NCBI GenBank assembly: GCA_965217585.1
Contig: OZ244561.1
Span: forward strand, 224,001 to 288,000
Source: Candidatus Latescibacterota bacterium
Lineage (GTDB): Bacteria > Latescibacterota > UBA2968 > UBA8231
DNA length: 64,000 bases
Direction of reading: 5' to 3'
The position numbers were made by a program, and so were the translations under genes. Numbering within the stretch: the first letter of the stretch is position 1; the number at the start of each line of letters is the position of its first letter. The notes below the pieces were generated by a model. The model saw only the letters and a list, made by a program, of their open reading frames with translations, did not search any database and had not been told where the DNA came from. Shown piece after piece: positions 1 to 64,000 of this stretch.

Positions 1-688
1 TCCTGCCGGTCAATATTATGCTCATACATTCGGAAATAAACACCCAACCGCTGGCGCTGAGGCGGCCGCGTAACGGCGGCCTGAACCGACAAGCGATCGT
101 GGCGATCCCACACCTTGTGCAGGGGCGTGTGGCCCCGCAAAGCCCCTGTTCGGCGACGGGTGGGTTGCAACATAAAGCCGCTCTGATCGATCCAGGCGAT
201 GGTCACCCCTTTTTGTCGGGCTTTTTTTTAATCCGTGGCCACTCGACCAAGCGCCATGGACGGATGGCTTCCTCGTCCCGTTCCCGGGCGCGTTGCTGGG
301 GATACTGGCACGAAAAACCCAACCCATGCAGCAGACGACCTACATGATCGGGATGATAGGACACCCCAAACGTCTGTGCAATGACCTGCGCTACACGCCC
401 ACAGGTCCACAGCGCCGTATCAAAGCCAGCCGCCTGAGGGCCCTGAAGCAGAAGCTGCTTCAACTGATCCTGGTCTTGGGGGCTCAACTGACAGCCCCGC
501 CCCGGATGCGGTTTGGCTTTGAGCCCCTCCTCGCCGGCTTGCGCTTTCATCGCCTTCCAACGAGACACCGAGGAGGGGGAGACTTGGACCAGACGAGCTA
601 CTTCGTTGACGCCGTTGCCTTCCTCAAGCAACTGAGCCGCCCATTGACGACGATATTCCAGCCGATCGGCACTACCTTTAGGTCGCAT
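1..688 (-). CDS. IS630-family transposase, two ORFs joined by a -1 frameshift; partial
   Basis: ORF 203-688 has HTH and winged-HTH motifs (VSPSSVSRW, LWTCGRVAQVI, LGFSCQYPQQRARERDEEAI). An A8G slippery run lies at 221-229, and the -1 frame reads KKARQKGVTIAWIDQSGFMLQP (DDE domain start), open to base 1. Confidence 0.9.
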
Positions 689-698
689 ATAAATGAAT

Positions 699-1755
699 GG
701 CTCTATATGGATTGCGGGGAGGTGTCTTGAACGGCTAGACGGCCTCCTTTATTCTTAGCGAAGTGCTTTTTTTGCTCTGGCCTCGTTATCTGGATTTCGA
801 TCATGGTCAATATCCAACATCTCATTGATGATGCCAAGTGCTTTGAAACGGTTCGAGCGCTCCGCTGGTCGGATGGCATCGTGTGTCCGCACTGTGGTTC
901 GACTCGGCTTATCAAGCGGGGTTTTGATGACACGCAGCCGCATCGCCAACGCTACCGATGCCACGGCTGTGCTCGGGACTTTGATGATTTGACCGGCACC
1001 GTGTTAGCCGGTCACCACCAGCCGTTACGAGTTTGGATTCTGTGTCTGTATTTCATGGGCTTGAATCTATCCAACCGGCAAATTGCCCAAGAACTGGGGT
1101 TAAATAAAGATGATGTACAGCACATGACCACGCATCTGCGGCAAGGGCTGGTTGACCAGCAGGAGCCGGCTGGTCTTGAGGGGGCCGTCGAGTGCGATGA
1201 AGTCTATCTTGTGGCCGGTCATAAAGGGCATCCTACGGCGGTGAAAAAAAAGGCCGAAAAGGACGCCGCAATCGACTCAAAGGCCGTCGGGGACGGGGCA
1301 CCTTAGCCGGCGAAAAACCGCCGATCTTAGGCATGATTCAACGCGGGGGGGAGGTGTGCATTCAGATGCTGGAGAATGTCCAGCAACAAACCATTGAGCC
1401 GCTGATTAAAAAGGCGATTGCCCCGGGCACACTCATTTATACCGACGAGTACAACATTTACGGGCGGCTAGAAGCGTGGGGCTATGCCCATGCGGTGGTG
1501 CATCATGGTCAAGGGGAATTCGTACGGGATGACGATCAAGATGGCTTTGGTGAAGTGTATGTCAATACGATAGAAGGTTTTTGGTCCTTGTTACGCTCTT
1601 GGTTGAGACCCCACCGAGGGATCTCGCAGGAAAAACTCCCGTTGTATCTGGGCTTTTTTCAATTCGTTCATAACATGAGAAAAAGGGGCAAAGCGCTCCT
1701 AGAAAGCCTCATTAAAGGCATTCTGGGAACACCTCCCCGGAATCCATAATGAGCC
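699..1755 (+). mobile_element. Complete IS1595-family insertion sequence
   Basis: Imperfect 27-bp terminal inverted repeats GGCTCTATATGGATTGCGGGGAGGTGT (699-725) and ACACCTCCCCGGAATCCATAATGAGCC (1729-1755), flanked by the direct repeat TAAATGAAT (690-698 and 1756-1764). Confidence 0.93.
803..1749 (+). CDS. IS1595-family transposase (zinc ribbon, HTH, DDE), -1 frameshift
   Basis: Motifs CPHC...YRCHGC, VECDEVY, IYTDEY and NTIEGFWSLLR. The A8G slippery site at 1244-1252 joins ORF 803-1306 to the frame GRKGRRNRLKGRRGRG...MIQRGG (1333-1749). Confidence 0.92.
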
Positions 1756-1798
1756 TAAATGAATATATAACTATTCCTTTAAAAATGCAGAGGTCAAT

Positions 1799-2344
1799 AA
1801 ACTGGTTCTTCGCAGAGCTAACATCTGGCCAGATTTTCCCGAAAAAGGATACAGACTGGTAGGAGTCGAATTCAAAGCGGGTGATGAAGAACAACGAGTT
1901 GACATCCTCTATATTCGAGACGATGGTGCATTACTGCCATGTGAACTCAAAATCGGTGGTACATCGCGCGACACCCACGGACAATTAATTCGCTATATCG
2001 CCGATTTGCAATTTCAGGATATCAATCTTAATTGGGTCCGAAATTACCACAAAAAATTTCTGGACACGATCACAGATGAGGCTACCGAGAGTATACATGA
2101 CGAAGGATTCGAGAAGTTCCTCAAGAGCAATGACATCAAAGATAGACTTGTTCGTATCTTGCCGACTACTGGGATAATTATGGACGAGGGTTTTAAACCT
2201 CAACTTCTGAAGGCTGTTCGATATCTGAATGAATACTGCGGCTTTTCAATTCGGTTAATCCAAATCGAGACGTTTGTTGATGATAATTGGAATAGTGATA
2301 TGACAGAATACAAGTTTCGGATAGATTTTACCGATGTCCAGTAA
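1799..2344 (+). pseudogene. 3' part of a NucS/EndoMS-like PD-(D/E)xK nuclease gene interrupted by IS630
   Basis: The frame is open from 1799 (KLVLRRANIW...VEFKAGDEEQRVDILYIRDDGALLPCELKIGG...GQLIRYIADL) with no ATG start after the IS end; lower GC than neighbours. Confidence 0.7.
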
Positions 2345-2507
2345 ATCCACTGATTCCGAAGTATGAGGGCAATCTAGGCAGGTTTGGTATTGAATCGTCC
2401 TCTCCTTGGAGATCATAGGCGGCACAGATGAAAACCGGGGTGATGAGAACGGATGCAATCCCCCGGGCGACATAGGTGAACGTACCCTGCGCGATATTCT
2501 CAGTCAT
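2328..2507 (-). pseudogene. Probable truncated aspartyl-protease-like partner of the DUF5678 gene
   Basis: ATG immediately after the DUF5678 stop; MTENIAQGTFTYVARGIASVLITPVFICAAYD resembles the N-terminus of such partners but stops after 59 aa without a DTG motif. Confidence 0.35.
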
Positions 2508-2747
2508 CTATGAGAAGCATATCCGCGAGTGGTAGGTCTGTAGCGTACTTTCTGGATCTGAGGAGCACGGCTGTACTAGGAAAGTGCCAAGCGCATGTTC
2601 CTTTGTTGCCTGCCGTATCGCCTCTATCTCGCTGGAGTACGCCCCGATGACGCGGTGAGCTTTGATGACGATCACCTTGCCCTCGTACTGAGCGGCTAGC
2701 TCTGCTTGGTGGTCCAAGTAGTATTGGAACTCATCTCTTAGTGCCAT
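2508..2747 (-). CDS. DUF5678-like small protein
   Basis: EFQYYLDHQAELAAQYEGKVIVIK..VIGAY pattern; AGGA RBS upstream. Confidence 0.65.
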   Translation of the reverse strand: MALRDEFQYYLDHQAELAAQYEGKVIVIKAHRVIGAYSSEIEAIRQATKEHALGTFLVQPCSSDPESTLQTYHSRICFS

Positions 2748-2865
2748 GGGTATTTCCTTTGGCTACTTTAGGTAAGCAAAGAACCGTTCTGCTTCGATAC
2801 TTTTAGCTTAACCGTTTAGTAGCGACGGAGCAAGCGGCTCAAGATAGGCCATCGCCGAGCACTGC

Positions 2866-4770
2866 TCATCCGTGAAAGTACGCATGTCCCTCGCCCATAA
2901 ACCAGAAAATATCCACCAAATACGACAACCCGATCCCCAAGAAATACCCGGCGATCAACCCCATGAAAAACGGCCGCGCCTGACGGTAGGCCGCGATCCC
3001 CCCATAGCGCATAATCGCACTCTTGGCCACCCACGCCAGAAAAACCGAAAACGCGATGAGTCGCGTCATCCACAGCGGAGCAACCGCAATGCCCACCGGA
3101 TGCAGCGGCCACCAGTGCAAGCGATACTGGAGGAAGGCCAAAAGTGAGTACGCCACCATCCCAACCCCAAAGTAGGACAGCTTGTTCCAATCGGTCGGCC
3201 ACGGATCGTTGAAGTGGCGGATCACTCCATTGTACGCCATGCCACCCGCGCCACCGCCAGCGATAAAGTACCAGGAGCCAAAATTGCCCGCGCCGTATTT
3301 GTAGCACAACGAGAGGACGAAGTAAAGACAAGTGGTAAAGCCCACGACCGCAGCAAGGCCCAGCGCCAAGGCCATCGACCGGCGAATCCGGTACAGTTCG
3401 CCGAGCCGTGCGCCGTGCGCCGCCGCCGGCATAAAGAGCGATTGCACGTCCCCAAACCAAGTATAGGAAACCCCCAGCGCCACCAAATTGTGCCCCCCGA
3501 CACTCGTGCCGGTTATCGCCAGCGCAAAAGCCTGAGCACCCACCGGCGGCGTCAAAAAATAGACCCCGGCCTGCACCACCAGCCGCGTGATGCCGTAGTA
3601 GGCGACCAATACGCCAAAGACAAAAAGCGCGGCGATGTGGAGATCCATCCCAGACCGCCACAGCCAGCCGAGGATATAGACCAACGCGGCCATGAATCCG
3701 CAAACCGCCGTGCGATAGGAAACCATTTCCTCGCTGTCGTCTATCGTCCGCCGTCCCCCCAGGGCTTGCCGCACGACCGCCACTAGATGGCCCCGCGCCA
3801 TCCACAAGCTCAACAACACCATCGCCGTAAACCCACCCCAAGCCTGCCAAGAAAGCGACTGCATCCCCCAGACGAAGGCGTCGGGGCGCGTCACGTCATA
3901 ACCGATGCGATTGGTAATCCCCTCTTGCACCACGGCTACCAAATAAAAGAACACGATGCTGAACGACACGCTGGTGCTGACCAAGTACATAAAGCCGACC
4001 ACCGGGAAGTAGAGCATTAGGCTGATGGTGGGAAACTCCCGGCTCAGTTGCAGATTGACGGAGTGGTTGAAGTTGATTTTGGGAAAGCCGATGTAGAACG
4101 AGCCAATAATATTGAAGAGGATCATCACCAGTGGAATCGCCGCGCCGATCCAAAACCCCTTGGAGCGCACAATCGCCCGCCCGTCGTCGTCGATCAGCAG
4201 CCGCGGCATCTCCATCAGTGGAAAGACCAGCCGCTCGTGCTCGACCCACTGGCGGCGGAAGACCACCACCAAGCAGAAGCAGGCGAAGTACACGGTCAGG
4301 ATCAGGCTCAACAGCCAAAATAGCGGCCCAATCCAAGCCTCGAACGGCAGGGCTTGGCCCTTGGGCAGTCCCTCGTAAAACCAGCGCATGGCATCGCCAT
4401 CGGCGCGGGGCACGATCCAATCGGGCAGGTAGGGATGGATGTTGCCCGCCCAGTCGTTTTCCGGGGTAGCTCCGTAGTACGGCGATGAAATGATCGCCAG
4501 CAAGGTCCCGACGATAAAGGTCGGGATCCCGGTCGCCGCCAAGCCCATAATCACAATGGTAGCCAACTCGGCGGGCCGCAAAGCCCACGTGGGCCGCACC
4601 CACCGTACCAGCGCATTCGCCAGCAGAATCACCACAAAGCAAAAGCCGGCGCTAGTCGGAAAATACGACCAAGTAATCTCCGAAGAGCGCACCATCCAAA
4701 TCGAATAGGGTGCCCCCATGACAATGGCCATCACGACCACAATCCCCAGCACCGCCGAGCGAAAAGTCAC
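2866..4770 (-). CDS. DUF6785/DUF6784 polytopic membrane protein (putative peptide transporter)
   Basis: Many TM helices; motifs RRQWVEHERLVFPL and WWPLHPVG. Confidence 0.8.
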   Translation of the reverse strand: MTFRSAVLGIVVVMAIVMGAPYSIWMVRSSEITWSYFPTSAGFCFVVILLANALVRWVRPTWALRPAELATIVIMGLAATGIPTFIVGTLLAIISSPYYGATPENDWAGNIHPYLPDWIVPRADGDAMRWFYEGLPKGQALPFEAWIGPLFWLLSLILTVYFACFCLVVVFRRQWVEHERLVFPLMEMPRLLIDDDGRAIVRSKGFWIGAAIPLVMILFNIIGSFYIGFPKINFNHSVNLQLSREFPTISLMLYFPVVGFMYLVSTSVSFSIVFFYLVAVVQEGITNRIGYDVTRPDAFVWGMQSLSWQAWGGFTAMVLLSLWMARGHLVAVVRQALGGRRTIDDSEEMVSYRTAVCGFMAALVYILGWLWRSGMDLHIAALFVFGVLVAYYGITRLVVQAGVYFLTPPVGAQAFALAITGTSVGGHNLVALGVSYTWFGDVQSLFMPAAAHGARLGELYRIRRSMALALGLAAVVGFTTCLYFVLSLCYKYGAGNFGSWYFIAGGGAGGMAYNGVIRHFNDPWPTDWNKLSYFGVGMVAYSLLAFLQYRLHWWPLHPVGIAVAPLWMTRLIAFSVFLAWVAKSAIMRYGGIAAYRQARPFFMGLIAGYFLGIGLSYLVDIFWFMGEGHAYFHG

Positions 4771-4850
4771 GTTATACTACTCCTGCAAGATCGATAATCT
4801 ATATTACTCATTTTTATATATATTTAATGTTTCGCATCAACGTACTGACT

Positions 4851-6023
4851 ATGTCCACTAACCGCCCCATGCCCCTTATCCTCGCACTACTGCTGACGGC
4901 CTGCTCTAGTAGCACCGGCCCAGATAGCGGTCCGCAATCTCTCTGCACGGACGCGCCTGGCACCATCTGCACCTGGGCCGGCACGGGCGAAGCCGGCTTC
5001 AATGGCGAGGGCCAGCCGCTGCTGGCCGCCACCCTCTACTGGCCCATCGATCTCACCTTCACCCCCTCGGGCCAAGCCTACCTCCTCGATTGGAACAACC
5101 ACCGCGTGCGCCGCGTGACCCCGGAGGGCACCCTCGTCACCGTCATTGGCACGGACTTCGTCGGCGACGGCCCCTACGACGAATCCGACCAAGTGCCCCC
5201 CGGTGCGCCCGGCACCGAAGTCCACCTAAATCATCCGACCCATCTCCTACCGCTGGCCGACGGCACCCTGCTGCTGACGGCTTGGCACAACCACAAGCTG
5301 CGCCTCTACGACCCGCATACCGGGCTTGTCCAAGTCATCTGCGGCGCAGGTCCGGGGTTTGCCGGCGACGGCGGGCCAGCCCGCGACGCGCTCCTGAGCC
5401 AGCCGCCGCAGACTGTCTTAGGTCCCGATGGCGGGCTATATATCCTCGACCAGCGCAATCAGCGGGTGCGCAAAATAGACCCCGACGGCATTATCACTAC
5501 GGTCGTAGGCACTGGCGTGGCCGGGTTCTCCGGCGACGGCGGCAGCCCGCGCGACGCCCAGCTACAGATGCCAGCCGGAGCCAACCCATCGCCGGCCGGG
5601 GGCCTGGTCTTTGGTCCGCAGGGCCAGCTCTATATCGCCGACGCCCTCAACCACCGCATCCGCCGCGTTGACTTTGACCTAGACCGGATCGAAACAGTGG
5701 CTGGCACGGGCGTGGCCGATGGTGGCGGAGACGGCGGACCGGCCCTCAGCGCAGCCCTCAACAACCCGCGCGACTTGGCCTTTGGCCCCGACGGCCGACT
5801 CTACATTGCCGACGAATTTAACCACCGCATCCGCGCCCTCGACCTAGCGTCCGGCACCATTGAGACCGTTGTCGGCAGCGGCGAAGATGGCTTTTCTGGC
5901 GATGGCGGACCGGCCCTCAGCGCAGCCCTCAACCGACCTGCCGGGCTTGCCTTTGGCCCGCAGGGCCAGCTCTATATCGCCGACACGTACAACCACCGCA
6001 TCCGCCGAGTCGTCTTGCCATGA
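4851..6023 (+). CDS. NHL-repeat beta-propeller lipoprotein
   Basis: Lipobox LLTAC; repeated LYIADxxNHRIRR and GFSGDGGPA units. Confidence 0.9.
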   Translation: MSTNRPMPLILALLLTACSSSTGPDSGPQSLCTDAPGTICTWAGTGEAGFNGEGQPLLAATLYWPIDLTFTPSGQAYLLDWNNHRVRRVTPEGTLVTVIGTDFVGDGPYDESDQVPPGAPGTEVHLNHPTHLLPLADGTLLLTAWHNHKLRLYDPHTGLVQVICGAGPGFAGDGGPARDALLSQPPQTVLGPDGGLYILDQRNQRVRKIDPDGIITTVVGTGVAGFSGDGGSPRDAQLQMPAGANPSPAGGLVFGPQGQLYIADALNHRIRRVDFDLDRIETVAGTGVADGGGDGGPALSAALNNPRDLAFGPDGRLYIADEFNHRIRALDLASGTIETVVGSGEDGFSGDGGPALSAALNRPAGLAFGPQGQLYIADTYNHRIRRVVLP

Positions 6024-7144
6024 TCTACCTAGCCCTCTTGTTCATCGCCCTGTCCGCCTGCGGGGAAGCACCCACAGGCCCTAGCAGCCCCTACGGACGC
6101 ATCGAAACCTTTGCCGGCACCGGCGACGCGGGCAAAGGCCCCGAAGAACCAACGCTGCGTCAAGCGCTCTTCTACCTGCCGCAAGACCTGACCTACGGCC
6201 CCGACGGGCGGCTCTACATCCTCGACTGGAACAACCACCGAGTCCGCGTGGTCACCGACGGTCGCGTCAGCACCCTAATCGGCACCGGCGAACTCGGCGA
6301 CGCCCCGGCCGGCCGGGCGCGCGCGATCGGTCTCAACCATCCGACCCATATCTCTTTTGACCCGTTCGGACGCCTAATACTCTCGGCTTGGCACAATTCG
6401 ATCATCCTGCGCTACGACTTTGCCACCGACTATATCGAGCCGATCTGCGGCACCGGCGAGCGCCTGTACAGCGGCGACGGAGGTCCCGCCGTACAGGCGC
6501 TAGTCAATCTGCCAAGCTCTACCGCTTTTGACCCGCTTGGACGCATGTACATCTCCGACCAGGAAAATCAGCGCATCCGCATGGTCGATATAGACGGCAC
6601 GATTTCCACGGTCGTCGGCACGGGCAAGCCGGGTTTTTCCGGCGACGGAGGGCCTGCGGACCAAGCCCGGATCTACGCTCCGATAGGCCAAGCGGCTCCA
6701 CCTACCAGCCGCATCGCCACCGACGAATTCGGCAACCTCTACATCGCCGACACCTTCAACAACCGCATCCGCAAGGTTGACGCAGCCACCGGCATCATCA
6801 CCACCATCGCCGGCAATGGGGCATCCCCGTACATGACGAGCGGCAAGCGAGAAGAGGGGGCCGCGGCAATTGACGTTTCGCTCAACTGGCCCTGCGACGT
6901 GGCCATCGACTCCGAGGGCCGGGTCTTTTTCGCCGACACCTTCAACCACTGCGTGCGCTACATCGACCTCGACGGCGCACTCTATACCGCGGCCGGTCAG
7001 TGCGGCAAATCCGGCGATATGGGCGATGGCGGCCATCCGCAGTCTGCCCTGATCAACCGTCCCTACGGCATCGAACTCGACCCGGACGACAACCTCTACA
7101 TCGCCGATACCCGCAACCACCGCATCCGTCTCATCCGCAAATGA
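6020..7144 (+). CDS. NHL-repeat beta-propeller lipoprotein (paralogue)
   Basis: Lipobox LSAC; NHL repeats; ATGA overlap with the previous gene. Confidence 0.9.
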   Translation: MIYLALLFIALSACGEAPTGPSSPYGRIETFAGTGDAGKGPEEPTLRQALFYLPQDLTYGPDGRLYILDWNNHRVRVVTDGRVSTLIGTGELGDAPAGRARAIGLNHPTHISFDPFGRLILSAWHNSIILRYDFATDYIEPICGTGERLYSGDGGPAVQALVNLPSSTAFDPLGRMYISDQENQRIRMVDIDGTISTVVGTGKPGFSGDGGPADQARIYAPIGQAAPPTSRIATDEFGNLYIADTFNNRIRKVDAATGIITTIAGNGASPYMTSGKREEGAAAIDVSLNWPCDVAIDSEGRVFFADTFNHCVRYIDLDGALYTAAGQCGKSGDMGDGGHPQSALINRPYGIELDPDDNLYIADTRNHRIRLIRK

Positions 7145-7157
7145 GAAAGCTCTGCGC

Positions 7158-7955
7158 TTAATCCGGTCCATTGCCCGCTATGACAATGCCTTCGGCTACT
7201 AGCTGCTCGGCGAGAGCCTGCGCTTGCCCGGTCGGCAGGCGGGCGTTGTTGGTGATGATCACGTCGGCCCCTACGTAGCGGACGCCGCGCAACCCTTCCA
7301 GGCTTTGCAGCGCACCGTTGTCGCTAACTTCCAAAAAGTCCCGCACTCTAGCTAAGTAGTGCAGGCCCTCTAGGCTTTGCAGCGCGTCGTTGAACCAGAT
7401 GTCCACGCTGCCTTCGATCTCCACGAGGTGCGGCATGTCCGTCAGGGACATAAGCGACTTATTGCGGACGAGCGCCAAGCCCCCACTGACAGAGGCCAAG
7501 TTCTCCAGCCCTTTGAGCGAGCCCAGGGCCTTGTTTTCAAAGATCAACAGCCCCTCTACCACATGAGCAGCTTTGCCGGCCGCGGGCGTAGGCAGGGGCG
7601 GTGGTGCGGCCGCCGGACCTAGCCCAGCGCCGACGCTTTCAAGCCCTTCCAGTCCCGCTAGACTTTCCAAGCGGTCGTTAAACCAAATCTCGACGCTGCC
7701 CTCGACGCGCCTCAGCCCCTCCAAGCCCGTCAGCTCGACTAAGCTGCTCCCAACGATCTGCAAGTCGCCGTCTATGATGTACGCAGCGCCCCCTTTTTCC
7801 CTAAGGGCAGCGATATCTGCTGGCGACGCAATGACAACGCCCTCTGCCAAGATGACCGGCGCTACCGGGTCTTTGCCACAGCCCGCCAGCGCGACGAGCA
7901 ACGGCAAGATTGATCTAACACACGGCTCAAAAATCCCGCGCACACCGGAACCCAA
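7158..7955 (-). CDS. Receptor L-domain/leucine-rich repeat lipoprotein
   Basis: Lipobox LAGC; repeats of NxxLxSLxGLExLxxVxG; start codon uncertain. Confidence 0.75.
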   Translation of the reverse strand: MGSGVRGIFEPCVRSILPLLVALAGCGKDPVAPVILAEGVVIASPADIAALREKGGAAYIIDGDLQIVGSSLVELTGLEGLRRVEGSVEIWFNDRLESLAGLEGLESVGAGLGPAAAPPPLPTPAAGKAAHVVEGLLIFENKALGSLKGLENLASVSGGLALVRNKSLMSLTDMPHLVEIEGSVDIWFNDALQSLEGLHYLARVRDFLEVSDNGALQSLEGLRGVRYVGADVIITNNARLPTGQAQALAEQLVAEGIVIAGNGPD

Positions 7956-8763
7956 TGTCGATATCGGTCAACAGCGGATGATAAGCTTCTCGATTCGCCG
8001 CGGGCAGGGACTCCTTCTCAAACCACCACGACCCACCCCGCAACACCCCGAACTCCCCGCGCAACGGCCCCTGCGGATTGTCCCGTGGACTCTCTGCATA
8101 GTAGGTGTCCCCGTACCAATCGGCCACCCACTCCCACACGTTGCCCGCCATGTCGTGTGCCCCGTACGGCGACACGCCGGCGGGACGGCTGCCTACCGGC
8201 TCGGTCGCTCCGGCGATAAAGCGAAAGTTGGCCTCGTCGCCTACCAGTTCGTATCCCCAGGGATAGGTGCGCCCGTCGGTGCCGCGCGCGGCCTTCTCCC
8301 ACTCGGCCTCGGTCGGCAGCCGCAGACCAGCCCACGCGCAATAGTCGAGCGCGTTTTGGCGGTTCACACAGTTGATGGGATGGGTGTCGTCGGCAAAGCC
8401 ATCGTAGTTGCAGCTAGGAGCGTAGGCCGGCTCTTCGCAGGCGTCGGCCTCCACGCAGCGCCGGTACCGTCCTACGGTGACCTCGAACTGGTCGATATAG
8501 TACGCGGAAAGAAAAACTTGATGCGGAGGCTGCTCGTCCGGGTCGCCCGCGTCCCAACCCATCACAAAGAGGCCTTCGGGCACGAGCACCATGGCGTGCT
8601 CGGCTTTGTTGACCTCGGTGACTGCGGTGGGAGGGTCGTCTTCGGTAGCGGGAGCCTCGCTAGGTGGGGTGGGAGCAACCACGCGATCTCCGCTCACTTG
8701 CCCCGGGTCCTTTTGGCCGCAACCAAGGGCCCACAGGGCCATGCACACCAGTGCGCGACTCAA
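7927..8763 (-). CDS. FGE-sulfatase (SUMF1/EgtB/PvdO family) domain lipoprotein
   Basis: Motifs RLPTEAEWEKAARG, DMAGNVWEW, VLRGGSW, IGFRCAR; lipobox ALGC. Confidence 0.9.
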   Translation of the reverse strand: MSRALVCMALWALGCGQKDPGQVSGDRVVAPTPPSEAPATEDDPPTAVTEVNKAEHAMVLVPEGLFVMGWDAGDPDEQPPHQVFLSAYYIDQFEVTVGRYRRCVEADACEEPAYAPSCNYDGFADDTHPINCVNRQNALDYCAWAGLRLPTEAEWEKAARGTDGRTYPWGYELVGDEANFRFIAGATEPVGSRPAGVSPYGAHDMAGNVWEWVADWYGDTYYAESPRDNPQGPLRGEFGVLRGGSWWFEKESLPAANREAYHPLLTDIDIGFRCARDF

Positions 8764-8773
8764 CGTGCAGCCC

Positions 8774-10765
8774 TCAGAACACGACCTGCGATACGGCCTT
8801 GGAAATCAGCGCAATGGCAATGGACGTCATGCCAATCAGGCCCACACCGCACGAGTACCCGGCCAGTACGATGGGCGCGTACGCGTACCAGCGCTCGGGG
8901 CCAAAGCGCTTTTGCAAGTAGAAGCGGCCCAGCAGGGCACCGACGAAGTTGAGGATGGCAAAGTGCGGCCACCCGCCGAGGCCGGCGACAAAACCATAGA
9001 AGATCCCCAGCGGTGCGCTGAGTGCGCTCAGCAGCGCGTACAATGCGCCGCTAAAGACCAGCCCAATCCCGATGTAATCCCAGCGAATAATTTGCGTCAC
9101 CAAGCTCTGGCCCGCACCCGGCAGGGTGGACTTGGCCCAGAACGCCTGCATGGTGGCGTGGAAGGGCCACATCTTTTGCACGAACGGGTACGCCGAGGAA
9201 GGAATCGGCCCGAGCTTCCATATCAGCGACCAGAACAGGAAGCTACACACAAACATGACGGCCAAGGTCAGGGCCGTCATCTTGACGATGCTGCCAAAGC
9301 GGGTGCGCGTCAGCTCTAGCTGCTTGAATACTTGCGCCTCGTAGCCCCACTGGAAGATCGGCACCGGCGCGAACCAGATCCCGGCCCCTTGGTAGCCGGA
9401 CAAATAGAAGCTGGCCTCGCGCAGATAGGGAAAGGTCACCCCCTGCGGCGACCCCGTCAGGCCGATCATCCGCGTGCCGATGTACGAGTAGATCGGCGTC
9501 CACACAAAGCCGAAGAACGCCGTGATCCACCAGGGAAAATCGGGCACCAAGTAGTATACCATCAGCACGAAGCCCAGCGTGCTTACCGCCCAGATCCCCA
9601 AGGCCACGACAATGCGGATGTCGCCGCGCTCGGGGCTGGGGCCCCGGTCAGCTTCCCGAGCCGGCGCGCGCTCCTTGCCGACGGCGAGCAAGACCTTGCC
9701 CGCCGTATAAAAGCCCACGGCCGCGACCACGATGGCCCCACCCAGCGAAAAACTCAGCCAGAAGTCAAAGGTATTGGCAATCTGGGTGGGGATCGACGAC
9801 ATGCCCGGCTCCCAAGTGTACAGGATGCCGTAGGCATAGAGGATGGGGTTGGCGACCAAGTTGACCAAGATCGACGAAGCGAACACCCCTACTACAACCC
9901 AGAACGGCAGCACGAGGCCGAATAGTACGTGGATCAAATCCGTGGCCAAGCCGATGACCGCGGCGGGCAAAACCGCCTTTAGCGGCACGGTGAAGTCGAT
10001 GAAGGGAATCGGCAAAATCGACACGGTCTCGGTCAGAAAGACCGACGACAGCGTTGGCACCACCACGTAGAATATGCCCCATACCGCCCCGATAAAGGCC
10101 CCCGTGCTGAACACGTGCCAGCGCCAGCCCTCTTGCTTGGCCGAGGTCTCGGCGAGGGCGGTAGCACCGCCGGCCTGCACATAGGCCATGGGAAAGGGCA
10201 AGCGCTCGATGTCGTGGGTGATGCGGAAGAGCACGTAGCCCAATGACAAAGCGTTGACCCGCTGTAATGCAACGGCGCAGAGGAGGATGACGATGGGCCT
10301 AAGCCACGCGCTGTCGAGGAAACTGCGCTCTAAGAGCGCCTCCGACCCACGCGGGGGCACGACCCAAGTTGGAATGTGTTCAGCCAGTCCGTCGGCCTGG
10401 GGCGATTGGATCAGATACTGATCCCAGATCAACACGCCGAATGGGCCGCCGAAGAGGTCGGCCCCAGTGCCCAGCTTGCCGCCCATCATCACCAAGCCGC
10501 CAGCCACCCAGTAGAGGATGATGATCTCCTGCGTCCGCAGATACACGAAGGTGCGTTTGGCCATTTCGATAAACAGAATCAGGGTCACCCACTCGGCGCC
10601 CCCGGCCATGCTCATCCCGGTCACCAGCCCGAGGTAAATCGCGCCCGGCAGCATCACGAAGCCGACGAAAAGCGCCGCCCACAGGGTCTTTGCATTGAAG
10701 CCCGGTTCAAAGGGGGCGTCGGCGGGCATAACCGCGAAGCGCTCTTGGGCGTTGGCCTGTGACAA
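8774..10765 (-). CDS. OPT-like oligopeptide transporter
   Basis: Highly hydrophobic 663 aa; motifs ERLPFPMA and GPIPSSAYP. Confidence 0.75.
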   Translation of the reverse strand: MSQANAQERFAVMPADAPFEPGFNAKTLWAALFVGFVMLPGAIYLGLVTGMSMAGGAEWVTLILFIEMAKRTFVYLRTQEIIILYWVAGGLVMMGGKLGTGADLFGGPFGVLIWDQYLIQSPQADGLAEHIPTWVVPPRGSEALLERSFLDSAWLRPIVILLCAVALQRVNALSLGYVLFRITHDIERLPFPMAYVQAGGATALAETSAKQEGWRWHVFSTGAFIGAVWGIFYVVVPTLSSVFLTETVSILPIPFIDFTVPLKAVLPAAVIGLATDLIHVLFGLVLPFWVVVGVFASSILVNLVANPILYAYGILYTWEPGMSSIPTQIANTFDFWLSFSLGGAIVVAAVGFYTAGKVLLAVGKERAPAREADRGPSPERGDIRIVVALGIWAVSTLGFVLMVYYLVPDFPWWITAFFGFVWTPIYSYIGTRMIGLTGSPQGVTFPYLREASFYLSGYQGAGIWFAPVPIFQWGYEAQVFKQLELTRTRFGSIVKMTALTLAVMFVCSFLFWSLIWKLGPIPSSAYPFVQKMWPFHATMQAFWAKSTLPGAGQSLVTQIIRWDYIGIGLVFSGALYALLSALSAPLGIFYGFVAGLGGWPHFAILNFVGALLGRFYLQKRFGPERWYAYAPIVLAGYSCGVGLIGMTSIAIALISKAVSQVVF

Positions 10766-10785
10766 AGATCACTCCCCTCGTTTGC

Positions 10786-12438
10786 TCAGTTCTGCACCGA
10801 GTCGTCGTCCAAATACCGCAGATGCTCTTCGTACACGTCAATCTGCTCGGCGTATTTTTGGCGCAAATCCCGCAGATAGCCGTTGAAGAACTCCCGCTCA
10901 GTGCGCTCCCGCACGTCCCGCACCACCGCATTCCGCACCTGCTCTATATCTAGGCCGTGATAAATCTCTGGGGATCTTTCGATAACCCTGAAGATCGAGT
11001 ACCCCCCCCTCGTTTGAATCGGCCCTTGGAGTTGGTTCAGCTCGGCGTTCATCACCGCGTTCATCCAAGCCTCTCCCAAAAAGGGAGCCTGTGATTGGGA
11101 AACGTACAGGAGGCCATCTTCGGCGTTGCGGCGTCGGCTGTGGGCACGGGCCAGCTCCGACCAATCGGCACCCGCCTCAATCTGAGCTGCGAACTGGCGC
11201 GCCTCGCTCGGGGTCTCGAGCAAGATTTCCTCTAATTGCGCGTGGGGGGGGCTGCGGAAGCGCTGCTTGTGCTCCTCGTAGAAGGCCCGCAGCTCGTCCT
11301 CCGTCGGCGCGGGAGCCTCCGCCAGGATCTGCTCGCGCAGTTTCATCAGCATCAGGTTGCCCAACGCCAATTCATGCGACCGCGCGAAAGCCTCGGTTTT
11401 ATCGAGGCCCTTGCGCCGGGCGTCGTGGGCCATGATGCGGGTGGGGAAGTGACTTTCAGATAGTTTCTCGTTGACCGCGGCGGCGCTGGCTTCCGGCCAC
11501 AGTCGGCCCGATGGCCGCACGGCTTCTAAGACCTCTGCCACGTCCATCTGAAAGCCCTCGAAAGCATAGACTGGGTGCTGGCGCTGGGCCTCGTCCAAAT
11601 CCGCATAGCGGATCGCGCCCTGTAAGACGCCGACCGCTAGATCCATGCCCTCGGCGTCAAAAACCGTGTCCAAATCCCACTTGAGGTGCCGCAGGTACGA
11701 TTCGCGCAGTTGCTTTTGCTGCTCGTCGCCGAGTGCCTTGCGGATGCCGTCCTCGACCTCGACCAATTCAGCGCGGCGATGCTCCACCACTTTGGCGATG
11801 ACGAATCCTCCGTGCAAGGGGAGCGGTTCGGTCACGCCGCCCACGGGCAGGGCGAAGACCGCTTGCGCCAAGTCGGGTGGGCTGTCGAAGGGCGAATAGG
11901 CCAACCGCCGAATCTCGCCGGTATTCATGCCGTAATAGGGGTCAGCGGCGAACTGACGACCTGCTTCCGCAAAGTCCTCACCCTGCGCCAAAAGCGCTTG
12001 CACCTGACGCGCCTGTTCCCGGCTGGGCACGAAAATCTCCATGGTGGTGACCTTTTCTCCCCACCCCGGCCGCGCGTAGGCTTTTTCGATGTCGTCCTCA
12101 GTCACCGCGACCTTGGCCGCGACGTTGCGCCGCAACATCGCGTCGGCGAGGGCCTTGGTTTCGCGCTTGGCGAGTTCGGCTAAGACCGCTTCGTCGCGCT
12201 GCAAACCCCGTTTGTTGGCCGCCAAAAGCAGCACTTGGCGGTCAATGAGCGTCTGCAAGTTGTCCCGGTGCTGCGCGCGCATGGCGGCCGTTTTGAGATT
12301 GGCCTCAAAGGTGCGCAGATCGGTCGCGGTAATCTCGACCTCTCCGACCTTAGCCAGCAGCGAGGCGTTGTCTGGCCGCTCATCGCCACAGCTAATGCAG
12401 GCCCCGACTAGCAGCCCGGCCAACAGCGGTTTGTGCAT
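10786..12438 (-). CDS. Parvulin/PpiC peptidyl-prolyl isomerase lipoprotein (SurA/PrsA-like, two rotamase domains)
   Basis: Lipoprotein signal (ISC); GEDFAEAGRQF...VFALPVGGVTEP and GADWSELARAHS...GPIQTRGGYSIFRV; start reassigned to ATG 12438. Confidence 0.85.
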   Translation of the reverse strand: MHKPLLAGLLVGACISCGDERPDNASLLAKVGEVEITATDLRTFEANLKTAAMRAQHRDNLQTLIDRQVLLLAANKRGLQRDEAVLAELAKRETKALADAMLRRNVAAKVAVTEDDIEKAYARPGWGEKVTTMEIFVPSREQARQVQALLAQGEDFAEAGRQFAADPYYGMNTGEIRRLAYSPFDSPPDLAQAVFALPVGGVTEPLPLHGGFVIAKVVEHRRAELVEVEDGIRKALGDEQQKQLRESYLRHLKWDLDTVFDAEGMDLAVGVLQGAIRYADLDEAQRQHPVYAFEGFQMDVAEVLEAVRPSGRLWPEASAAAVNEKLSESHFPTRIMAHDARRKGLDKTEAFARSHELALGNLMLMKLREQILAEAPAPTEDELRAFYEEHKQRFRSPPHAQLEEILLETPSEARQFAAQIEAGADWSELARAHSRRRNAEDGLLYVSQSQAPFLGEAWMNAVMNAELNQLQGPIQTRGGYSIFRVIERSPEIYHGLDIEQVRNAVVRDVRERTEREFFNGYLRDLRQKYAEQIDVYEEHLRYLDDDSVQN

Positions 12439-12525
12439 AAAAAGAGGAGCTAGACGGAAGGTCCAGCTCCTCGCAATGAGATATCCTGCCATGCGTACTA
12501 TCCAGATGCGGAGCAGCGCCGGGAC

Positions 12526-13293
12526 TCAACCCGCCCTGCCCGCACTGGCCTTTTCCCTCGTTCCTTGGTCTACCGCGAAGCGGAACTCGACGTCGATGGT
12601 CTCTTCCGGATTGCCGCTGGCGTCAAACGAAAGCACGAATTCGTGGAATGTGAGCAGCAACTCGTCGTTTTCCGGTAGCAACGGGTCGAAGACCAACATG
12701 CCTTTTTGGCTGCTATCGCGGAAGATCGGTCGATGGCGGTGAAAGATCGTCTTGTAGATAATGCCCATGCGCTCCAAGTTGATTTCGCGCTCGTTACCCG
12801 AAGTGCCGAGTTCTATTTTGTAGTATTTGGTGAAGCTGTTGCCCCCCAACACGACGGCCCCCTCGCGCCCGGGATCGTAGTAGCGATGGGTCTCGCCACC
12901 CGATTCCATGGTCGCCTTGGCCGGATCGAATTCGATCTTAGCATAGGTCTTGTTTATGACCTCGACTTCAAAAACGGTAAACCGGGGGGGGGTATAGCCC
13001 TTTTCGGGATCGATGTCGTCTCGGGTGTAGGGGTTGACGTGGCGACCGTCGTACAGAGGTGGGAAGCGCTCGTTGAGCTCGGGGTCGCTCAGGTGCCGCA
13101 CCCGGATTAAAAGCCCCTCTTTGCTAAAGACCATCGAGCTGTCGTCTGGGTCGATGGTGTAATCGCCACGGCCCTCGGGCAGGACGGGCATCACGTGCAG
13201 GTCGTACTCGAGTTGGGGCGGTACCAGCCCTCCGCAACTCCAGACTAGCCCGAACGCCACTACTCCAAGAAACGCCACATACCTCGCTCTCAT
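12526..13293 (-). CDS. Conserved hypothetical lipoprotein (paralogue of 24331-25107)
   Basis: Lipobox VWSC; shares PVLPxG...IDPxDSS...YTPP..TVFEV.V.N.T...E.DP...FxLxFD...GNPxE with 24331-25107. Confidence 0.8.
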   Translation of the reverse strand: MRARYVAFLGVVAFGLVWSCGGLVPPQLEYDLHVMPVLPEGRGDYTIDPDDSSMVFSKEGLLIRVRHLSDPELNERFPPLYDGRHVNPYTRDDIDPEKGYTPPRFTVFEVEVINKTYAKIEFDPAKATMESGGETHRYYDPGREGAVVLGGNSFTKYYKIELGTSGNEREINLERMGIIYKTIFHRHRPIFRDSSQKGMLVFDPLLPENDELLLTFHEFVLSFDASGNPEETIDVEFRFAVDQGTREKASAGRAG

Positions 13294-13324
13294 AAAATTG
13301 CCACTCCCTTTTTGCTAGCTACCG

Positions 13325-13744
13325 TCAATTGGTTGGTTCCTCGGTCTCAATGTCGATCTGTCCTACACCCGCCATGGTGGCCGATTCCATTGCGTCGATG
13401 ATATGGCCGTGCGCAGCATCGGCATCCGCAGTGATAATCAGCGTCGATGAGCCGGTGCGGACCTTTTCGCGCTCTAGCCAGCTCGTTAGCTGCCCCATGG
13501 CCACTAGCTGCCCGTTGATTTCGAGCTGGCCCTCGCTCGAAATGCGCAGATTCAGCTTCTTCTCTGCCTTGAGCTGGTCGTAGTGCACCGAGTCGGGCAG
13601 CTCAATCCTGAGCTGAGTGGCCTTGACGAAGACCGTGGTGGTCATAAAGAAGATCAGCAGCAAGAACACCGCGTCTATCATCGGCGTCAGGTTCAGTTCA
13701 AATTCGCCGGCTTTTTCGGCCAGCGACTGTCTCCGTTTAGCCAT
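13325..13744 (-). CDS. exbD: ExbD/TolR family protein (Asp-containing)
   Basis: LNLTPMIDAVFLLLIFFM TM motif; IITADADAAHG; RBS upstream of ATG 13744. Confidence 0.92.
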   Translation of the reverse strand: MAKRRQSLAEKAGEFELNLTPMIDAVFLLLIFFMTTTVFVKATQLRIELPDSVHYDQLKAEKKLNLRISSEGQLEINGQLVAMGQLTSWLEREKVRTGSSTLIITADADAAHGHIIDAMESATMAGVGQIDIETEEPTN

Positions 13745-13748
13745 GCCG

Positions 13749-14168
13749 CTATCCTTCTCCGCTCTTGGCGAAAGCAATGGCCTCAATGCCCTCGCCGCGG
13801 GCAATGTCCATCACCTGCACCACATAGGAGTGAGGCACTGAACGCGCGGACTCCAAGATCACGTTCTTGGTATTGTCGGCCTCGATGACTTGACGAATCT
13901 TTGCCGCCAATCTCGCCTTGTCCGTGACCTCGCCGTTGACTTGGATCGTCTGATCCGGGTCAATCACGATGTTCATGTCCTTGGTCGCTCTCGACTCACC
14001 CTCGCCGCCCGGCAGATCTACGCTCAGGCCCTTGGGATTGACGAAAGTGGTCGCCACCATGAAGAACACCAACAGCAAGAACATGCAGTTGATCAGCGGA
14101 GTCAGATCCGGGTTCTCCGAGGTTTTGAAGGCGCTTTTGCCGAATCCGCTCTGTCGTCTCTGCCGCAT
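13749..14168 (-). CDS. exbD: ExbD/TolR family protein (conserved TM Asp replaced by Asn)
   Basis: DLTPLINCMFLLLVFFM; GLSVDLP; VVQVMDIAR. Confidence 0.9.
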   Translation of the reverse strand: MRQRRQSGFGKSAFKTSENPDLTPLINCMFLLLVFFMVATTFVNPKGLSVDLPGGEGESRATKDMNIVIDPDQTIQVNGEVTDKARLAAKIRQVIEADNTKNVILESARSVPHSYVVQVMDIARGEGIEAIAFAKSGEG

Positions 14169-14186
14169 CGCAGGGTCTCTTTCTGC

Positions 14187-14861
14187 CTAACTGGCCTCCC
14201 GCTGGCTGGCCTGGAAGCGCACCAACAGGGTATTGGCGAAGGCGTGGCAGTACAGTTCCACGCTCTTGAAGACCTTTTCCGCGCGACCGGAGAGGTAGCG
14301 GTGGAAGACGATGGTCGGAATGGCGACGATGAGACCACTGGCCGTCGTAATCAGGGCCTCGGAGATGCCGCTGGCCACGGCCGCCGGATCGCCGGCCCCG
14401 GCGCGGGCAATCGCGTCAAAGGCGTTAATCATACCCATGATCGTGCCCAACAGCCCCATCAGCGGGGAGAGGACGCCAATCGTTCCAAGCGCGTTGAGCA
14501 AGCGGCCGAGATACATCTCGCCGGCCTCCTCAGTGGCCAAGATCAATTCCTGGCGCATGTCCTCTAGGTCCGTGCGATTTTCCAGCACTAAGGTGTCGTA
14601 GCGCTTGACCAAGGCGGCGAAGACGAAGTTGAGCACGCCGCTGCCCTGCCGGAATAGTTCGACGGCTCCGCCTTCGCCTTGGCTTCTGAGCACTTCTTCT
14701 GCCTCGTTGAGCTGCTGTTCGGCCTCCTGTTCGCCCGGGACCGTCAGTAGGCGCCACAGCCGTTCTATAATGATGGCTAGAGCGATCAGCAAGCAGAGCA
14801 ACAGGGGCCACATGATAGGCCCGCCTTTGAAAAATTGGTCCACTAAAAAATTTTGCTCCAT
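14187..14861 (-). CDS. exbB: ExbB/TolQ/MotA proton channel protein
   Basis: GGPIMWPL, SPLMGLLGTIMGMINAF and GISEALITTASGLIVAIP. Confidence 0.93.
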   Translation of the reverse strand: MEQNFLVDQFFKGGPIMWPLLLCLLIALAIIIERLWRLLTVPGEQEAEQQLNEAEEVLRSQGEGGAVELFRQGSGVLNFVFAALVKRYDTLVLENRTDLEDMRQELILATEEAGEMYLGRLLNALGTIGVLSPLMGLLGTIMGMINAFDAIARAGAGDPAAVASGISEALITTASGLIVAIPTIVFHRYLSGRAEKVFKSVELYCHAFANTLLVRFQASQREAS

Positions 14862-14909
14862 TACAACCTCCCGGTATTGTGTCCTGCTTTGCGTTGCGTT
14901 GAAAGCTCG

Positions 14910-17900
14910 CTAGAGCCGGTTTTCCACGATCCACTCCCGGTGCATCTTGGCAAAACTGACCACGTCGGCGTTTTCCGGCTTGTCCCCACCCCTTTCTTCC
15001 ACTACCTGATAGTTTTCCACGGCCTGCGACCACTGGCGCGCGATTTCATAGGCCAGCCCTAGGTTGCAGTACGCGGCCAATTCGGTATAGGTGCCGGGGT
15101 ACTCGCGAATAATCTCCTGTAGGGCTGGCACAGCCCGGTCGTATTCTTTGGCTTCAAACAGCTTCATGGCCTCGTTGTATCTAAAGCTGGCCTGGATCTC
15201 GCTTAGCTCTTCCACCAAGGCTGTGGCCCTCGACGCCTCCTCGGAGTCTGGATATAGCTTGAGTACTCGCTTGTAGGCCGCCATGGCCTCGTCATAAGAC
15301 TGGATATTGTAGTAGTAGTCGCCAATGGTAAACTGCGCTTTGGGAGCAAACTCGCTACTAGGGTAATTGGCGACTAGGTCTTGCATCGCGCCTACTGCTT
15401 GCTCCATCTGCTCTTGTTCGACAAAGGACCAAGCCAACGCGTACTGCGCCGACCCGCCGTATCGGCCTTGGGGATATTTGGCCAAGAGTGCTTGGTATGC
15501 CGGCACAGCCTCGGCAAAGGCCTGCTCGTTGTAGTGGTTTTCGCCAATGAGGAAAAGCGCTTCTTCCTCGTATTGGGACTGGAGATAGCGCTCGACGAGC
15601 GCGGCAAAAGCGGCCGCAGCCTCCTTGAACTGGGTCAGGGCCTGGAGACTGTGGGCCAGATAGTACTGGCCGTGAATGCGGTTGGCATTGCGCGGATATT
15701 TGCCAACAAAGGCCCTGAAACTCTTGGCGGCGGTGGCATAGTCGCCGTAGCTGATTTCGGCAAAGCCCTTAGAGAAGGCCAAGTTGCCACTCTCGCCCGA
15801 GTTCGGATAGCGCTTGAGACCTTGGGCGAAGATGCGGGCGGCTTCCTCGTATTTCTGCTGCTGCAGCAGCGCGTTGCCGATGATGGAATAGGCTCGCTCT
15901 TTGCGGTAGTAACCAGCTTGGTTGTCGTCTTCAAACTGCATATCGAGGAGCTGGCGAGCGAATTTTTCGGCTTGGACGAAGTCCTGCTGATCGTAGTACA
16001 GCTCGGTTAGGAGCATGCTAAAGGTGGCCTGCTCCTGGGGGTCGGCCGACGCGGCGATAAGCTCTTGGTAGTAGCTGGCCGCCTCTTCTTGCCGCCCCAA
16101 GCGGATCATGCCAGCCCCCAGCGTGCGGAAGGCGCTGTCCTTGATCTGGGGCGCGGGATCGCTTTCAAGCAGGGCCTTCATATCCTCCAGCGAGGCCTCA
16201 TAAGTTATGCGGGCCTTGGCCGTGTCGCCGACGGCGTCTTGCTGTTTGGCGACCTCGTAGTAAGCACCGCCGCGGGCCAGCAGCGAATTTTGCAGGATGT
16301 GCACGGGCGGATTCAGCGCAATGGCCTGACCCCAAGAATCGATCGCACCCGCGAAATTGTCCTCGGCGAAATGCACCCGAGCCAAGGTGTAGTGCATCTG
16401 GCCTCTTAGGGTGTCGTCGTCGGCTCGATCCAAGGCGCGAGATAGGGCCTTGCGCGCCTTTTCGTACTCTTGTTTGCCCATATACAGCTCGGCCAACTCG
16501 ACCTGCACGGTAGGCCACTTGTCCCAACCCTCTTCCACCGTCTCATAGGCGGCGATGGCGCTGTCTGTATCCTCGAGGCGCTTATAGGTGAGTCCCAGTT
16601 CCATCCGCGTCGTATTGCGCAGTCCCGACTCCGGGAAGCGGTCGAGGAAGGACGCATATATCTCCTCGGCCCGTTTGGGTTCGGATGCGGCATAGGCGAT
16701 GCGGGCCAACTGCAAAAGGCCGTTGGGAGCCGCCGGATGGGCCGCGTATTCATCGACTAACCGCTGGTACAGCGGCTGCGCGGCTGCGTCTTTCTTTAGG
16801 AGCTGGTTGGCAAAGCCGGCGTTAAAAAGCACGTCTGGTATCAGGGAATTGTCCTCGTGCTGGCTCAAGAGCTGATCGTAGCCCTTGAGCGCTTTGGAGA
16901 TCTCCTCGGCCGCTCTAGCCGGGTCTTCGCTGCGGACCTGCCGCCCGTATTCTTGGTGGCACTGGGCGATGCGAAAGAGGACCTTGTAGCGGTCAAAGCC
17001 GATGCGCTGGGCCACATCGCCGTAGGCATTGAGGTATATCTCGTATTCTTGCGCCGACTTGAGGTACTCGTCCTGGTCGAAAAGCATCAGGGCAACCGTT
17101 AGCTGCGTGCGAGCCTGGAAGAGCTTGTCCTCGACCTTTTCGATGGCGTCCTTGTACGCGGCGATGGCCGCGGTCGTACCCTGCTCCTTCTGCACCAACT
17201 CGGCGGTGCGGATGTAGCTGTTTTGCACCAAGACCGGCTCAGCCGCGTATTCGACCGGGAGCACGGCATAGGCGGCGAGGGCCTTTTCGACCTCGCCGTT
17301 GCGCGCGTAGATATCGCCCTTTTTCAGGTGGGCCTTGGCGACTAGCTCGCGCGCGGTCTCCTTGACCAAACCCTTGAGCTTGAGGGTGGTCATCTCGATG
17401 ATTTCTTCCTCGGTCATCTGCGCGAAGTCGTAGCGGGCGATGAGGCGGTCAAGGAACTCCAGCGCATCCTCGTACTGCCCTAGCTTGTCGTAGCTCTCGG
17501 CGATCTGGAAGAGCGAGCGATCGGCGTTAGAGCCTCTCGGGGCCAAGATCAACACCTGCTTGAAGTTGGCGATGGCCTCCTCGTAGCGCCCCAATTCAAA
17601 ATAGGACCACGCTCGGTCGTAGTGAACGGATGCCTCGTAGAGGCTGTGGGGGAATCTGCGCAGCAGCGCGGCCCCCTGCTCAATGACCTGCTCGTACTCC
17701 TTGAGTTGGTAACTCGTCTGAATCATCTGGTACTGCGCCATCACTCGGGTGCGATCATCGACGCGCTCGTCCGCGGCTAGGCTGCGGAAGTGGTCGCGGC
17801 TCTTGTTGAGATCTTGCAGCGCCTCTTCGTAGCGAGCATCGGCCTCGGCCTCCTTCTTCTCCGAGCGCAAAAACTGCGAGCGCTGCAATTTTTCGAGACC

Positions 17901-18182
17901 TAGCTTGTTGTAGGTATTGCCTAGCTGGTAGGTGGCACCCACGCGCACTGGCAGAATGAACTCGTCAACCGCTACGGTTACATCCTCCACGTTGATCATG
18001 GCGTTGCTCTCCGTGGAAAGAATGACCTCATAGCGCTCAATGGCTCTGTCGTAGTCCCCCAGCGCATAGAGCTTCTGACCTTCCTCAAAGCGGTCTTGCA
18101 ACTCCACCGGCGAGAAGAAGCGCGTGCTCAGGCTGGCGGCCACGCCGACCGCTGCGATCAGCAGCAGATTTACCAGAATCAT
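14910..18182 (-). CDS. Large TPR-repeat periplasmic protein (CpoB/BamD-like repeats)
   Basis: N-terminal hydrophobic segment; many TPR units with YPxS...AQY/F patterns over 1090 aa. Confidence 0.88.
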   Translation of the reverse strand: MILVNLLLIAAVGVAASLSTRFFSPVELQDRFEEGQKLYALGDYDRAIERYEVILSTESNAMINVEDVTVAVDEFILPVRVGATYQLGNTYNKLGLEKLQRSQFLRSEKKEAEADARYEEALQDLNKSRDHFRSLAADERVDDRTRVMAQYQMIQTSYQLKEYEQVIEQGAALLRRFPHSLYEASVHYDRAWSYFELGRYEEAIANFKQVLILAPRGSNADRSLFQIAESYDKLGQYEDALEFLDRLIARYDFAQMTEEEIIEMTTLKLKGLVKETARELVAKAHLKKGDIYARNGEVEKALAAYAVLPVEYAAEPVLVQNSYIRTAELVQKEQGTTAAIAAYKDAIEKVEDKLFQARTQLTVALMLFDQDEYLKSAQEYEIYLNAYGDVAQRIGFDRYKVLFRIAQCHQEYGRQVRSEDPARAAEEISKALKGYDQLLSQHEDNSLIPDVLFNAGFANQLLKKDAAAQPLYQRLVDEYAAHPAAPNGLLQLARIAYAASEPKRAEEIYASFLDRFPESGLRNTTRMELGLTYKRLEDTDSAIAAYETVEEGWDKWPTVQVELAELYMGKQEYEKARKALSRALDRADDDTLRGQMHYTLARVHFAEDNFAGAIDSWGQAIALNPPVHILQNSLLARGGAYYEVAKQQDAVGDTAKARITYEASLEDMKALLESDPAPQIKDSAFRTLGAGMIRLGRQEEAASYYQELIAASADPQEQATFSMLLTELYYDQQDFVQAEKFARQLLDMQFEDDNQAGYYRKERAYSIIGNALLQQQKYEEAARIFAQGLKRYPNSGESGNLAFSKGFAEISYGDYATAAKSFRAFVGKYPRNANRIHGQYYLAHSLQALTQFKEAAAAFAALVERYLQSQYEEEALFLIGENHYNEQAFAEAVPAYQALLAKYPQGRYGGSAQYALAWSFVEQEQMEQAVGAMQDLVANYPSSEFAPKAQFTIGDYYYNIQSYDEAMAAYKRVLKLYPDSEEASRATALVEELSEIQASFRYNEAMKLFEAKEYDRAVPALQEIIREYPGTYTELAAYCNLGLAYEIARQWSQAVENYQVVEERGGDKPENADVVSFAKMHREWIVENRL

Positions 18183-18199
18183 GGTATCAATCTCCTAGC

Positions 18200-21133
18200 C
18201 TAGAACCCGGCCACAATATCAAAGAAGAGGCGCGAGTTGTCGAAGCTATCGGAAGCGCGTGTGGCATCGTCGTACTCCCGGCTGGTTCTGATAAAGCCGA
18301 ACTGGGAGGCGAGACTATAGCCATAGTGATCTGAGCGGTTGCTCATCATCAGCACCAGCGTCCATTCCTTGAAGTTGTCGCTTTTATCTTTCCGGTCTAG
18401 ATAGGTGTGTCGCCAGAAAGGGAAGCCTTGGAAGCCCAGTTGCAGATTGGACTTGGCCGTCAGGTCGAAGCGGGTCCTGACGATCGGCGCGTAAATCGAG
18501 AACGAGCGAATACTGCCGTCGTCCGTGGCGTCTTCAAGTATACTAGAATACTCGCGCAAGAACAGGTGCTTGAACATCGGGCGAATGTTCAGGTTACCGG
18601 CGTTGATCGTATAGTCGAGCCGGTTGACCATCGCAAGGGTCGAGAGCACCCCAGCCTCCTGTTGAGTGCCGTCGTCGAACTCGTCTTCGGCTTGGCTATT
18701 GCGAATCCATTGGACACTGTTGATGACGTTGAGGTTGGAAAACTGCCTAAAGGTCGAGCTGATGAACAAGGTGTTGACTAAGCTATTGCGCATGTTCAGC
18801 GGATCGACATCCGGCGGGAAAACCTGGGAATTGAGATCCCGCGCCTCAATCATCGGACCTTTCAAGTGCGGGACGGGGCTAGGTATCCGCTGGGTAAAAC
18901 CCACGTCTTCCCAGACGTACACGTCGTCGCGAATGTCGTCTTTGACCTGCTTAATGTCCTCGTTGATGCGAATTTTTCCCAGATAGGGCGAGACGAAGTT
19001 GTGCTCGTAGCGGGCGTAGATGGCCTTGGCCTTGCTTCCGCCAGCCGGCTCCTTCATGGTATAATAGCCGACAGAAGCCCATTTGCCCCAACGCCCCAAG
19101 CCTTTCTTCGTGGCCACCAAGTGGGCCCCCCGGCGGTCCCGTGGGTATGGATAGTCGGGCAATGCGTCGTTTTCGCGGTAATCGACTACACCGTTGTTGT
19201 TGAAGTCAATGCCGTAGATGAAATCCGGCGGATCGGCGTCGTAAAAGAGGATCGGCTCGGTCCAGTCGGGAATGCCGTTGAAATTCTGGTCGCTGTCCGG
19301 GATTAGGTCGTTGTTTTCGTCCAAGCCGGGGAAAATGCCCGAATCCGACTTCTCCGCACTGGGCAGTTCGTTGATCATCTCGTCTGGCCACTGATCGTTG
19401 TCGTCATTATCGGTCATGACAAACATTTCCTGCATCTGTGGACACACAAAGCAATCGTCGCTGAAGAAGGCTACGCCGCCGCGGTCGCTGTCGTAGTTGC
19501 CACTGTAGTCCGGATCTAGGTTGAAAATTTCGCCACCTATCTCGATCGGGCCTACTTCCTTTTGGGCCGTGAGGAAATAACCGAGGGCCTGCTTGTCAAA
19601 GCGCTTGCCGGCATTGCTGCCCACTGGGAAGAGAAAGTACTGGGGATTGGCGACCAACTCGCCCTTTACTTTTAGCCCTTTGAGACTTAAGTCCCAGTCC
19701 AGCCCGTAGAGCACCTGACCGGTGGGGATGCCGTAGTCGAACTCGACCACCTTGCGGCCCGAGTCGCTGCCGTCGGCGCGCAGAACCATATAGCCTACCC
19801 GGGTCGGATCGAGCAGAGCCCACTTGTATTGCAAAAACGGCTGCGCCTGAGTGAATGTCGGATCCGGCACCACCGGCCAGTGATTGAAGGCGTCGGGATT
19901 TTCCGCTAGCACATCTTCGAGCGGTTTGATTGCGTCGTCGCCTTTCAGCCCGGTAAAAGGATTGACGTACTTGCTGCCGCCTGGAGCGTAGGTGTCGTCC
20001 CCGCCAGCCACTTTATCCACATTTTTGTCGTGGGCCCGCTGGTTGAAGAACAAGTGCTGTTGGCGCACCAAAATGCGATAGTCGCCCTCGACATCGGCCA
20101 AGAAGCGCACGAACTTCATCGTCAGCCCCGGCACAAAGTCGTCGGGATCTGCGGAGTACGCCGCGTCATCCGGGAGGTTGAATCGCGGCATTTGGAAGCG
20201 GAAGACCACTTGGTCGCCGCCGGCTACGATCAGCCCGCCCTCGGCTCCGCCGACGGGATCAATCATCTTCAGGCTCGAGTCGTACTCGGGATCGCCTTCA
20301 ATGCTGGTCAGGCGCACCCGCTGCCCCTGCGACTCGCCGATGATCACCACATCTACGTCATAGACCGTGGCCGCCCGGCCTATATCGTCGGGCGAATCGT
20401 CTTCGACGATGACTTCGATAAAAGAGGGCGGCAGCATGCTATAGGGGGTATCGCCCTTGAGGAAGGAGCCGTTCTCATCGGCAGTATTGGCCATGTGCTG
20501 ATTGAAGTACGTGGCACCCATGCGCAGCACATTGCCCAGCTTGGTCTCCCAGTGGCCACCAAAGATCAACACCGGCGAGGTCTCCCTAGTCGCTTTGAAG
20601 GTCGAAAACTTGGCGGCACCCAACATGTCGCCGCCTTGGCTCAGCATCAGGGTGAATCTGTTGTCCGAGGAAGCGCCGTCGAGCAAGATGCCATAGAAGC
20701 GCGGGTCGCTAAAGGTCAGATCTGAAAACTTAGCGCGGATGTCCTCGCCCAAGGTCACTCGGTAGTTCCAGCCCTTGTACGAGTCGTTGAGCATCACCAA
20801 GTTGGCGAACCATCCTAAGTACTGGGCCGTGCGAGTGTTGATATTACTTTCCCCAGGGCGGGAAAATTCCCAAGAGAAGACATTGAAACCGCGCGACAGA
20901 TAATTGCCTAAGCGGTCGTAGCGATTGCGTGCGTTGATCACCGAAGGATAGGGATCGTACTCCTTGCGCCCGTAGTTCAAATACGGTTCGGGATGGCCGA
21001 GGTTGAGAAAATCCCGGTTGCGCAGGAAGGTCTGCGCTTCGGCTTCGGCACCCAGCATACCCAACCCAACAAACGCTAGTAGCGCGGTCCTCACCAGGCT
21101 TTTTCTCGCATTACTCATGGCAGCTATCCTCAT
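18200..21133 (-). CDS. Putative large outer-membrane beta-barrel protein with Asp-rich Ca-binding-type repeats (paralogue B)
   Basis: Signal peptide (AEAEA-Q), amphipathic beta-strands, C-terminal Phe (LFFDIVAGF), DxN/DxDxxPD repeats; start may be 21118. Confidence 0.7.
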   Translation of the reverse strand: MRIAAMSNARKSLVRTALLAFVGLGMLGAEAEAQTFLRNRDFLNLGHPEPYLNYGRKEYDPYPSVINARNRYDRLGNYLSRGFNVFSWEFSRPGESNINTRTAQYLGWFANLVMLNDSYKGWNYRVTLGEDIRAKFSDLTFSDPRFYGILLDGASSDNRFTLMLSQGGDMLGAAKFSTFKATRETSPVLIFGGHWETKLGNVLRMGATYFNQHMANTADENGSFLKGDTPYSMLPPSFIEVIVEDDSPDDIGRAATVYDVDVVIIGESQGQRVRLTSIEGDPEYDSSLKMIDPVGGAEGGLIVAGGDQVVFRFQMPRFNLPDDAAYSADPDDFVPGLTMKFVRFLADVEGDYRILVRQQHLFFNQRAHDKNVDKVAGGDDTYAPGGSKYVNPFTGLKGDDAIKPLEDVLAENPDAFNHWPVVPDPTFTQAQPFLQYKWALLDPTRVGYMVLRADGSDSGRKVVEFDYGIPTGQVLYGLDWDLSLKGLKVKGELVANPQYFLFPVGSNAGKRFDKQALGYFLTAQKEVGPIEIGGEIFNLDPDYSGNYDSDRGGVAFFSDDCFVCPQMQEMFVMTDNDDNDQWPDEMINELPSAEKSDSGIFPGLDENNDLIPDSDQNFNGIPDWTEPILFYDADPPDFIYGIDFNNNGVVDYRENDALPDYPYPRDRRGAHLVATKKGLGRWGKWASVGYYTMKEPAGGSKAKAIYARYEHNFVSPYLGKIRINEDIKQVKDDIRDDVYVWEDVGFTQRIPSPVPHLKGPMIEARDLNSQVFPPDVDPLNMRNSLVNTLFISSTFRQFSNLNVINSVQWIRNSQAEDEFDDGTQQEAGVLSTLAMVNRLDYTINAGNLNIRPMFKHLFLREYSSILEDATDDGSIRSFSIYAPIVRTRFDLTAKSNLQLGFQGFPFWRHTYLDRKDKSDNFKEWTLVLMMSNRSDHYGYSLASQFGFIRTSREYDDATRASDSFDNSRLFFDIVAGF

Positions 21134-21169
21134 TCAGTGTAGAGATTCTGTCTTCAGTCGCATTCCAAC

Positions 21170-22030
21170 TCAGCGCTGGCGATAACCAACGCTGAACCGA
21201 TGTACACCTCCATAGCCGGAGAGGTGTAGCGGGTAGGAATAAGCATAATCGAAATGCCATTGCTTATAGTTGTGGCCAAGGCCCACGTTGAGCTCTCTAT
21301 CGTCAAAACCCGAACCAACCGCGGCTCCCCCCATGCGGAACCGGGCACCGTTGAGGCTCACCGTCCGCGTCTCGTACCCCACTCTGAACTTGGTTCGCCC
21401 ATCGCGGCGCTCAATGTCGAGCAGGACTTCCCGCCCTGCCAAGTTGAGCAAGGCGGCCGCGACCACGGCCGGCTTTTCTTTGCCTGCGGCTTGGCCACCC
21501 GCTGCGATATTGGCACCGTTTAAGCCTTTGGCGACCAAACCCAAGCGCAGGTACGCCCGCGGGTGTATGAAACCCACTTCCCAAGTGGCACCTACATCGA
21601 GGTGCCAAGCCCGGTGCGCTAGATCACCAGCTTTCCAAGCGCTGGTGCGCAAGCCGCCGCCTAAGGCGAATCGCTCGTGCAACGGCCGCCCGTAGCCCAA
21701 GGCAATCACTTCTTCGCGCCAGCCATCGGCACCGAGAAACGAAAGGCCCAGTTGCAAACCGCCGCCCCGCAAAGGGCCGGTTACCGACAAGCCGTTTAGG
21801 GCTGGACTTTGGTCCAACCCGGGATAGAGCAACGCGTGCGTCGTACCAGCCTGCCACTTTTGCTGCTGGGCGTTGCCAGCCGGATTGTACCAAACGGCCT
21901 CAGCCGTCTGAATACTGGCGGCGAAAGCCCCGCCCAACGCCGTGCTCTGGGCCCCCCGTCCCGCAAATTCAAAAGCAGCGCCGACTGGGGGGACAAAGGC
22001 CAGCAATAGGACGCTAGTACGCCACCACAA
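21170..22030 (-). CDS. PorV/PorQ-like outer-membrane beta-barrel
   Basis: GAQSTALGGAFAA...AVWYNPAG N-terminal hatch motif; FDYAY...GGVHRFSVGYR C-terminus. Confidence 0.75.
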   Translation of the reverse strand: MWWRTSVLLLAFVPPVGAAFEFAGRGAQSTALGGAFAASIQTAEAVWYNPAGNAQQQKWQAGTTHALLYPGLDQSPALNGLSVTGPLRGGGLQLGLSFLGADGWREEVIALGYGRPLHERFALGGGLRTSAWKAGDLAHRAWHLDVGATWEVGFIHPRAYLRLGLVAKGLNGANIAAGGQAAGKEKPAVVAAALLNLAGREVLLDIERRDGRTKFRVGYETRTVSLNGARFRMGGAAVGSGFDDRELNVGLGHNYKQWHFDYAYSYPLHLSGYGGVHRFSVGYRQR

Positions 22031-23672
22031 AAGTGCCCCGGCGCGCCTTGCCGCTTTCTTCTATCATAACCTCGTACAGATAAAGCCCCGGCACGACAAC
22101 GCGACCGCTGCCATCGCGGCCGTCCCACTCGAACTGATAGGTGCGGGCGCTTCCGGTCTGCGCCAACTGGCGAATCGATCGACCGGTCAAGTTGTAAATT
22201 TTTAGCACGACTTCCCGGCCCGCTTCGATATTGCCGACGACGAAAGCAAAGCGCGCATGCTCGTCTGCAAACGGCGAGAACGGGCGCGGCTGCACCTGCA
22301 CTTCGCCCAAAAGCTGCAACGGCGTCCCCGCAGCCAGTACCGTCCAAGTGGCACCCGGCATTTCTCGCCCCTGCTGCCAGTTCACGTAGCCTTCTCTGTC
22401 GCCTTGGGCCTTGTTGCCAGCCTCAAATCGCATGGCGGTCTTGTCGCGCACAAAGAGCGCCTGTCCCTCAATTTCGACGGTCGCCATTGCGCTGATTTGC
22501 TCGCTAGGTGCAAGCTCTACCAGCATCCCCTCCCGATCCGGCGTCGGGCCCCAAGTGTAGCCCTCTGTAGGCACGAGTTCTCGACCATCGACGCGCACGG
22601 CTGTTACGCGGAGCAAGGGGCCTTGTACGCGCAAGAGATCCACTCCATAATCATCGACGCCAGCCGCGATCTCCACTCGGTAGATCAGCGTCGCTTCCTC
22701 GCCCTTGCGCAGCGAATCGGATACGGCTACCTCCGCCAAGAGCTGCTGGGCGACCAAGACTGGATCGTAGTCAATGGCAATGCGCTTGAGCACCGGACTG
22801 ACAAAGGGGGCCGAATTCGTCAGGCGGGCTCGGTACGCCAACCGCGCGACCGGCTCGTCTCCTCTGTAGAAGAATTCCCCGTCCGTGTGCGCCGCAACGC
22901 TTCCCCAAGGCTCCTCTGCTCCCTCTGCAGTGGCTCCGCGCACTTGCAGTTCAATGCCCGTGCGCTCCGCGCGCTCTACTTGCCAGCGGATCAGCCCTAC
23001 GTTGACTGGGGTAGGCGGGGTGAAGCTATCCTCTATGAAGCCTTCGCTAACGTAGCCCACGCCGAACACCTCGATTTCCCCGATGGCGACCCAGTTACTG
23101 CGGTCTTGGCGGATCAGTGTCAGCCGCACGAAGCGACCCTCGCGCGGGATCGCCTCACCGCGCTCGTCGGTTGCGGCCCAAGTAGAATCTGCGCTCGTAT
23201 CTACATTGAGGACGAAATTGTCCGGCTGTTCCGCCAAGAGATGCCAAACTTGCGGCGCCACTTGGGTGGCTGTTTCGAGCCTGTACCCACGCATGAAATA
23301 CTCGGGCTGGTTCAGCGCCGTCTCGCCAGCTAGCACTCGCACCCGCTTGATCGCCCGGTCCAGTCCGAGATCGACGGTAAACTGCTTGTCGAACACGTGA
23401 TTGGTGCCCGAGATCCACTCGCTCCGCACGAGGTCAATCGCGCCGTCGGTTAGAGGCACAGGCTTGTCGAAATCGTCTATCACCGATTGTCCCAAGGCCA
23501 CGTTTACATCCTCGTCCAACTGCGCCAGAATGACGAGGCTATCTGGATGCACCTGTACGCCTTGGGTCGTTCCCAAGGCGAATGTATCGACCGCGTCCAC
23601 CACCCAAGTCTTTAATTCAGCACGGCACGGACTGAATTCGAGCAATAGCAAAAGTGCGCCCAGCCCCAGCAC
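22014..23672 (-). CDS. Secreted protein with discoidin-like and C-terminal FlgD Ig-like (T9SS CTD-like) domains
   Basis: FTVDLG...RFVRL...IGEIEVFG; PRPFSP...LKIYNLTGRSIRQL...WDGRDGSGRVVVPGLYLY. Confidence 0.8.
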   Translation of the reverse strand: MLGLGALLLLLEFSPCRAELKTWVVDAVDTFALGTTQGVQVHPDSLVILAQLDEDVNVALGQSVIDDFDKPVPLTDGAIDLVRSEWISGTNHVFDKQFTVDLGLDRAIKRVRVLAGETALNQPEYFMRGYRLETATQVAPQVWHLLAEQPDNFVLNVDTSADSTWAATDERGEAIPREGRFVRLTLIRQDRSNWVAIGEIEVFGVGYVSEGFIEDSFTPPTPVNVGLIRWQVERAERTGIELQVRGATAEGAEEPWGSVAAHTDGEFFYRGDEPVARLAYRARLTNSAPFVSPVLKRIAIDYDPVLVAQQLLAEVAVSDSLRKGEEATLIYRVEIAAGVDDYGVDLLRVQGPLLRVTAVRVDGRELVPTEGYTWGPTPDREGMLVELAPSEQISAMATVEIEGQALFVRDKTAMRFEAGNKAQGDREGYVNWQQGREMPGATWTVLAAGTPLQLLGEVQVQPRPFSPFADEHARFAFVVGNIEAGREVVLKIYNLTGRSIRQLAQTGSARTYQFEWDGRDGSGRVVVPGLYLYEVMIEESGKARRGTFVVAY

Positions 23673-23673
23673 T

Positions 23674-24330
23674 TCAGAATAGCAGTTTCTGCGTCAGGCT
23701 GGTCACCACGGCGACGGCGAGGGCTTCCTCCAACTCCTTGGAGTTGAAGGTCATGACAATGCCGGCATCCACCGGGCTTTTCTTGCTCACTTTGCCAGTT
23801 TTGAGATCCTTGACTGAAACCTCGACCTGCACTCTTTGCGTTTGCGGGGAGAATATTTTGCGCACCCGCTGACTAGTAATCAGAGCCGTGCCGCTAATTT
23901 CCAAGTCGGCCTCGTCCGAGTCCTCTGACACCAGCGTGAAGGGATTGTTCACTTTCCGCACGCTATCTTCATCTAGCACTTCGACCCGATCCGTCTGCGT
24001 GAGGATCCGCACCTTGTCCTTGCGCAGTTCGCGCAACAAGGCCCCAGACAAATCCTCAATTCGCGAAGGCCGAGTAATCTGCACTAGGCGACTTCCCTCG
24101 CTGGCGAGGGCGTTAGTAATGTACTGGGTGCCTTGGCTACCGGACGAATTGGCCGTCCTCGGATCGACCACGTTGGCCTTGCTCTCGACCGGGAATTCTT
24201 TGACGTATATCTTGACCAGCATCGACGGCGGGTTGGGCAAACTGGTGTCCTTGAGTGCCTCGTATTTCAAAGTACAGGCCATCGAGCCGACGAGCAGCGC
24301 CACTCCGAGGTACTTCACCATCTCTTTCAT
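23674..24330 (-). CDS. Hypothetical lipoprotein (possible CsgG/TolB-N-like alpha/beta fold)
   Basis: Lipobox SMAC; ADLEISG...VEVSVKDLKTGKV pattern. Confidence 0.65.
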   Translation of the reverse strand: MKEMVKYLGVALLVGSMACTLKYEALKDTSLPNPPSMLVKIYVKEFPVESKANVVDPRTANSSGSQGTQYITNALASEGSRLVQITRPSRIEDLSGALLRELRKDKVRILTQTDRVEVLDEDSVRKVNNPFTLVSEDSDEADLEISGTALITSQRVRKIFSPQTQRVQVEVSVKDLKTGKVSKKSPVDAGIVMTFNSKELEEALAVAVVTSLTQKLLF

Positions 24331-25107
24331 TTACTTATTCTCCACCCAACGCACTCCGTGATCGACATTGAAGTGGAATTTCAAGTCGGTAAATTCCACT
24401 GGATTGCCGTATCCTACTTGAAAGCGATCAAAGGCCAGAATGAAGTCATTTACTTCGAGGGTGAACGACTTGGTTTCTGCAGGCAGCGGTGGGAAGGTCA
24501 ACTTGCCGACATATCTGGAGCCTTTGCGCACAGGCTTTTCTCGGTGGTACGCGCTCTTGTTCCAGATTGGGCCGCGATCCAAGCTGGCGTGATAGCGCAC
24601 ATTGCCTTCTTGTCCCCCCCACTTCAGGTAGGAATAGTCGTAGAACTCATCCTTGTCGTACCAATTCCCCGCCCCTTGGCCACAGAGCAAGCGGCTACCG
24701 TCGTCCAAGCGCAAAATGGTCTGCGTAGGATCTAGCTCCACCCGCTTCCGGGTGCGGTTGCTCACCGTCACTTCAAAAACGGTCCACAAGGGCGGCGTAT
24801 AGTCCAAGCCGGGGATTTCGACTCCAGTGAGCGTATAGGGCGTGAAGCGGACGTCGTATTCGGCGTCGAGCATGGCATCGTCGTAGAACTTGACCTTGAC
24901 TTGCACCCCTTGCTCGCTCCACACGACCGAACTATCGATTGGATCGATGTAATAGGTCTCTCCATCGGGCAGGACCGGCTCCAGCTCGATAAAGTACTCC
25001 TGCGAATGCGATTCGAGGGATCTGAGGGTAGCACACCCCCCGGCGGCCAACGCCAAGCACAGGAGGACGCGAATGTGTTTTGCGATGAGTCTCATGTGTA
25101 TTCGCAT
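24331..25107 (-). CDS. Conserved hypothetical lipoprotein (paralogue of 12526-13293)
   Basis: Lipobox AGGC; motifs shared with 12526-13293. Confidence 0.8.
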   Translation of the reverse strand: MRIHMRLIAKHIRVLLCLALAAGGCATLRSLESHSQEYFIELEPVLPDGETYYIDPIDSSVVWSEQGVQVKVKFYDDAMLDAEYDVRFTPYTLTGVEIPGLDYTPPLWTVFEVTVSNRTRKRVELDPTQTILRLDDGSRLLCGQGAGNWYDKDEFYDYSYLKWGGQEGNVRYHASLDRGPIWNKSAYHREKPVRKGSRYVGKLTFPPLPAETKSFTLEVNDFILAFDRFQVGYGNPVEFTDLKFHFNVDHGVRWVENK

Positions 25108-25109
25108 CC

Positions 25110-28079
25110 TTAGAAGGGTGATATCAGCTCCACGAAGAGGATGCCCTGCTTGGCGTCGGGCCGCCCTGCATGGCTAAAGTCCCGCCGCGTGCGCTGGTAG
25201 CCGAAGAATATCGAATTGTCGCGGATGCCAAAGTAGTCTGCGGTAATGCTCAACATGGCCAGATAATCGGTCTGACTGTACGTCTCGTCCTCATAGGCGC
25301 GATCCCAGTGCTTAAACGGCAGCAAGGGTAGCCCTTGTATGCCTAGCTGGAAGCTAGTCTTGGGCGTGAGCTTGTACCGCCCCATTACGATGGGAATGAA
25401 GTCGCTGTACGATTTCCTCGGCGCATCTTCGCTGTCAACCTGCTCAAAGATCGTCCGATGCTTTAACTTAGGCGTGACGCTGAAGGCACCCCAGCTATGG
25501 GTGTAGTCGATCTTGTTGACAATGGAAAAACGCGAGCGCACGTCTTCGGGCTGCAACAGCCCGCTGCCGTCTTCGAACTCAATTTCGGCTTGGCTGTTTC
25601 GCTGCCACAGGAAGCCGTTTTCAATGTTGAAGCCGCGGAAGCCCTGATAAGTGCTGTCAAAAAAGAGGAGATGCACAAAGCTGTCGCGCATCAACAACTC
25701 GTCCGGCGTCGCCGGCCGCCAAAAGCCCGCGTGCTCGGGCGGGCCGTCCGGCTCGTTAAACCAGTTGATGACCGCGACATCGTCAATGGGCACTCGGTAC
25801 ACGTAGGTGTGATCCGGGATGTCGTCTTTGACCTGCTTGGCGTCGTAGTTAATCTTCAATGCGCCGACGCCGCGCTTTTCCATCTCATAGGCGTAGCGGA
25901 AGTACAGCGCCTCAGACTTACCAGGGCCGGCAATCTGACTATTGTCGTAGCGGCCTAGGGTGATGAACTTGCCCAAGCGCCCCAAGCGGTCGTAGCGGAT
26001 GAAGATGTGCTGGCCCTTTTGGTCGCGTGGGTAGGGGTAGTCCGGCTCATCGTCGTTCTCGCGGAAGTCGGGCACATTGTTGTTGTTAAAGTCGATGCCA
26101 TAGACAAACTCGGGCGACTCCGAATCGTAGGTTAGAAAAGCCTCTTCCCAGTCCACAATAAAGTTCTCATTGCGATCCATATCTGGGATGTTATCGACGT
26201 TCTCGTCGAGTCCGGGGTACACTTGGGCACTGGGATTGCCTGGATATAGCGAACGCGGCTCGGCTATGGCCGTATCGTCGCTGTGGCTGTCGGGTAAGGT
26301 GTCGTGATCGTCGTTGTCTTCGTGGAGAGGGTACTCCTCGGTGACCGTAGAGATTCTCTCGCCGGGAGCAGGCTGCCCATCGTAGTGAAAAGCCATGCCG
26401 CCTCGGTAACTGTCGTACCCACCGCCGTAGTCGGGATCCATGCGGTATATCTCGCCGCCCAGTGCTAGACCACCGGCTAGATCCTTGACGCCCTTGACCC
26501 ACCACGCAAAGGCGCGTTCACTGCTGCGCTCGCCCTCGTTATTGCCGATTGGGAACATGAAATTTTGCAAGTTGTGCGCCACTTCGCCGCTGATATCTAG
26601 CCCTATCAAATCGACCTGATAGTTGACCGAGGCCAAACTCTGCCCAGTGGGAATGCCGTAGTCAAAGGAGATCATCCGCCGGTTGGCACCAATGCCGTCG
26701 CTGCCATCAGCGCGGACCACCGTGTAATAAATCTCCTCGTCTTCGTCTGTGTACCATTTGAACGGACGCCGGATGGCCCGCTCGTTACCCTTGGTAATGG
26801 GAGCTGGCCAAGCCGACTCGGTAATCGTCGCGTCGCCCCGACGACTTATACTGAAGAAGTCGTGGGTCTGGCTAACGCCGACCCGGTAGTCGCCGGCCAC
26901 ATCGGCAACAAAGCGCACCGAGCGCACCGTCACGTCCGGCGGGAGGACGAAGGTGTACACCACCAGCACCTTGCCCTCGGCCTCGCGCCCACCGCCAGCG
27001 TGGACGGCACCGCCCTCGGGTGGCCCAGCTTCTAGCAGGGGGTCGTAGTCCGGGTCGTCGTCGAGGCTGGTCAGGCGCACCGGCTCTGCGTTGCGCGCAC
27101 CCTCAAGGACGATGTCCACGCCATAGACAATAGCATTGGCCCGGGCATCGTCGGGCGAGTCGTCGGCCACGAAGACGCGGATGGTCTTGGGGCCGAGCAT
27201 CTCATAGGGCAAATCGCCGCGCCAAGCACTGGAGCGCGACAGGGCCGGCGCAGCCATGATCTGGTTGATTAGCGTTCCGCCAACGCTGGCGAAGCTACTT
27301 ATTTCGTGCTGGTAGTGGCCGCCAAAGAGTATTACCGGTGAGTTGTCCCAAGCGTCGTCGCCTTCTTGGCCGAACGCCCATTTGGAGAATAGCTGGGCAC
27401 CGGAGTGATCGCCGCCGCGCGAGTAGAGCAGAGTCGCCCGGTCGCGCTCCTTGTAGTTGATGTCCATGCGCAGCACATTCAGCTTGCTGTTGACCAAGGT
27501 AAGCGGCGTGAAGATCGTACGCACATCCGTACTACCGCCTGGTGAGCCCACGTTGCCCACCGTGGCGGTCCAGTGCAAATCCTTGTGAGTATAGTGGCCG
27601 ACCTGGAACCTCCGATACTTGTGGTCGATATAGCTATACCCACTAAAGTCGTTGCCACTGCGCGACTCTTCTATCGTCAGGAGCCGATGATAGCCGCCGC
27701 CCATGTAGTTGCCCATCCGGTCCCAACCCACATTGCGGGTCCTTGGCGAGCGGCCCGACGGGGTGGCCCAAGCAACCGTCTCGCGGTAGTACGCAATGTA
27801 CTTTTCGTCGGCGTAGTTGAGATAGGGGACGCTAACTGCGGCGTTGAGAAAAGCCCTCCCTAGCCCTCGGTCATAGCGGTCTTGGGGACCGCGCAGAAAG
27901 GGAGGGCGCTTTTTCCACGGGGGATCCTGCGGCGTGCCGGGAGCGGGGTTGTAATAGGGCCGCGCGCCGCTGGATTCGGGGTGGCGCTGCGCTTCCGCTG
28001 GTGCGGACAGGCCAGTGCAAACCAGCGCGGACAAGACCACCCAACGTTTAACAACACAGCATTTTAGAAAGTACAGCAT
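25110..28079 (-). CDS. Putative large outer-membrane beta-barrel protein with Asp-rich Ca-binding-type repeats (paralogue A)
   Basis: Signal peptide, C-terminal Phe (LFVELISPF); shares DR(L/M)GNY, SPV..FGGH, FDYGIPTGQ and GIDFNNN...REND..PDYPYPRD with 18200-21133. Confidence 0.7.
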   Translation of the reverse strand: MLYFLKCCVVKRWVVLSALVCTGLSAPAEAQRHPESSGARPYYNPAPGTPQDPPWKKRPPFLRGPQDRYDRGLGRAFLNAAVSVPYLNYADEKYIAYYRETVAWATPSGRSPRTRNVGWDRMGNYMGGGYHRLLTIEESRSGNDFSGYSYIDHKYRRFQVGHYTHKDLHWTATVGNVGSPGGSTDVRTIFTPLTLVNSKLNVLRMDINYKERDRATLLYSRGGDHSGAQLFSKWAFGQEGDDAWDNSPVILFGGHYQHEISSFASVGGTLINQIMAAPALSRSSAWRGDLPYEMLGPKTIRVFVADDSPDDARANAIVYGVDIVLEGARNAEPVRLTSLDDDPDYDPLLEAGPPEGGAVHAGGGREAEGKVLVVYTFVLPPDVTVRSVRFVADVAGDYRVGVSQTHDFFSISRRGDATITESAWPAPITKGNERAIRRPFKWYTDEDEEIYYTVVRADGSDGIGANRRMISFDYGIPTGQSLASVNYQVDLIGLDISGEVAHNLQNFMFPIGNNEGERSSERAFAWWVKGVKDLAGGLALGGEIYRMDPDYGGGYDSYRGGMAFHYDGQPAPGERISTVTEEYPLHEDNDDHDTLPDSHSDDTAIAEPRSLYPGNPSAQVYPGLDENVDNIPDMDRNENFIVDWEEAFLTYDSESPEFVYGIDFNNNNVPDFRENDDEPDYPYPRDQKGQHIFIRYDRLGRLGKFITLGRYDNSQIAGPGKSEALYFRYAYEMEKRGVGALKINYDAKQVKDDIPDHTYVYRVPIDDVAVINWFNEPDGPPEHAGFWRPATPDELLMRDSFVHLLFFDSTYQGFRGFNIENGFLWQRNSQAEIEFEDGSGLLQPEDVRSRFSIVNKIDYTHSWGAFSVTPKLKHRTIFEQVDSEDAPRKSYSDFIPIVMGRYKLTPKTSFQLGIQGLPLLPFKHWDRAYEDETYSQTDYLAMLSITADYFGIRDNSIFFGYQRTRRDFSHAGRPDAKQGILFVELISPF

Positions 28080-28159
28080 GAAAACCCCTCGCGGGTCATA
28101 TTGAGCGACCTATTAATTAATGGGCGAAAACATATGTTTGCCCAAGCTCGCGGATCAAG

Positions 28160-28198
28160 AAAAAAAAACGGGAAGCAGGCGTCAAGCCCGCTTCCCGT
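28160..28198 (-). terminator. Rho-independent terminator downstream of the CBM9-like gene
   Basis: ACGGGAAGC...GCTTCCCGT stem next to an A9 tract (U tract on the minus strand). Confidence 0.8.
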
Positions 28199-28226
28199 CT
28201 TTAGAACCTTACCCAGAGGCCATTGA

Positions 28227-29186
28227 CTACTGGACGAAGGTCTCCTTTACGCGGCCCCAAGAATCTTCCTCGACCGCGGCCGCGGTCCCTGTCGGGCCAG
28301 CCGGCGTATCCACGAAGACCCAGTTGGCGAACTCGGACTGATTGCCGCCAGCCCACCCTACGCACTGAAGCTGGCCGCCAAAACCATCTTCGCCGTCGGG
28401 ATCGGGCGGCAGCCAAGTAAAGCCCATCTCAGAGCCAACCGTGGGAGCTTCAAAGAGGTTACCGTTACGCAGGAAGGTATCCCACGGCAACTTGCCTTCA
28501 ATCACGTAGTCGGCGTCGCCCTCGTCGCCGAACTCGTCGCCAGCATCGCGAAAGGCGTACTCAAATCCCTCAAGTGCGTCGGGATCGTGGACATTTATGC
28601 GCTTCTGATCCACGGTGGTGACTAAGCAGACAGATATCTCGTTCGAGCCAAAAGGCACGGCCATGAAGTTGACTATGTTCAGGTTGACGAACTCCTGAGT
28701 CGGGTCGCCACCCGGGTGATCTTCGTTGTTCAGGTCGAGGTAGAGGGACATACTGTCGCGCTCCCACCAAGCCCAGGCCCGCTCTCCACCCTCGGTGTCG
28801 CGGACGTTATCGCTGACCTCGGTGATGTAGTACAGAGCCTCGTCGTCCCACGCCTGCCAAATCACCGAAGAGTAATCGGCGTCCGTGCGCCCCTCGCCCG
28901 CTACTTCGGTCTCGCCGTTTTCATTGAGCTGGTTAGTACTCACTTCGCTTTGCCCGTTCGCTTGGTCGCGCCAACCATACTCTTGACCGTCGAGCTGAAT
29001 CTGGCTTGGCGAGCAGGGAAATTCCAGCGCACCAGCCCACTCGTCAGCCACCGTCATGCGGTCGGCGTCAAGCGTGGGGGGTTGGGTGAACTTGGGCAAG
29101 TCGAAGTAGCGAATCGGAGGCTGGGCACTGGCCAGCGTAGTAAAGCAGAGGGCCGCGATAGCGGCCAAAAGGGTCAACTTCTTCAT
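28227..29186 (-). CDS. Secreted CBM9/DOMON-like sugar-binding protein with C-terminal SWGRVK tail
   Basis: Signal peptide (ASA-Q); AWDDEALYY..EVSD, DSMSLYLD, YVIEGKLPW; ends TAAAVEEDSWGRVKETFVQ. Confidence 0.75.
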   Translation of the reverse strand: MKKLTLLAAIAALCFTTLASAQPPIRYFDLPKFTQPPTLDADRMTVADEWAGALEFPCSPSQIQLDGQEYGWRDQANGQSEVSTNQLNENGETEVAGEGRTDADYSSVIWQAWDDEALYYITEVSDNVRDTEGGERAWAWWERDSMSLYLDLNNEDHPGGDPTQEFVNLNIVNFMAVPFGSNEISVCLVTTVDQKRINVHDPDALEGFEYAFRDAGDEFGDEGDADYVIEGKLPWDTFLRNGNLFEAPTVGSEMGFTWLPPDPDGEDGFGGQLQCVGWAGGNQSEFANWVFVDTPAGPTGTAAAVEEDSWGRVKETFVQ

Positions 29187-29241
29187 TACTGCATCTCCTT
29201 AGCTGTGAGAAGTGGACGAAAAAAGTTTGAATGAAGGATTC

Positions 29242-29270
29242 ATAATAAATCCCCTTCAAAAAGCTGTCAA
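29242..29270 (-). promoter_or_regulatory. Sigma70-type promoter for the CBM9-like gene
   Basis: Minus strand TTGACA-17 nt-TATTAT with an upstream T tract. Confidence 0.75.
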
Positions 29271-29361
29271 GAAAAAAATTGCGCTACGAGACCATCCAAA
29301 TTATATCATTAATAGATACAATACACAGATTTTCCACCGCGGTCGCGCATGATTTAATCCC

Positions 29362-30396
29362 GTGAAATGTCTCCTCCTCATTGGATTGGCCTCCCTCGTA
29401 CTCGGCGGCCAGCCGGCTAACGCCCAGCCGCACATCTACACCATCGGCTTGGTCTTTACCGATCTCGTCGATCAAGAGATCCTGCCCGTCCACCTCGCCG
29501 AGCAACATCCCCGCCTGATGCGAGAAATCGAGCGAGCGATCAGAGACATCTTTGCTGACTTGGGCCGCTTTCGCGCCGTGCGCTTGCAGAGCATCCGCGA
29601 GGGCCACGATCCCATGTATCAAGGGGAAGAATCCATCGATTACATCGCCCACTTCATTCTCAACAAAGCCTATAAAACATACCACAACCAAGTTATTCAT
29701 TACTACGAAAATTTGGGCCTATTAGACGATGGAGGACCAAGCGAAGACCGGTCTTACACGGTGATTTCACTGCCCGCCATCGTCGGTCAACTCGAAGTCA
29801 AGTTGGTGGATCTGCACCGAGACAAAATTTTCTGGTCGGACTTGCGCGACTCATCAGCCGTGATACCTTATGACAAACAGCTATTCCTTTATAATACTTG
29901 GAAGTATCCGGGCGCGTCGCATCCTGGTTTGACGCGCGCTTTCCTAGCTGATCTTCTCCGCTTACAAATGGCCGATTCCGCCACAGAACGCGCATTGAAC
30001 GTCGCTGAGCGTTGGTTCGTCTCCAAGCCCAGTAGCGACCTCGCCGTTGCCCGAGGAGTATTAAAGGGGCTGGCGGACAATCTAGCGCCCGACCTAGACG
30101 CGAATTTGCCGCTAGAGGGCCGCATCGTAGCCCTCTTGCCCGAGCAGAAAGGCAAACCCCACGTCCGGCTAAACATCGGTACTCAGCACGGGCTGGTGAA
30201 GCGAATGCGGTTCGATGTGTGGCGGCCTAGGCCATCGCAGCAGAAAGTGGGGCAAATAGAGGTGGTTGACGTGGATTCCACCACGGCCATCGCTCGGCTG
30301 CGAAAACTCGACAAGAAGCTCAAAAAACGCGGAGATGGCCTGCAAGTCCAAGACCGGATCATCTCCCCAAAACGCCCTTCGAGGAGGTCGTTATGA
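29362..30396 (+). CDS. Secreted protein, CsgG/FlgT-like architecture
   Basis: Signal peptide (ANA-Q); EVKLVDL...KIFWSD, then C-terminal PLEGRIV...LNIG...F.VWR...VGQIEVVDV resembling FlgT-C. Confidence 0.55.
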   Translation: MKCLLLIGLASLVLGGQPANAQPHIYTIGLVFTDLVDQEILPVHLAEQHPRLMREIERAIRDIFADLGRFRAVRLQSIREGHDPMYQGEESIDYIAHFILNKAYKTYHNQVIHYYENLGLLDDGGPSEDRSYTVISLPAIVGQLEVKLVDLHRDKIFWSDLRDSSAVIPYDKQLFLYNTWKYPGASHPGLTRAFLADLLRLQMADSATERALNVAERWFVSKPSSDLAVARGVLKGLADNLAPDLDANLPLEGRIVALLPEQKGKPHVRLNIGTQHGLVKRMRFDVWRPRPSQQKVGQIEVVDVDSTTAIARLRKLDKKLKKRGDGLQVQDRIISPKRPSRRSL

Positions 30397-31586
30397 GTAA
30401 GAAATGGGTCTCCACGCGCTTTGCTTCGCCCACTCAGGACTTCGATCTCGACATTCTGGCCCGCCGCCTGCGCCGGGGCTTTTTTATCGCCCTAGCCTCT
30501 GCTGCGGCCCTCCTGCTCATCGTCGTTGCAATCAATCCCTTGCAAGAGGACGAGAAGAAGGCACCCCGGCCCCTGACGACCAAGTTCATCAAGCGCGAGC
30601 CGCGCCTGACCAAGCCGCTGGAGCTGCGCAAAATTCCCCAGCCCAAGCGTCAACTCGCGCGCCGCGAAGTCCAGCTAGCGCAAGCGCGTATGGATCAAGT
30701 ACAAGCCACGGCCTCGTTCAACACCCGCAGTCTAATCGCCGGTGTCAGTGGTTCGGGGATTCGCCTGTCAGGGCAATCTACCTTCAGCACGATGAGCGGT
30801 ACGACCATAGAGCCTAAGCTGACGGCAGCGGCCGTGACCAGTACCCGCACCTCCGAGCACAAAATCGACATGGGGCTAGAGATGCTCGACGTCAACAACA
30901 TGGACACCGGTCGCTACCGCGCCATTATCGTTCAAGACGCCACGGACAAGCAGGCCATCAAGGGCTTTGTCAAGTTTGCCCAAGTCATATCCTCGCGGGC
31001 ATTGGCCGGTAACTCTGGACTCAATGTCAAAATCATTGATCGGCTGCGCGATGTGGTCAACGAATACACAGGCCTCAAGGCCGAATTCCTTGGCCGTGTC
31101 ACGTTCGACGACCCGAGCCTGATGGAAGTACCCATCATCATACCGTATGGCGGGCCCAACGAAACCGAAATGGCCAACCTAGCCCAGTACCTAATGTCGG
31201 GTGGTTTTACGTTCGGCGGGCTCCACGGCGAAGCACTGGAAAAGTACGGCGGTCTAGTCCAAGGCAAGGACTTCTGGTCCGAGCGCCTGCCAGAGGATCA
31301 CCCCGTCTATACTACCTTCTTCGACCTAGGCGGGGGCATGCCTTTCGGCTATCCTCCCTCGATGGGGCAGGGCAAGTTGGGCATCAGACCCTGGAATTAT
31401 CTGAGGGGCCATTACATCAAAGGCAGGCTGGCGAGCGTCACGCCCGGCGACGGCGGCTGGGGCTGGGAAAACGAGGTGATGGGAGGGGACTCGACGCGCC
31501 AGCTACAACTGGCGGTCAATATCATCATCTACGCCCTGACTCAGGAAGGGTCAATTACCCAACGCCTCATGCAGATGGTCAACTAG
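30393..31586 (+). CDS. DUF4159-domain protein with N-terminal TM anchor and extended linker
   Basis: Single TM, K/R/P-rich linker; NLAQYLMSGGF, LPEDHPVYTTFFD, LAVNIIIYALTQ. Confidence 0.75.
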   Translation: MSKKWVSTRFASPTQDFDLDILARRLRRGFFIALASAAALLLIVVAINPLQEDEKKAPRPLTTKFIKREPRLTKPLELRKIPQPKRQLARREVQLAQARMDQVQATASFNTRSLIAGVSGSGIRLSGQSTFSTMSGTTIEPKLTAAAVTSTRTSEHKIDMGLEMLDVNNMDTGRYRAIIVQDATDKQAIKGFVKFAQVISSRALAGNSGLNVKIIDRLRDVVNEYTGLKAEFLGRVTFDDPSLMEVPIIIPYGGPNETEMANLAQYLMSGGFTFGGLHGEALEKYGGLVQGKDFWSERLPEDHPVYTTFFDLGGGMPFGYPPSMGQGKLGIRPWNYLRGHYIKGRLASVTPGDGGWGWENEVMGGDSTRQLQLAVNIIIYALTQEGSITQRLMQMVN

Positions 31587-31608
31587 GTTTCGCTGCAAAG
31601 CTAATTTC

Positions 31609-31647
31609 AAAGCAGGTGTCAGGTTTGCAACCCCTGACACCTGCTTT
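31609..31647 (+). terminator. Strong hairpin, probable terminator or RNA-stabilising element
   Basis: Perfect 15-bp inverted repeat AAAGCAGGTGTCAGG / CCTGACACCTGCTTT. Confidence 0.65.
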
Positions 31648-31663
31648 CACTTAAGTCTCCACC

Positions 31664-32482
31664 ATGTCCAAGCTCGCCCTAGCAAGCCTTTGCGCTGGCC
31701 TATTGAGCTGCGCCGCACAGCAGGCCGAGTACTACATCGACCAACTCGCCGATCCGCGGCGTCAAGTCCGCCTCGACGCCAGCCACGCCTTGGTGCAACT
31801 AGGCAGTGCAACCGTCGAGCCTTTGATGGATCGCGCGATCGCTGGCAGCGATAGCCTGCGCTACATTGCCGCCCAGGTCCTTGGCCAAATCGGCGATCGG
31901 CGCGCCATCCCCTTCCTCAAAGCACTCCTCCGCGACGACAACCACTACGTCCGCGAACAGGCCGTCCGCGCCCTCGGCCAACTCGACGACCCCCGCCTCT
32001 ACGCGACCTTAGCCAGCGTCCTCGCCGACGACTCGGTCCCAGATGTGCGCGGCGCGGCAGCTTGGAGCTTGGGCAATCTCCGCGACACCACGGCGGTGCC
32101 CTCCTTGGTGCGTGCCTTGGCGGATACCGTTCCCTCGGTGCGCCGACAGGCCCTCGCCGCGCTTCAGTTTCTATGGACGCCGGCGGCCGAAGCGGCGACC
32201 CTCACCGCGCTCCGCGACCGCGACGACAACGTGCGCTACGTCGCCGCACAACTGTTGGGGCACCACCGGACTCACCGCGCTCTCGACGCGCTGTGCCTCG
32301 CCTTGACCGACGACAACATCTGGGTCCGTGCGGAGAGCGCTCGCACCCTCGGCCGCATCGGCGACACAACGGCCGTGGCCCCGCTAGAGCGCATGTTCGC
32401 CGAGCGCGAAGGTCCCGACCACGAGGCCGCCAAAGAGGCATTGCAACAACTCACGGGCCTGAGCTACGCGGTCGCTCCCTAA
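31664..32482 (+). CDS. HEAT-repeat lipoprotein
   Basis: Lipobox LLSC; repeated VRxxAAxALG. Confidence 0.9.
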   Translation: MSKLALASLCAGLLSCAAQQAEYYIDQLADPRRQVRLDASHALVQLGSATVEPLMDRAIAGSDSLRYIAAQVLGQIGDRRAIPFLKALLRDDNHYVREQAVRALGQLDDPRLYATLASVLADDSVPDVRGAAAWSLGNLRDTTAVPSLVRALADTVPSVRRQALAALQFLWTPAAEAATLTALRDRDDNVRYVAAQLLGHHRTHRALDALCLALTDDNIWVRAESARTLGRIGDTTAVAPLERMFAEREGPDHEAAKEALQQLTGLSYAVAP

Positions 32483-34162
32483 TTGCACGTCTTTTCGCTG
32501 CTTTTCGCCGTACTTCTATGTGCGCCCTCCCTGCGCGCCCAGCCCCAATTTAACGACCAAACCGCTGCTGCTGGAATCACTTACCGCAATGTTTTTGGCG
32601 GGGAAGAGAAGCAGTACATCCTAGAGTCCCACGGTAGCGGCGCAGCCTTCTTCGACCACGACTCCGACGGCGACCTCGACCTCTACATAGTCAATGGGGC
32701 CACCTTTGCCACGTACCGGGGCCGCTCGGGGCCGGGCAACTCGCTCTATCGCAATCACGGCGACGGCACGTTTGCGGAAATCACCGCCCCAGCCGGAGTC
32801 GGCGACGCCGGCTGGGGCGGTGGCGTGGCCGTGGGCGACATCGACAACGACGGTCGCCCAGACCTCTATGCGACCAACTACGGGGCCAACGTGCTCTACC
32901 GCAATCGCGGCGGCGACCGCTTTGCCGATGCAACCCGAGAAGCGGGCGTTGGCGGCGACCAATACAGCGCCAGCGCGGCCTTCTTCGACTACGACCGCGA
33001 CGGTGACCTCGACCTCTACGTGGCCAACTACGTCGTCTTCGACGCCGAGCGCCTGCCGGCCAAACCCAAGCTCTGCACCTTTTTCAGCGGCCTCCGCGTC
33101 TATTGTGGCCCCAAGGGATTAGTCGGCGCGCCGGATGTGCTCTACCGCAACGAGGGCGACGGCGCGTTTACCGACGTCACCCAAGCGTCCGGCGTGGCTA
33201 CCGCCAACCGCTATTACGGCTTGGGCGTGGTCCCGACCGATTACGATTCCGATGGCGATAGCGACCTCTTTGTCGCCAACGACGAGACTCCCAACGTACT
33301 CTTCCAAAACCAAGGCGACGGCACCTTCCAAGACGTCGCCCTCATCGCGGGTGTGGCGTACAACGGCGACGGCGACGTCGAAGCCGGCATGGGCGCGGAT
33401 TTTGGCGACTACGATCAAGACGGCGATCCAGACCTGTACGTGACCCACTTTTTTACCGAGACGAACACGCTCTACCGCAACGAGGATGGCGTGCGTTTCT
33501 CCGACGTCACGACCACGGCTGGCCTCGCCGCGCCCACAGTAGAGCTGTTAGGTTGGGGAACGCGCTTTTTCGACTACGACAACGACGGTCGCCTCGACCT
33601 CTTCGTCGCCAACGGCCACGTATATCCGCAGGTTGACCAAGCCACAACCGGCACCAGCTACCGCCAGCTCAACCAGCTCTTCCGCAACGAGGGCGACGGC
33701 CGCTTTGCCCCGGTGTCAGCCGGTCCTGGGCTGGCGCAGGCCAAAGTCAGTCGCGGCACCAGCTTTGGCGACTACGACGACGACGGCGATATAGATCTCT
33801 TTGTAGTAGAGCTCAACGACGCGCCAACTCTGTTGCGCAACGATGGGGGGAATGCGGGAAACTATCTCGTGGTGCAGGTCTTTGGCCGCGAGGACAACCG
33901 CGATGGGGTCGGCGCTCGCATCGGCCTGCAAGCAGCCGGCAAACGCCAGTGGCGCACGATCAACGGCGCGGCCAGCTACCTCTCGCACAGCGACTTGCGC
34001 GTCCACTTCGGCTTGGGTGCAGCGCAAGCCATCGACCGCGTCGAAATCACCTATCCCAACGGCAGCACTTACGCAGTAGAGAACGTGCCCGCCAACAAGC
34101 TCTTAGTCGTCCGCCAAGGACAGGGACACGCCCTCCTCAAACTAGGCGCGAATCCCTTTTAA
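32483..34162 (+). CDS. CRTAC1 family protein (FG-GAP repeats plus ASPIC/UnbV)
   Basis: Repeated DYDxDGDxDL; C-terminal SYLSHSDLRVHFGLG. Confidence 0.92.
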   Translation: MHVFSLLFAVLLCAPSLRAQPQFNDQTAAAGITYRNVFGGEEKQYILESHGSGAAFFDHDSDGDLDLYIVNGATFATYRGRSGPGNSLYRNHGDGTFAEITAPAGVGDAGWGGGVAVGDIDNDGRPDLYATNYGANVLYRNRGGDRFADATREAGVGGDQYSASAAFFDYDRDGDLDLYVANYVVFDAERLPAKPKLCTFFSGLRVYCGPKGLVGAPDVLYRNEGDGAFTDVTQASGVATANRYYGLGVVPTDYDSDGDSDLFVANDETPNVLFQNQGDGTFQDVALIAGVAYNGDGDVEAGMGADFGDYDQDGDPDLYVTHFFTETNTLYRNEDGVRFSDVTTTAGLAAPTVELLGWGTRFFDYDNDGRLDLFVANGHVYPQVDQATTGTSYRQLNQLFRNEGDGRFAPVSAGPGLAQAKVSRGTSFGDYDDDGDIDLFVVELNDAPTLLRNDGGNAGNYLVVQVFGREDNRDGVGARIGLQAAGKRQWRTINGAASYLSHSDLRVHFGLGAAQAIDRVEITYPNGSTYAVENVPANKLLVVRQGQGHALLKLGANPF

Positions 34163-34165
34163 TTA

Positions 34166-35392
34166 TCAACCCGCGCTGCGCGCGGCCCGCACCCGCTCAA
34201 TTTCGGCGAGCCGCTCTTGCGCGGCGGAAAATTCGGGATGGAGTTTGAGGAGTTGCTCAAAGACCGCAGCGGCCTTGTTGACATATCCGAACTCTAGATG
34301 GAGCATCCCCAAGTTGTAGGCAGCCTCCGGGGCACGCGGCGACCGGCTCGCGGCCCGTTTGAGGCTGGCAAGCCGTCCTTCGTATTCCTTGAGCTTGGCA
34401 AAGACCTGCATTAGCTCGCGACCCTCGTCGCTGCGACCCTGCTTGAGGTAGAGCTGGGCCAAGCTGTAGTGGGCACCCGCATGGCCGGGATCGCGCTTTA
34501 TGGCCTCCAGGTAGTAAGTAGCCGCCTGTTCCTCGTGCCCCAGTTTGGCCGTCACCGCGCCCAAGCGGTGATAGGAGTCAGCGTGGGCCGCATTTTTGAG
34601 CAAGGCTTGGTGAAAGTAACTCCGTGCCGCTTCGAGCTTGCCTTCCTGCTCGCTGATAACGCCGAGGTCGTAAAACGCGCTCGCCGTCTCGATGCCGAGT
34701 TCCACGGCTCGCCGATAGGCCGCCCTAGCTTCTGCGTATTGGCTCAAGGCCATGTTGCTCTCGCCCAAGAGCGCGTACACCCCCCCTTCGTCCGGGTGGT
34801 CTGCGAGGGTGCGCTGGTATTCGGCAATGGCTTCGCCCGGGCGGTGCTGCAAATGATAGACCCTCCCCAAATTGGCCCGGGCTTGCAGGAAGGTCGGCAC
34901 CAAGCGCACGGCTTCCTCGTACTGAGCAGCGGCCTCGGCGTAGAGGCCCTGTTGCTGATATAGATAGCCGAGGTTGTAGTACACGGCCCCGAAATCGGGT
35001 CGAAGCGCGAGTGCCTTCTTATAGCTGTCCTCTGCTGCTAAAAAACGGCCCAATCCGTCGAGCGAAACGGCGAGGCCAATCCGCGCCTCAAAGTGCTCGG
35101 GGGCCAGCGCCAGCGCCTGTTCAAAGTGGGGGATCGCCGCGTCAAAGCGCTCTAGCGCCGCATGCGTCACGCCTAGATTGCTATGGGCTTGGGCGAGATC
35201 TGGATCCAGCTCGACGGCCTGCTGATAGTAGCGGGCCGCTTCGTCCATTTGGCCTTGAGCGCGCAAGCGGTCACCTTGCTCGACGGCTTTTTGCGCGGCG
35301 TTTGCCTGGTACTGCGAGTACCAGTATGAGCCGCCCAAGCCGAGGGCAATCGCCAGCGCGGCTCCTACGATATAAAAGAGACGACGCGGCAC
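34166..35392 (-). CDS. TPR-repeat protein with N-terminal TM
   Basis: Canonical AHSNLG/YYNLG TPRs. Confidence 0.9.
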   Translation of the reverse strand: MPRRLFYIVGAALAIALGLGGSYWYSQYQANAAQKAVEQGDRLRAQGQMDEAARYYQQAVELDPDLAQAHSNLGVTHAALERFDAAIPHFEQALALAPEHFEARIGLAVSLDGLGRFLAAEDSYKKALALRPDFGAVYYNLGYLYQQQGLYAEAAAQYEEAVRLVPTFLQARANLGRVYHLQHRPGEAIAEYQRTLADHPDEGGVYALLGESNMALSQYAEARAAYRRAVELGIETASAFYDLGVISEQEGKLEAARSYFHQALLKNAAHADSYHRLGAVTAKLGHEEQAATYYLEAIKRDPGHAGAHYSLAQLYLKQGRSDEGRELMQVFAKLKEYEGRLASLKRAASRSPRAPEAAYNLGMLHLEFGYVNKAAAVFEQLLKLHPEFSAAQERLAEIERVRAARSAG

Positions 35393-35444
35393 TTGCTCAG
35401 GGTGGGGATTTTCGCTGCCCTGTCAGATATGGGACTCGTGTACA

Positions 35445-35897
35445 CTACTGCCGGACAACTTCTAGCGCGGTCATGATCTGATCTTGGCCCCAAGTTCCTC
35501 CGAGCCGGAGCGAACTCGTCGCTATCGAGCCGGTGATGGTGTCTTCTTCTTTGGTGAAGGCATAGACCGTCTTGGCATTGAGGTAGCGCAACTCTAAGGT
35601 AATCTGGTCGGGATCGTCGGGCTGGATAATGTCGATTTCCTGGATAAAATCATTGCGGCCCTCGCCATAGATCAACGTGGCAGACAGGGTAACTTTTTTA
35701 GGGGTGACCCGTACAATGCTTATTGAAACGGGGCGATCTTGCCCACTGACTCCATTGGATAGGGCGAAATTCCCGGTGCCTTCGTATTCGCCGACCCAGG
35801 CATCGGCGTAATCAGACGTCGGTTGAACGGCTTCATCCGAACCGCAGCTCAGGGTCGTCAAGAGGCCCACTAGGGCCAACCATGTCCATTGTTTCAT
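35445..35897 (-). CDS. Hypothetical lipoprotein
   Basis: Lipobox TLSC; GGAGG RBS. Confidence 0.75.
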   Translation of the reverse strand: MKQWTWLALVGLLTTLSCGSDEAVQPTSDYADAWVGEYEGTGNFALSNGVSGQDRPVSISIVRVTPKKVTLSATLIYGEGRNDFIQEIDIIQPDDPDQITLELRYLNAKTVYAFTKEEDTITGSIATSSLRLGGTWGQDQIMTALEVVRQ

Positions 35898-36010
35898 CGT
35901 GCGTACCTCCGCAGAGATTTTTGTTCGGCAAAAGTATAGCGCACAACGCGACGCGAATCAACCGCTTTGTCCCGCCGCCACTCGCCAATTCTCCCCTCAG
36001 TTCGTACACT

Positions 36011-38284
36011 ATGCGTGCCAAAATGTATCCACTGACAAAGACGCCAACACGCTTAGTTATCGCGCTCGCCGCCTTGTCGGGCTGCACCTCCGAGCCGCCT
36101 CTTCCCGCGCAGAGCGCGCAGCGCTACGAACAGGCCCGCCAACACCTAGCGGCCGGCCGTTTGGACACCGCCGCCCACGTGCTCGAAGCACTCGTCCAGC
36201 GCGATACCCTGCACTACGAGGCCGCGCTCGCGCTCGGGGAAATCTACCTGCGGCAACGGCGCTACCAACAAGCCTTGTCGCCGCTCGCCCGTGCGCAGAA
36301 GCTCGCGCCCGAGCGCATTGAGGCCCGGTTGCAATTGGCCCAAACCCTCAATAAACTCGGGCGTCAAGCCGAGGCCCGCGCCCTTTTCGACGCCCTCGTG
36401 GAGGCCTTCCCCGGCAACGCGGTCGCCTGCATGGCATACGCCGACCTCCTGATGACGCAAGACCAACCCGACGCCGAGGGTGCCCTCGCCCAGTACGAAG
36501 CCATCCTCGCCGTCGATCCCAAGCACTACCGAGCACGCTCTGGCAAGGCCGCCTCGCTCTTGCGCTTGGGCGACTTTGCTGACGCAGCCGCCCGCCTCGA
36601 CAGCTTACTCGCCGAGCGGCCGACCAACGTATATCTATCCTTCCTGTTGGGCGCGGCCCACCACCACTTGCGCCAATACGCCGAGGCCGTCGCCGCGTAC
36701 AAGCGCTCCATTGACGTCCTGCCCCCGACCTCGCCGCAGCGCACCGTGCGCCAATGGAACCTGCGGCTGGCCTATATCGAGGCGTATGGCACCTACCCAG
36801 GCGACCTCGAACCGGCCTATCAAATCGGCTTGGCTCCGCTGGCCGAGGCATCGCCGGTGCGCTTCACCGATGTGGCCGCAACAGCCGGCGTCGGCAAGCG
36901 CGATCGAGGACGCGGCGTGGCGTGGCTCGACTACGACACCGACGGCGACTCGGACCTCTTCGCTGCGGGCATCCAAACCTCGCACGCACTCTACCGCAAC
37001 GACGGCGACGGCCGCTTTGCCGACGTATCTACCGCAGCCGACCTCGCAGACCCGAGCGGCGGCTGGGCGGCCATTGCCGCAGACTACGATGGCGACGGTC
37101 ACCCCGACCTCTTTGCCACTCGCGAGGCTTGGGAGGGCCTCGCGCCCAACTCGCTCTATCGCAACCAAGGCGATGGAACCTTTCGCGATGTCGCGCCTCA
37201 AGCCGGAGTCGCTGGCACAGACGACAGCTTCATGGCCGTCTGGACCGACTACGACAACGACGGCCTGCCGGATCTGTACGTGGCCTCGGGCATCACCGGC
37301 AGCGGGCGGCCCAACCGCCTGTACCACAACCAAGGAGATGGCACCTTTACCGACCGCGGCGCGCAGGCCGGGGTGGACTACCGCGGCAAAACCCTCGGCG
37401 TGACCTGCGGTGACTACGACGGCGACGGCGATAGCGACCTCTACGCCATTGATGTCGCCGCCCCCAACCACCTCTACCGCAACGACGGGCGGCACTTCAG
37501 CGACGTCACCGCCGAGGCTGGCGTGGCCAAACCGGGCGAGGGCAGCTACGTGGGATTTTTCATCGACGGCGACGGCGACGGCGACCGCGACCTCTTCGTC
37601 TCGGCCATGAACTTTTACGAAGACATCGTGCAATCGCAGGTCACGGGGCTGGCCCTGCGCCCGACCCGCGCTTATCTATACCGCAACGACGGAACGACCT
37701 TCCGCGACATCGCTCCCCAGCAGGGATTGGCCCGCTCCTTTGGCTCGATGGGCGCGGGCTATGGCGACGTGGACTACGACGGTCTAATCGACATCTACCT
37801 GACCAACGGCGGCCCCCTAATGGCGCGCTTTGAACCCAACACCCTGTTCCACAACCGCGGCGACCGCTTTGCCGACATCACGGCCGCGGCTGGCGTCGGC
37901 AACCCAGGCAAGGGGCACGGCGTGGGTTTTGCCGACTATGACCTCGACGGCGATCTCGACCTCTATACCGCGGTCGGCGGCCATTACCCAGGCGACCTGT
38001 GGGCCAACAGCTTGTACCGCAACGAGGGTCATTCCAACCACTTCCTCGGCGTGGATTTAGGACCTCAAGCCATCGGCGCACAGTTGCGCCTGCGCGCCCA
38101 AGATCTGCTCGGGGTCGTGGAAATCAGCAGCGGTCCGGGGTTTGGGTCGTCCAACAGCTTGTCCCCAGCCCTCGGTTTGGGGGCGCGTACCCGCGTCGAT
38201 ACCCTAGAAATCCGCTGGCCCAACGGCGCACAGCAAGTGTATGCCGATCTGGAAATTGACCGTTTCCACCGCTTTGCCGAGTAG
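36011..38284 (+). CDS. TPR plus FG-GAP/ASPIC-UnbV (CRTAC1-like) lipoprotein
   Basis: Lipobox LSGC; N-terminal TPRs, DYDxDG repeats; start reassigned to ATG 36011 or 36023. Confidence 0.88.
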   Translation: MRAKMYPLTKTPTRLVIALAALSGCTSEPPLPAQSAQRYEQARQHLAAGRLDTAAHVLEALVQRDTLHYEAALALGEIYLRQRRYQQALSPLARAQKLAPERIEARLQLAQTLNKLGRQAEARALFDALVEAFPGNAVACMAYADLLMTQDQPDAEGALAQYEAILAVDPKHYRARSGKAASLLRLGDFADAAARLDSLLAERPTNVYLSFLLGAAHHHLRQYAEAVAAYKRSIDVLPPTSPQRTVRQWNLRLAYIEAYGTYPGDLEPAYQIGLAPLAEASPVRFTDVAATAGVGKRDRGRGVAWLDYDTDGDSDLFAAGIQTSHALYRNDGDGRFADVSTAADLADPSGGWAAIAADYDGDGHPDLFATREAWEGLAPNSLYRNQGDGTFRDVAPQAGVAGTDDSFMAVWTDYDNDGLPDLYVASGITGSGRPNRLYHNQGDGTFTDRGAQAGVDYRGKTLGVTCGDYDGDGDSDLYAIDVAAPNHLYRNDGRHFSDVTAEAGVAKPGEGSYVGFFIDGDGDGDRDLFVSAMNFYEDIVQSQVTGLALRPTRAYLYRNDGTTFRDIAPQQGLARSFGSMGAGYGDVDYDGLIDIYLTNGGPLMARFEPNTLFHNRGDRFADITAAAGVGNPGKGHGVGFADYDLDGDLDLYTAVGGHYPGDLWANSLYRNEGHSNHFLGVDLGPQAIGAQLRLRAQDLLGVVEISSGPGFGSSNSLSPALGLGARTRVDTLEIRWPNGAQQVYADLEIDRFHRFAE

Positions 38285-38291
38285 CCCTGAG

Positions 38292-39503
38292 ATGGCGTGG
38301 CGACTGCTCTGCGCGGCATTTGCGCTCGCCTCCTGCGCCTCCGAGCCCGTGCCGGCACCGGATGCAGCCGATCACCTCGCCCGTGCCCGCGCTCACTTTG
38401 CGGCGACCCGCTTTGAAGAAGCGGCCGCCGCCGCCCGCGCCGGGTTAGCCATCGACTCGACGAATGCAGACCTCCACAATGTGCTGGCCTCGTCTCACGC
38501 GGCTCAGGGGCGCTACGCACTGGCCATAGAATCCCTCGAAACAACCGTCCGTCTCAAGCCCGATTACGCCATGGGCTTTGTGAACCTCGGCGGGATTTAC
38601 ACCAAGCTGGGCCAGTACGATCGCGCCGACACCTATCTCCAGCGCGCCGTCCAGCTCAGTCCCGACAACTCACCCGTGCGCCGACGCTTGGGCGAGTTGT
38701 ACTTGTCCACGGGCCGCTACGCCGAGGCCACCCGCGAACTGCTCGAAGCCCTGCGCCTCTTTCCCAACGACGCCACGCTCTACTACTACCTCGGCCAAAG
38801 CCTTGCGTCCGAGGGTCGGCAGGACGATGCCTTGGAGGCCTTTCAGCGCGCCACCTTGCTCGACATCGGCTTTGCCGACGCCTTCTATCGCCTCGCTACC
38901 CTCGCCCGCAAGGCCGGCCACGCCACCTTGGCGCAGCAGGCCCTGACGAGCTTTAAGCACCTGCAAGCGCTCAGCGGCAAGGAGGTCAAGCGGCTGCGCG
39001 CAGCCATCCTCAACGCGCCCGAAGAAGCCGCTCATCACTACAACCTCGGCCTGTTCTTCGTCCGGCACGGGTACTTTGCTCAAGCCGAGAACAAATTCGA
39101 CCGGGCCGTCGCCCTGCGTCCCGGGGACCTCGCCCTGCTCAACCGCCTTGCCGGCGACCTCCTGACACTGCAACAGCCCGAAGCCGCGCTGCGCTACTTA
39201 CAGGTCGCCCTCGACCAAGACCCAGCGCATTTTCCCGCCTTGCTCAATGCCGGCCACATCGCCGGCCAACTCGGACGCTACGACGAGGCCGTTGCCTACT
39301 GCCGCCGAGCGGTTGCGGCGCGCCCCGACGACGCCGAGGGCTGGTACCTCCTCGGCTTGGGCCTGTTCAGCAATGGGGAACGCGCAGCCGCTGAACAGGC
39401 ATTGCGCCGCAGCCTAGCGCTGAGCGCGGACGCCGAGACGCTGCGGACTAAGACCCAGCAACTTCTCAACACCCTGCAACAACAATCCACAGAAACGCCG
39501 TGA
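38292..39503 (+). CDS. TPR-repeat lipoprotein
   Basis: Lipobox LASC; TPR repeats. Confidence 0.88.
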   Translation: MAWRLLCAAFALASCASEPVPAPDAADHLARARAHFAATRFEEAAAAARAGLAIDSTNADLHNVLASSHAAQGRYALAIESLETTVRLKPDYAMGFVNLGGIYTKLGQYDRADTYLQRAVQLSPDNSPVRRRLGELYLSTGRYAEATRELLEALRLFPNDATLYYYLGQSLASEGRQDDALEAFQRATLLDIGFADAFYRLATLARKAGHATLAQQALTSFKHLQALSGKEVKRLRAAILNAPEEAAHHYNLGLFFVRHGYFAQAENKFDRAVALRPGDLALLNRLAGDLLTLQQPEAALRYLQVALDQDPAHFPALLNAGHIAGQLGRYDEAVAYCRRAVAARPDDAEGWYLLGLGLFSNGERAAAEQALRRSLALSADAETLRTKTQQLLNTLQQQSTETP

Positions 39504-40312
39504 CCGCACTACTTCCGCTCTTTTTGCCCCTCGCCCTCTCTTTTGCTTGTAGCGGGCCAGATCCCCGCGCCGAAGATTGGTCCCAACACTATCAAGCCGG
39601 TCTCACAGCTCTCGGCCAGAGCCGCTTTGCCGAGGCCGAACAAGCCCTATCCCACGCCCTGACTATAGCCGAGACCTTTGCCCCCGACGACCCGCGCTAC
39701 GGCCGTACCGCCCACCAGCTCGCCCAGCTCCACGTCGTGCGCGGCGAACTCGCACGGGCCGAAAGCCTCTACCAACACTTGCGCGAGCGGCAAGCGGCTC
39801 TCCCGGACGACCATCCCGACAAGATGTTGACGCTCGACAAGCTGGGCGACACCTATCGACTCCAGCAGAGACCAAGCGAGGCCACCGCGCTCTACGGCCG
39901 CGTCCTCGCCTTTCAGCAGGCGCACCGAGGCGATGAAGAAGTCGCAGCGACCATGCAGAAGTTATCCGATCTCCGCCGAGCACAGGGCCATCACGCCGCG
40001 GCCGATTCCCTCGCTCAGCGCGCCCATGCCCTCAACCTCCGCGCCCGCGCCCATGCCCTGTTCCTCCAAGGCCACTACCAACAGGCCGCACCCCTGTACC
40101 ACAGCGCCCTGGCCCTGCAAGCGGGCGAGCATCCCGACTTGGCCCGCACCTGTTACTACCTAGGCCGCCTGTACGACGCGCAGGATCGCTATCGGCAGGC
40201 CGAGCACTTCTACCGACGTGCCCTCGCCGCGTCTCCCGCCAGCGACCCCGACCAGGTCGGCGCAGCACTCGCCGACCTACTTGCCCGCAAGGCTGCATCC
40301 GCCCATCCCTAA
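39500..40312 (+). CDS. TPR lipoprotein (kinesin-light-chain-like TPR)
   Basis: Lipobox SFAC; DHPD..TLDKLG and EHPDLARTCYYLG. Confidence 0.82.
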   Translation: MTALLPLFLPLALSFACSGPDPRAEDWSQHYQAGLTALGQSRFAEAEQALSHALTIAETFAPDDPRYGRTAHQLAQLHVVRGELARAESLYQHLRERQAALPDDHPDKMLTLDKLGDTYRLQQRPSEATALYGRVLAFQQAHRGDEEVAATMQKLSDLRRAQGHHAAADSLAQRAHALNLRARAHALFLQGHYQQAAPLYHSALALQAGEHPDLARTCYYLGRLYDAQDRYRQAEHFYRRALAASPASDPDQVGAALADLLARKAASAHP

Positions 40313-40332
40313 CGCTCACAGGAGTCTCTTGT

Positions 40333-41334
40333 ATGAACCGTCCCCCCACAGAGTTCAAGCGCATCGCCGCCGCCGACCTCAGAGCCTTTGGCACGGCCTG
40401 CCTGCGCGCCGCTGGCATGTCCGCCGCACACGCCGCACAGTTGGCCGACCTGCTGACCAATTCGGACTTGCGCGGCGTGCGCTCGCACGGCACCCGCGCC
40501 CTATACGGGTATTGCTGCACGCTCCGCGATAAAAAGGCCAACCCCGCCCCAGACATCCGCGTCCTGCGCGAAAGCGACACCCACGTCTTTGTCGATGGCG
40601 ATGGCAGCCTCGGGTACGCGCCGACCATGCTGGCCACGGAACGCGCCATCGCCAAGGCCAAGGAAAAGGGCCTCGCCGTCGGCGCGGCCTGCCACATTGG
40701 ACACTACGGCTCAGCGGGACACTACGTGCGCCGTGCCATGGCGGAAAACTGCGTGGCCTTCTCGGTGCAAGCGGCCTATCCCCAGTACTACCCCAGCAAC
40801 GACGGCAAGCGCGCCGCCCACTACGGCAACCCGCCCTTGTGCTTTGGCCTACCCGGGCAAGAAGGGCCACCGGTGGTGCTCGACGTAGCCACCTGCATCC
40901 TCGCCGACTACCAACGCGGCGAGCCGATCGAAGCCATTGAAGAACTGATCCCGGCGGCCTTCTTTAAATCCATGGGCTACACCGCGGTCGCCACCCTGCT
41001 CGGTGGGGTTTTTGTCGGCCAAGGCGACACCCGCGCCCGCGAGGTCGCCGCGCAATGGCCAGCGGCGCGCATGGGCAGCTTAATTCTCGTCCTCGACTTG
41101 GACCTCTTCGCGCCCGCTCCGCAAGTGCGCCACGGCGTCGATGAGCTGGTGCGCCTAGCGAGCGAGCAGATGATCCCGCTGCGCGGGTACGACGAAGTCA
41201 CCCTGCCTGGCACACCCGAACACCGCAACGAGGAAGCGTACGCACGCGACGGCGTACCCGTCGGCGTAGAGGACATTGAGCGCCTAGCCGAGTGCGGCCG
41301 GGCCTTTGGCGTCGCGCCCCCGTGGCTGGACTAA
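40333..41334 (+). CDS. Ldh_2 family (malate/L-lactate/sulfolactate dehydrogenase-like) oxidoreductase
   Basis: SDLRGVRSHG, VDGDGSLG, HYGSAGHY, GNPPLCFG, VVLDVAT. Confidence 0.9.
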   Translation: MNRPPTEFKRIAAADLRAFGTACLRAAGMSAAHAAQLADLLTNSDLRGVRSHGTRALYGYCCTLRDKKANPAPDIRVLRESDTHVFVDGDGSLGYAPTMLATERAIAKAKEKGLAVGAACHIGHYGSAGHYVRRAMAENCVAFSVQAAYPQYYPSNDGKRAAHYGNPPLCFGLPGQEGPPVVLDVATCILADYQRGEPIEAIEELIPAAFFKSMGYTAVATLLGGVFVGQGDTRAREVAAQWPAARMGSLILVLDLDLFAPAPQVRHGVDELVRLASEQMIPLRGYDEVTLPGTPEHRNEEAYARDGVPVGVEDIERLAECGRAFGVAPPWLD

Positions 41335-41381
41335 CAAAGCGCCGGTTTCTACCTTAACGAACCGCAAAAAGGAGGAATTTT

Positions 41382-42248
41382 ATGAGCCTGACGCGCGCGC
41401 GCCACGCCGAGCTAAAGCGCTATGCCATCCAATTGCGCCGCCTAGTCGTCGAGTCGGTACACCACGCTGGAGCCGGCCACTTGGGCGGCCCCATGTCTGC
41501 AGCCGAACTGCTCGTCGCCCTGTACTTCGCCGAGCTGAACATCGACCCGGCCCAGCCCCGCGACGAAGACCGCGACCGCTTCATCCTGTCCAAAGGGCAT
41601 TCCTCAATTGGCCTCTACGCGGCTTTGGCCCTGCGCGGCTACCTGCCCATTGAAGAACTCGCCACCTTTGACGCCATTGACTCCCGCCTACAGGGCCACC
41701 CGGACATGAGCGTCCTCCCCGGCCTCGACATGTCCACCGGCTCGCTGGGCCAAGGCCTGTCACCCGGCCTCGGCATGGCCCTCGCCGCCCGTCTGCAGGA
41801 GCAGGACTTTCGCACTTGGGTGATGATCGGCGACGGCGACTCTCAGGAGGGGCAGATATGGGAAGCGGCCTTTGTCGCGGCGCGCTACGGCCTCGACAAT
41901 CTCACCGCCATCCTCGACTGGAACGGCCTCCAGCAATACGGCTGGGCCACCGAAAGGGGCTACGACACGCTTGACCGCTTGGCAGCGCAGGAAAATCCAC
42001 TCAGCCGCTGGCGCGCCTTTGGCTGGAACGCCATCGAGACCGACGGCCACGACTTTCCCGCCATTTTCTCGGCCTTTGCCGCGGCCAAAGCACACCGCGG
42101 TCAACCCACCATCATCGTCGCCCGCACGGTCAAGGGCAAAGGGATCTCCTACATGGAAAACGACTTCAACTGGCACTCCAAACCGGTGACCGACCAAGAC
42201 CTCAAACAAGCGCAAGACGAACTCACCGCGCAGGAGGCCGCGCTGTGA
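41382..42248 (+). CDS. Transketolase N-terminal subunit
   Basis: GHLGG, DRDRFILSKGH, STGSLGQG, GDGDSQEGQIWEA. Confidence 0.95.
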   Translation: MSLTRARHAELKRYAIQLRRLVVESVHHAGAGHLGGPMSAAELLVALYFAELNIDPAQPRDEDRDRFILSKGHSSIGLYAALALRGYLPIEELATFDAIDSRLQGHPDMSVLPGLDMSTGSLGQGLSPGLGMALAARLQEQDFRTWVMIGDGDSQEGQIWEAAFVAARYGLDNLTAILDWNGLQQYGWATERGYDTLDRLAAQENPLSRWRAFGWNAIETDGHDFPAIFSAFAAAKAHRGQPTIIVARTVKGKGISYMENDFNWHSKPVTDQDLKQAQDELTAQEAAL

Positions 42249-43192
42249 ACCTGTCCACCACTGGCGAGATGCTGGCCCAGCGCGACGCTTTTGGTGACGC
42301 GCTCATCGAACTCATTGACCGCGATTCGCGCGTGTACGTGCTCGACGGCGACTTGGCCAACTCGACCAAGGCCGACAAAGTCTCCCGCGAGCGGCCCGAC
42401 CGCTTCCTCGAAATGGGCATTGCCGAGCAAAACATGATGGGTGTCGCCGCCGGCATGGCCACCTGCGGCCTCGTGCCGTGGCTGAGCAGTTTCGCCTGTT
42501 TCATCGTCAACCGCGATCTCGATCAACTCCGCATCGTCGTCGCCCAGCCCAACCTACCGGTCAAGCTCTGCGGCGCCTACTCGGGCCTGTTGACCGGCAA
42601 AACCGGCAAAACCCATCAAGAAGTCGCCGACATCTCCGTCATGCGGGCCATGCCGAATATGACCGTTTTAGCTCCGGCCGACGCCGTAGAGGTCCGCGCC
42701 TGTATGCTGGTGGCCAACGACCTGCCCGGCCCCGTGTACGTACGCATGACGCGCGACCCGGAGCCAGTCATCTTTCCAGCGGACTACGAGTTTGAACTGG
42801 GCCGCGCCTTTACCGTGCGCGAGGGCACGGACGTCGCCCTCATATCCACGGGAGCCCAAACCCCGCGCTGCCTCGCCGCGGCCGACGAATTGGCGCACGA
42901 GGGGATCTCGGCGCTCGTCCTGCACGTGCCGACCCTCAAGCCACTCGACGCAGACGCCATTGTCGCCGCGGCCGAGCAGACGGGCCGCGTCGTAACGGCC
43001 GAAGACCACACGATCATCGGCGGCTTGGGCGGCGCGGTCGCCGAGGTGCTGGGCGAGCGGTGCCCCACGCCCATGCGGCGCGTCGGCATCCGCGACGTAT
43101 TCGGCGAATCCGCGCCCAACGAGGATCTGCTGCAAAAATACGGTCTGACCCCCGGGCACGTCGCGCAGGCGGCGCGGGTGCTCCTCTCTTGA
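42245..43192 (+). CDS. Transketolase C-terminal subunit
   Basis: MGIAEQNMMGVAAG, GKTHQ, TLKPLD, EDHTIIGGLG. Confidence 0.95.
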   Translation: MNLSTTGEMLAQRDAFGDALIELIDRDSRVYVLDGDLANSTKADKVSRERPDRFLEMGIAEQNMMGVAAGMATCGLVPWLSSFACFIVNRDLDQLRIVVAQPNLPVKLCGAYSGLLTGKTGKTHQEVADISVMRAMPNMTVLAPADAVEVRACMLVANDLPGPVYVRMTRDPEPVIFPADYEFELGRAFTVREGTDVALISTGAQTPRCLAAADELAHEGISALVLHVPTLKPLDADAIVAAAEQTGRVVTAEDHTIIGGLGGAVAEVLGERCPTPMRRVGIRDVFGESAPNEDLLQKYGLTPGHVAQAARVLLS

Positions 43193-43389
43193 CCACCGTA
43201 TCCAAATACTCGTAATTAAATGTGATTCACTACCGCAACCGATAACCACAAGCTGCTGATGACGCGACATACTGGGTTTGCTTGCCACACAGGGTGTTTG
43301 TTCACCAGCAGAAGCTCATACGAGCCATTAGAGTGCATCTCAGATGCGCTCTTTTTCTTTGGCCGGTGCTACAGGAAACAAGAGGCCGC

Positions 43390-44109
43390 ATGAAAGAGGG
43401 TTTGCTGCAACTGTTGAAGCTCCAAGAAGTCGATAAAAAGCTCTTCGAGCTCGAAGAAGCCAAAGACAAATATCCCGCTGAAATCGACCTGCGTCGCAGC
43501 AGGATAGCAAAAGCGCGGGCCGTCTTGTCCGACCTAGAGGCCCAGAGCGCGGAGTTCGAAAAGCAGCAGCGGCACTGCGAGCGCGAGATCGAAAGTGGCA
43601 AAGCCTCCCTGCGCGAGCGCGAGGGGCGCTTTGCCGTGGTGACCACCAACAAGGAATACGATTCTCTCCAACTCGAGATCGAGATTTGCAAAAAGGACAT
43701 TGCCGAGCACGAGACGCAGTTGCTCAAAGCCTTTGAGGGCCTAGAGCGAATTCAGGAGCAGATCGCCGAAGAACAAGGCGCTTTTGAAGAAGTCCGCGAG
43801 GCCGAGCAAGAGCGCATTGACGAACTCGAAGGCCAGCTCGGCACCATGCAGGAGCAAATCGACGAAGTCGCAGCGAGCCGGCGGATGGTCGCCAAGGGCA
43901 TCGAGGACATCGACACCCAATTGATGCGAACGTACGAACGCAAGAGGGGGCGGCGCGGGATTCGCGTCGCGGCCGTGCGCAAGGATGCTTGCGGCGCTTG
44001 CTTCCACCAGATGCCTGCCCAAATTCGCAACGAGATTCGCATCGGCGGGCGCGTCATCTACTGCGAGAGCTGCGGCACCATCATGGTCTGGGATGAGCAG
44101 TCGGTTTGA
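43390..44109 (+). CDS. C4-type zinc-ribbon coiled-coil protein (DUF164/CT398-like)
   Basis: LLKLQEVD, NKEY..LQ.EI, CGAC...CESCG; start ATG 43390. Confidence 0.9.
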   Translation: MKEGLLQLLKLQEVDKKLFELEEAKDKYPAEIDLRRSRIAKARAVLSDLEAQSAEFEKQQRHCEREIESGKASLREREGRFAVVTTNKEYDSLQLEIEICKKDIAEHETQLLKAFEGLERIQEQIAEEQGAFEEVREAEQERIDELEGQLGTMQEQIDEVAASRRMVAKGIEDIDTQLMRTYERKRGRRGIRVAAVRKDACGACFHQMPAQIRNEIRIGGRVIYCESCGTIMVWDEQSV

Positions 44110-44115
44110 CTTTGT

Positions 44116-44491
44116 GGGAGGAGTAAGTCGGGCGGGCGCGCTAGCGGCCCCTAGCGGCCGCTGGTGAGGAAAGTCCGAGCTCCACAGGACAGGATGCTGG
44201 GTAACGCCCAGGGGGGGCGACCCCACAGACAGTGCCACAGAAAACACACCGCCCAGTTTGCTGGGTAAGGTTGAAAAGGTGAGGTAAGAGCTCACCGCAC
44301 CTGCGGTGACGCAGGTGGCAGGGTAAACCTCATTCGGAGCAAGGCTAAATAGGGGAAAAGAGGTGGTCCGCCTCGCTATATTCCCGGGTAGGCCGCACCG
44401 AGGCGGCCGGGCAACCGCCGCCCCAGATGAATGCCCGCACAGTGCTCTTCAGGTGCATGGACAGAACTCGGCTTATAGACTCACTCCTCCC
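44116..44491 (+). ncRNA. rnpB: RNase P RNA, bacterial type A
   Basis: Conserved GAGGAAAGTCC, AGTGCCACAGAAA, GGTAAAC, GGAGCAAG and ACAGAACTCGGCTTA; P1 pairing GGGAGGAGT/ACTCCTCCC. Confidence 0.97.
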
Positions 44492-44493
44492 AC

Positions 44494-44528
44494 ACCCGGG
44501 GCCCAGCGGCTCCGGGTGATTTTTCTTT
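44494..44528 (+). terminator. Rho-independent terminator after rnpB
   Basis: CACCCGG...CCGGGTG hairpin followed by a T-rich run. Confidence 0.7.
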
Positions 44529-44542
44529 CTTTGGAGAGCTAT

Positions 44543-45664
44543 ATGTTCCCTCTGATCGCCGCGCTAGTGCTGACTGCCGCGCGGCTTCCTGCCCAACAGC
44601 CCGAGCGCTATGCGATCGAGCCTCTGGTCTCGCAGCTAGCCGAAGGCTATATCGACTGGACGCAACACGCGCTCTTTGCCCATGGCGACGGCACCGCGCC
44701 CGCGGCTATCTCCGACCCCGTGCAGCAGCGGCTCCACGGATTGCGCAATGCCCGGGACGCGGCGTTCCACAGCATGCGCGAACTAATCGGCCAAGTCCGC
44801 CTCAACGCCGATACCCAACTGCGAGACGCTGACCCCGATCGCGACTTTCAAGAACTCGCCCGCGCGGCCATTGGCTCGCAAAGCGAGGACCAAGGACGCT
44901 ACCGCATCGCCGTGTGGCTGCCCCTGCTAGGTGATTTCGCGGCTGCGGTGCTGCCCCAAGTTGAGCCTATAGATCCAAGATCATACGACCTGAGCCGCTT
45001 CGACGCCTCCCCCGCAGTACCAGCTACCCCCGATTCGATAACGACACCGGCTACCACCGACTCCCTTACAATGCCAATCGTCGCCGATTCCCTCGCAGTG
45101 CCAGCTACCTCCGATTCGCTAACGACGCCAGCCATCCCCGATTCCCTCGCGGCAGACGAACTCGTGTTTTTCGTGCCCGAGGCACCCTACACGGGTCTGC
45201 TAGTCGATGTTCGCGGGCTCGGTCTGCAACCGAGCATAGCGCCGCGGGTAATCAGCGCGGATGGGCACGTGATTCACGGCGCAGCTACCGTGGACCGCAG
45301 TCTCGCCACGGACTACGGAGTCGCCGGCTACGACGACGACATCGACCGCGCCTACACAAGCGAACGGCTCGGCGGGGAGGAGGCCCACCCTTTCGTCGTC
45401 AAGGCCACGGGCACGGCCGGCCGCTACTCGGGCGACGCCATCCTCGACAACTTCGATGCCGCACAAGTGCTGCAAGCCGACGAGGTCGGCGACTTCTTGC
45501 GCCAAGGTCGGGTGACCTTCCTCCTCGGCCCCGAGCCAGCAGCCTTTGATTCCACTTATGCGGCCTTCGATTCCACCTATACTGATTCTACTATTACGTT
45601 AGAAGGAATGGAATATGAGTTTGAGCTTTACGGAGAAATGGAAGCAAGCGACTCGCCGGAATAA
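44543..45664 (+). CDS. Secreted LPP20-like hypothetical protein with S/T/P-rich repeats
   Basis: Signal peptide; G.IDW....AHGDG.AP and YTGLLVDVRGLGLQPSIAPRV motifs; GGAG RBS before ATG 44543. Confidence 0.7.
   Translation: MFPLIAALVLTAARLPAQQPERYAIEPLVSQLAEGYIDWTQHALFAHGDGTAPAAISDPVQQRLHGLRNARDAAFHSMRELIGQVRLNADTQLRDADPDRDFQELARAAIGSQSEDQGRYRIAVWLPLLGDFAAAVLPQVEPIDPRSYDLSRFDASPAVPATPDSITTPATTDSLTMPIVADSLAVPATSDSLTTPAIPDSLAADELVFFVPEAPYTGLLVDVRGLGLQPSIAPRVISADGHVIHGAATVDRSLATDYGVAGYDDDIDRAYTSERLGGEEAHPFVVKATGTAGRYSGDAILDNFDAAQVLQADEVGDFLRQGRVTFLLGPEPAAFDSTYAAFDSTYTDSTITLEGMEYEFELYGEMEASDSPE
45014..45148 (+). repeat. Five degenerate 27-bp (9-aa) tandem repeats
   Basis: AVPATPDSI TTPATTDSL TMPIVADSL AVPATSDSL TTPAIPDSL. 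Confidence 0.85.
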
Positions 45665-46430
45665 CTCGCTGGTCTGCGTCGGGCTGGATACCGATCCCGC
45701 TCAACTGCCCGCCAGCGTCCGCGCCAAAGCCGATCCTGTCCTCTACTTCAATCAGCAGATCATCGACGCCACCTGCGACCTCATCTGCTGCTACAAGCCC
45801 AACTTCGCTTTCTACAGCGCCCTCGGCGCGGGCGGCTTTGCCACGCTCAAACGCACCCTCGACCACATCCCCGCGGACATCCCGGTGCTCATTGACGCCA
45901 AGGTCGGCGACATGGGCAACACCGCCGAGCAATACGCCCGCACCTTCTACGAGGTCCTCGGCTGCGACGCGCTGACGGTGACTCCCTATTTGGGCCACGA
46001 CTGCGTCGCGCCCTTCGCCGCGTTCAAAGACCGCACCACCTTTCTCGTCTGCCTGACCTCCAACCCAGGAGCCGACGATTTTCAGAAAAAGCATCTAGGC
46101 GACCGGCCGCTCTACGAGCAGGTCGTCGCCAAGGCACGCGCTTGGAACGCGGCCAACAACATCGGACTCGTCGTCGGGGCGACCCAACCCACGCACTTGG
46201 CCCGCGTCCGCCAACTGGCCCCCGACATGCCCTTGCTCCTCCCCGGAATCGGCGCTCAGGGCGGCGATATTGCAGCGGCGGTCAAAAACGGCTGCGACGC
46301 TCGCGGCGCGGGTATCCTCATCAATTCCTCGCGCGGCATCCTCTACGCCTCCCAAGGCAGCGATTTCGCGGCCGCGGCCCGGCAGGCAACCCTCACCCTG
46401 CGCGACGCCATCAACGCCCACCGCCCCTGA
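45615..46430 (+). CDS. pyrF: Orotidine-5'-phosphate decarboxylase
   Basis: VCVGLD, YKPNFAFY, DAKVGDMGNT, PGIGAQGG, INSSRGI. Confidence 0.96.
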   Translation: MSLSFTEKWKQATRRNNSLVCVGLDTDPAQLPASVRAKADPVLYFNQQIIDATCDLICCYKPNFAFYSALGAGGFATLKRTLDHIPADIPVLIDAKVGDMGNTAEQYARTFYEVLGCDALTVTPYLGHDCVAPFAAFKDRTTFLVCLTSNPGADDFQKKHLGDRPLYEQVVAKARAWNAANNIGLVVGATQPTHLARVRQLAPDMPLLLPGIGAQGGDIAAAVKNGCDARGAGILINSSRGILYASQGSDFAAAARQATLTLRDAINAHRP

Positions 46431-46478
46431 GCCGTTGTTGCCATCCTTCATGGCTATCTCTATTTTTTTCTAACGAGT

Positions 46479-46556
46479 CGGGGTGTGGCGCAGCCCGGTT
46501 AGCGCACCTGCTTTGGGAGCAGGATGTCGTCGGTTCGAATCCGACCACCCCGACCA
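46479..46556 (+). tRNA. tRNA-Pro (TGG)
   Basis: Acceptor stem CGGGGTG/CACCCCG, anticodon arm CCTGC-TTTGGGA-GCAGG, GTTCGAATC T-loop, encoded CCA. Confidence 0.97.
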
Positions 46557-46623
46557 CCACTCTCTATAGAAGCCCCTTCCCTCGCACAGCGAAATTCGCG
46601 GCCCTTCACGGCAAGGATGAATC

Positions 46624-47961
46624 ATGGCACGAGAAATCAAGGCTTTGCTCGACGAGGAAATCGCTGCGTACGCAGCGCGCAATCCCCGCTCGCTCGCAAT
46701 GTTTGCGCGGGCCAAGCAATCGCTGCCGGGCGGCAACACCCGCACCGGCGTCCACATTGACCCTTTTCCCCTATACGCCGACCGCGGCGAGGGGGCCTAT
46801 CTCTACGACATCGACGGCCATCGCCTGATCGACTTCGTCAACAACAACACGGCCCTACCCTTGGGCCACGCCCATCCCGCCATCGTCGCCGCCCTACAGG
46901 AACAAATCGTCCGTGGCACCGGGTTTTCGCGGCCCCTCGCCCTCGAAGTGGAGATGGCCGAACTGCTCCGCGCACGCATGCCCGTGCTGGAAAAAGTGCG
47001 CTTTTGCTCCTCGGGAACCGAGGCCGTGCTCAACGCCCTGCGCGTGGCGCGGGCGCATACCGGGCGCACCAAGATCGCCAAGTTCGAGGGGGCCTATCAC
47101 GGGATAGACGACAGCGCGCTGGTGAGTTATTTGCCACCGCTGGGGCCGGAACTGGGGCCGGCTAACAAGCCGCAGGGCGTGGCCTCGTCGGCCGGGCTGA
47201 TGGCCCACACCCTCGACGAGGTGGTCGTGCTGCCGTTCAACGACACAGCGGCCTGCGCCGAGATCATCGGCGACTACGCCCACGAGCTAGCAGCCGTAAT
47301 CGTAGATCCGCTTTCCACGGCCGCCGGGCTGGCGCTGCCAGAGGCCGGTTTTTTGTCGAGCCTGCGCGACGCGACCACCCGCGCCGGTGCCCTGCTGATC
47401 TTCGACGAAATCGTCAGCTTCCGCTTCGGCCCAGGTGGGACGCACACAGCCTACCAAGTGCGGCCCGATCTGGTCTGTTTGGGCAAGGTAATCGCCGGTG
47501 GGACGCCCGGCGCAGCTTTCGGCGGCCGTGCCGACGCCATGGCCCTATACGACCCAGCCGACGGACCGCCGATCCAACAGTCCGGGACCTTCAACGCTAA
47601 CCCCATCGCCCTAGCCGCTGGCTTGCAGACCCTCCAGGCGCTGACCCCCGAGGCTTACGAGCAGATGGAAGGGCTGGCGCAGCGGGCGGCTGAGGGGTTG
47701 CAGGCTGCGTTTGGCGAGGTCGGGACCGTCGTGCAGGTGGTCGTGGCCGGGTCCATATTTCGGCTGTATTTCCTCGAACAGCCGCCGCGCAATTTCCGCC
47801 AAGCAGCGCAAGACGACGCGCAGATGCACCGCTGGTTGTTCTTCGCCCTACTCAACAAGAGGCTGTACACGCGAACGGGCGGCAACGTGTCGCTGGCGAC
47901 CGAGACCCACCACATCGATGCGCTAGTGCAGGGAGTGCGCGAGGTGGTGCAAGTACTCTAA
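46624..47961 (+). CDS. Class III PLP aminotransferase, glutamate-1-semialdehyde aminomutase-like
   Basis: SGTEA, KFEGAYHG, LIFDEIVSFR, GKVIAGG, SGTFNANP. Confidence 0.88.
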   Translation: MAREIKALLDEEIAAYAARNPRSLAMFARAKQSLPGGNTRTGVHIDPFPLYADRGEGAYLYDIDGHRLIDFVNNNTALPLGHAHPAIVAALQEQIVRGTGFSRPLALEVEMAELLRARMPVLEKVRFCSSGTEAVLNALRVARAHTGRTKIAKFEGAYHGIDDSALVSYLPPLGPELGPANKPQGVASSAGLMAHTLDEVVVLPFNDTAACAEIIGDYAHELAAVIVDPLSTAAGLALPEAGFLSSLRDATTRAGALLIFDEIVSFRFGPGGTHTAYQVRPDLVCLGKVIAGGTPGAAFGGRADAMALYDPADGPPIQQSGTFNANPIALAAGLQTLQALTPEAYEQMEGLAQRAAEGLQAAFGEVGTVVQVVVAGSIFRLYFLEQPPRNFRQAAQDDAQMHRWLFFALLNKRLYTRTGGNVSLATETHHIDALVQGVREVVQVL

Positions 47962-47969
47962 CATCCCGC

Positions 47970-48326
47970 ATGACGGCTAGCGCATGGCGGCGCGCACTCC
48001 TTTGGAGCCTGTCCCTGAGCATGGTTTGCTGCGGCGGTTGGGACCGCCGGCCCCCGCAAGCAAAGCCGCCGGTCACGGCCACCGCGACAGCCCACTATGC
48101 CCACTACTGTGCTGACTGCCACGGACCCGCCATGGACGGGGGCATGGCTAGCAGCCTGATCGACGGCCGCTGGGATTTCGGCGCAAGCGACGCGGCCATC
48201 TTCGCGAGCATTGCCGTGGGGATTCCCGAGGACGGCATGCCCGGGTTTGGCGCAGTGATGGACGCAGCCCAAATCGACGCATTGGTGCGCCTGATGCGGG
48301 AGGCCGAGCGCACGCAATCCCATTAA
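47970..48326 (+). CDS. Small c-type cytochrome (cbb3-III/MoxG-like)
   Basis: CADCHG heme motif, GMPGFG axial Met. Confidence 0.8.
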   Translation: MTASAWRRALLWSLSLSMVCCGGWDRRPPQAKPPVTATATAHYAHYCADCHGPAMDGGMASSLIDGRWDFGASDAAIFASIAVGIPEDGMPGFGAVMDAAQIDALVRLMREAERTQSH

Positions 48327-48417
48327 CCCCTACCAGCTCCCCTGCCTTGCCGCCGCTGCGGATACAGGGCGCTGGCATTTATGGGATAGCTATCCACCAA
48401 AGGTTTTAAAAAAAGAC

Positions 48418-49545
48418 ATGCGATACAGCGTCTTCCTAGTTTGCATCCTCGCTGTTGCAGGGAATGCCGCGGCCCAACAGCTCGTCCAATCCGAGGAACA
48501 CACCTTTCGCATCGAGACCTTCGCCAGCGGCTTGGGCGTGCCGTGGGGCCTTGCTTTTCTGTCCGATGGACGCTTGTTGGTCACCGAGCGCGAGGGACGG
48601 CTGCGCATCGTCGGCACTGACGGCGCGGTCTCGCCGCCCCTCGACGGCGTGCCCAAGGTGCGCGCCAAGGGACAGGGTGGGCTGATGGACGTGGCCTTGC
48701 ACCCCCAGTACGCGGAGACCGGCTGGATTTACCTCAGTTACTCGGATCCGCTGCCCGGGCCGCTAGGTGGCATGTTGAGCTATACGGCCATCAGCCGCGG
48801 ACGACTGCAAGACGAAGAGTTGGTCGATGTGGAAGTGGTTTATCGCGTCCCGGATCAGTTCTACACTCGGCACTCCCATCACTACGGCTCGCGCATCGTC
48901 TTCGACCGCGAAGGCTACCTGTACTTGGCGATCGGCGACCGCGGCCAGCGGCCCCTCGCCCAGAACGTGAAGCTGCCCAACGGCAAAATCCACCGCTTGC
49001 ACGACGGCGGCGGCGTCCCCTCCGACAACCCTTTCGTCGGGCGCAACGGAGCCATTGCGTCGATTTGGTCCTACGGCCACCGCAACCCCCAAGGAATGGC
49101 CATGCACCCGGAGACCGACCAATTGTGGGCGGCCGAGCACGGCCCCAAGGGCGGCGACGAACTCAATCATGTGCGCCGCGGCCTAAACTACGGCTGGCCG
49201 GCCATCACCTATGGCCTAAACTACAACGGCACGCCCATTACCGACCAAACCCACGCTGAGGGCATGGAGCAGCCGCAGACCTATTGGGTGCCGTCAATAG
49301 CCGTCTGCGGCATTGACTTTTACACCGGGGAGCGCTTCGGCAACTGGCAAAACGACCTGCTGGTAACCTCGCTGCGCTTCAACCGCCTGCACCGGATGCG
49401 ATTGGCTGGCACAGAAGTGGTACACGAGGAGATCGTGTACCAAGGCCAGTCGCGGATGCGCGACGTGCAGACCGGGCCGGACGGCGCAATCTATCTCGCA
49501 GTGGAAGACCCAGGGCGGATTTTGCGGCTGGTGCCAATGGAGTAG
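48418..49545 (+). CDS. PQQ-dependent sugar dehydrogenase (GSDH/YliI family)
   Basis: PWGLAFL, GQGGLMDV, YGHRNPQG, EHGPKGGDELN. Confidence 0.93.
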   Translation: MRYSVFLVCILAVAGNAAAQQLVQSEEHTFRIETFASGLGVPWGLAFLSDGRLLVTEREGRLRIVGTDGAVSPPLDGVPKVRAKGQGGLMDVALHPQYAETGWIYLSYSDPLPGPLGGMLSYTAISRGRLQDEELVDVEVVYRVPDQFYTRHSHHYGSRIVFDREGYLYLAIGDRGQRPLAQNVKLPNGKIHRLHDGGGVPSDNPFVGRNGAIASIWSYGHRNPQGMAMHPETDQLWAAEHGPKGGDELNHVRRGLNYGWPAITYGLNYNGTPITDQTHAEGMEQPQTYWVPSIAVCGIDFYTGERFGNWQNDLLVTSLRFNRLHRMRLAGTEVVHEEIVYQGQSRMRDVQTGPDGAIYLAVEDPGRILRLVPME

Positions 49546-49619
49546 AGCGGTTAGATGCCGACAGTCCCCTTCGCAATGCATTACAGCCCTTTAGCATCCA
49601 TGGGCAAGGACAAAGATAG

Positions 49620-50348
49620 ATGAACCACATCCAAATTATCGAGCAAGTTTACAACGCACTCTCTGCGAAGATCACTCAAGGCGAAATCCCAATTTCTCTT
49701 CGGGCACCTGCCTTGGTCGGCACAGTCCAAGACGATCCATTTGACTGCTGGGTTGCGGATACAATCAGAGACGCACTTCCTGATATCGAAGTGTTCCACT
49801 CGGGGAAACTGACTACTCCGGATCTCGTGTTGAGATGCAAGACAACCAACTCACTACTCGGTCTCGAGGTCAAAAAGCTCATCCAAAAGGAGGCCGGCAA
49901 AGACCCACGAGGTCTTACCATCGACTACAATAGCTGTCTCCCCTGTGGGAAAGCCCTTGTGAAGGTCGGCGAGAACACTGTCGAAGTGCCTTGCTTTTAT
50001 TTTTTTGCACTTCTCAGTCCCAATAGTTCTTCGATGGTCACAACAATCCTGATGGACGGAGACTTCCTCAACTACGATTTTGATCTTCACAAGGATGCGA
50101 AGTATGCAAATCAAAGCGAGTATAACCATGGTCCATACGGAGAAGGCTCCGTCCGCCATCGCAAGATGTACACCTATCCGAATCCACTCAACTACAAGCT
50201 GAGCTTTTTTTATTTACGCCACCTTCTAATCGTGAAACAACACGACCTTCCATCTATTGCGATACGAAGAGTCTCCTGTACGGACTTGATTATCCGCGAT
50301 GACAAGTATAAGAACTCCTTGAGCACACGATCGGCCCCAAACTATTGA
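49620..50348 (+). CDS. Putative type II restriction endonuclease (PD-(D/E)xK), probably C-terminally truncated
   Basis: TPDLV...LEVKK motif, low GC, adjacent to a DNA methyltransferase. Confidence 0.6.
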   Translation: MNHIQIIEQVYNALSAKITQGEIPISLRAPALVGTVQDDPFDCWVADTIRDALPDIEVFHSGKLTTPDLVLRCKTTNSLLGLEVKKLIQKEAGKDPRGLTIDYNSCLPCGKALVKVGENTVEVPCFYFFALLSPNSSSMVTTILMDGDFLNYDFDLHKDAKYANQSEYNHGPYGEGSVRHRKMYTYPNPLNYKLSFFYLRHLLIVKQHDLPSIAIRRVSCTDLIIRDDKYKNSLSTRSAPNY

Positions 50349-52114
50349 ACTACTTCGAGACGCGTACAGAAGAAGGTAGTAGGGCAACCGTACTGTACTA
50401 CTTTCTCGTCAAGGTCGTGTCATGTCCACAATGCGGTGAACAGATCGACCTCTTTAAATCTCGCATTTTCTCAAAGAACGCCGTCCCGCGTAAAGACTCT
50501 AGTGCCCGTGCACTCTGCCCTAGTTGCGGTGCCGTTAACGCAACGCTCTACGATGCCGATTACGTAAAGTGCTCGGATTGTGACACGACGTACAACCCAC
50601 AACAAGGCAATATCAAAGGGGCGAAAGTCGAATGCGATAAATGCGGCCATACATTCCGGCTTGTTGAGCGGATGAAATCAATGCGTGGGCCTCTTGGCTA
50701 TCGCCGGTACGCCAAGATGATCCTCACCACGGATGGGCAAAAACGATACGCTTCTATAAATGCTTTCGATGATGCCCTTGCAAGGCACATAGAACAAGAG
50801 TTTACTTCCATCAGATCCTCCTTCCCTCAGATTGAAATCACGCCGGGTTACAATACAAACCAGATTTTGAAGCACAACTATCGCTTCTGGCACGAACTGT
50901 TTTCCGATAGGCAGCTCCTTTGCATCCACCACCTGCGGGAGGCCATTCGTCAGATTGACCACGCCGATCATAGACTCCTCTTTGCCTGTCTGTTCTCTGG
51001 AGTGCTTGAGTTCAACAATCTATTTGCATCTTTCAAGGGGGAGGGTACAGGGGCCGTGCGACACATGTTTTCACACCATGTCCTCAAGCCCGAAGTGATG
51101 CCAATCGAAGCAAATATCTGGGGGACGAGTAAGTCGTCTGGATCGTTTTCCACCTTGTTCCGCTCTCGCATCCTAAATGCGCTTGCCTACAAGGCTGATC
51201 CAACAGAGCTCTACGTGACACCTGGGAAGAGCAGTAAAGTTGGAGGAATTAATCGGCCTCTCGCCATTCCGGTGTCCAACGAGTTTGCCTTGTCCAAGAA
51301 TGGGAACGATGCGGTTTACCTCACTCAAGGCGATTCCAGTCGTACTAGTATTCCAGACCGCAGTGTGGACATCGTTGTAACCGATCCCCCATTCTTCGAT
51401 AATGTTCACTACTCCCAGCTCGCCGATTTTTTCTTTTACTGGCTGAACCAGCTTTTGGATTATTCCAAAGCCGAAACGACGAGACGGAAAGACGAAGTCC
51501 AAGATACTAGTTCTGTACTCTTCGCCAACAAACTGACAGCCGTGTTCACCGAATGCCACCGCGTTCTCAAGCATACCGGGCTTCTCGTGTTCTCCTATCA
51601 CCATGCTCGACACGAAGGGTGGACATGTGTCCACAGAGCTATCCGACATGCCGGATTCGTGTGCAAACAGGCTTATCCGATTAAGGCTGAGATGTCCGTT
51701 TCCACGCCTCTGAAACAGGCAAAGACGCCGATACATTTGGACTTGATACTCGTCTGTGGCAAGGAAGATAACGGGGCTGCCCATCACGTTGCCGACGTCG
51801 ACATTACTCATGTTCTCCGCAGTGCAGAGGACCAAATTCGCGCCCTCAAATCGGCTAATATATCCGTCTCACTCGGAGATGCGAAGGTGATTCTCATGGG
51901 ACGCTTCCTATGCGAAGCTCACCGTCTGTGGAACCGAGACAAGGAAGAGACATTTCTTTCCGATATTGAAAGACATATTGACGACTACGTAGCTGACGTG
52001 ATCAAAGTCCAAGGAGAGGTTCTATATACACAAGACCCCTCTGAACAACTGGTCCTTTTTGAAGAGATGGCCAAGTATTTGACCCATAGGGGAGAGTTCG
52101 GAGCAAGGCGGTAA
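50312..52114 (+). pseudogene. N-terminally truncated zinc-ribbon adenine DNA methyltransferase (DUF1156-like)
   Basis: CPQC/CPSC/CSDC/CDKC zinc ribbons and TDPPFFDNVHY (motif IV) present; no FxGxG SAM motif or proper start; the frame opens mid-domain after TAA at 50309. Confidence 0.7.
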
Positions 52115-52157
52115 ATCGCGGCCTTAAATGAGGTTGGAGGTAAGGAAAGCAACAAAT

Positions 52158-53147
52158 ATGGAAAAGCGAACGCTTGGCCGCACGGGACTTGAAGTCAGTG
52201 TGCTGGGAATGGGGGGACTATACGTCTCCAGTGCGGGTGCCCGTGGGCGTGATGAGGCGTGCCGCGCCGTCCACCGAGCACTTGAACTCGGTGTAAATTA
52301 TGTGGATACAGCGCCCAACTACCGCGACAGTGAAGAGGTTTTGGGCATCGCGCTCGCAGGTGTGACGCAGCCGTACTTCCTCGCGACGAAACTCGGCGGC
52401 CGGCCGCAGCCGTTTAATCCACAAGATAAAGATCTCTTGCGGCAGTCGGTCGATGAAAGCCTTCGGTTACTCAAACGCGATTACATCGATGTCCTGTTGG
52501 TACACGAGCCGGACCGTCCCGGTCAGTACGATTGGTGGACGGACTACGACCGTTTCCACGGACCCGTCTGTGAGCTGTTGGAAGAATTGAAGGCGGAGAA
52601 CATCATCCGCTTCACCGGACTCGGCGGCACCACCGCTTATCAGCTGCCGCTCATCATGGCAACGGGCAACTACGATGTAGTCTTGACAGCGTTCAACTAC
52701 AGCTTGCTCTGGCGGGAAGCGACCATCGCCATCTTCCCTGAAGCCAAGCGACAGAACATGGGCGTTATCATTGGCTCGCCGCTGCAACAGGGTGCCCTAT
52801 CGCAACGCTATCCCGAAATAGAGACAGGGGCACCGTGGCTGAGTCCGCCGCGACAGCAACAGTTTCAGCGGCTTTACGCTTTTCTGGATGAAATCGGACT
52901 GTCGCTGCCGGAGGCCGCGCTCCGCATGATGGTGGCAACCCCGCAAATCTCCACGGTCTTGATGGGAGCGCGGTCCGTGGAGGAGGTTGAACAGAATGTG
53001 CGCGCGGTTGAAGCGGGGCCGCTGCCGGCGGATGTCCTCGCCCAGCTTCAGGAGATTGCCGATATGGTGCCATTCCGGCCGTATGAAGAGCCGTTTGGCT
53101 TGCCGTTCGGCCGGCCATACAAGGGGCCTGGCCAAGCTGGCAGATAG
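52158..53147 (+). CDS. Aldo/keto reductase
   Basis: LGRTGLEVSVLGMG, VDTAPNY, ATK, SLRLLKRDYIDVLLVH. Confidence 0.93.
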   Translation: MEKRTLGRTGLEVSVLGMGGLYVSSAGARGRDEACRAVHRALELGVNYVDTAPNYRDSEEVLGIALAGVTQPYFLATKLGGRPQPFNPQDKDLLRQSVDESLRLLKRDYIDVLLVHEPDRPGQYDWWTDYDRFHGPVCELLEELKAENIIRFTGLGGTTAYQLPLIMATGNYDVVLTAFNYSLLWREATIAIFPEAKRQNMGVIIGSPLQQGALSQRYPEIETGAPWLSPPRQQQFQRLYAFLDEIGLSLPEAALRMMVATPQISTVLMGARSVEEVEQNVRAVEAGPLPADVLAQLQEIADMVPFRPYEEPFGLPFGRPYKGPGQAGR

Positions 53148-53149
53148 GT
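53121..53149 (+). repeat. 29-bp direct repeat, copy 1 (3' end of the AKR gene)
   Basis: AAGGGGCCTGGCCAAGCTGGCAGATAGGT; 27/29 identical to 54906-54934. Confidence 0.9.
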
Positions 53150-54586
53150 GAGACAGTGGCAGCCCCAGCACCCAGCACCCAATGGCGTAATCAGCACCCA
53201 ACATCCCACCATCACTCCGCCATCGAGCGACAGACCGTTGCCACCCCCATCGAATCCCACGGCCCACGGCCCACGGCCCAGAGGGTGCCAAGGCCACCGA
53301 CTGTCTCACTACTCATGGTAAACGCGCTTTCTGTCATTAGGTCTCGCATCGTCAGCGACTGTGGTCCGAACTGGTCCTCCGTCGCCTCGCCGCAGACCCA
53401 TTCCGATTGCGCCTTGAAGCGATCCGTCCACTTTGTGGCTAGGGTCATCCGCCACGCCGGGGAAATAGCGCTCTACGGGCAACAAGCCGGAACTGACGAC
53501 GATCGTGGGCACCCACCCGACGAATCCGGTGTCCGGGCCTCCCCCGTCGACGCTAATGCCGTTCGCGTCGGCATCGTCAATTTCCACCTGATAGCGGTAT
53601 ACTAACCGGTTCGTGTCGGAGCCGGACAGGTATTCTGCCACGCGGGAGTTAGGGCCGTCGGCAACATCGCCAACCCGAAGGACAATGTAAGAGTCGTCCT
53701 CGGGCACGTACACGTCCGTGTTGAACGTCAGGGCGATGTCAATGTTCTCGCCATAGCGGTAAGTGCGCCCGTCGACCGGTGTCGATATGATCTCGGTCTT
53801 GTAGGCGCGGTCCGGACTGGGACGTCCCTTGACCCGTATCCTGAGAGTCTTGTTAGGATCTCTTTCCCACTTGGTACCGCCAGTGCTCCGCCAGCCGAGA
53901 TAATTGTGGAGGGCCCATCCCTCTCTGGCCTCTGGATCTTCCTTGAAGCTGTAGGTCGTAGTGAATTGAGCGACGTTGTCGTTTGCGTAACCTGCACCGC
54001 AATTAAGAAGAAAGTAGTAATCCGCGTCCGGCTCTAAATAGGTGTTCTCAGGTGCCTGCCACTCATTGCGCCCAAAGTCGTCCAAGCGACTTCTGGTGAG
54101 ATCAGCGACCTTGGTGATAAGGTATCCGTCGCGGTGGTAGAGGCCAGCGTTTATCGTCGTGTACCGGCTCTCATTCGCATCTCGCACATGTAGAGAAATA
54201 TCCGTCAATTCATACCCGCCCTGCTTCGGGCCGGTTCTAAACTCCTGATACAGTCCGTCCTGACTCTCACACAGAGTTACGATTCTGTCTGATCCTGAAG
54301 ATTGCAGCATATTCGTCACGAGTGTGGTAATCGGCGGATTGTATTCAGCGCGTGCAGGCACGGCGACGGCAAGGGCAGTAGCCACGGCCAAAAACACCAC
54401 TCCAGTCCGGCGCCAGCCACCCTGGGGTTTGGCGGACACATGGTCTTGCCGTTGCCATAGTCGAACCCGGCGCCTGATATTCAACCCCCTGAGGCCGCGA
54501 CGGCTTGTCGCCCGCCGTTGTGAGTCCCCTGCCTCAGCATCTGCCACCACCCGCTTGTCAAGGTCGTCAATCAGCACAGTTATCAT
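53150..54586 (-). pseudogene. Decayed autotransporter-like surface protein, copy 1
   Basis: ORF 54586-53309 with extended signal peptide and beta-rich passenger ending SHKVDG, fused out of frame to a barrel-linker remnant (DRFKAQSEW...GGLGTLW) that is cut near 53150. Confidence 0.7.
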
Positions 54587-54646
54587 GACCGATCTCCTTC
54601 TCTTGCATTGCCAGCTAGGATGAAAAACTCCTCTCAGCCAATGCTT

Positions 54647-54664
54647 ATGCATAAACCGTGCCAA
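54647..54664 (-). promoter_or_regulatory. Sigma54 -24/-12 promoter, copy 1
   Basis: Minus strand TTGGCACGGTTTATGCA (GG-N10-GC) about 60 bp upstream of ATG 54586. Confidence 0.8.
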
Positions 54665-54905
54665 GCTTTTATAGAATGGGTTAAGTCCTTTGTATAAAGG
54701 ATGTTAGGAAGATTGACGCGGGAGAATGGGAGGTTGCCGAAATGATGCAGAATGAAACAATCTGCAAGACGCGGAATGAAAAAGAGAGGCGGCTAACTAT
54801 CTGAAATCGCGTTACTTATGGCGCGGTTGGCGGAATTTGCAGCGGCAACTGTTTAATATTGCAACAGTTGCAACAGTCGATTCGGAACTGAGAGGTTTTG
54901 GCCTA

Positions 54906-54934
54906 AAGGGACCTGGCCAAGCTGGCAGGTAGGT
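54906..54934 (+). repeat. 29-bp direct repeat, copy 2
   Basis: AAGGGACCTGGCCAAGCTGGCAGGTAGGT. Confidence 0.9.
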
Positions 54935-54947
54935 TGGATGGGATCTT

Positions 54948-55003
54948 CCGCAGGTCCCAATCCTGCGGACGGGGTCTTCGTCCCCACTGACGAAGACCCC
55001 GTC
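54948..55003. repeat. Two abutting hairpins downstream of autotransporter copy 2
   Basis: CCGCAGG-N7-CCTGCGG and a perfect 15-bp inverted repeat GACGGGGTCTTCGTC-N6-GACGAAGACCCCGTC. Confidence 0.75.
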
Positions 55004-55033
55004 GAGCACGAGCACATGCACGCATGTCGCCCT

Positions 55034-56044
55034 TCACTGCAGCGCCAAGCGCAGCATGACCTCGTGCTCCGGTGCCATGTTGCCAACCGTGCTCTCGCGC
55101 TGCGTCCCCTCAATGCCCAATTCCAGCCCTTCCCAGTGCAGCAACTCCAGCCGATAGCCCATGCGCACCTCGCGGAAGACCTCAGACTGCCCAACCCATA
55201 GGTAGGGCGTCCCCGTGGCCCGACCGCCGAACACCGCTAGCCCGTAGGCCGCCTCTGCGTCGAGGCGACCAACGGACGCAGCCGCGTCGTTCGCCGCCAC
55301 TCCCGCCAGCGTTTCGCGCCCCAGCAACGCCGCCACACCACCCGAGGACGCCATGCGGCCTGCGCCACGGTCCGCCGAATGCCAGTTCCCGTCCCCCCTG
55401 CTGTGAGACAGCGGAAGCCCCGAACATCCCCGTCGTCACTCCGCCATCGAGCGATAGACCGTTAGCACTCCCGCCAAAACCCGAATACCCCCCACGGCCC
55501 CAAAGGGTGCCAAGGCCACCGACTGTCTCACTACTCATGGTAAACGCGCTTCCTGTCACTAGATCGCGCATCGTCAGCAATTGTGGTCCGAACTGGACCT
55601 CCGTCACCTCACCGCGGCCCCATTCCGACTGCGCCTTGAAGCGATCCTGCGCGGCGACTTCACCTGCGCCGCTGAGATCATGGCCTGCAACAGTGGCCTG
55701 AATCCCTGATACAGCCCGTCCTGATGTGCGCTCAGAGACACGATTCTGCCTGAAGATTGGCCCGTATTCTGCACGAGCGTGGTAACGGGCGGGTCGTACT
55801 CTTGCGCAGGGGCAACTACGGCACCAACGAGCGCGGTGGCGGTGGCCAGCAGAATCGCTCCAGTCCGCCGAGCGACGCCTTGCGGTTTGGCCGACGCATG
55901 GCCGCGTTGTTGCCCGTGTCGAATCCATCGCTTGATATTCGGCATCCTGCGACCGAAACCGTTTGTCGTCCGCTGTTGTGCGGCCCCTACCTCAGCATTT
56001 GCCACCACCCGCTTATCAAGGTCGTCAATCAGCACAGTTATCAT
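55034..56044 (-). pseudogene. Decayed autotransporter-like surface protein, copy 2
   Basis: Same MITVLIDDLDKRVVA leader; passenger lost near 55700; barrel fragments LWGRGGYSGFGG...LSLDGGVTTGMFGA and LDAEAAYGL...TPYL...EHEVMLRL in other frames. Confidence 0.75.
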
Positions 56045-56104
56045 GACCGGTCTCCTTCTCTTCATTGCCAGCTAGGATGAAAAACGCCCTCTCAGCCAAT
56101 GCTT

Positions 56105-56122
56105 ATGCACAAACCGTGCCAA
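56105..56122 (-). promoter_or_regulatory. Sigma54 -24/-12 promoter, copy 2
   Basis: Minus strand TTGGCACGGTTTGTGCA upstream of ATG 56044. Confidence 0.8.
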
Positions 56123-56395
56123 ACCTTTAGCGGATGGACTAAGTCATTTATATAAAGGGTGTTAGGAGAATTGATGCGGAAGGATGGGGGATTTCCGAAA
56201 TGATTCAGAATGAAACAATTCGAAAGGCGCAGAATGAAAAGGAGAGGCGGCTAACTATCTGAAATCGCGTTATTTATGGCGTGGGTTGCGGAATTTGCAG
56301 TGGCAACTGTTTCATATCGCAACAGTTGCAACAGTCAATTCGGAACTACGAGGTATTGGCCTAGAGGTTGGCTTGGTCGTTGCCCGGTCGGTTAT

Positions 56396-58315
56396 TCACT
56401 TCTCCGCCAACAGGTTGTATTTTCTCAACTTCCGGTACAAGGTTACGCGATTAATATTCAGCACTTGAGCTGCCTTGGAGATATTCCAATCCGAGGCTTC
56501 AAGGGCGTGGACAACGGCTTGCCGCTCAGCTTCCTGCAGCGAAAGGGGGGATTGAGCAGGATCTTCGGGGTCTGTTGGAGATGGAACCACGGCGGAGAGT
56601 TGGGGAGGGAGGTTGCTGACTTGCAGTCTGTCCGTGGTCTCCAGCAACAGGGCGCGTTCAATGGCATTTCTGAACTCGCGCACGTTGCCTGGCCAGTCAT
56701 ACGCGAGCAATGTTTGCAGCGCCGCCGGGGAAATCCCGCGCATGGTTTCGTTGGTGCGTTCGGCATAACCTTGCAGAAAATGGGCCACCAACAGGGGAAT
56801 ATCCTCGCGGTGTTCTCTGAGGGGTGGGATGATGAGGGGAAAAGCGGCTAGGCGATAGAACAGGTCCGCGCGGAACCCACCGTCTTTTACCGCGCTTTCC
56901 AGGTCCTGGTTGGTCGCCGCAATCACGCGGATGTCAATGGGAATCGTCGATGTTCCACCCACTCGCTGGATTTCTCGCTCTTCTAGGACGCGCAACAACT
57001 TGGCTTGCAGCGCGATGGGCATGTCGCCGATTTCGTCGAGCAAAACAGTGCCGCCCTCGGCGCGCTCGAACTGCCCAATGCGCCGCATGGACGCCCCCGT
57101 AAAAGCTCCGCGTTCGTGTCCGAAAAGCTCGCTTTCGATCAGCGTCTCGGGAATAGCAGCGCAATTGACGGCGACAAAGGGGCCTGCCTTTCTCGCGCTG
57201 TTATAGTGAATCAACTTGGCGACTAGCTCTTTACCGGTGCCGCTTTCGCCTTGAATCAGCACCGTAATATCGCTTTCAGCCGCCCGCTGCATCAGCGCAT
57301 AGACCTCCTGCATGTTTTTGCTTTTTCCCACCATGCCGTCAAAGGCGTACGTCGTTCCGAGTTCGGCGCGCAAGCGCAAGACCTCGGCTTTCATCTGCTC
57401 GCTCTCAACCTCCTTGGACACGTTCCGGTACATGACAATATGGCCCATGAGGTTTTGTTGACTGTTGCGTACGGGCGCTGTCGAGCGATAAAAGAGCCTG
57501 GGGTCTGAGACGCCGGCTGCGATTACTTCTTCCTCCAAGTCGCCCGTGCGGTCCGAAAACAGCCCGCGCCCCCATTCAGGCAGAACGGGAGGCCGAAGGC
57601 GTGCCCTGATGCGTTCCCTGAGATCACTTGGCGGCATTTGCTTCAACTCGCCTTCCGTGGAGTCAAGGAGCTTCTCATACCCCTGATTCGCCACCTGCAG
57701 GCGTCCCTCGGCATCGAACATGCCGATGGCATCTCCTGTCGCGTCAAGCACGGCCTGGAGTCTTTGGTTACTATCTTCAAGTTGCCGATTACTGGCTTCA
57801 AGTTGCCGCTGGTGCTTTGCCAACTCCTGTTCGATGTTCCACTTCCCGACAAGCGAAAGCGTGATCTGCTGAATCTCCTCGCGCGAAAACGGCTTGCGGA
57901 TATAGAGCAATTTGTGCAGCAACTCCATGTCGTTGACAATCTCGGGCAGCGTCTTATCGGAGTATGCGGTCATGATGACGATTTCGATATCCTGCTCGAA
58001 TTGCCGAATCTGGCGCACTGTTTCAATGCCGTCAGGACCCGGGGGCATTCTGATGTCAATGTAGGCCAGCGCAAAGGGATGGTTCGATTCTTGGCCTGCT
58101 TTGACCATTGCGCAGGCTTCCTCCCCACTTGTCGCATGGGAAAGTTCAAACTGCGGCAGAACGGGTTTATCGCCCTGCGAGACAAAAGCTGCCGCCAGCT
58201 CATCCGTTGCCCTTTTGGTGAGGCCGGGGGTCAACATCTCTGCAAAGTCGTTGTGAATTTCCTCTTGGTCATCAACGATCAGCACGCGGTAGTTCCAAGA
58301 GCTGTTTGATTCCAT
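56396..58315 (-). CDS. Sigma54-dependent response regulator (REC-PAS-AAA+-Fis HTH)
   Basis: VLIVDD...[48 protein letters not shown]. Confidence 0.95.
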
Positions 58316-58402
58316 GAAGCCGCCTTTATAGTTACTCGATCAGAGGGACGAGTTCGAAATGGATTGGTTGGAGGTTCGCAGCAATAGAACGCGCAGACGC
58401 CG

Positions 58403-59692
58403 TCACGCAGAGGTTTCCACCATGATATCCCCATCGCGATCGGCAGAATTGAGCCGCAGCGTGACGCGCATGGTGGTGCCCGTGCCATAGCCGTCGCTCA
58501 AGGGTTGAATTTTTCCCCCGGAGCCGGTGACAAAATTGGCCGCCGAATGGAGCCCCAGCCCGCTTCCTTCTCGCTTTGTTGTATAACCCGCCCCAAAGAT
58601 CGTTTTGAGGTTTTTCTGATCGATGCCAATGCCGTTGTCCTGCACCTCGAGGACGAGAAAATCCTGTTGGATACAGGCCCTGATCTCAATGCGAGGCGGT
58701 CCCTTGAGCCCGCCGGATCGCTTCAACTCATCAATAGCTTCCATCGCATTCTTGAGCAGATTGACCAACATCTGATTAAACTGGGTCTCCTGAATGCGAA
58801 TCTCTGCGGGCGCGTTGCCGCAGTCCACATGCGTCTGGATGCGTCTGCTGGCAAACGAGTCTTGCATGATTTTCAGGGCGCTGGAGATGGCCTGATTCAA
58901 GTTGACGTCTTTGCTGGTCATGGCTTTGCTGGCAAAGCCCCGTTGCGCGCGGACGATGTCCACGATGTGGTTCGTTTGGCTGTTGACGCGTTCAACTGTA
59001 CGGACCAATTCCCGATTCTGCTCGACGAAGTCGTCTGAAAGAGCCAGCATAAACGGCCGCACCTGTTGGCCTTGCGGGTCGTGCTGGACGTAGTCGCCCC
59101 AATCCTCCGCATGCTCCTCGACGGTCTCTGACAAAGCCGATAAGCGTTCGATCAGCGGATTGTTCCCCAACTCTTCTTTCAGGGTTCCAATGCCGATGGC
59201 CACGCTGGTAATGGCATTGCCGATGTTGTGCAGGATCGTATCCATGACCTCCAGGCGGCCTTGCGCGAAGGCCTGAGCCAAGGCTTCTTCGGCCCGCACT
59301 CGCTCCGTCACATCGCGAAAAACGGTGACCCCGCCGCGAGCGGTGCCAGATAACCTAATGGGCCTGCCGCTGGCGCTGATATAGACGCCCTCCGGCTTGG
59401 CCGCAGTGCGGATGAACATCTCCATCTCATCGGTCACCTCTCCGCGCAGGGCGCGCACCAGCGGCATTTCCTCGGTTGGAATGGGCGTGACTTTATCGGG
59501 GTAGAATATGCTGTATTCTTCCGTCCATCGTTCGGGCACCGCATCTATACGCCCTCCGATAATGCGTTCCGCACTTGGATTAAAGGTGAGGCTACCATGC
59601 TCATCAGCGACTATCACGCCGTCGCTGATGCTGTCAAAAATGGCCTGCATGAGTTGGATCTGATGCTGCAGTTCGTCAACGGTTTTTTTCAC
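58403..59692 (-). CDS. Cytoplasmic PAS sensor histidine kinase
   Basis: PAS (FDSISDGVIVAD), H-box ILHNIGN, NLLKNAMEA, DNGIGI, GSGLGL; no TM segment. Confidence 0.92.
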   Translation of the reverse strand: MKKTVDELQHQIQLMQAIFDSISDGVIVADEHGSLTFNPSAERIIGGRIDAVPERWTEEYSIFYPDKVTPIPTEEMPLVRALRGEVTDEMEMFIRTAAKPEGVYISASGRPIRLSGTARGGVTVFRDVTERVRAEEALAQAFAQGRLEVMDTILHNIGNAITSVAIGIGTLKEELGNNPLIERLSALSETVEEHAEDWGDYVQHDPQGQQVRPFMLALSDDFVEQNRELVRTVERVNSQTNHIVDIVRAQRGFASKAMTSKDVNLNQAISSALKIMQDSFASRRIQTHVDCGNAPAEIRIQETQFNQMLVNLLKNAMEAIDELKRSGGLKGPPRIEIRACIQQDFLVLEVQDNGIGIDQKNLKTIFGAGYTTKREGSGLGLHSAANFVTGSGGKIQPLSDGYGTGTTMRVTLRLNSADRDGDIMVETSA

Positions 59693-59918
59693 TTTGTTCT
59701 CGATCCTCTATGCTCGAAGACATGTTTCCTCGGTGAAGCGCTCGCCGCGGGCAGACCTCGCAGCGCACGAAGACATTCGGCAGGAAATTCTGCCATAAGA
59801 CGTTAGTTGCGCGTCATTTTTTTACGGGCTACTATGATACCAAATTGTCGGGGGATCACAAAGGGGCCTGTCGATCTTTTGCGGCTGGTACCCACAGAGT
59901 AAAACAAGGGATGACGCT

Positions 59919-61817
59919 ATGGCCGATGGCCTTTACGATGTAGTAATAGAACGCGATGTAATGGTGGAGATGCGCGATGGGGTGCGGCTAGCGACCGACC
60001 TGTACTTTCCCGCCCGCGATGGGCAGCCAGTACCCGGCAAGTTCCCCGCGGTCTTTCACCGCACGCCCTACGATAAAAGCGACGTGGAGCGCAACGGCAG
60101 TTACGGCCGGTTTTTCGCCCAGCGTGGGTACGTGGCCGTCTATCAGGACTGCCGAGGGACGTTCCAGTCCGAGGGGGATGTGAACTTCCTTTTGCCCGAG
60201 GCCGAGGACGGGTACGACGCCTTGCAGTGGATCGATCAGCAACCGTGGAGCAACGGCAAGGTCGGGTCATGGGGGACCTCGTGGTCGGGTTGGACGCAGA
60301 CGGCGATGGCGGCGTTGGGGCCGACAAACCTCAAGGCCATGGTGGTCAACATGAGCGGAGCCGACGCGCATGAATCTTCGGTGCGGCACGGGGGGGCGCT
60401 GGAACTGCGGTTTTTGGCGTGGGCGTTTTGGCATTCAGCGGCTAACACGCAGCGCGCACTAAAAGCTGACCCAGCGGTTGATGCGGCCCTGAACTTGGGC
60501 GCGCCGACCTTTGCCGACTGGCTGACGCGGATGCCGCTCCGCAAGGGACAGACCCAGCTCAAATTGGTGCCTCCCTACCAGAAGTGGGCACTAGACCTGC
60601 TGACCAAGGCCGACTACGACGAGTACTGGCAGCACCCTAGTTATGCGCCGGCGCTCTTTTGGAACGACTTCCCGGACGTGCCAACTCTGATCATCGGGGG
60701 CTGGTACGATTCGTACACGCGCTCGACGTGCAAAAACTACAAAGGGTTGGCGGCGCGTAAGCAGGGGCCGGTGCGGATGCTCATGGGGCCGTGGACGCAC
60801 GGGACGCAAACACTGGAGCAGAGCTTTGCCGGCGACGCGGAGTTCGGCGAGGCCTCGGCACTAGACGACTTCCGCGCCCTGCATCTGCGCTACTTCGATT
60901 GGGCGCTCAAGGGAGTCGATAACGGCGAGGCCAACTCACCGCCGGTACGGATCTTTGCCATGGGTGGCGGCGGGGGCTATCGCACCAGCAGCGGCCGGCT
61001 TTTCCACGGCGGGTATTGGCGCGACGAGGCCGAGTGGCCGTTGGCGCGGACGCGATACACCAAGTACTACCTGCACGGCGACGGCACCTTGTCGCCGGAA
61101 GAACCAGCCACAGACGGCGGCGATACAGTCTATCGCTTCGATCCGGCCAATCCAGTGCCCTCCATTGGCGGCAATGTCTCGTCGCTTGCTGAGATCGGCC
61201 CGCTGCCGCCGGGCGTGGGCGCTGCAGCCAATGCGCCGTGGCGGGCGCGGGTGGAGCAATTGATGGTGCCGGGCGGGTTTGATCAGGTGGAGGGACCGGA
61301 GTTTTACGGCTGTGCGCCGCCCTATCTGCCGCTGGGCTCGCGGCCGGATGTGTTGGTATTTGCCACTGAGCCGCTTGCCGAGGACATGGAGGTGACCGGG
61401 CCGATTGAGGTGCAGTTGTGGGTCTCGTCGTCAGCGCCGGATACGGATTTTACCGCCAAGCTGATCGATTGCTATCCACCGAGTCGCTGGTACCCGCATG
61501 GCTACGCACTCAACCTGACCGACAGCATCGCGCGCCTGCGCTACCGCAACGGGCGCGAAAAGGGCGAGTTGCTAGCGCCGGGCGAGGTCGCCGAGCTGAC
61601 GATTACCCTCTATCCGACGAGCAATGTGTTTGCCGCCGGACATCAGATCCGCCTCGACATTTCCAGCTCGAACTTTCCCCGCTTTGATGTCAATCCCAAC
61701 ACGGGTGACCCTATCGGCCAAGAGCGACGACGCCAGGGAGCGGACAACAGAATTTACCACAATGCGGCGCAGGCGGCGCACGTGGTGTTGCCGATTATTC
61801 CAACTAGGAGAAACTGA
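59919..61817 (+). CDS. CocE/NonD family hydrolase (peptidase S15)
   Basis: MRDGVRLATD, RTPY, QDCRG, GTSWSG nucleophile, GWYD, GPWTH, SSSNFPRF. Confidence 0.95.
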   Translation: MADGLYDVVIERDVMVEMRDGVRLATDLYFPARDGQPVPGKFPAVFHRTPYDKSDVERNGSYGRFFAQRGYVAVYQDCRGTFQSEGDVNFLLPEAEDGYDALQWIDQQPWSNGKVGSWGTSWSGWTQTAMAALGPTNLKAMVVNMSGADAHESSVRHGGALELRFLAWAFWHSAANTQRALKADPAVDAALNLGAPTFADWLTRMPLRKGQTQLKLVPPYQKWALDLLTKADYDEYWQHPSYAPALFWNDFPDVPTLIIGGWYDSYTRSTCKNYKGLAARKQGPVRMLMGPWTHGTQTLEQSFAGDAEFGEASALDDFRALHLRYFDWALKGVDNGEANSPPVRIFAMGGGGGYRTSSGRLFHGGYWRDEAEWPLARTRYTKYYLHGDGTLSPEEPATDGGDTVYRFDPANPVPSIGGNVSSLAEIGPLPPGVGAAANAPWRARVEQLMVPGGFDQVEGPEFYGCAPPYLPLGSRPDVLVFATEPLAEDMEVTGPIEVQLWVSSSAPDTDFTAKLIDCYPPSRWYPHGYALNLTDSIARLRYRNGREKGELLAPGEVAELTITLYPTSNVFAAGHQIRLDISSSNFPRFDVNPNTGDPIGQERRRQGADNRIYHNAAQAAHVVLPIIPTRRN

Positions 61818-61819
61818 TA

Positions 61820-62983
61820 ATGGAACAGTTGCAGTTGGCCCTCGTGGGCTGTGGAGGCATGGCCGGGGCACACGTGCGCGGCTTGGAGGAGCTAGCGAAG
61901 GCCGGGATTGACGATATTCAGGTAGTGGCCTGTTGCGATTTGGTGGAATCGCAGGCGCAACAGCGCGCCGGCGAGATCGCCGAGTTTCAAGCGCACAAGC
62001 CGGCCATCTATACCGACGTGGAGCGGATGCTCACGCACGTGGAGGACCTGGACGCGGTGGACATCTGCGCCCTGCACTCGCAACATCACATTCTCGCCGT
62101 GGCCTGCTTGGAGGCGGGCAAGCACGTGATCATCGAAAAGCCGCTGGCGATTACCCTGCGCGCCGGCCGCAAAATACTCAATGCGGCCGTGGATAACCGC
62201 TGTCAGCTCGCCGTAGCGGAAAACTACCGCCGCTCGCCACAGGAGCGGGCCAGATCTTGGGCAGTGGCCAACGGACGGATCGGCCGACCGCGCACCTTCT
62301 ACTGGCAGGAAGCGGGCTTGCGGTTGGGCAAGTGGGGCTGGCGCAACTTCAAGCGCGACGCCGGAGCCGGTTGGATCCTCGACGGGGGCGTGCATTTTGC
62401 CGATTTGTTCCGCTATCACTTGGGGACTGAGGCGCGGCAGGTAGTGGCGCGAGTGCACGGCTTTGAGCCGTATCGCTACGACGAGCCGGTCGAGCGCGAG
62501 GGGGCTTGGCCGGTGGATGTGGAGGACTGCGCTATGGCGCTGATTGACTTCGATGGCGGTGCGGTAGTGCAGTGGACTTGGCAAGGTTCAGCGCCGGGAC
62601 AGGACTTTAGCAAGCGAGTCCTCTACGGCAGCGAGGGCTGCATTGACTGGGAGAGCGGGCTGTGGACGCGCACCGGCGAGAACACGTCTAACGAGGCATT
62701 GGTCGCGGCGTATCAGAGCAGCCTCGCAGAGGACGAGCGCGAGCGGCTGTTCCCTAGCGGAGTGGAAAATCCCATCTCAACCGAACTGAAGGATTTCGCT
62801 GATGCCGTACGGGGACAGGGTACGCCCGAAGTTGATGGCTTAGACGGCTATCGCTCGCAGGCGATCTGCATGGCGATCTTTGAGTCGGAGTGGTTTAACC
62901 GGCCGGTGACCTTGGCCGAGATCGAGCGCGGCGACTTGGAGGGCTATCAGGCCGAGATTGATCAGGCGCTGGGCATTGATTAG
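61820..62983 (+). CDS. Gfo/Idh/MocA family oxidoreductase
   Basis: VGCGGMA, GKHVIIEKPLA, DGGVHFAD. Confidence 0.93.
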   Translation: MEQLQLALVGCGGMAGAHVRGLEELAKAGIDDIQVVACCDLVESQAQQRAGEIAEFQAHKPAIYTDVERMLTHVEDLDAVDICALHSQHHILAVACLEAGKHVIIEKPLAITLRAGRKILNAAVDNRCQLAVAENYRRSPQERARSWAVANGRIGRPRTFYWQEAGLRLGKWGWRNFKRDAGAGWILDGGVHFADLFRYHLGTEARQVVARVHGFEPYRYDEPVEREGAWPVDVEDCAMALIDFDGGAVVQWTWQGSAPGQDFSKRVLYGSEGCIDWESGLWTRTGENTSNEALVAAYQSSLAEDERERLFPSGVENPISTELKDFADAVRGQGTPEVDGLDGYRSQAICMAIFESEWFNRPVTLAEIERGDLEGYQAEIDQALGID

Positions 62984-63180
62984 GCGACGAATTTTTCCTT
63001 AAAATCCGCTGCTGGAGGTGGCGGAGCCTTATCTTTTATTGAAGGCGTCGATAGATTGACGCACTAGGAGATACGACATCCAAGGCAAGAAAGACACCCA
63101 AAGACGCCGAACACGAATTAAAAACACTCTAAAATGTCTTCTTATACCTTCTAAATCTCACAGACGAGGAAGCATTCGCT

Positions 63181-64000
63181 ATGGAACCGAGAAATTACAC
63201 ATTGGCCAATCTGTTTGAAAATCAGGGCATATATGTGGTCCCCCGATACCAACGGCTCTATGTCTGGAATCAAGAAGATCAGTGGGAACCACTGTGGGAG
63301 GATGTAATTGAGATAGCAGGTGATCTGCTCAACGATGCGATCAATCGAAACTCTGAAGAAGTGAACGCTGATGCCAAGGAGTCTCACTTTCTGGGAGCAG
63401 TCGTACTGAAACAGAGCGGCTACACGCCGGATATGGCCCAACGTTGGCGGGTGATTGACGGCCAACAGCGGCTTACAACTGTTCAACTTCTAATGACTGC
63501 CGTCGCCGACGAGTTGGACAAGATTGAACTGTCCGTCCAAGCGGAGCGCTTAAGGAGACTAACGAAAAACTCGTCCAGCGAGCCGCTCAAGATTACTCAT
63601 GGCGGTCAAAATTACAAGCGATTTCGAGACGTGATGGAAGCAAATGGAGAAGAAAGTGTCATTGAGACAATTGAAAGTCCTATGGCGGATTGTTATAAAT
63701 ACTTCCGCAACGTTGCCCACCAGTGGTTCGATGGACAAATTTCACGAATTCTTCTAGCAGCATCTGCACTTATCGCAGTTTTAATCGCAAAACTTCGTGT
63801 CGTTGCAATCTACTTGGATTCACATGAAAAGGAGCACATGATATTCGAGACACTCAATGCACGAGGCGAACCGTTGACAGAGTGGGACAAGATCAAAAAC
63901 TACTTGCTTTACAAGGCTGACGAAGACTCCGGCGTTAATCAAGATTCATTCTTCGACAAGTACTTGGAAATGTTCGATGATGATTGGTGGCGGGAACACA
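63181..64000 (+). CDS. DUF262 domain protein (GmrSD/SspE-like defence protein), partial at window end
   Basis: Not in the ORF track because it has no stop in the window: MEPRNY...VPRYQRLYVW...HFLGAVV...VIDGQQRLTT...IFETLNARG..LT; lower GC. Confidence 0.9.
   Translation, partial: MEPRNYTLANLFENQGIYVVPRYQRLYVWNQEDQWEPLWEDVIEIAGDLLNDAINRNSEEVNADAKESHFLGAVVLKQSGYTPDMAQRWRVIDGQQRLTTVQLLMTAVADELDKIELSVQAERLRRLTKNSSSEPLKITHGGQNYKRFRDVMEANGEESVIETIESPMADCYKYFRNVAHQWFDGQISRILLAASALIAVLIAKLRVVAIYLDSHEKEHMIFETLNARGEPLTEWDKIKNYLLYKADEDSGVNQDSFFDKYLEMFDDDWWREH

Follow-up and report, generated by a model that had tools for sequence, protein, structure and literature searches.

The window, the whole stretch of 64,000 nucleotides analysed here, contains an operon of 15 co-oriented, tightly spaced genes on the minus strand, with a gene for a tail-tagged protein 147 nt upstream of the barrel A gene (Table 1). 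Subtraction of coordinates places the intergenic spacing among the 15 genes between a 56-nt overlap and 48 nt. The first-pass annotation had described this run and its upstream gene, and the 16 genes, every one on the minus strand, are found where it had placed them; its statement that no porKLMN, sprA, TonB-dependent receptor or tolB gene is recognisable in the window also stands, judged by family matches across the genes of the locus and the flanking genes scanned. It had missed a plus-strand DUF4159 gene together with a conserved neighbour encoding a 344-aa protein, and both belong to the system. Four runs from one study yielded RNA-library contigs, at least 95% alike, that span 22-28 of the locus's 30 bins and also cover the tail-tagged gene.

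Table 1. Features of the locus, with window coordinates, strand and basis of assignment
Feature	Position	Strand	Basis
Tail-tagged CBM9-like protein, secreted, 319 aa	28227..29186	-	PF06452
Barrel A, 989 aa	25110..28079	-	AF2 model, Foldseek
Lipoprotein A, 258 aa, lipobox, Ig-like beta-sandwich	24331..25107	-	AF2, homologues
Lipoprotein ending QKLLF, 218 aa	23674..24330	-	conserved position
Surface-type protein, 552 aa, C-terminal FlgD-Ig/CHU_C (T9SS-type) domain	22014..23672	-	Pfam
Small outer-membrane barrel, PorV/PorQ/PorP superfamily, 286 aa	21170..22030	-	NF033709, profile of relatives
Barrel B, 977 aa, C-terminal Phe	18200..21133	-	paralogue of barrel A
TPR protein, 1090 aa, N-terminal hydrophobic segment	14910..18182	-	Pfam TPR families
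ExbB/TolQ-type stator subunit	14187..14861	-	PF01618
ExbD/TolR paralogue 1	13749..14168	-	PF02472
ExbD/TolR paralogue 2	13325..13804	-	PF02472
Lipoprotein A', 255 aa	12526..13293	-	identity to lipoprotein A
Double-parvulin (SurA/PrsA-type) isomerase lipoprotein, 568 aa	10786..12492	-	Rotamase families
Polytopic inner-membrane protein, OPT-superfamily-like, 663 aa	8774..10765	-	ESM-Atlas likeness
FGE-sulfatase-domain lipoprotein	7927..8763	-	PF03781
Receptor-L/LRR-like lipoprotein, last in run	7158..7955	-	PF01030
DUF4159 protein, 397 aa	30393..31586	+	PF13709
Secreted protein, 344 aa, co-transcribed with DUF4159 gene	29362..30396	+	pair conserved in G126
DUF6785-type permease, 634 aa, edge of locus	2866..4770	-	DUF6785-family HMM

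Barrels A and B are paralogues (35% identity, E 7e-166) whose signal peptides are visible in the translations. In barrel A the signal peptide is followed by a disordered, conserved N-terminal stretch (23-116) and then by the giant beta-barrel, and alignment columns reveal invariant Asp/Asn-rich loops (DNDDxD and DFNNNxxxDxxE). The AF2 model of barrel A is all-beta (pLDDT 79, pTM 0.79), and its top Foldseek matches are all outer-membrane barrels, with MtrB first (E 1.6e-9) and then SlpA, LptD, FimD and SprA (8gl6_A, E 2.6e-4); the protein thus models as a large all-beta outer-membrane barrel, as had been expected of the ~980-aa proteins. Neither barrel belongs to a family in Pfam or NCBIfam, a 71-member barrel profile found no relative among PDB sequences (best E-value 0.78), and the ESM-Atlas clusters nearest to barrel B are all unnamed. 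Judged by sequence, the ~980-aa barrels are an undescribed protein family, and sequence and fold bear out the earlier view that they are not TonB-dependent receptors, SprA or another known T9SS part.

Lipoproteins A and A' share 36% identity (E 7e-35). Lipoprotein A is modelled as an Ig-like beta-sandwich (pLDDT 87.9), for which the best fold matches, MPT63, YjhA and ApaG, include none at E <= 0.001; its 81 homologues are all unnamed, and Pfam families occur in only one of them, the weakest match, as an unrelated pair. Lipoprotein A' is the form present in most modules, with module lipoproteins scoring higher against it than against A, and two long paralogues carry a weakly TonB_C-like C-terminus (22.5 and 17.4 bits). 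The 218-aa QKLLF lipoprotein has no family in Pfam or NCBIfam and is specific to the barrel-A sub-module, occupying the same position in G126, L083 and L075 and, as a longer 311-aa form, in L067. The isomerase lipoprotein carries two parvulin domains and has 44 paralogues in the genome. For the 663-aa protein, the earlier label 'OPT-like' draws on an ESM-Atlas likeness of 0.97 to 'peptide transporter' clusters (OPT in 33% and 15% of members), alongside likeness to DUF6784/6785 clusters, and finds no counterpart in Pfam at E <= 0.01 or in NCBIfam. The 634-aa permease matches the DUF6785-family HMM at E 2e-149, the family being defined by a PF20581 match on a paralogue (E 4.9e-114). At the end of the run, the FGE lipoprotein matches PF03781 (E 4.8e-54) and the L-domain lipoprotein PF01030 (E 3.7e-6); neither turned up when the other loci were labelled with models built for other families. 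An identity of the FGE lipoprotein with GldK was ruled out (82.5 bits against a cut-off of 350).

The small barrel scores 44.5 bits on NF033709 (cut-off 90), a profile of nine relatives matches the solved PorV 6h3i_F (E 7.8e-8), and the relatives themselves match NF033709 in nine of nine cases and PorP/SprF in six; the label 'PorV-like' is therefore correct at superfamily level. Such a barrel lies between the CTD protein and the giant barrel in L015, L083, L075, L101 and L109; in L112 and L114 it adjoins the CTD protein, and the giant barrel is 7 kb away with several ORFs in between. The C-terminus of the 552-aa protein matches FlgD_ig (29.5 bits, cut-off 27) and CHU_C (E 0.002), and the protein falls into one family, 169 strong, of non-enzymatic proteins of binding type. 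Among 65 barrel-adjacent CTD paralogues, FlgD_ig is matched by 61, CHU_C by 59, the carbohydrate-binding F5_F8_type_C by 23, a NedA-like domain by 17 and a catalytic family by none, so that the CTD partners look like binding proteins rather than varied cargo. The tail-tagged protein contains a CBM9-like domain (PF06452, E 1.1e-8) and ends in EEDSWGRVKETFVQ. Its family, of ~310 aa, carries WGx[IVLM]K within the last 16 aa in 30/35 plus 5/6 members, the conserved tail of the CBM9-like proteins being SWGxIK. Tails with WGx[IVLM]K occur on 65 ORFs of the genome, 39 of them at most eight genes from a barrel, and the tail-tagged gene adjoins barrels in other genomes as well.

The motor genes comprise one ExbB (PF01618, E 7.7e-29) and two ExbD (PF02472, E 7.2e-26 and 2.4e-28 for paralogues 1 and 2). 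Their best models are tolQ for ExbB (88.7 bits, with 65.5 on exbB) and tolR for both ExbD (~57 bits), all below the equivalog cut-offs (221 for tolQ and 127.3 for tolR). The conserved transmembrane Asp column of the alignment holds Asn in paralogue 1 and Asp in paralogue 2, for which translation probably begins downstream of the TTG listed. The 1090-aa protein matches many Pfam TPR families through repeated YbgF/CpoB-, BamD- and PorW/SprE-like units; it exceeds the cut-off of TIGR02795 (YbgF) at 210 bits spread over six stretches and reaches 113.6 bits on the PorW/SprE model (cut-off 250). A TPR gene directly follows the last barrel in 11 of 12 distant loci examined and also in the modules of this genome (G000).

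The DUF4159 protein (PF13709, E 1.2e-8) has a cytoplasmic N-terminus, one transmembrane helix, a K/R/P-rich linker and a periplasmic DUF4159 domain, and its gene is transcribed divergently from the operon. An SxxxH motif lies in the transmembrane helix of 10 of the 18 paralogues in G000 and five of six distant ones, and likewise in the canonical TonB of G000; the window copy is without the His. An HMM of the DUF4159 N-terminus ranks canonical TonB second among non-family matches, at a marginal E of 0.021, and in L109 and L114 the DUF4159 gene directly follows exbB-exbD. We regard this protein, with its TonB-like topology, as a candidate TonB/TolA analogue. Its 344-aa neighbour has no family in Pfam or NCBIfam; the gene pair recurs in G126 (43% identity), and L116 has an unlabelled ORF of similar size at the corresponding position.

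MAGs that bear the titles Latescibacterota, Zixibacteria and Zhuqueibacterota share a core order: CTD protein, PorV/Q-like barrel, giant barrel, TPR protein of ~1,050 aa, ExbB, ExbD, DUF4159 protein and lipoprotein A. This compact core includes the T9SS-type CTD protein and the PorV/Q-like barrel, with no permease and no enzyme. Synteny of the gene set extends to further genera and families and to candidate phyla under different titles, and the system is one of Latescibacterota and some neighbouring FCB candidate phyla; no description of it was found in the literature. Barrels and lipoprotein A share their distribution at family level, ten families of the phylum having both and f2, f4 and f14 neither, while f3 is without barrel and did not form part of the sample for lipoprotein A. 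DUF6785 permeases are present in 154 of 168 genomes, including the barrel-less f2, f3, f4 and f14, and are absent from f10 (0/13), which has barrels.

This genome carries 80 barrel genes in 45 clusters, and about ten elaborate modules, a multi-copy nature that the first-pass annotation had not seen. The elaborate class has a private ExbB and two ExbD, a TPR protein of ~1,050-1,100 aa, a DUF4159 protein and an Ig-like lipoprotein, and our locus is one elaborate copy of this lineage-specific, multi-copy envelope system. A tblastn search located eight ExbB loci; a gene for a TPR protein of ~1,050-1,100 aa is no more than ~10 kb away from five of them and ~22 kb away from a sixth. The genome also has 18 DUF4159 genes, 22 lipoprotein-A genes, one SusD and 25 Plug-domain receptors. 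We measured the share of barrels with a family member at most eight genes away against 300 random placements, using a crude longest-ORF gene set that missed ExbB, ExbD1 and FGE in the window itself; because clustered barrels were treated as independent, the standard deviations are too small. The share exceeded expectation for the CTD/discoidin family (0.90 vs 0.39), TPR (0.71 vs 0.24), parvulin (0.59 vs 0.12), DUF6785 permease (0.57 vs 0.20), lipoprotein A (0.35 vs 0.06) and DUF4159 (0.23 vs 0.05), barely so for the generic CTD family F7 (0.34 vs 0.25), and not for sulfatase (0.19 vs 0.13) or PhyH (0.33 vs 0.38). Catabolic families near barrels include GFO/IDH/MocA (10 copies), MR/MLE (5) and amidohydrolase_2 (4), and a sulfatase and a BNR protein lie inside modules. 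Elsewhere the genome encodes a complete-looking SprA (2,145 aa), a porU-porV operon and at least 50 CTD proteins; its best GldK match is 80.6 bits against the cut-off of 350, and GldL and GldM were not found in a search run without a positive control. No TolB_N was detected in the genome by a search whose control was positive in E. coli and Caulobacter, so canonical Tol-Pal seems to be missing.

Barrel loci are enriched in OPT-superfamily permeases, SurA-like isomerases and carbohydrate-binding surface proteins. Our preferred reading, tentative and at slightly less than even chances, is uptake by a PUL-like system energised by the motor, and we rank it above a dedicated role in secretion or display. 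The first-pass annotation had claimed a conserved, undescribed, ExbBD-linked envelope module of novel barrels and lipoproteins, which synteny, the barrel model and the want of any known family support. Its headline, in which a hybrid, T9SS-like system exports FlgD-Ig or WGxxK-tailed proteins, fits the genome-wide context less well than import, which it had offered as an alternative; the enriched neighbours, the 45 loci and the catabolic families speak for import. We infer the function of every step in uptake from context. The CTD proteins would be exported by the genome's SprA/PorU system and held at the surface on the PorV/Q-like barrel, where they could capture glycan or glycopeptide, with the giant barrel serving as the outer-membrane conduit. 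Proton-motive force would be relayed from an ExbB5-ExbD heterodimer stator by way of the DUF4159 anchor, together with the TPR scaffold and lipoprotein A, so that the barrel is gated or unplugged. The tail-tagged CBM9-like protein and the SurA-like lipoprotein would receive substrate in the periplasm, the OPT-like permease would move products across the inner membrane, and most barrel loci, having no motor of their own, would share the few motor sets. Several observations count against uptake: the DUF6785 permeases are not phyletically coupled to barrels, the composition of the compact core fits secretion or display too, sulfatase and PhyH are not enriched near barrels, the window DUF4159 protein lacks the SxxxH His and the family's TonB likeness is marginal, and the TonB_C matches of the long lipoprotein-A forms fall below the Pfam cut-off.

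In a less probable reading, one that we consider unlikely, the adjacent CTD proteins, and perhaps the tail-tagged ones, would use each giant barrel as their translocon or anchor. The PorV/Q-like barrel would then be the carrier, the TPR protein a SprE/PorW and the parvulin lipoprotein a translocon PPI, with ExbBD and the DUF4159 protein replacing the GldLM motor, and the compact core is exactly the set running from CTD protein to lipoprotein. The T9SS Extended Translocon, as excerpted from PMC10994853, is made up of SprA, PorV, a PPI, SprE (a TPR lipoprotein) and SkpA, joined by SprA's N-terminal extension and energised by a PMF motor; the conserved disordered stretch of barrel A can be likened to the SprA extension described in that excerpt. 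The PorW/SprE score of the TPR protein, the SprA fold match of barrel A, and a genome with SprA, PorU-PorV and CTD proteins in which the Gld searches fell short or came back empty are consistent with such a role. The same SprA and porU-porV operon, however, are available for CTD export, and the CTD proteins that accompany the barrels come from one non-enzymatic family, others showing hardly any association. Moreover, with 80 barrels to about eight motors the numbers are in proportion for transporters and their energisers rather than for a secretion system and its cargo, permeases and catabolic enzymes are co-located, and the PorW/SprE score lies below its cut-off in a protein whose TPR repeats match one another generically.

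The locus could also encode a surface motor or adhesion machine of Agl-Glt/Nfs or SprB-SprF type, in which an outer-membrane complex that bears the CTD protein as an adhesin would be moved or put under tension by the stator, for attachment, gliding or surface-polymer handling. At three to four times the size of the porin-like GltA/B/H, however, the barrels do not resemble those of Agl-Glt, and a motility apparatus would hardly come in 45 loci in one genome, with its barrels and binding proteins diversified. The combination of one TolQ/ExbB-like with two different TolR/ExbD-like subunits does match the AglR5-AglQS heterodimer motor of Myxococcus, as excerpted from PMC11761067, and the TPR protein of GltD size, the transmembrane-helix protein with TonB-CTD-like pieces, the outer-membrane barrels and the lipoproteins fit as well, as does the binding of type-B CTD adhesins to PorP-like barrels described in an excerpt of PMC9143113. 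The permease and catabolic neighbours speak against it, as does the absence of MglA/MreB-linked, FHA or vWA-adhesin components among the families scanned, and we judge such a machine improbable. Still less credible is Tol-Pal-like envelope maintenance, in which a TolQ/TolR-like motor and a YbgF/CpoB-like TPR protein stabilise the outer membrane and the barrels are structural: the tolQ/tolR best matches, the YbgF score and the seeming lack of canonical Tol-Pal favour it, but the motor scores lie far below the equivalog cut-offs, the YbgF match consists of repeated stretches of one long protein, the genome holds six motor-TPR sets rather than one, and it would offer no explanation for the close linkage with diversified barrels, with binding proteins and with permeases. 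That the giant barrels are highly divergent TonB-dependent receptors is the most remote reading, since against the ExbBD linkage, the weaker fold matches to BtuB, FpvA and FrpB (from rank 26, E 4.7e-4 and above) and the lead that DUF6029 ('TonB-dependent receptor-like') is the nearest ESM-Atlas cluster with any family (0.89) stand the lack of any Plug or TonB_dep_Rec match at E <= 0.01, although the same Plug model detects the 25 receptors elsewhere in the genome, the better fold matches to 24- to 36-stranded barrels (MtrB, SlpA, LptD, ushers, SprA) and the failure of the barrel profile to match any PDB sequence.

Returning to motor-energised uptake, we see in the locus an assembly of unrelated parts that would do the work of TonB-dependent/SusCD polysaccharide-utilisation loci, and the dozens of loci related to it may serve nutrient uptake where TonB-dependent or SusCD systems usually do so. 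A few motors serving many barrels would resemble the many TonB-dependent receptors that share few TonBs, and a CTD protein seated on a PorV/Q-like barrel would resemble type-B CTD proteins on PorP-like proteins.

The locus in the window is one member of a family of loci rather than a single machine. Searches of the whole 7.32-Mb genome with tblastn and family HMMs recovered 80 giant barrel genes in 45 clusters, 22 genes for lipoprotein A, 18 for DUF4159 proteins, 44 for parvulin (SurA-like) lipoproteins, 75 for DUF6785-type permeases and about 169 for the family of the 552-aa FlgD-Ig protein (the CTD proteins), so that barrels, SurA-like proteins and CTD partners make up a dominant feature of this genome. 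These data establish a conserved multi-copy envelope system around an undescribed giant barrel family, with an elaborate subclass in which it is joined by ExbB/ExbD motors of its own, a TPR protein of great length, a DUF4159 protein of TonB-like topology and a lipoprotein with an Ig-like fold. In about ten loci the layout is as elaborate as in the window (1-3 barrels, a TPR protein of ~1,050-1,100 aa, lipoprotein A and DUF4159), and five of the eight ExbB loci in the genome lie within ~10 kb of a ~1,050-1,100-aa TPR gene, with a sixth ~22 kb away. The remaining loci are simpler and stereotyped, combining 1-4 CTD proteins and 1-3 barrels with a parvulin lipoprotein of ~570 aa, a permease, a TPR protein of 450-750 aa and a CBM9-like protein of ~310 aa.

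Within the window, 15 minus-strand genes run from 28079 down to 7158 with intergenic distances, calculated by subtraction of gene coordinates, that range from a 56-nt overlap to 48 nt, in agreement with the tightly packed co-oriented run described in the first-pass annotation. The tail-tagged gene, whose product carries a CBM9-like domain by family search, lies 147 nt upstream. Family searches likewise supported the labels given to ExbB (PF01618, E 7.7e-29), the two ExbDs (PF02472, E 7.2e-26 and 2.4e-28), the 1,090-aa TPR protein, the parvulin, FGE and L-domain proteins (double-parvulin, FGE-sulfatase and Receptor-L/LRR-like matches) and the FlgD-Ig protein, in which FlgD_ig is found at the C-terminus (29.5 bits against a cut-off of 27). 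The 286-aa protein labelled PorV-like scores 44.5 bits on the PorV/PorQ model NF033709, below the cut-off of 90, yet a profile of nine relatives reaches the PorV structure 6h3i_F (E 7.8e-8), and NF033709 is matched by each of the nine (best 2.7e-25), so that it is probably a divergent PorV/PorQ/PorP-superfamily protein. For the 663-aa membrane protein, the label OPT-like has language-model likeness as its only support, with no Pfam or NCBIfam family at E <= 0.01; these collections are equally blank at that threshold for the barrels, lipoproteins A and A', the 218-aa lipoprotein and the 344-aa protein. Identification of the FGE lipoprotein as GldK was rejected, its score of 82.5 bits being below the cut-off of 350. 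Barrels A and B share 35% identity (E 7e-166), and lipoproteins A and A' (~255 aa each) share 36% (E 7e-35).

A DUF4159 gene on the opposite strand had been overlooked in the first-pass annotation. On its 3' side we observed a HEAT-repeat lipoprotein, two FG-GAP/ASPIC proteins and three more TPR proteins, and because the FG-GAP and TPR families are enriched near barrels, the locus may reach ~40 kb. Two adjoining NHL-repeat (teneurin-NHL-like) lipoproteins lie just beyond the other end of the operon, also on the opposite strand. GC content drops from ~0.60-0.66 to 0.49-0.54 in two stretches of the window where ORFs are short or without assignment, and which may be mobile or foreign DNA. Long antisense ORFs overlie real genes in this GC-rich sequence, and a longest-ORF caller takes such ORFs instead of FGE, the L-domain protein, ExbB and ExbD1.

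Features of the window and of the genome carrying it (G000); positions prefixed G000:C1 refer to the genome contig, all others to the window
Feature	Position	Strand	Remark
Low-GC stretch	1-2400
NHL-repeat lipoprotein	4827-6023	+	teneurin-NHL-like
NHL-repeat lipoprotein	6020-7144	+	teneurin-NHL-like
Long antisense ORF	6500-7171	-
Long antisense ORF	7573-8952	+
ExbD2	13325-13804	-	Asp in transmembrane column
ExbD1	13749-14168	-	Asn in transmembrane column
Long antisense ORF	13890-14567	+
Barrel B	18200-21133	-	977 aa
Barrel A	25110-28079	-	989 aa
Tail-tagged protein	28227-29186	-	319 aa, CBM9-like
DUF4159 protein	30393-31586	+
ORF 3' of DUF4159 gene	31664-32482
ORF 3' of DUF4159 gene	32483-34162
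ORF 3' of DUF4159 gene	34166-35392
ORF 3' of DUF4159 gene	35882-38284
ORF 3' of DUF4159 gene	38241-40312
Low-GC stretch	50000-52000
porU-porV operon	G000:C1:578065-582940		PorU 627.5 bits
SprA	G000:C1:3678889-3685326		SprA_N 80.3 bits, ORF 2,145-2,153 aa, single match
Module with Asn/Asp ExbD pair	G000:C1:3770067-3770921

Several gene families of the window are enriched near barrels across the genome. Because the underlying gene set was a crude longest-ORF call, which dropped ExbB, ExbD1 and FGE in the window itself, and because barrels are clustered, the differences between observed and random shares tabulated here are indicative and are not exact statistics. Sugar-acid-type catabolic genes (GFO/IDH/MocA, MR/MLE and amidohydrolase_2) also occur near barrels. 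Some families are unusually expanded in the genome (HMMs, E <= 1e-5), with 162 PhyH-like proteins, 75 DUF6785-like permeases, 59 FG-GAP/ASPIC proteins, 49 sulfatases and 44 lipoproteins of the parvulin type.

Fraction of barrels that have a member of the family no more than eight genes away, compared with 300 random placements
Family	Observed	Random	Remark
CTD/discoidin	0.90	0.39
TPR	0.71	0.24
Parvulin	0.59	0.12
DUF6785 permease	0.57	0.20
Lipoprotein A	0.35	0.06
DUF4159	0.23	0.05
Sulfatase	0.19	0.13	not enriched
PhyH	0.33	0.38	not enriched

The ~980-aa proteins had been proposed as barrels, and an AlphaFold2 model of barrel A built from a 71-sequence alignment (mean pLDDT 79, pTM 0.79) is indeed all-beta, with leading Foldseek matches in the PDB that are all outer-membrane barrels: MtrB (6r2q_B, E 1.6e-9), Deinococcus SlpA (8agd_A, 2.4e-6), LptD (8h1r_A, 1.8e-5), the FimD/PapC ushers and SprA, every TM-score being <= 0.40. 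The N-terminal residues 23-116 are modelled as disordered yet are conserved in sequence, and a loop at ~606-645 is also disordered. The hallmark of the family is a set of invariant Asp/Asn-rich loops, with DNDDxD in 74 and ENDxxPDYP in 63 of the 77 full-length copies in the genome, and one loop, judged by eye, matches an EF-hand-type calcium-binding pattern. The DRxGNY motif of barrels A and B was rejected as a universal N-terminal motif, as it occurs in only 3 of these 77 paralogues, and a C-terminal Phe is present in only 8. Against 1.84 billion cluster representatives the barrel profile matches 974 proteins at E <= 0.001, of which 313 reach E <= 1e-30, and the family amounts to about 1,000 clusters at 50% identity in public data. 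Named relatives from any source are all called 'hypothetical protein', and on SlpA_C one relative of barrel B reaches 22.7 bits, where the cut-off is 35.

Within the phylum, 106 of 168 genomes contain matches to the barrel profile, spread over 10 of 14 families, with none in the families f2, f3, f4 and f14. Lipoprotein A follows the same ten families in a 71-genome sample, with none in f2, f4 and f14; f3 lay outside that sample. Co-distribution of DUF6785 with the barrels was rejected, as DUF6785 occurs in 154 of the 168 genomes, including those of barrel-less families, yet in 0 of 13 from the barrel-bearing family f10. The DUF6785 expansion itself extends over almost all of the phylum, in most of which each genome has 20-88 first-look candidates. 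In GTDB species representatives, 516 of 577 pattern-matched stretches encode relatives. Most records of the 77 loci kept are titled Candidatus Latescibacterota; the others carry the titles Gemmatimonadota/-etes, Handelsmanbacteria, Zixibacteria, Zhuqueibacterota and Zipacnadia, together with single MAGs titled Planctomycetota, Chloroflexota and Cytophagia, although titles of MAGs may be unreliable.

Synteny of the gene set in other genomes is borne out by gene order. Among 12 of the 77 loci, chosen for diversity of title, a TPR gene directly follows the last barrel in 11, and ExbB follows the TPR gene in 5. The double arrangement of the window is collinear in a genome of another genus (G126, 48-58% identity) and in loci L075, L083 and L116. 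Locus L109, titled Zixibacteria, has a compact order of CTD protein, PorV/Q-like protein, barrel, TPR, ExbB, ExbD, DUF4159 and lipoprotein A, and the same gene set is found in L114 (Zhuqueibacterota) and in L112 (Cytophagia), in both with several other ORFs separating the PorV/Q-like gene from the barrel; the L112 stretch ends after ExbD. A reduced form in G048 combines DUF4159, one or more barrels, a CBM9-like protein and a permease, with no TPR or motor gene adjacent.

A conserved transmembrane Asp of ExbD/TolR has a functional role in the stator. Asp occupies this column in 14 of 16 aligned ExbDs, and the pairing of an Asn-bearing with an Asp-bearing ExbD seen in the window recurs in a second module of the genome, which at the level of sequence suggests an asymmetric heterodimeric plug. 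The two paralogues in the window differ (reciprocal E-value 1e-14 versus 4e-118 for self). The DUF4159 protein begins with a short cytoplasmic segment, followed by a single transmembrane helix, a linker with a K/R/P fraction of 0.3-0.46 and a C-terminal domain that is DUF4159 and not TonB_C. An SxxxH motif is found in the transmembrane helix of 10 of the 18 paralogues in the genome and of 5 of 6 distant ones, the window copy being without the His, and the genome's canonical TonB shows this motif as STLLH. An HMM of the N-terminal 130 residues retrieves the canonical TonB as its second non-family match, at a marginal E-value of 0.021. The DUF4159 protein may have a TonB-like role and is a candidate non-canonical TonB. 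By family search, the window encodes no TonB_C protein, and two long forms of lipoprotein A show sub-threshold TonB_C matches (22.5 and 17.4 bits). Lipoprotein A itself is modelled confidently as an Ig-like beta-sandwich (pLDDT 87.9), and a fold search returned no solved match at E <= 0.001. A predicted complex of the DUF4159 protein (55-396) with lipoprotein A' (20-254) scored 0.01 against a mark of 0.32 in a run without controls and is evidence neither way.

The CTD proteins encoded beside the barrels look like surface binding proteins. Of 134 such proteins no more than five genes away from a barrel, our scan covered 65, picked as the 20 densest regions; they align as a single family, with FlgD_ig in 61, CHU_C in 59 (E <= 0.001), F5/8-type-C in 23 and NedA-like galactose-binding domains in 17, and none of the 65 matches a catalytic family. 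Type-B CTD proteins are described in PMC9143113 as anchored on PorP-like barrels, and a PorV/Q-like gene beside a CTD gene fits such anchoring. The tail-tagged protein is one of a family of CBM9-like proteins of ~310 aa. WGx[IVLM]K occurs within the last 16 residues of 65 of the 5,764 ORFs in the genome, 39 of them within eight genes of a barrel; a by-hand estimate gives fewer than one ORF by chance. The fuller form is [ST]WGx[IVLM]K followed by 3-8 terminal residues, with carriers mostly of 200-400 aa, and differs from PEP-CTERM and GlyGly-CTERM tags in having no hydrophobic segment after the motif. It is possibly a docking or sorting peptide. TPR domains commonly bind C-terminal peptides, and for this reason we would guess that the tail docks on the ever-present TPR proteins.

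Four RNA libraries from one study, labelled sponge metagenome, contain 33-39% of sampled words from 18200-28100 of the window, and their contigs cover, at a likeness of at least 95%, 22-28 of 30 bins between 12000 and 31900; bins without contig cover, such as 16648-17311 in three runs, are uninformative. Contig word depth was 32-46 on the tail-tagged gene versus about 3-8 on others in all four runs (~ten-fold), a poor measure that is invalid for ranking genes, and DNA may occur in RNA libraries.

On function, the first-pass annotation had put export or display first, with import as an alternative. We infer uptake, tentatively and with a confidence just short of even, because many barrels are served by few motors, because the CTD partners are uniform, non-catalytic and of lectin type while association with other CTD proteins is weak, because permeases of the OPT superfamily are co-located and sugar-acid-type catabolic genes lie nearby, and because SusCD is nearly absent, the single SusD_RagB match of the genome being at 5215847, away from the window. 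Against uptake stand the compact core, which carries T9SS-type parts and no permease, and the lack of phyletic coupling between the permease family and the barrels.

A machine dedicated to secretion or display, parallel to the T9SS Extended Translocon, is the main rival, which we regard as unlikely. The Extended Translocon, as described in PMC10994853, is a PMF-motor-driven assembly of SprA, PorV, PPI, the TPR lipoprotein SprE and SkpA joined by SprA's N-terminus, and the system described here parallels that composition with a giant barrel whose N-terminus is extended, a small barrel probably of the PorV family, a prolyl isomerase, a long TPR protein, a PMF motor of the 5:2 type and CTD-bearing proteins alongside. 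It differs in its barrels, which are ~950 aa rather than ~2,100-2,400 aa, in having no Skp-like or PorK/N-like parts seen, in its isomerase, a parvulin lipoprotein, and in the dozens of copies per genome. The motor here is ExbB/ExbD, in place of the GldL/GldM motor that energises the Extended Translocon. The absence of sprA from the window, reported earlier, holds in that the barrels do not match SprA_N, but a separate SprA is encoded elsewhere in the genome, as is a porU-porV operon, and the C-terminal sorting-domain region of the PorU model gives 50 further matches. The best GldK score in the genome is 80.6 bits against a cut-off of 350; GldL and GldM (GldM_1st) gave no match in searches that carried no positive control, so that their absence is not established. 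Because no T9SS motor was identified in the genome, the secretion or display reading is kept alive.

A surface motor of the Agl-Glt kind is a poorer fit and quite improbable. By composition rather than sequence, and as described in PMC11761067, the Agl-Glt and Agl-Nfs systems of Myxococcus share with these loci one TolQ-like and two distinct TolR-like subunits, a periplasmic TPR protein of more than 1,000 aa, TMH proteins with TonB-CTD-like domains, and outer-membrane barrels with lipoproteins, the Glt parts comprising the porin-like barrels GltA/B/H, the adhesin GltK/CglB, the TPR proteins GltD/E/C, and GltG/J. The barrels described here are much larger, parts of a cytoplasmic platform were not seen, and the loci are multi-copy with permease and binding-protein neighbours. 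A Tol-Pal-like role also fits more poorly than uptake and is very improbable; the window motor stays under the equivalog cut-offs of tolQ (88.7 bits against 221), exbB (65.5 against 206.2) and tolR (~57 against 127.3), and TolB_N has no match in the genome in a search that was positive in E. coli and Caulobacter. That the barrels are divergent TonB-dependent transporters is hardly credible: neither has a Plug or TonB_dep_Rec match in Pfam at E <= 0.01, the window holds no Plug domain, while the same model (PF07715) finds 25 receptors elsewhere in the genome, none at a barrel locus, and in the fold ranking of barrel A such receptors enter only at rank 26, with TM-scores of 0.13-0.30, behind larger barrels.

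Returning to uptake, a fuller model, possible but somewhat improbable, would be a new class of energised uptake machine in Latescibacterota and some related FCB candidate phyla, in which plug-less giant barrels are served by a TonB-type anchor with a DUF4159 head, a ~1,050-1,100-aa TPR scaffold and an Ig-like lipoprotein, lectin-like proteins displayed through the T9SS capture substrates together with periplasmic CBM9-like proteins docking via a C-terminal SWGxIK, and SusCD/TBDT loci are largely replaced. A bolder variant of this model would make the same ExbBD-DUF4159-TPR sets the missing T9SS motor of these phyla. If correct, the model would account for substrate acquisition by these uncultured polymer degraders, for which a 2015 in-silico study of Latescibacteria single-cell genomes (PMC4454575) assumed outer-membrane passage through non-specific porins. 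It would also provide testable roles for DUF4159, DUF6784/6785, the barrel family, lipoprotein A and the SWGxIK tail. In searches of the full-text literature, 'DUF4159' appeared only in a Pfam database paper, and no paper was returned for 'DUF6785' or for 'Latescibacterota' with 'type IX secretion'.

The best fold matches of barrel A, namely MtrB-MtrA/C, SlpA and LptD-LptE, are partner-filled barrels, and the lipoprotein gene directly after barrel A recalls such a pairing. They differ in that TM-scores are only 0.15-0.33, sequence kinship is absent (best E-value 0.78 in a PDB search with the barrel profile, which returned nothing), cytochromes, SLH domains and LPS-transport partners do not occur here, and only 22 lipoprotein-A genes accompany 80 barrels. 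With Ton/TBDT systems and SusC/SusD PULs the loci share an ExbB/ExbD stator; an inner-membrane-anchored protein that has a TonB-like transmembrane motif and a linker rich in K/R/P, its gene lying behind exbB-exbD where the operon is compact; many outer-membrane barrels per few motors; and the combination of barrel, surface binding proteins, inner-membrane permease and catabolic enzymes. Four TonB_C matches occur in the genome, one adjoining a canonical exbB-exbD-exbD set and one being a long lipoprotein A. The differences from Ton and SusC/SusD lie in barrels that carry no Plug/TonB_dep_Rec signature and whose fold matches are to larger barrels, in a TonB-like protein that ends in DUF4159 instead of TonB_C, in T9SS-type CTD and tail-tagged CBM9-like binders in place of SusD/E/F lipoproteins, and in the added ~1,050-1,100-aa TPR protein and Ig-like lipoprotein. 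To our knowledge, few architectures for energised outer-membrane transport have been described (Ton/TBDT, Tol, T9SS and Agl-Glt). The system described here would add to these an energised architecture whose outer-membrane and periplasmic parts are new, a candidate non-canonical TonB among them. We place it with the PMF-driven trans-envelope machines, and the chance that it represents a new class of uptake system is a real one.
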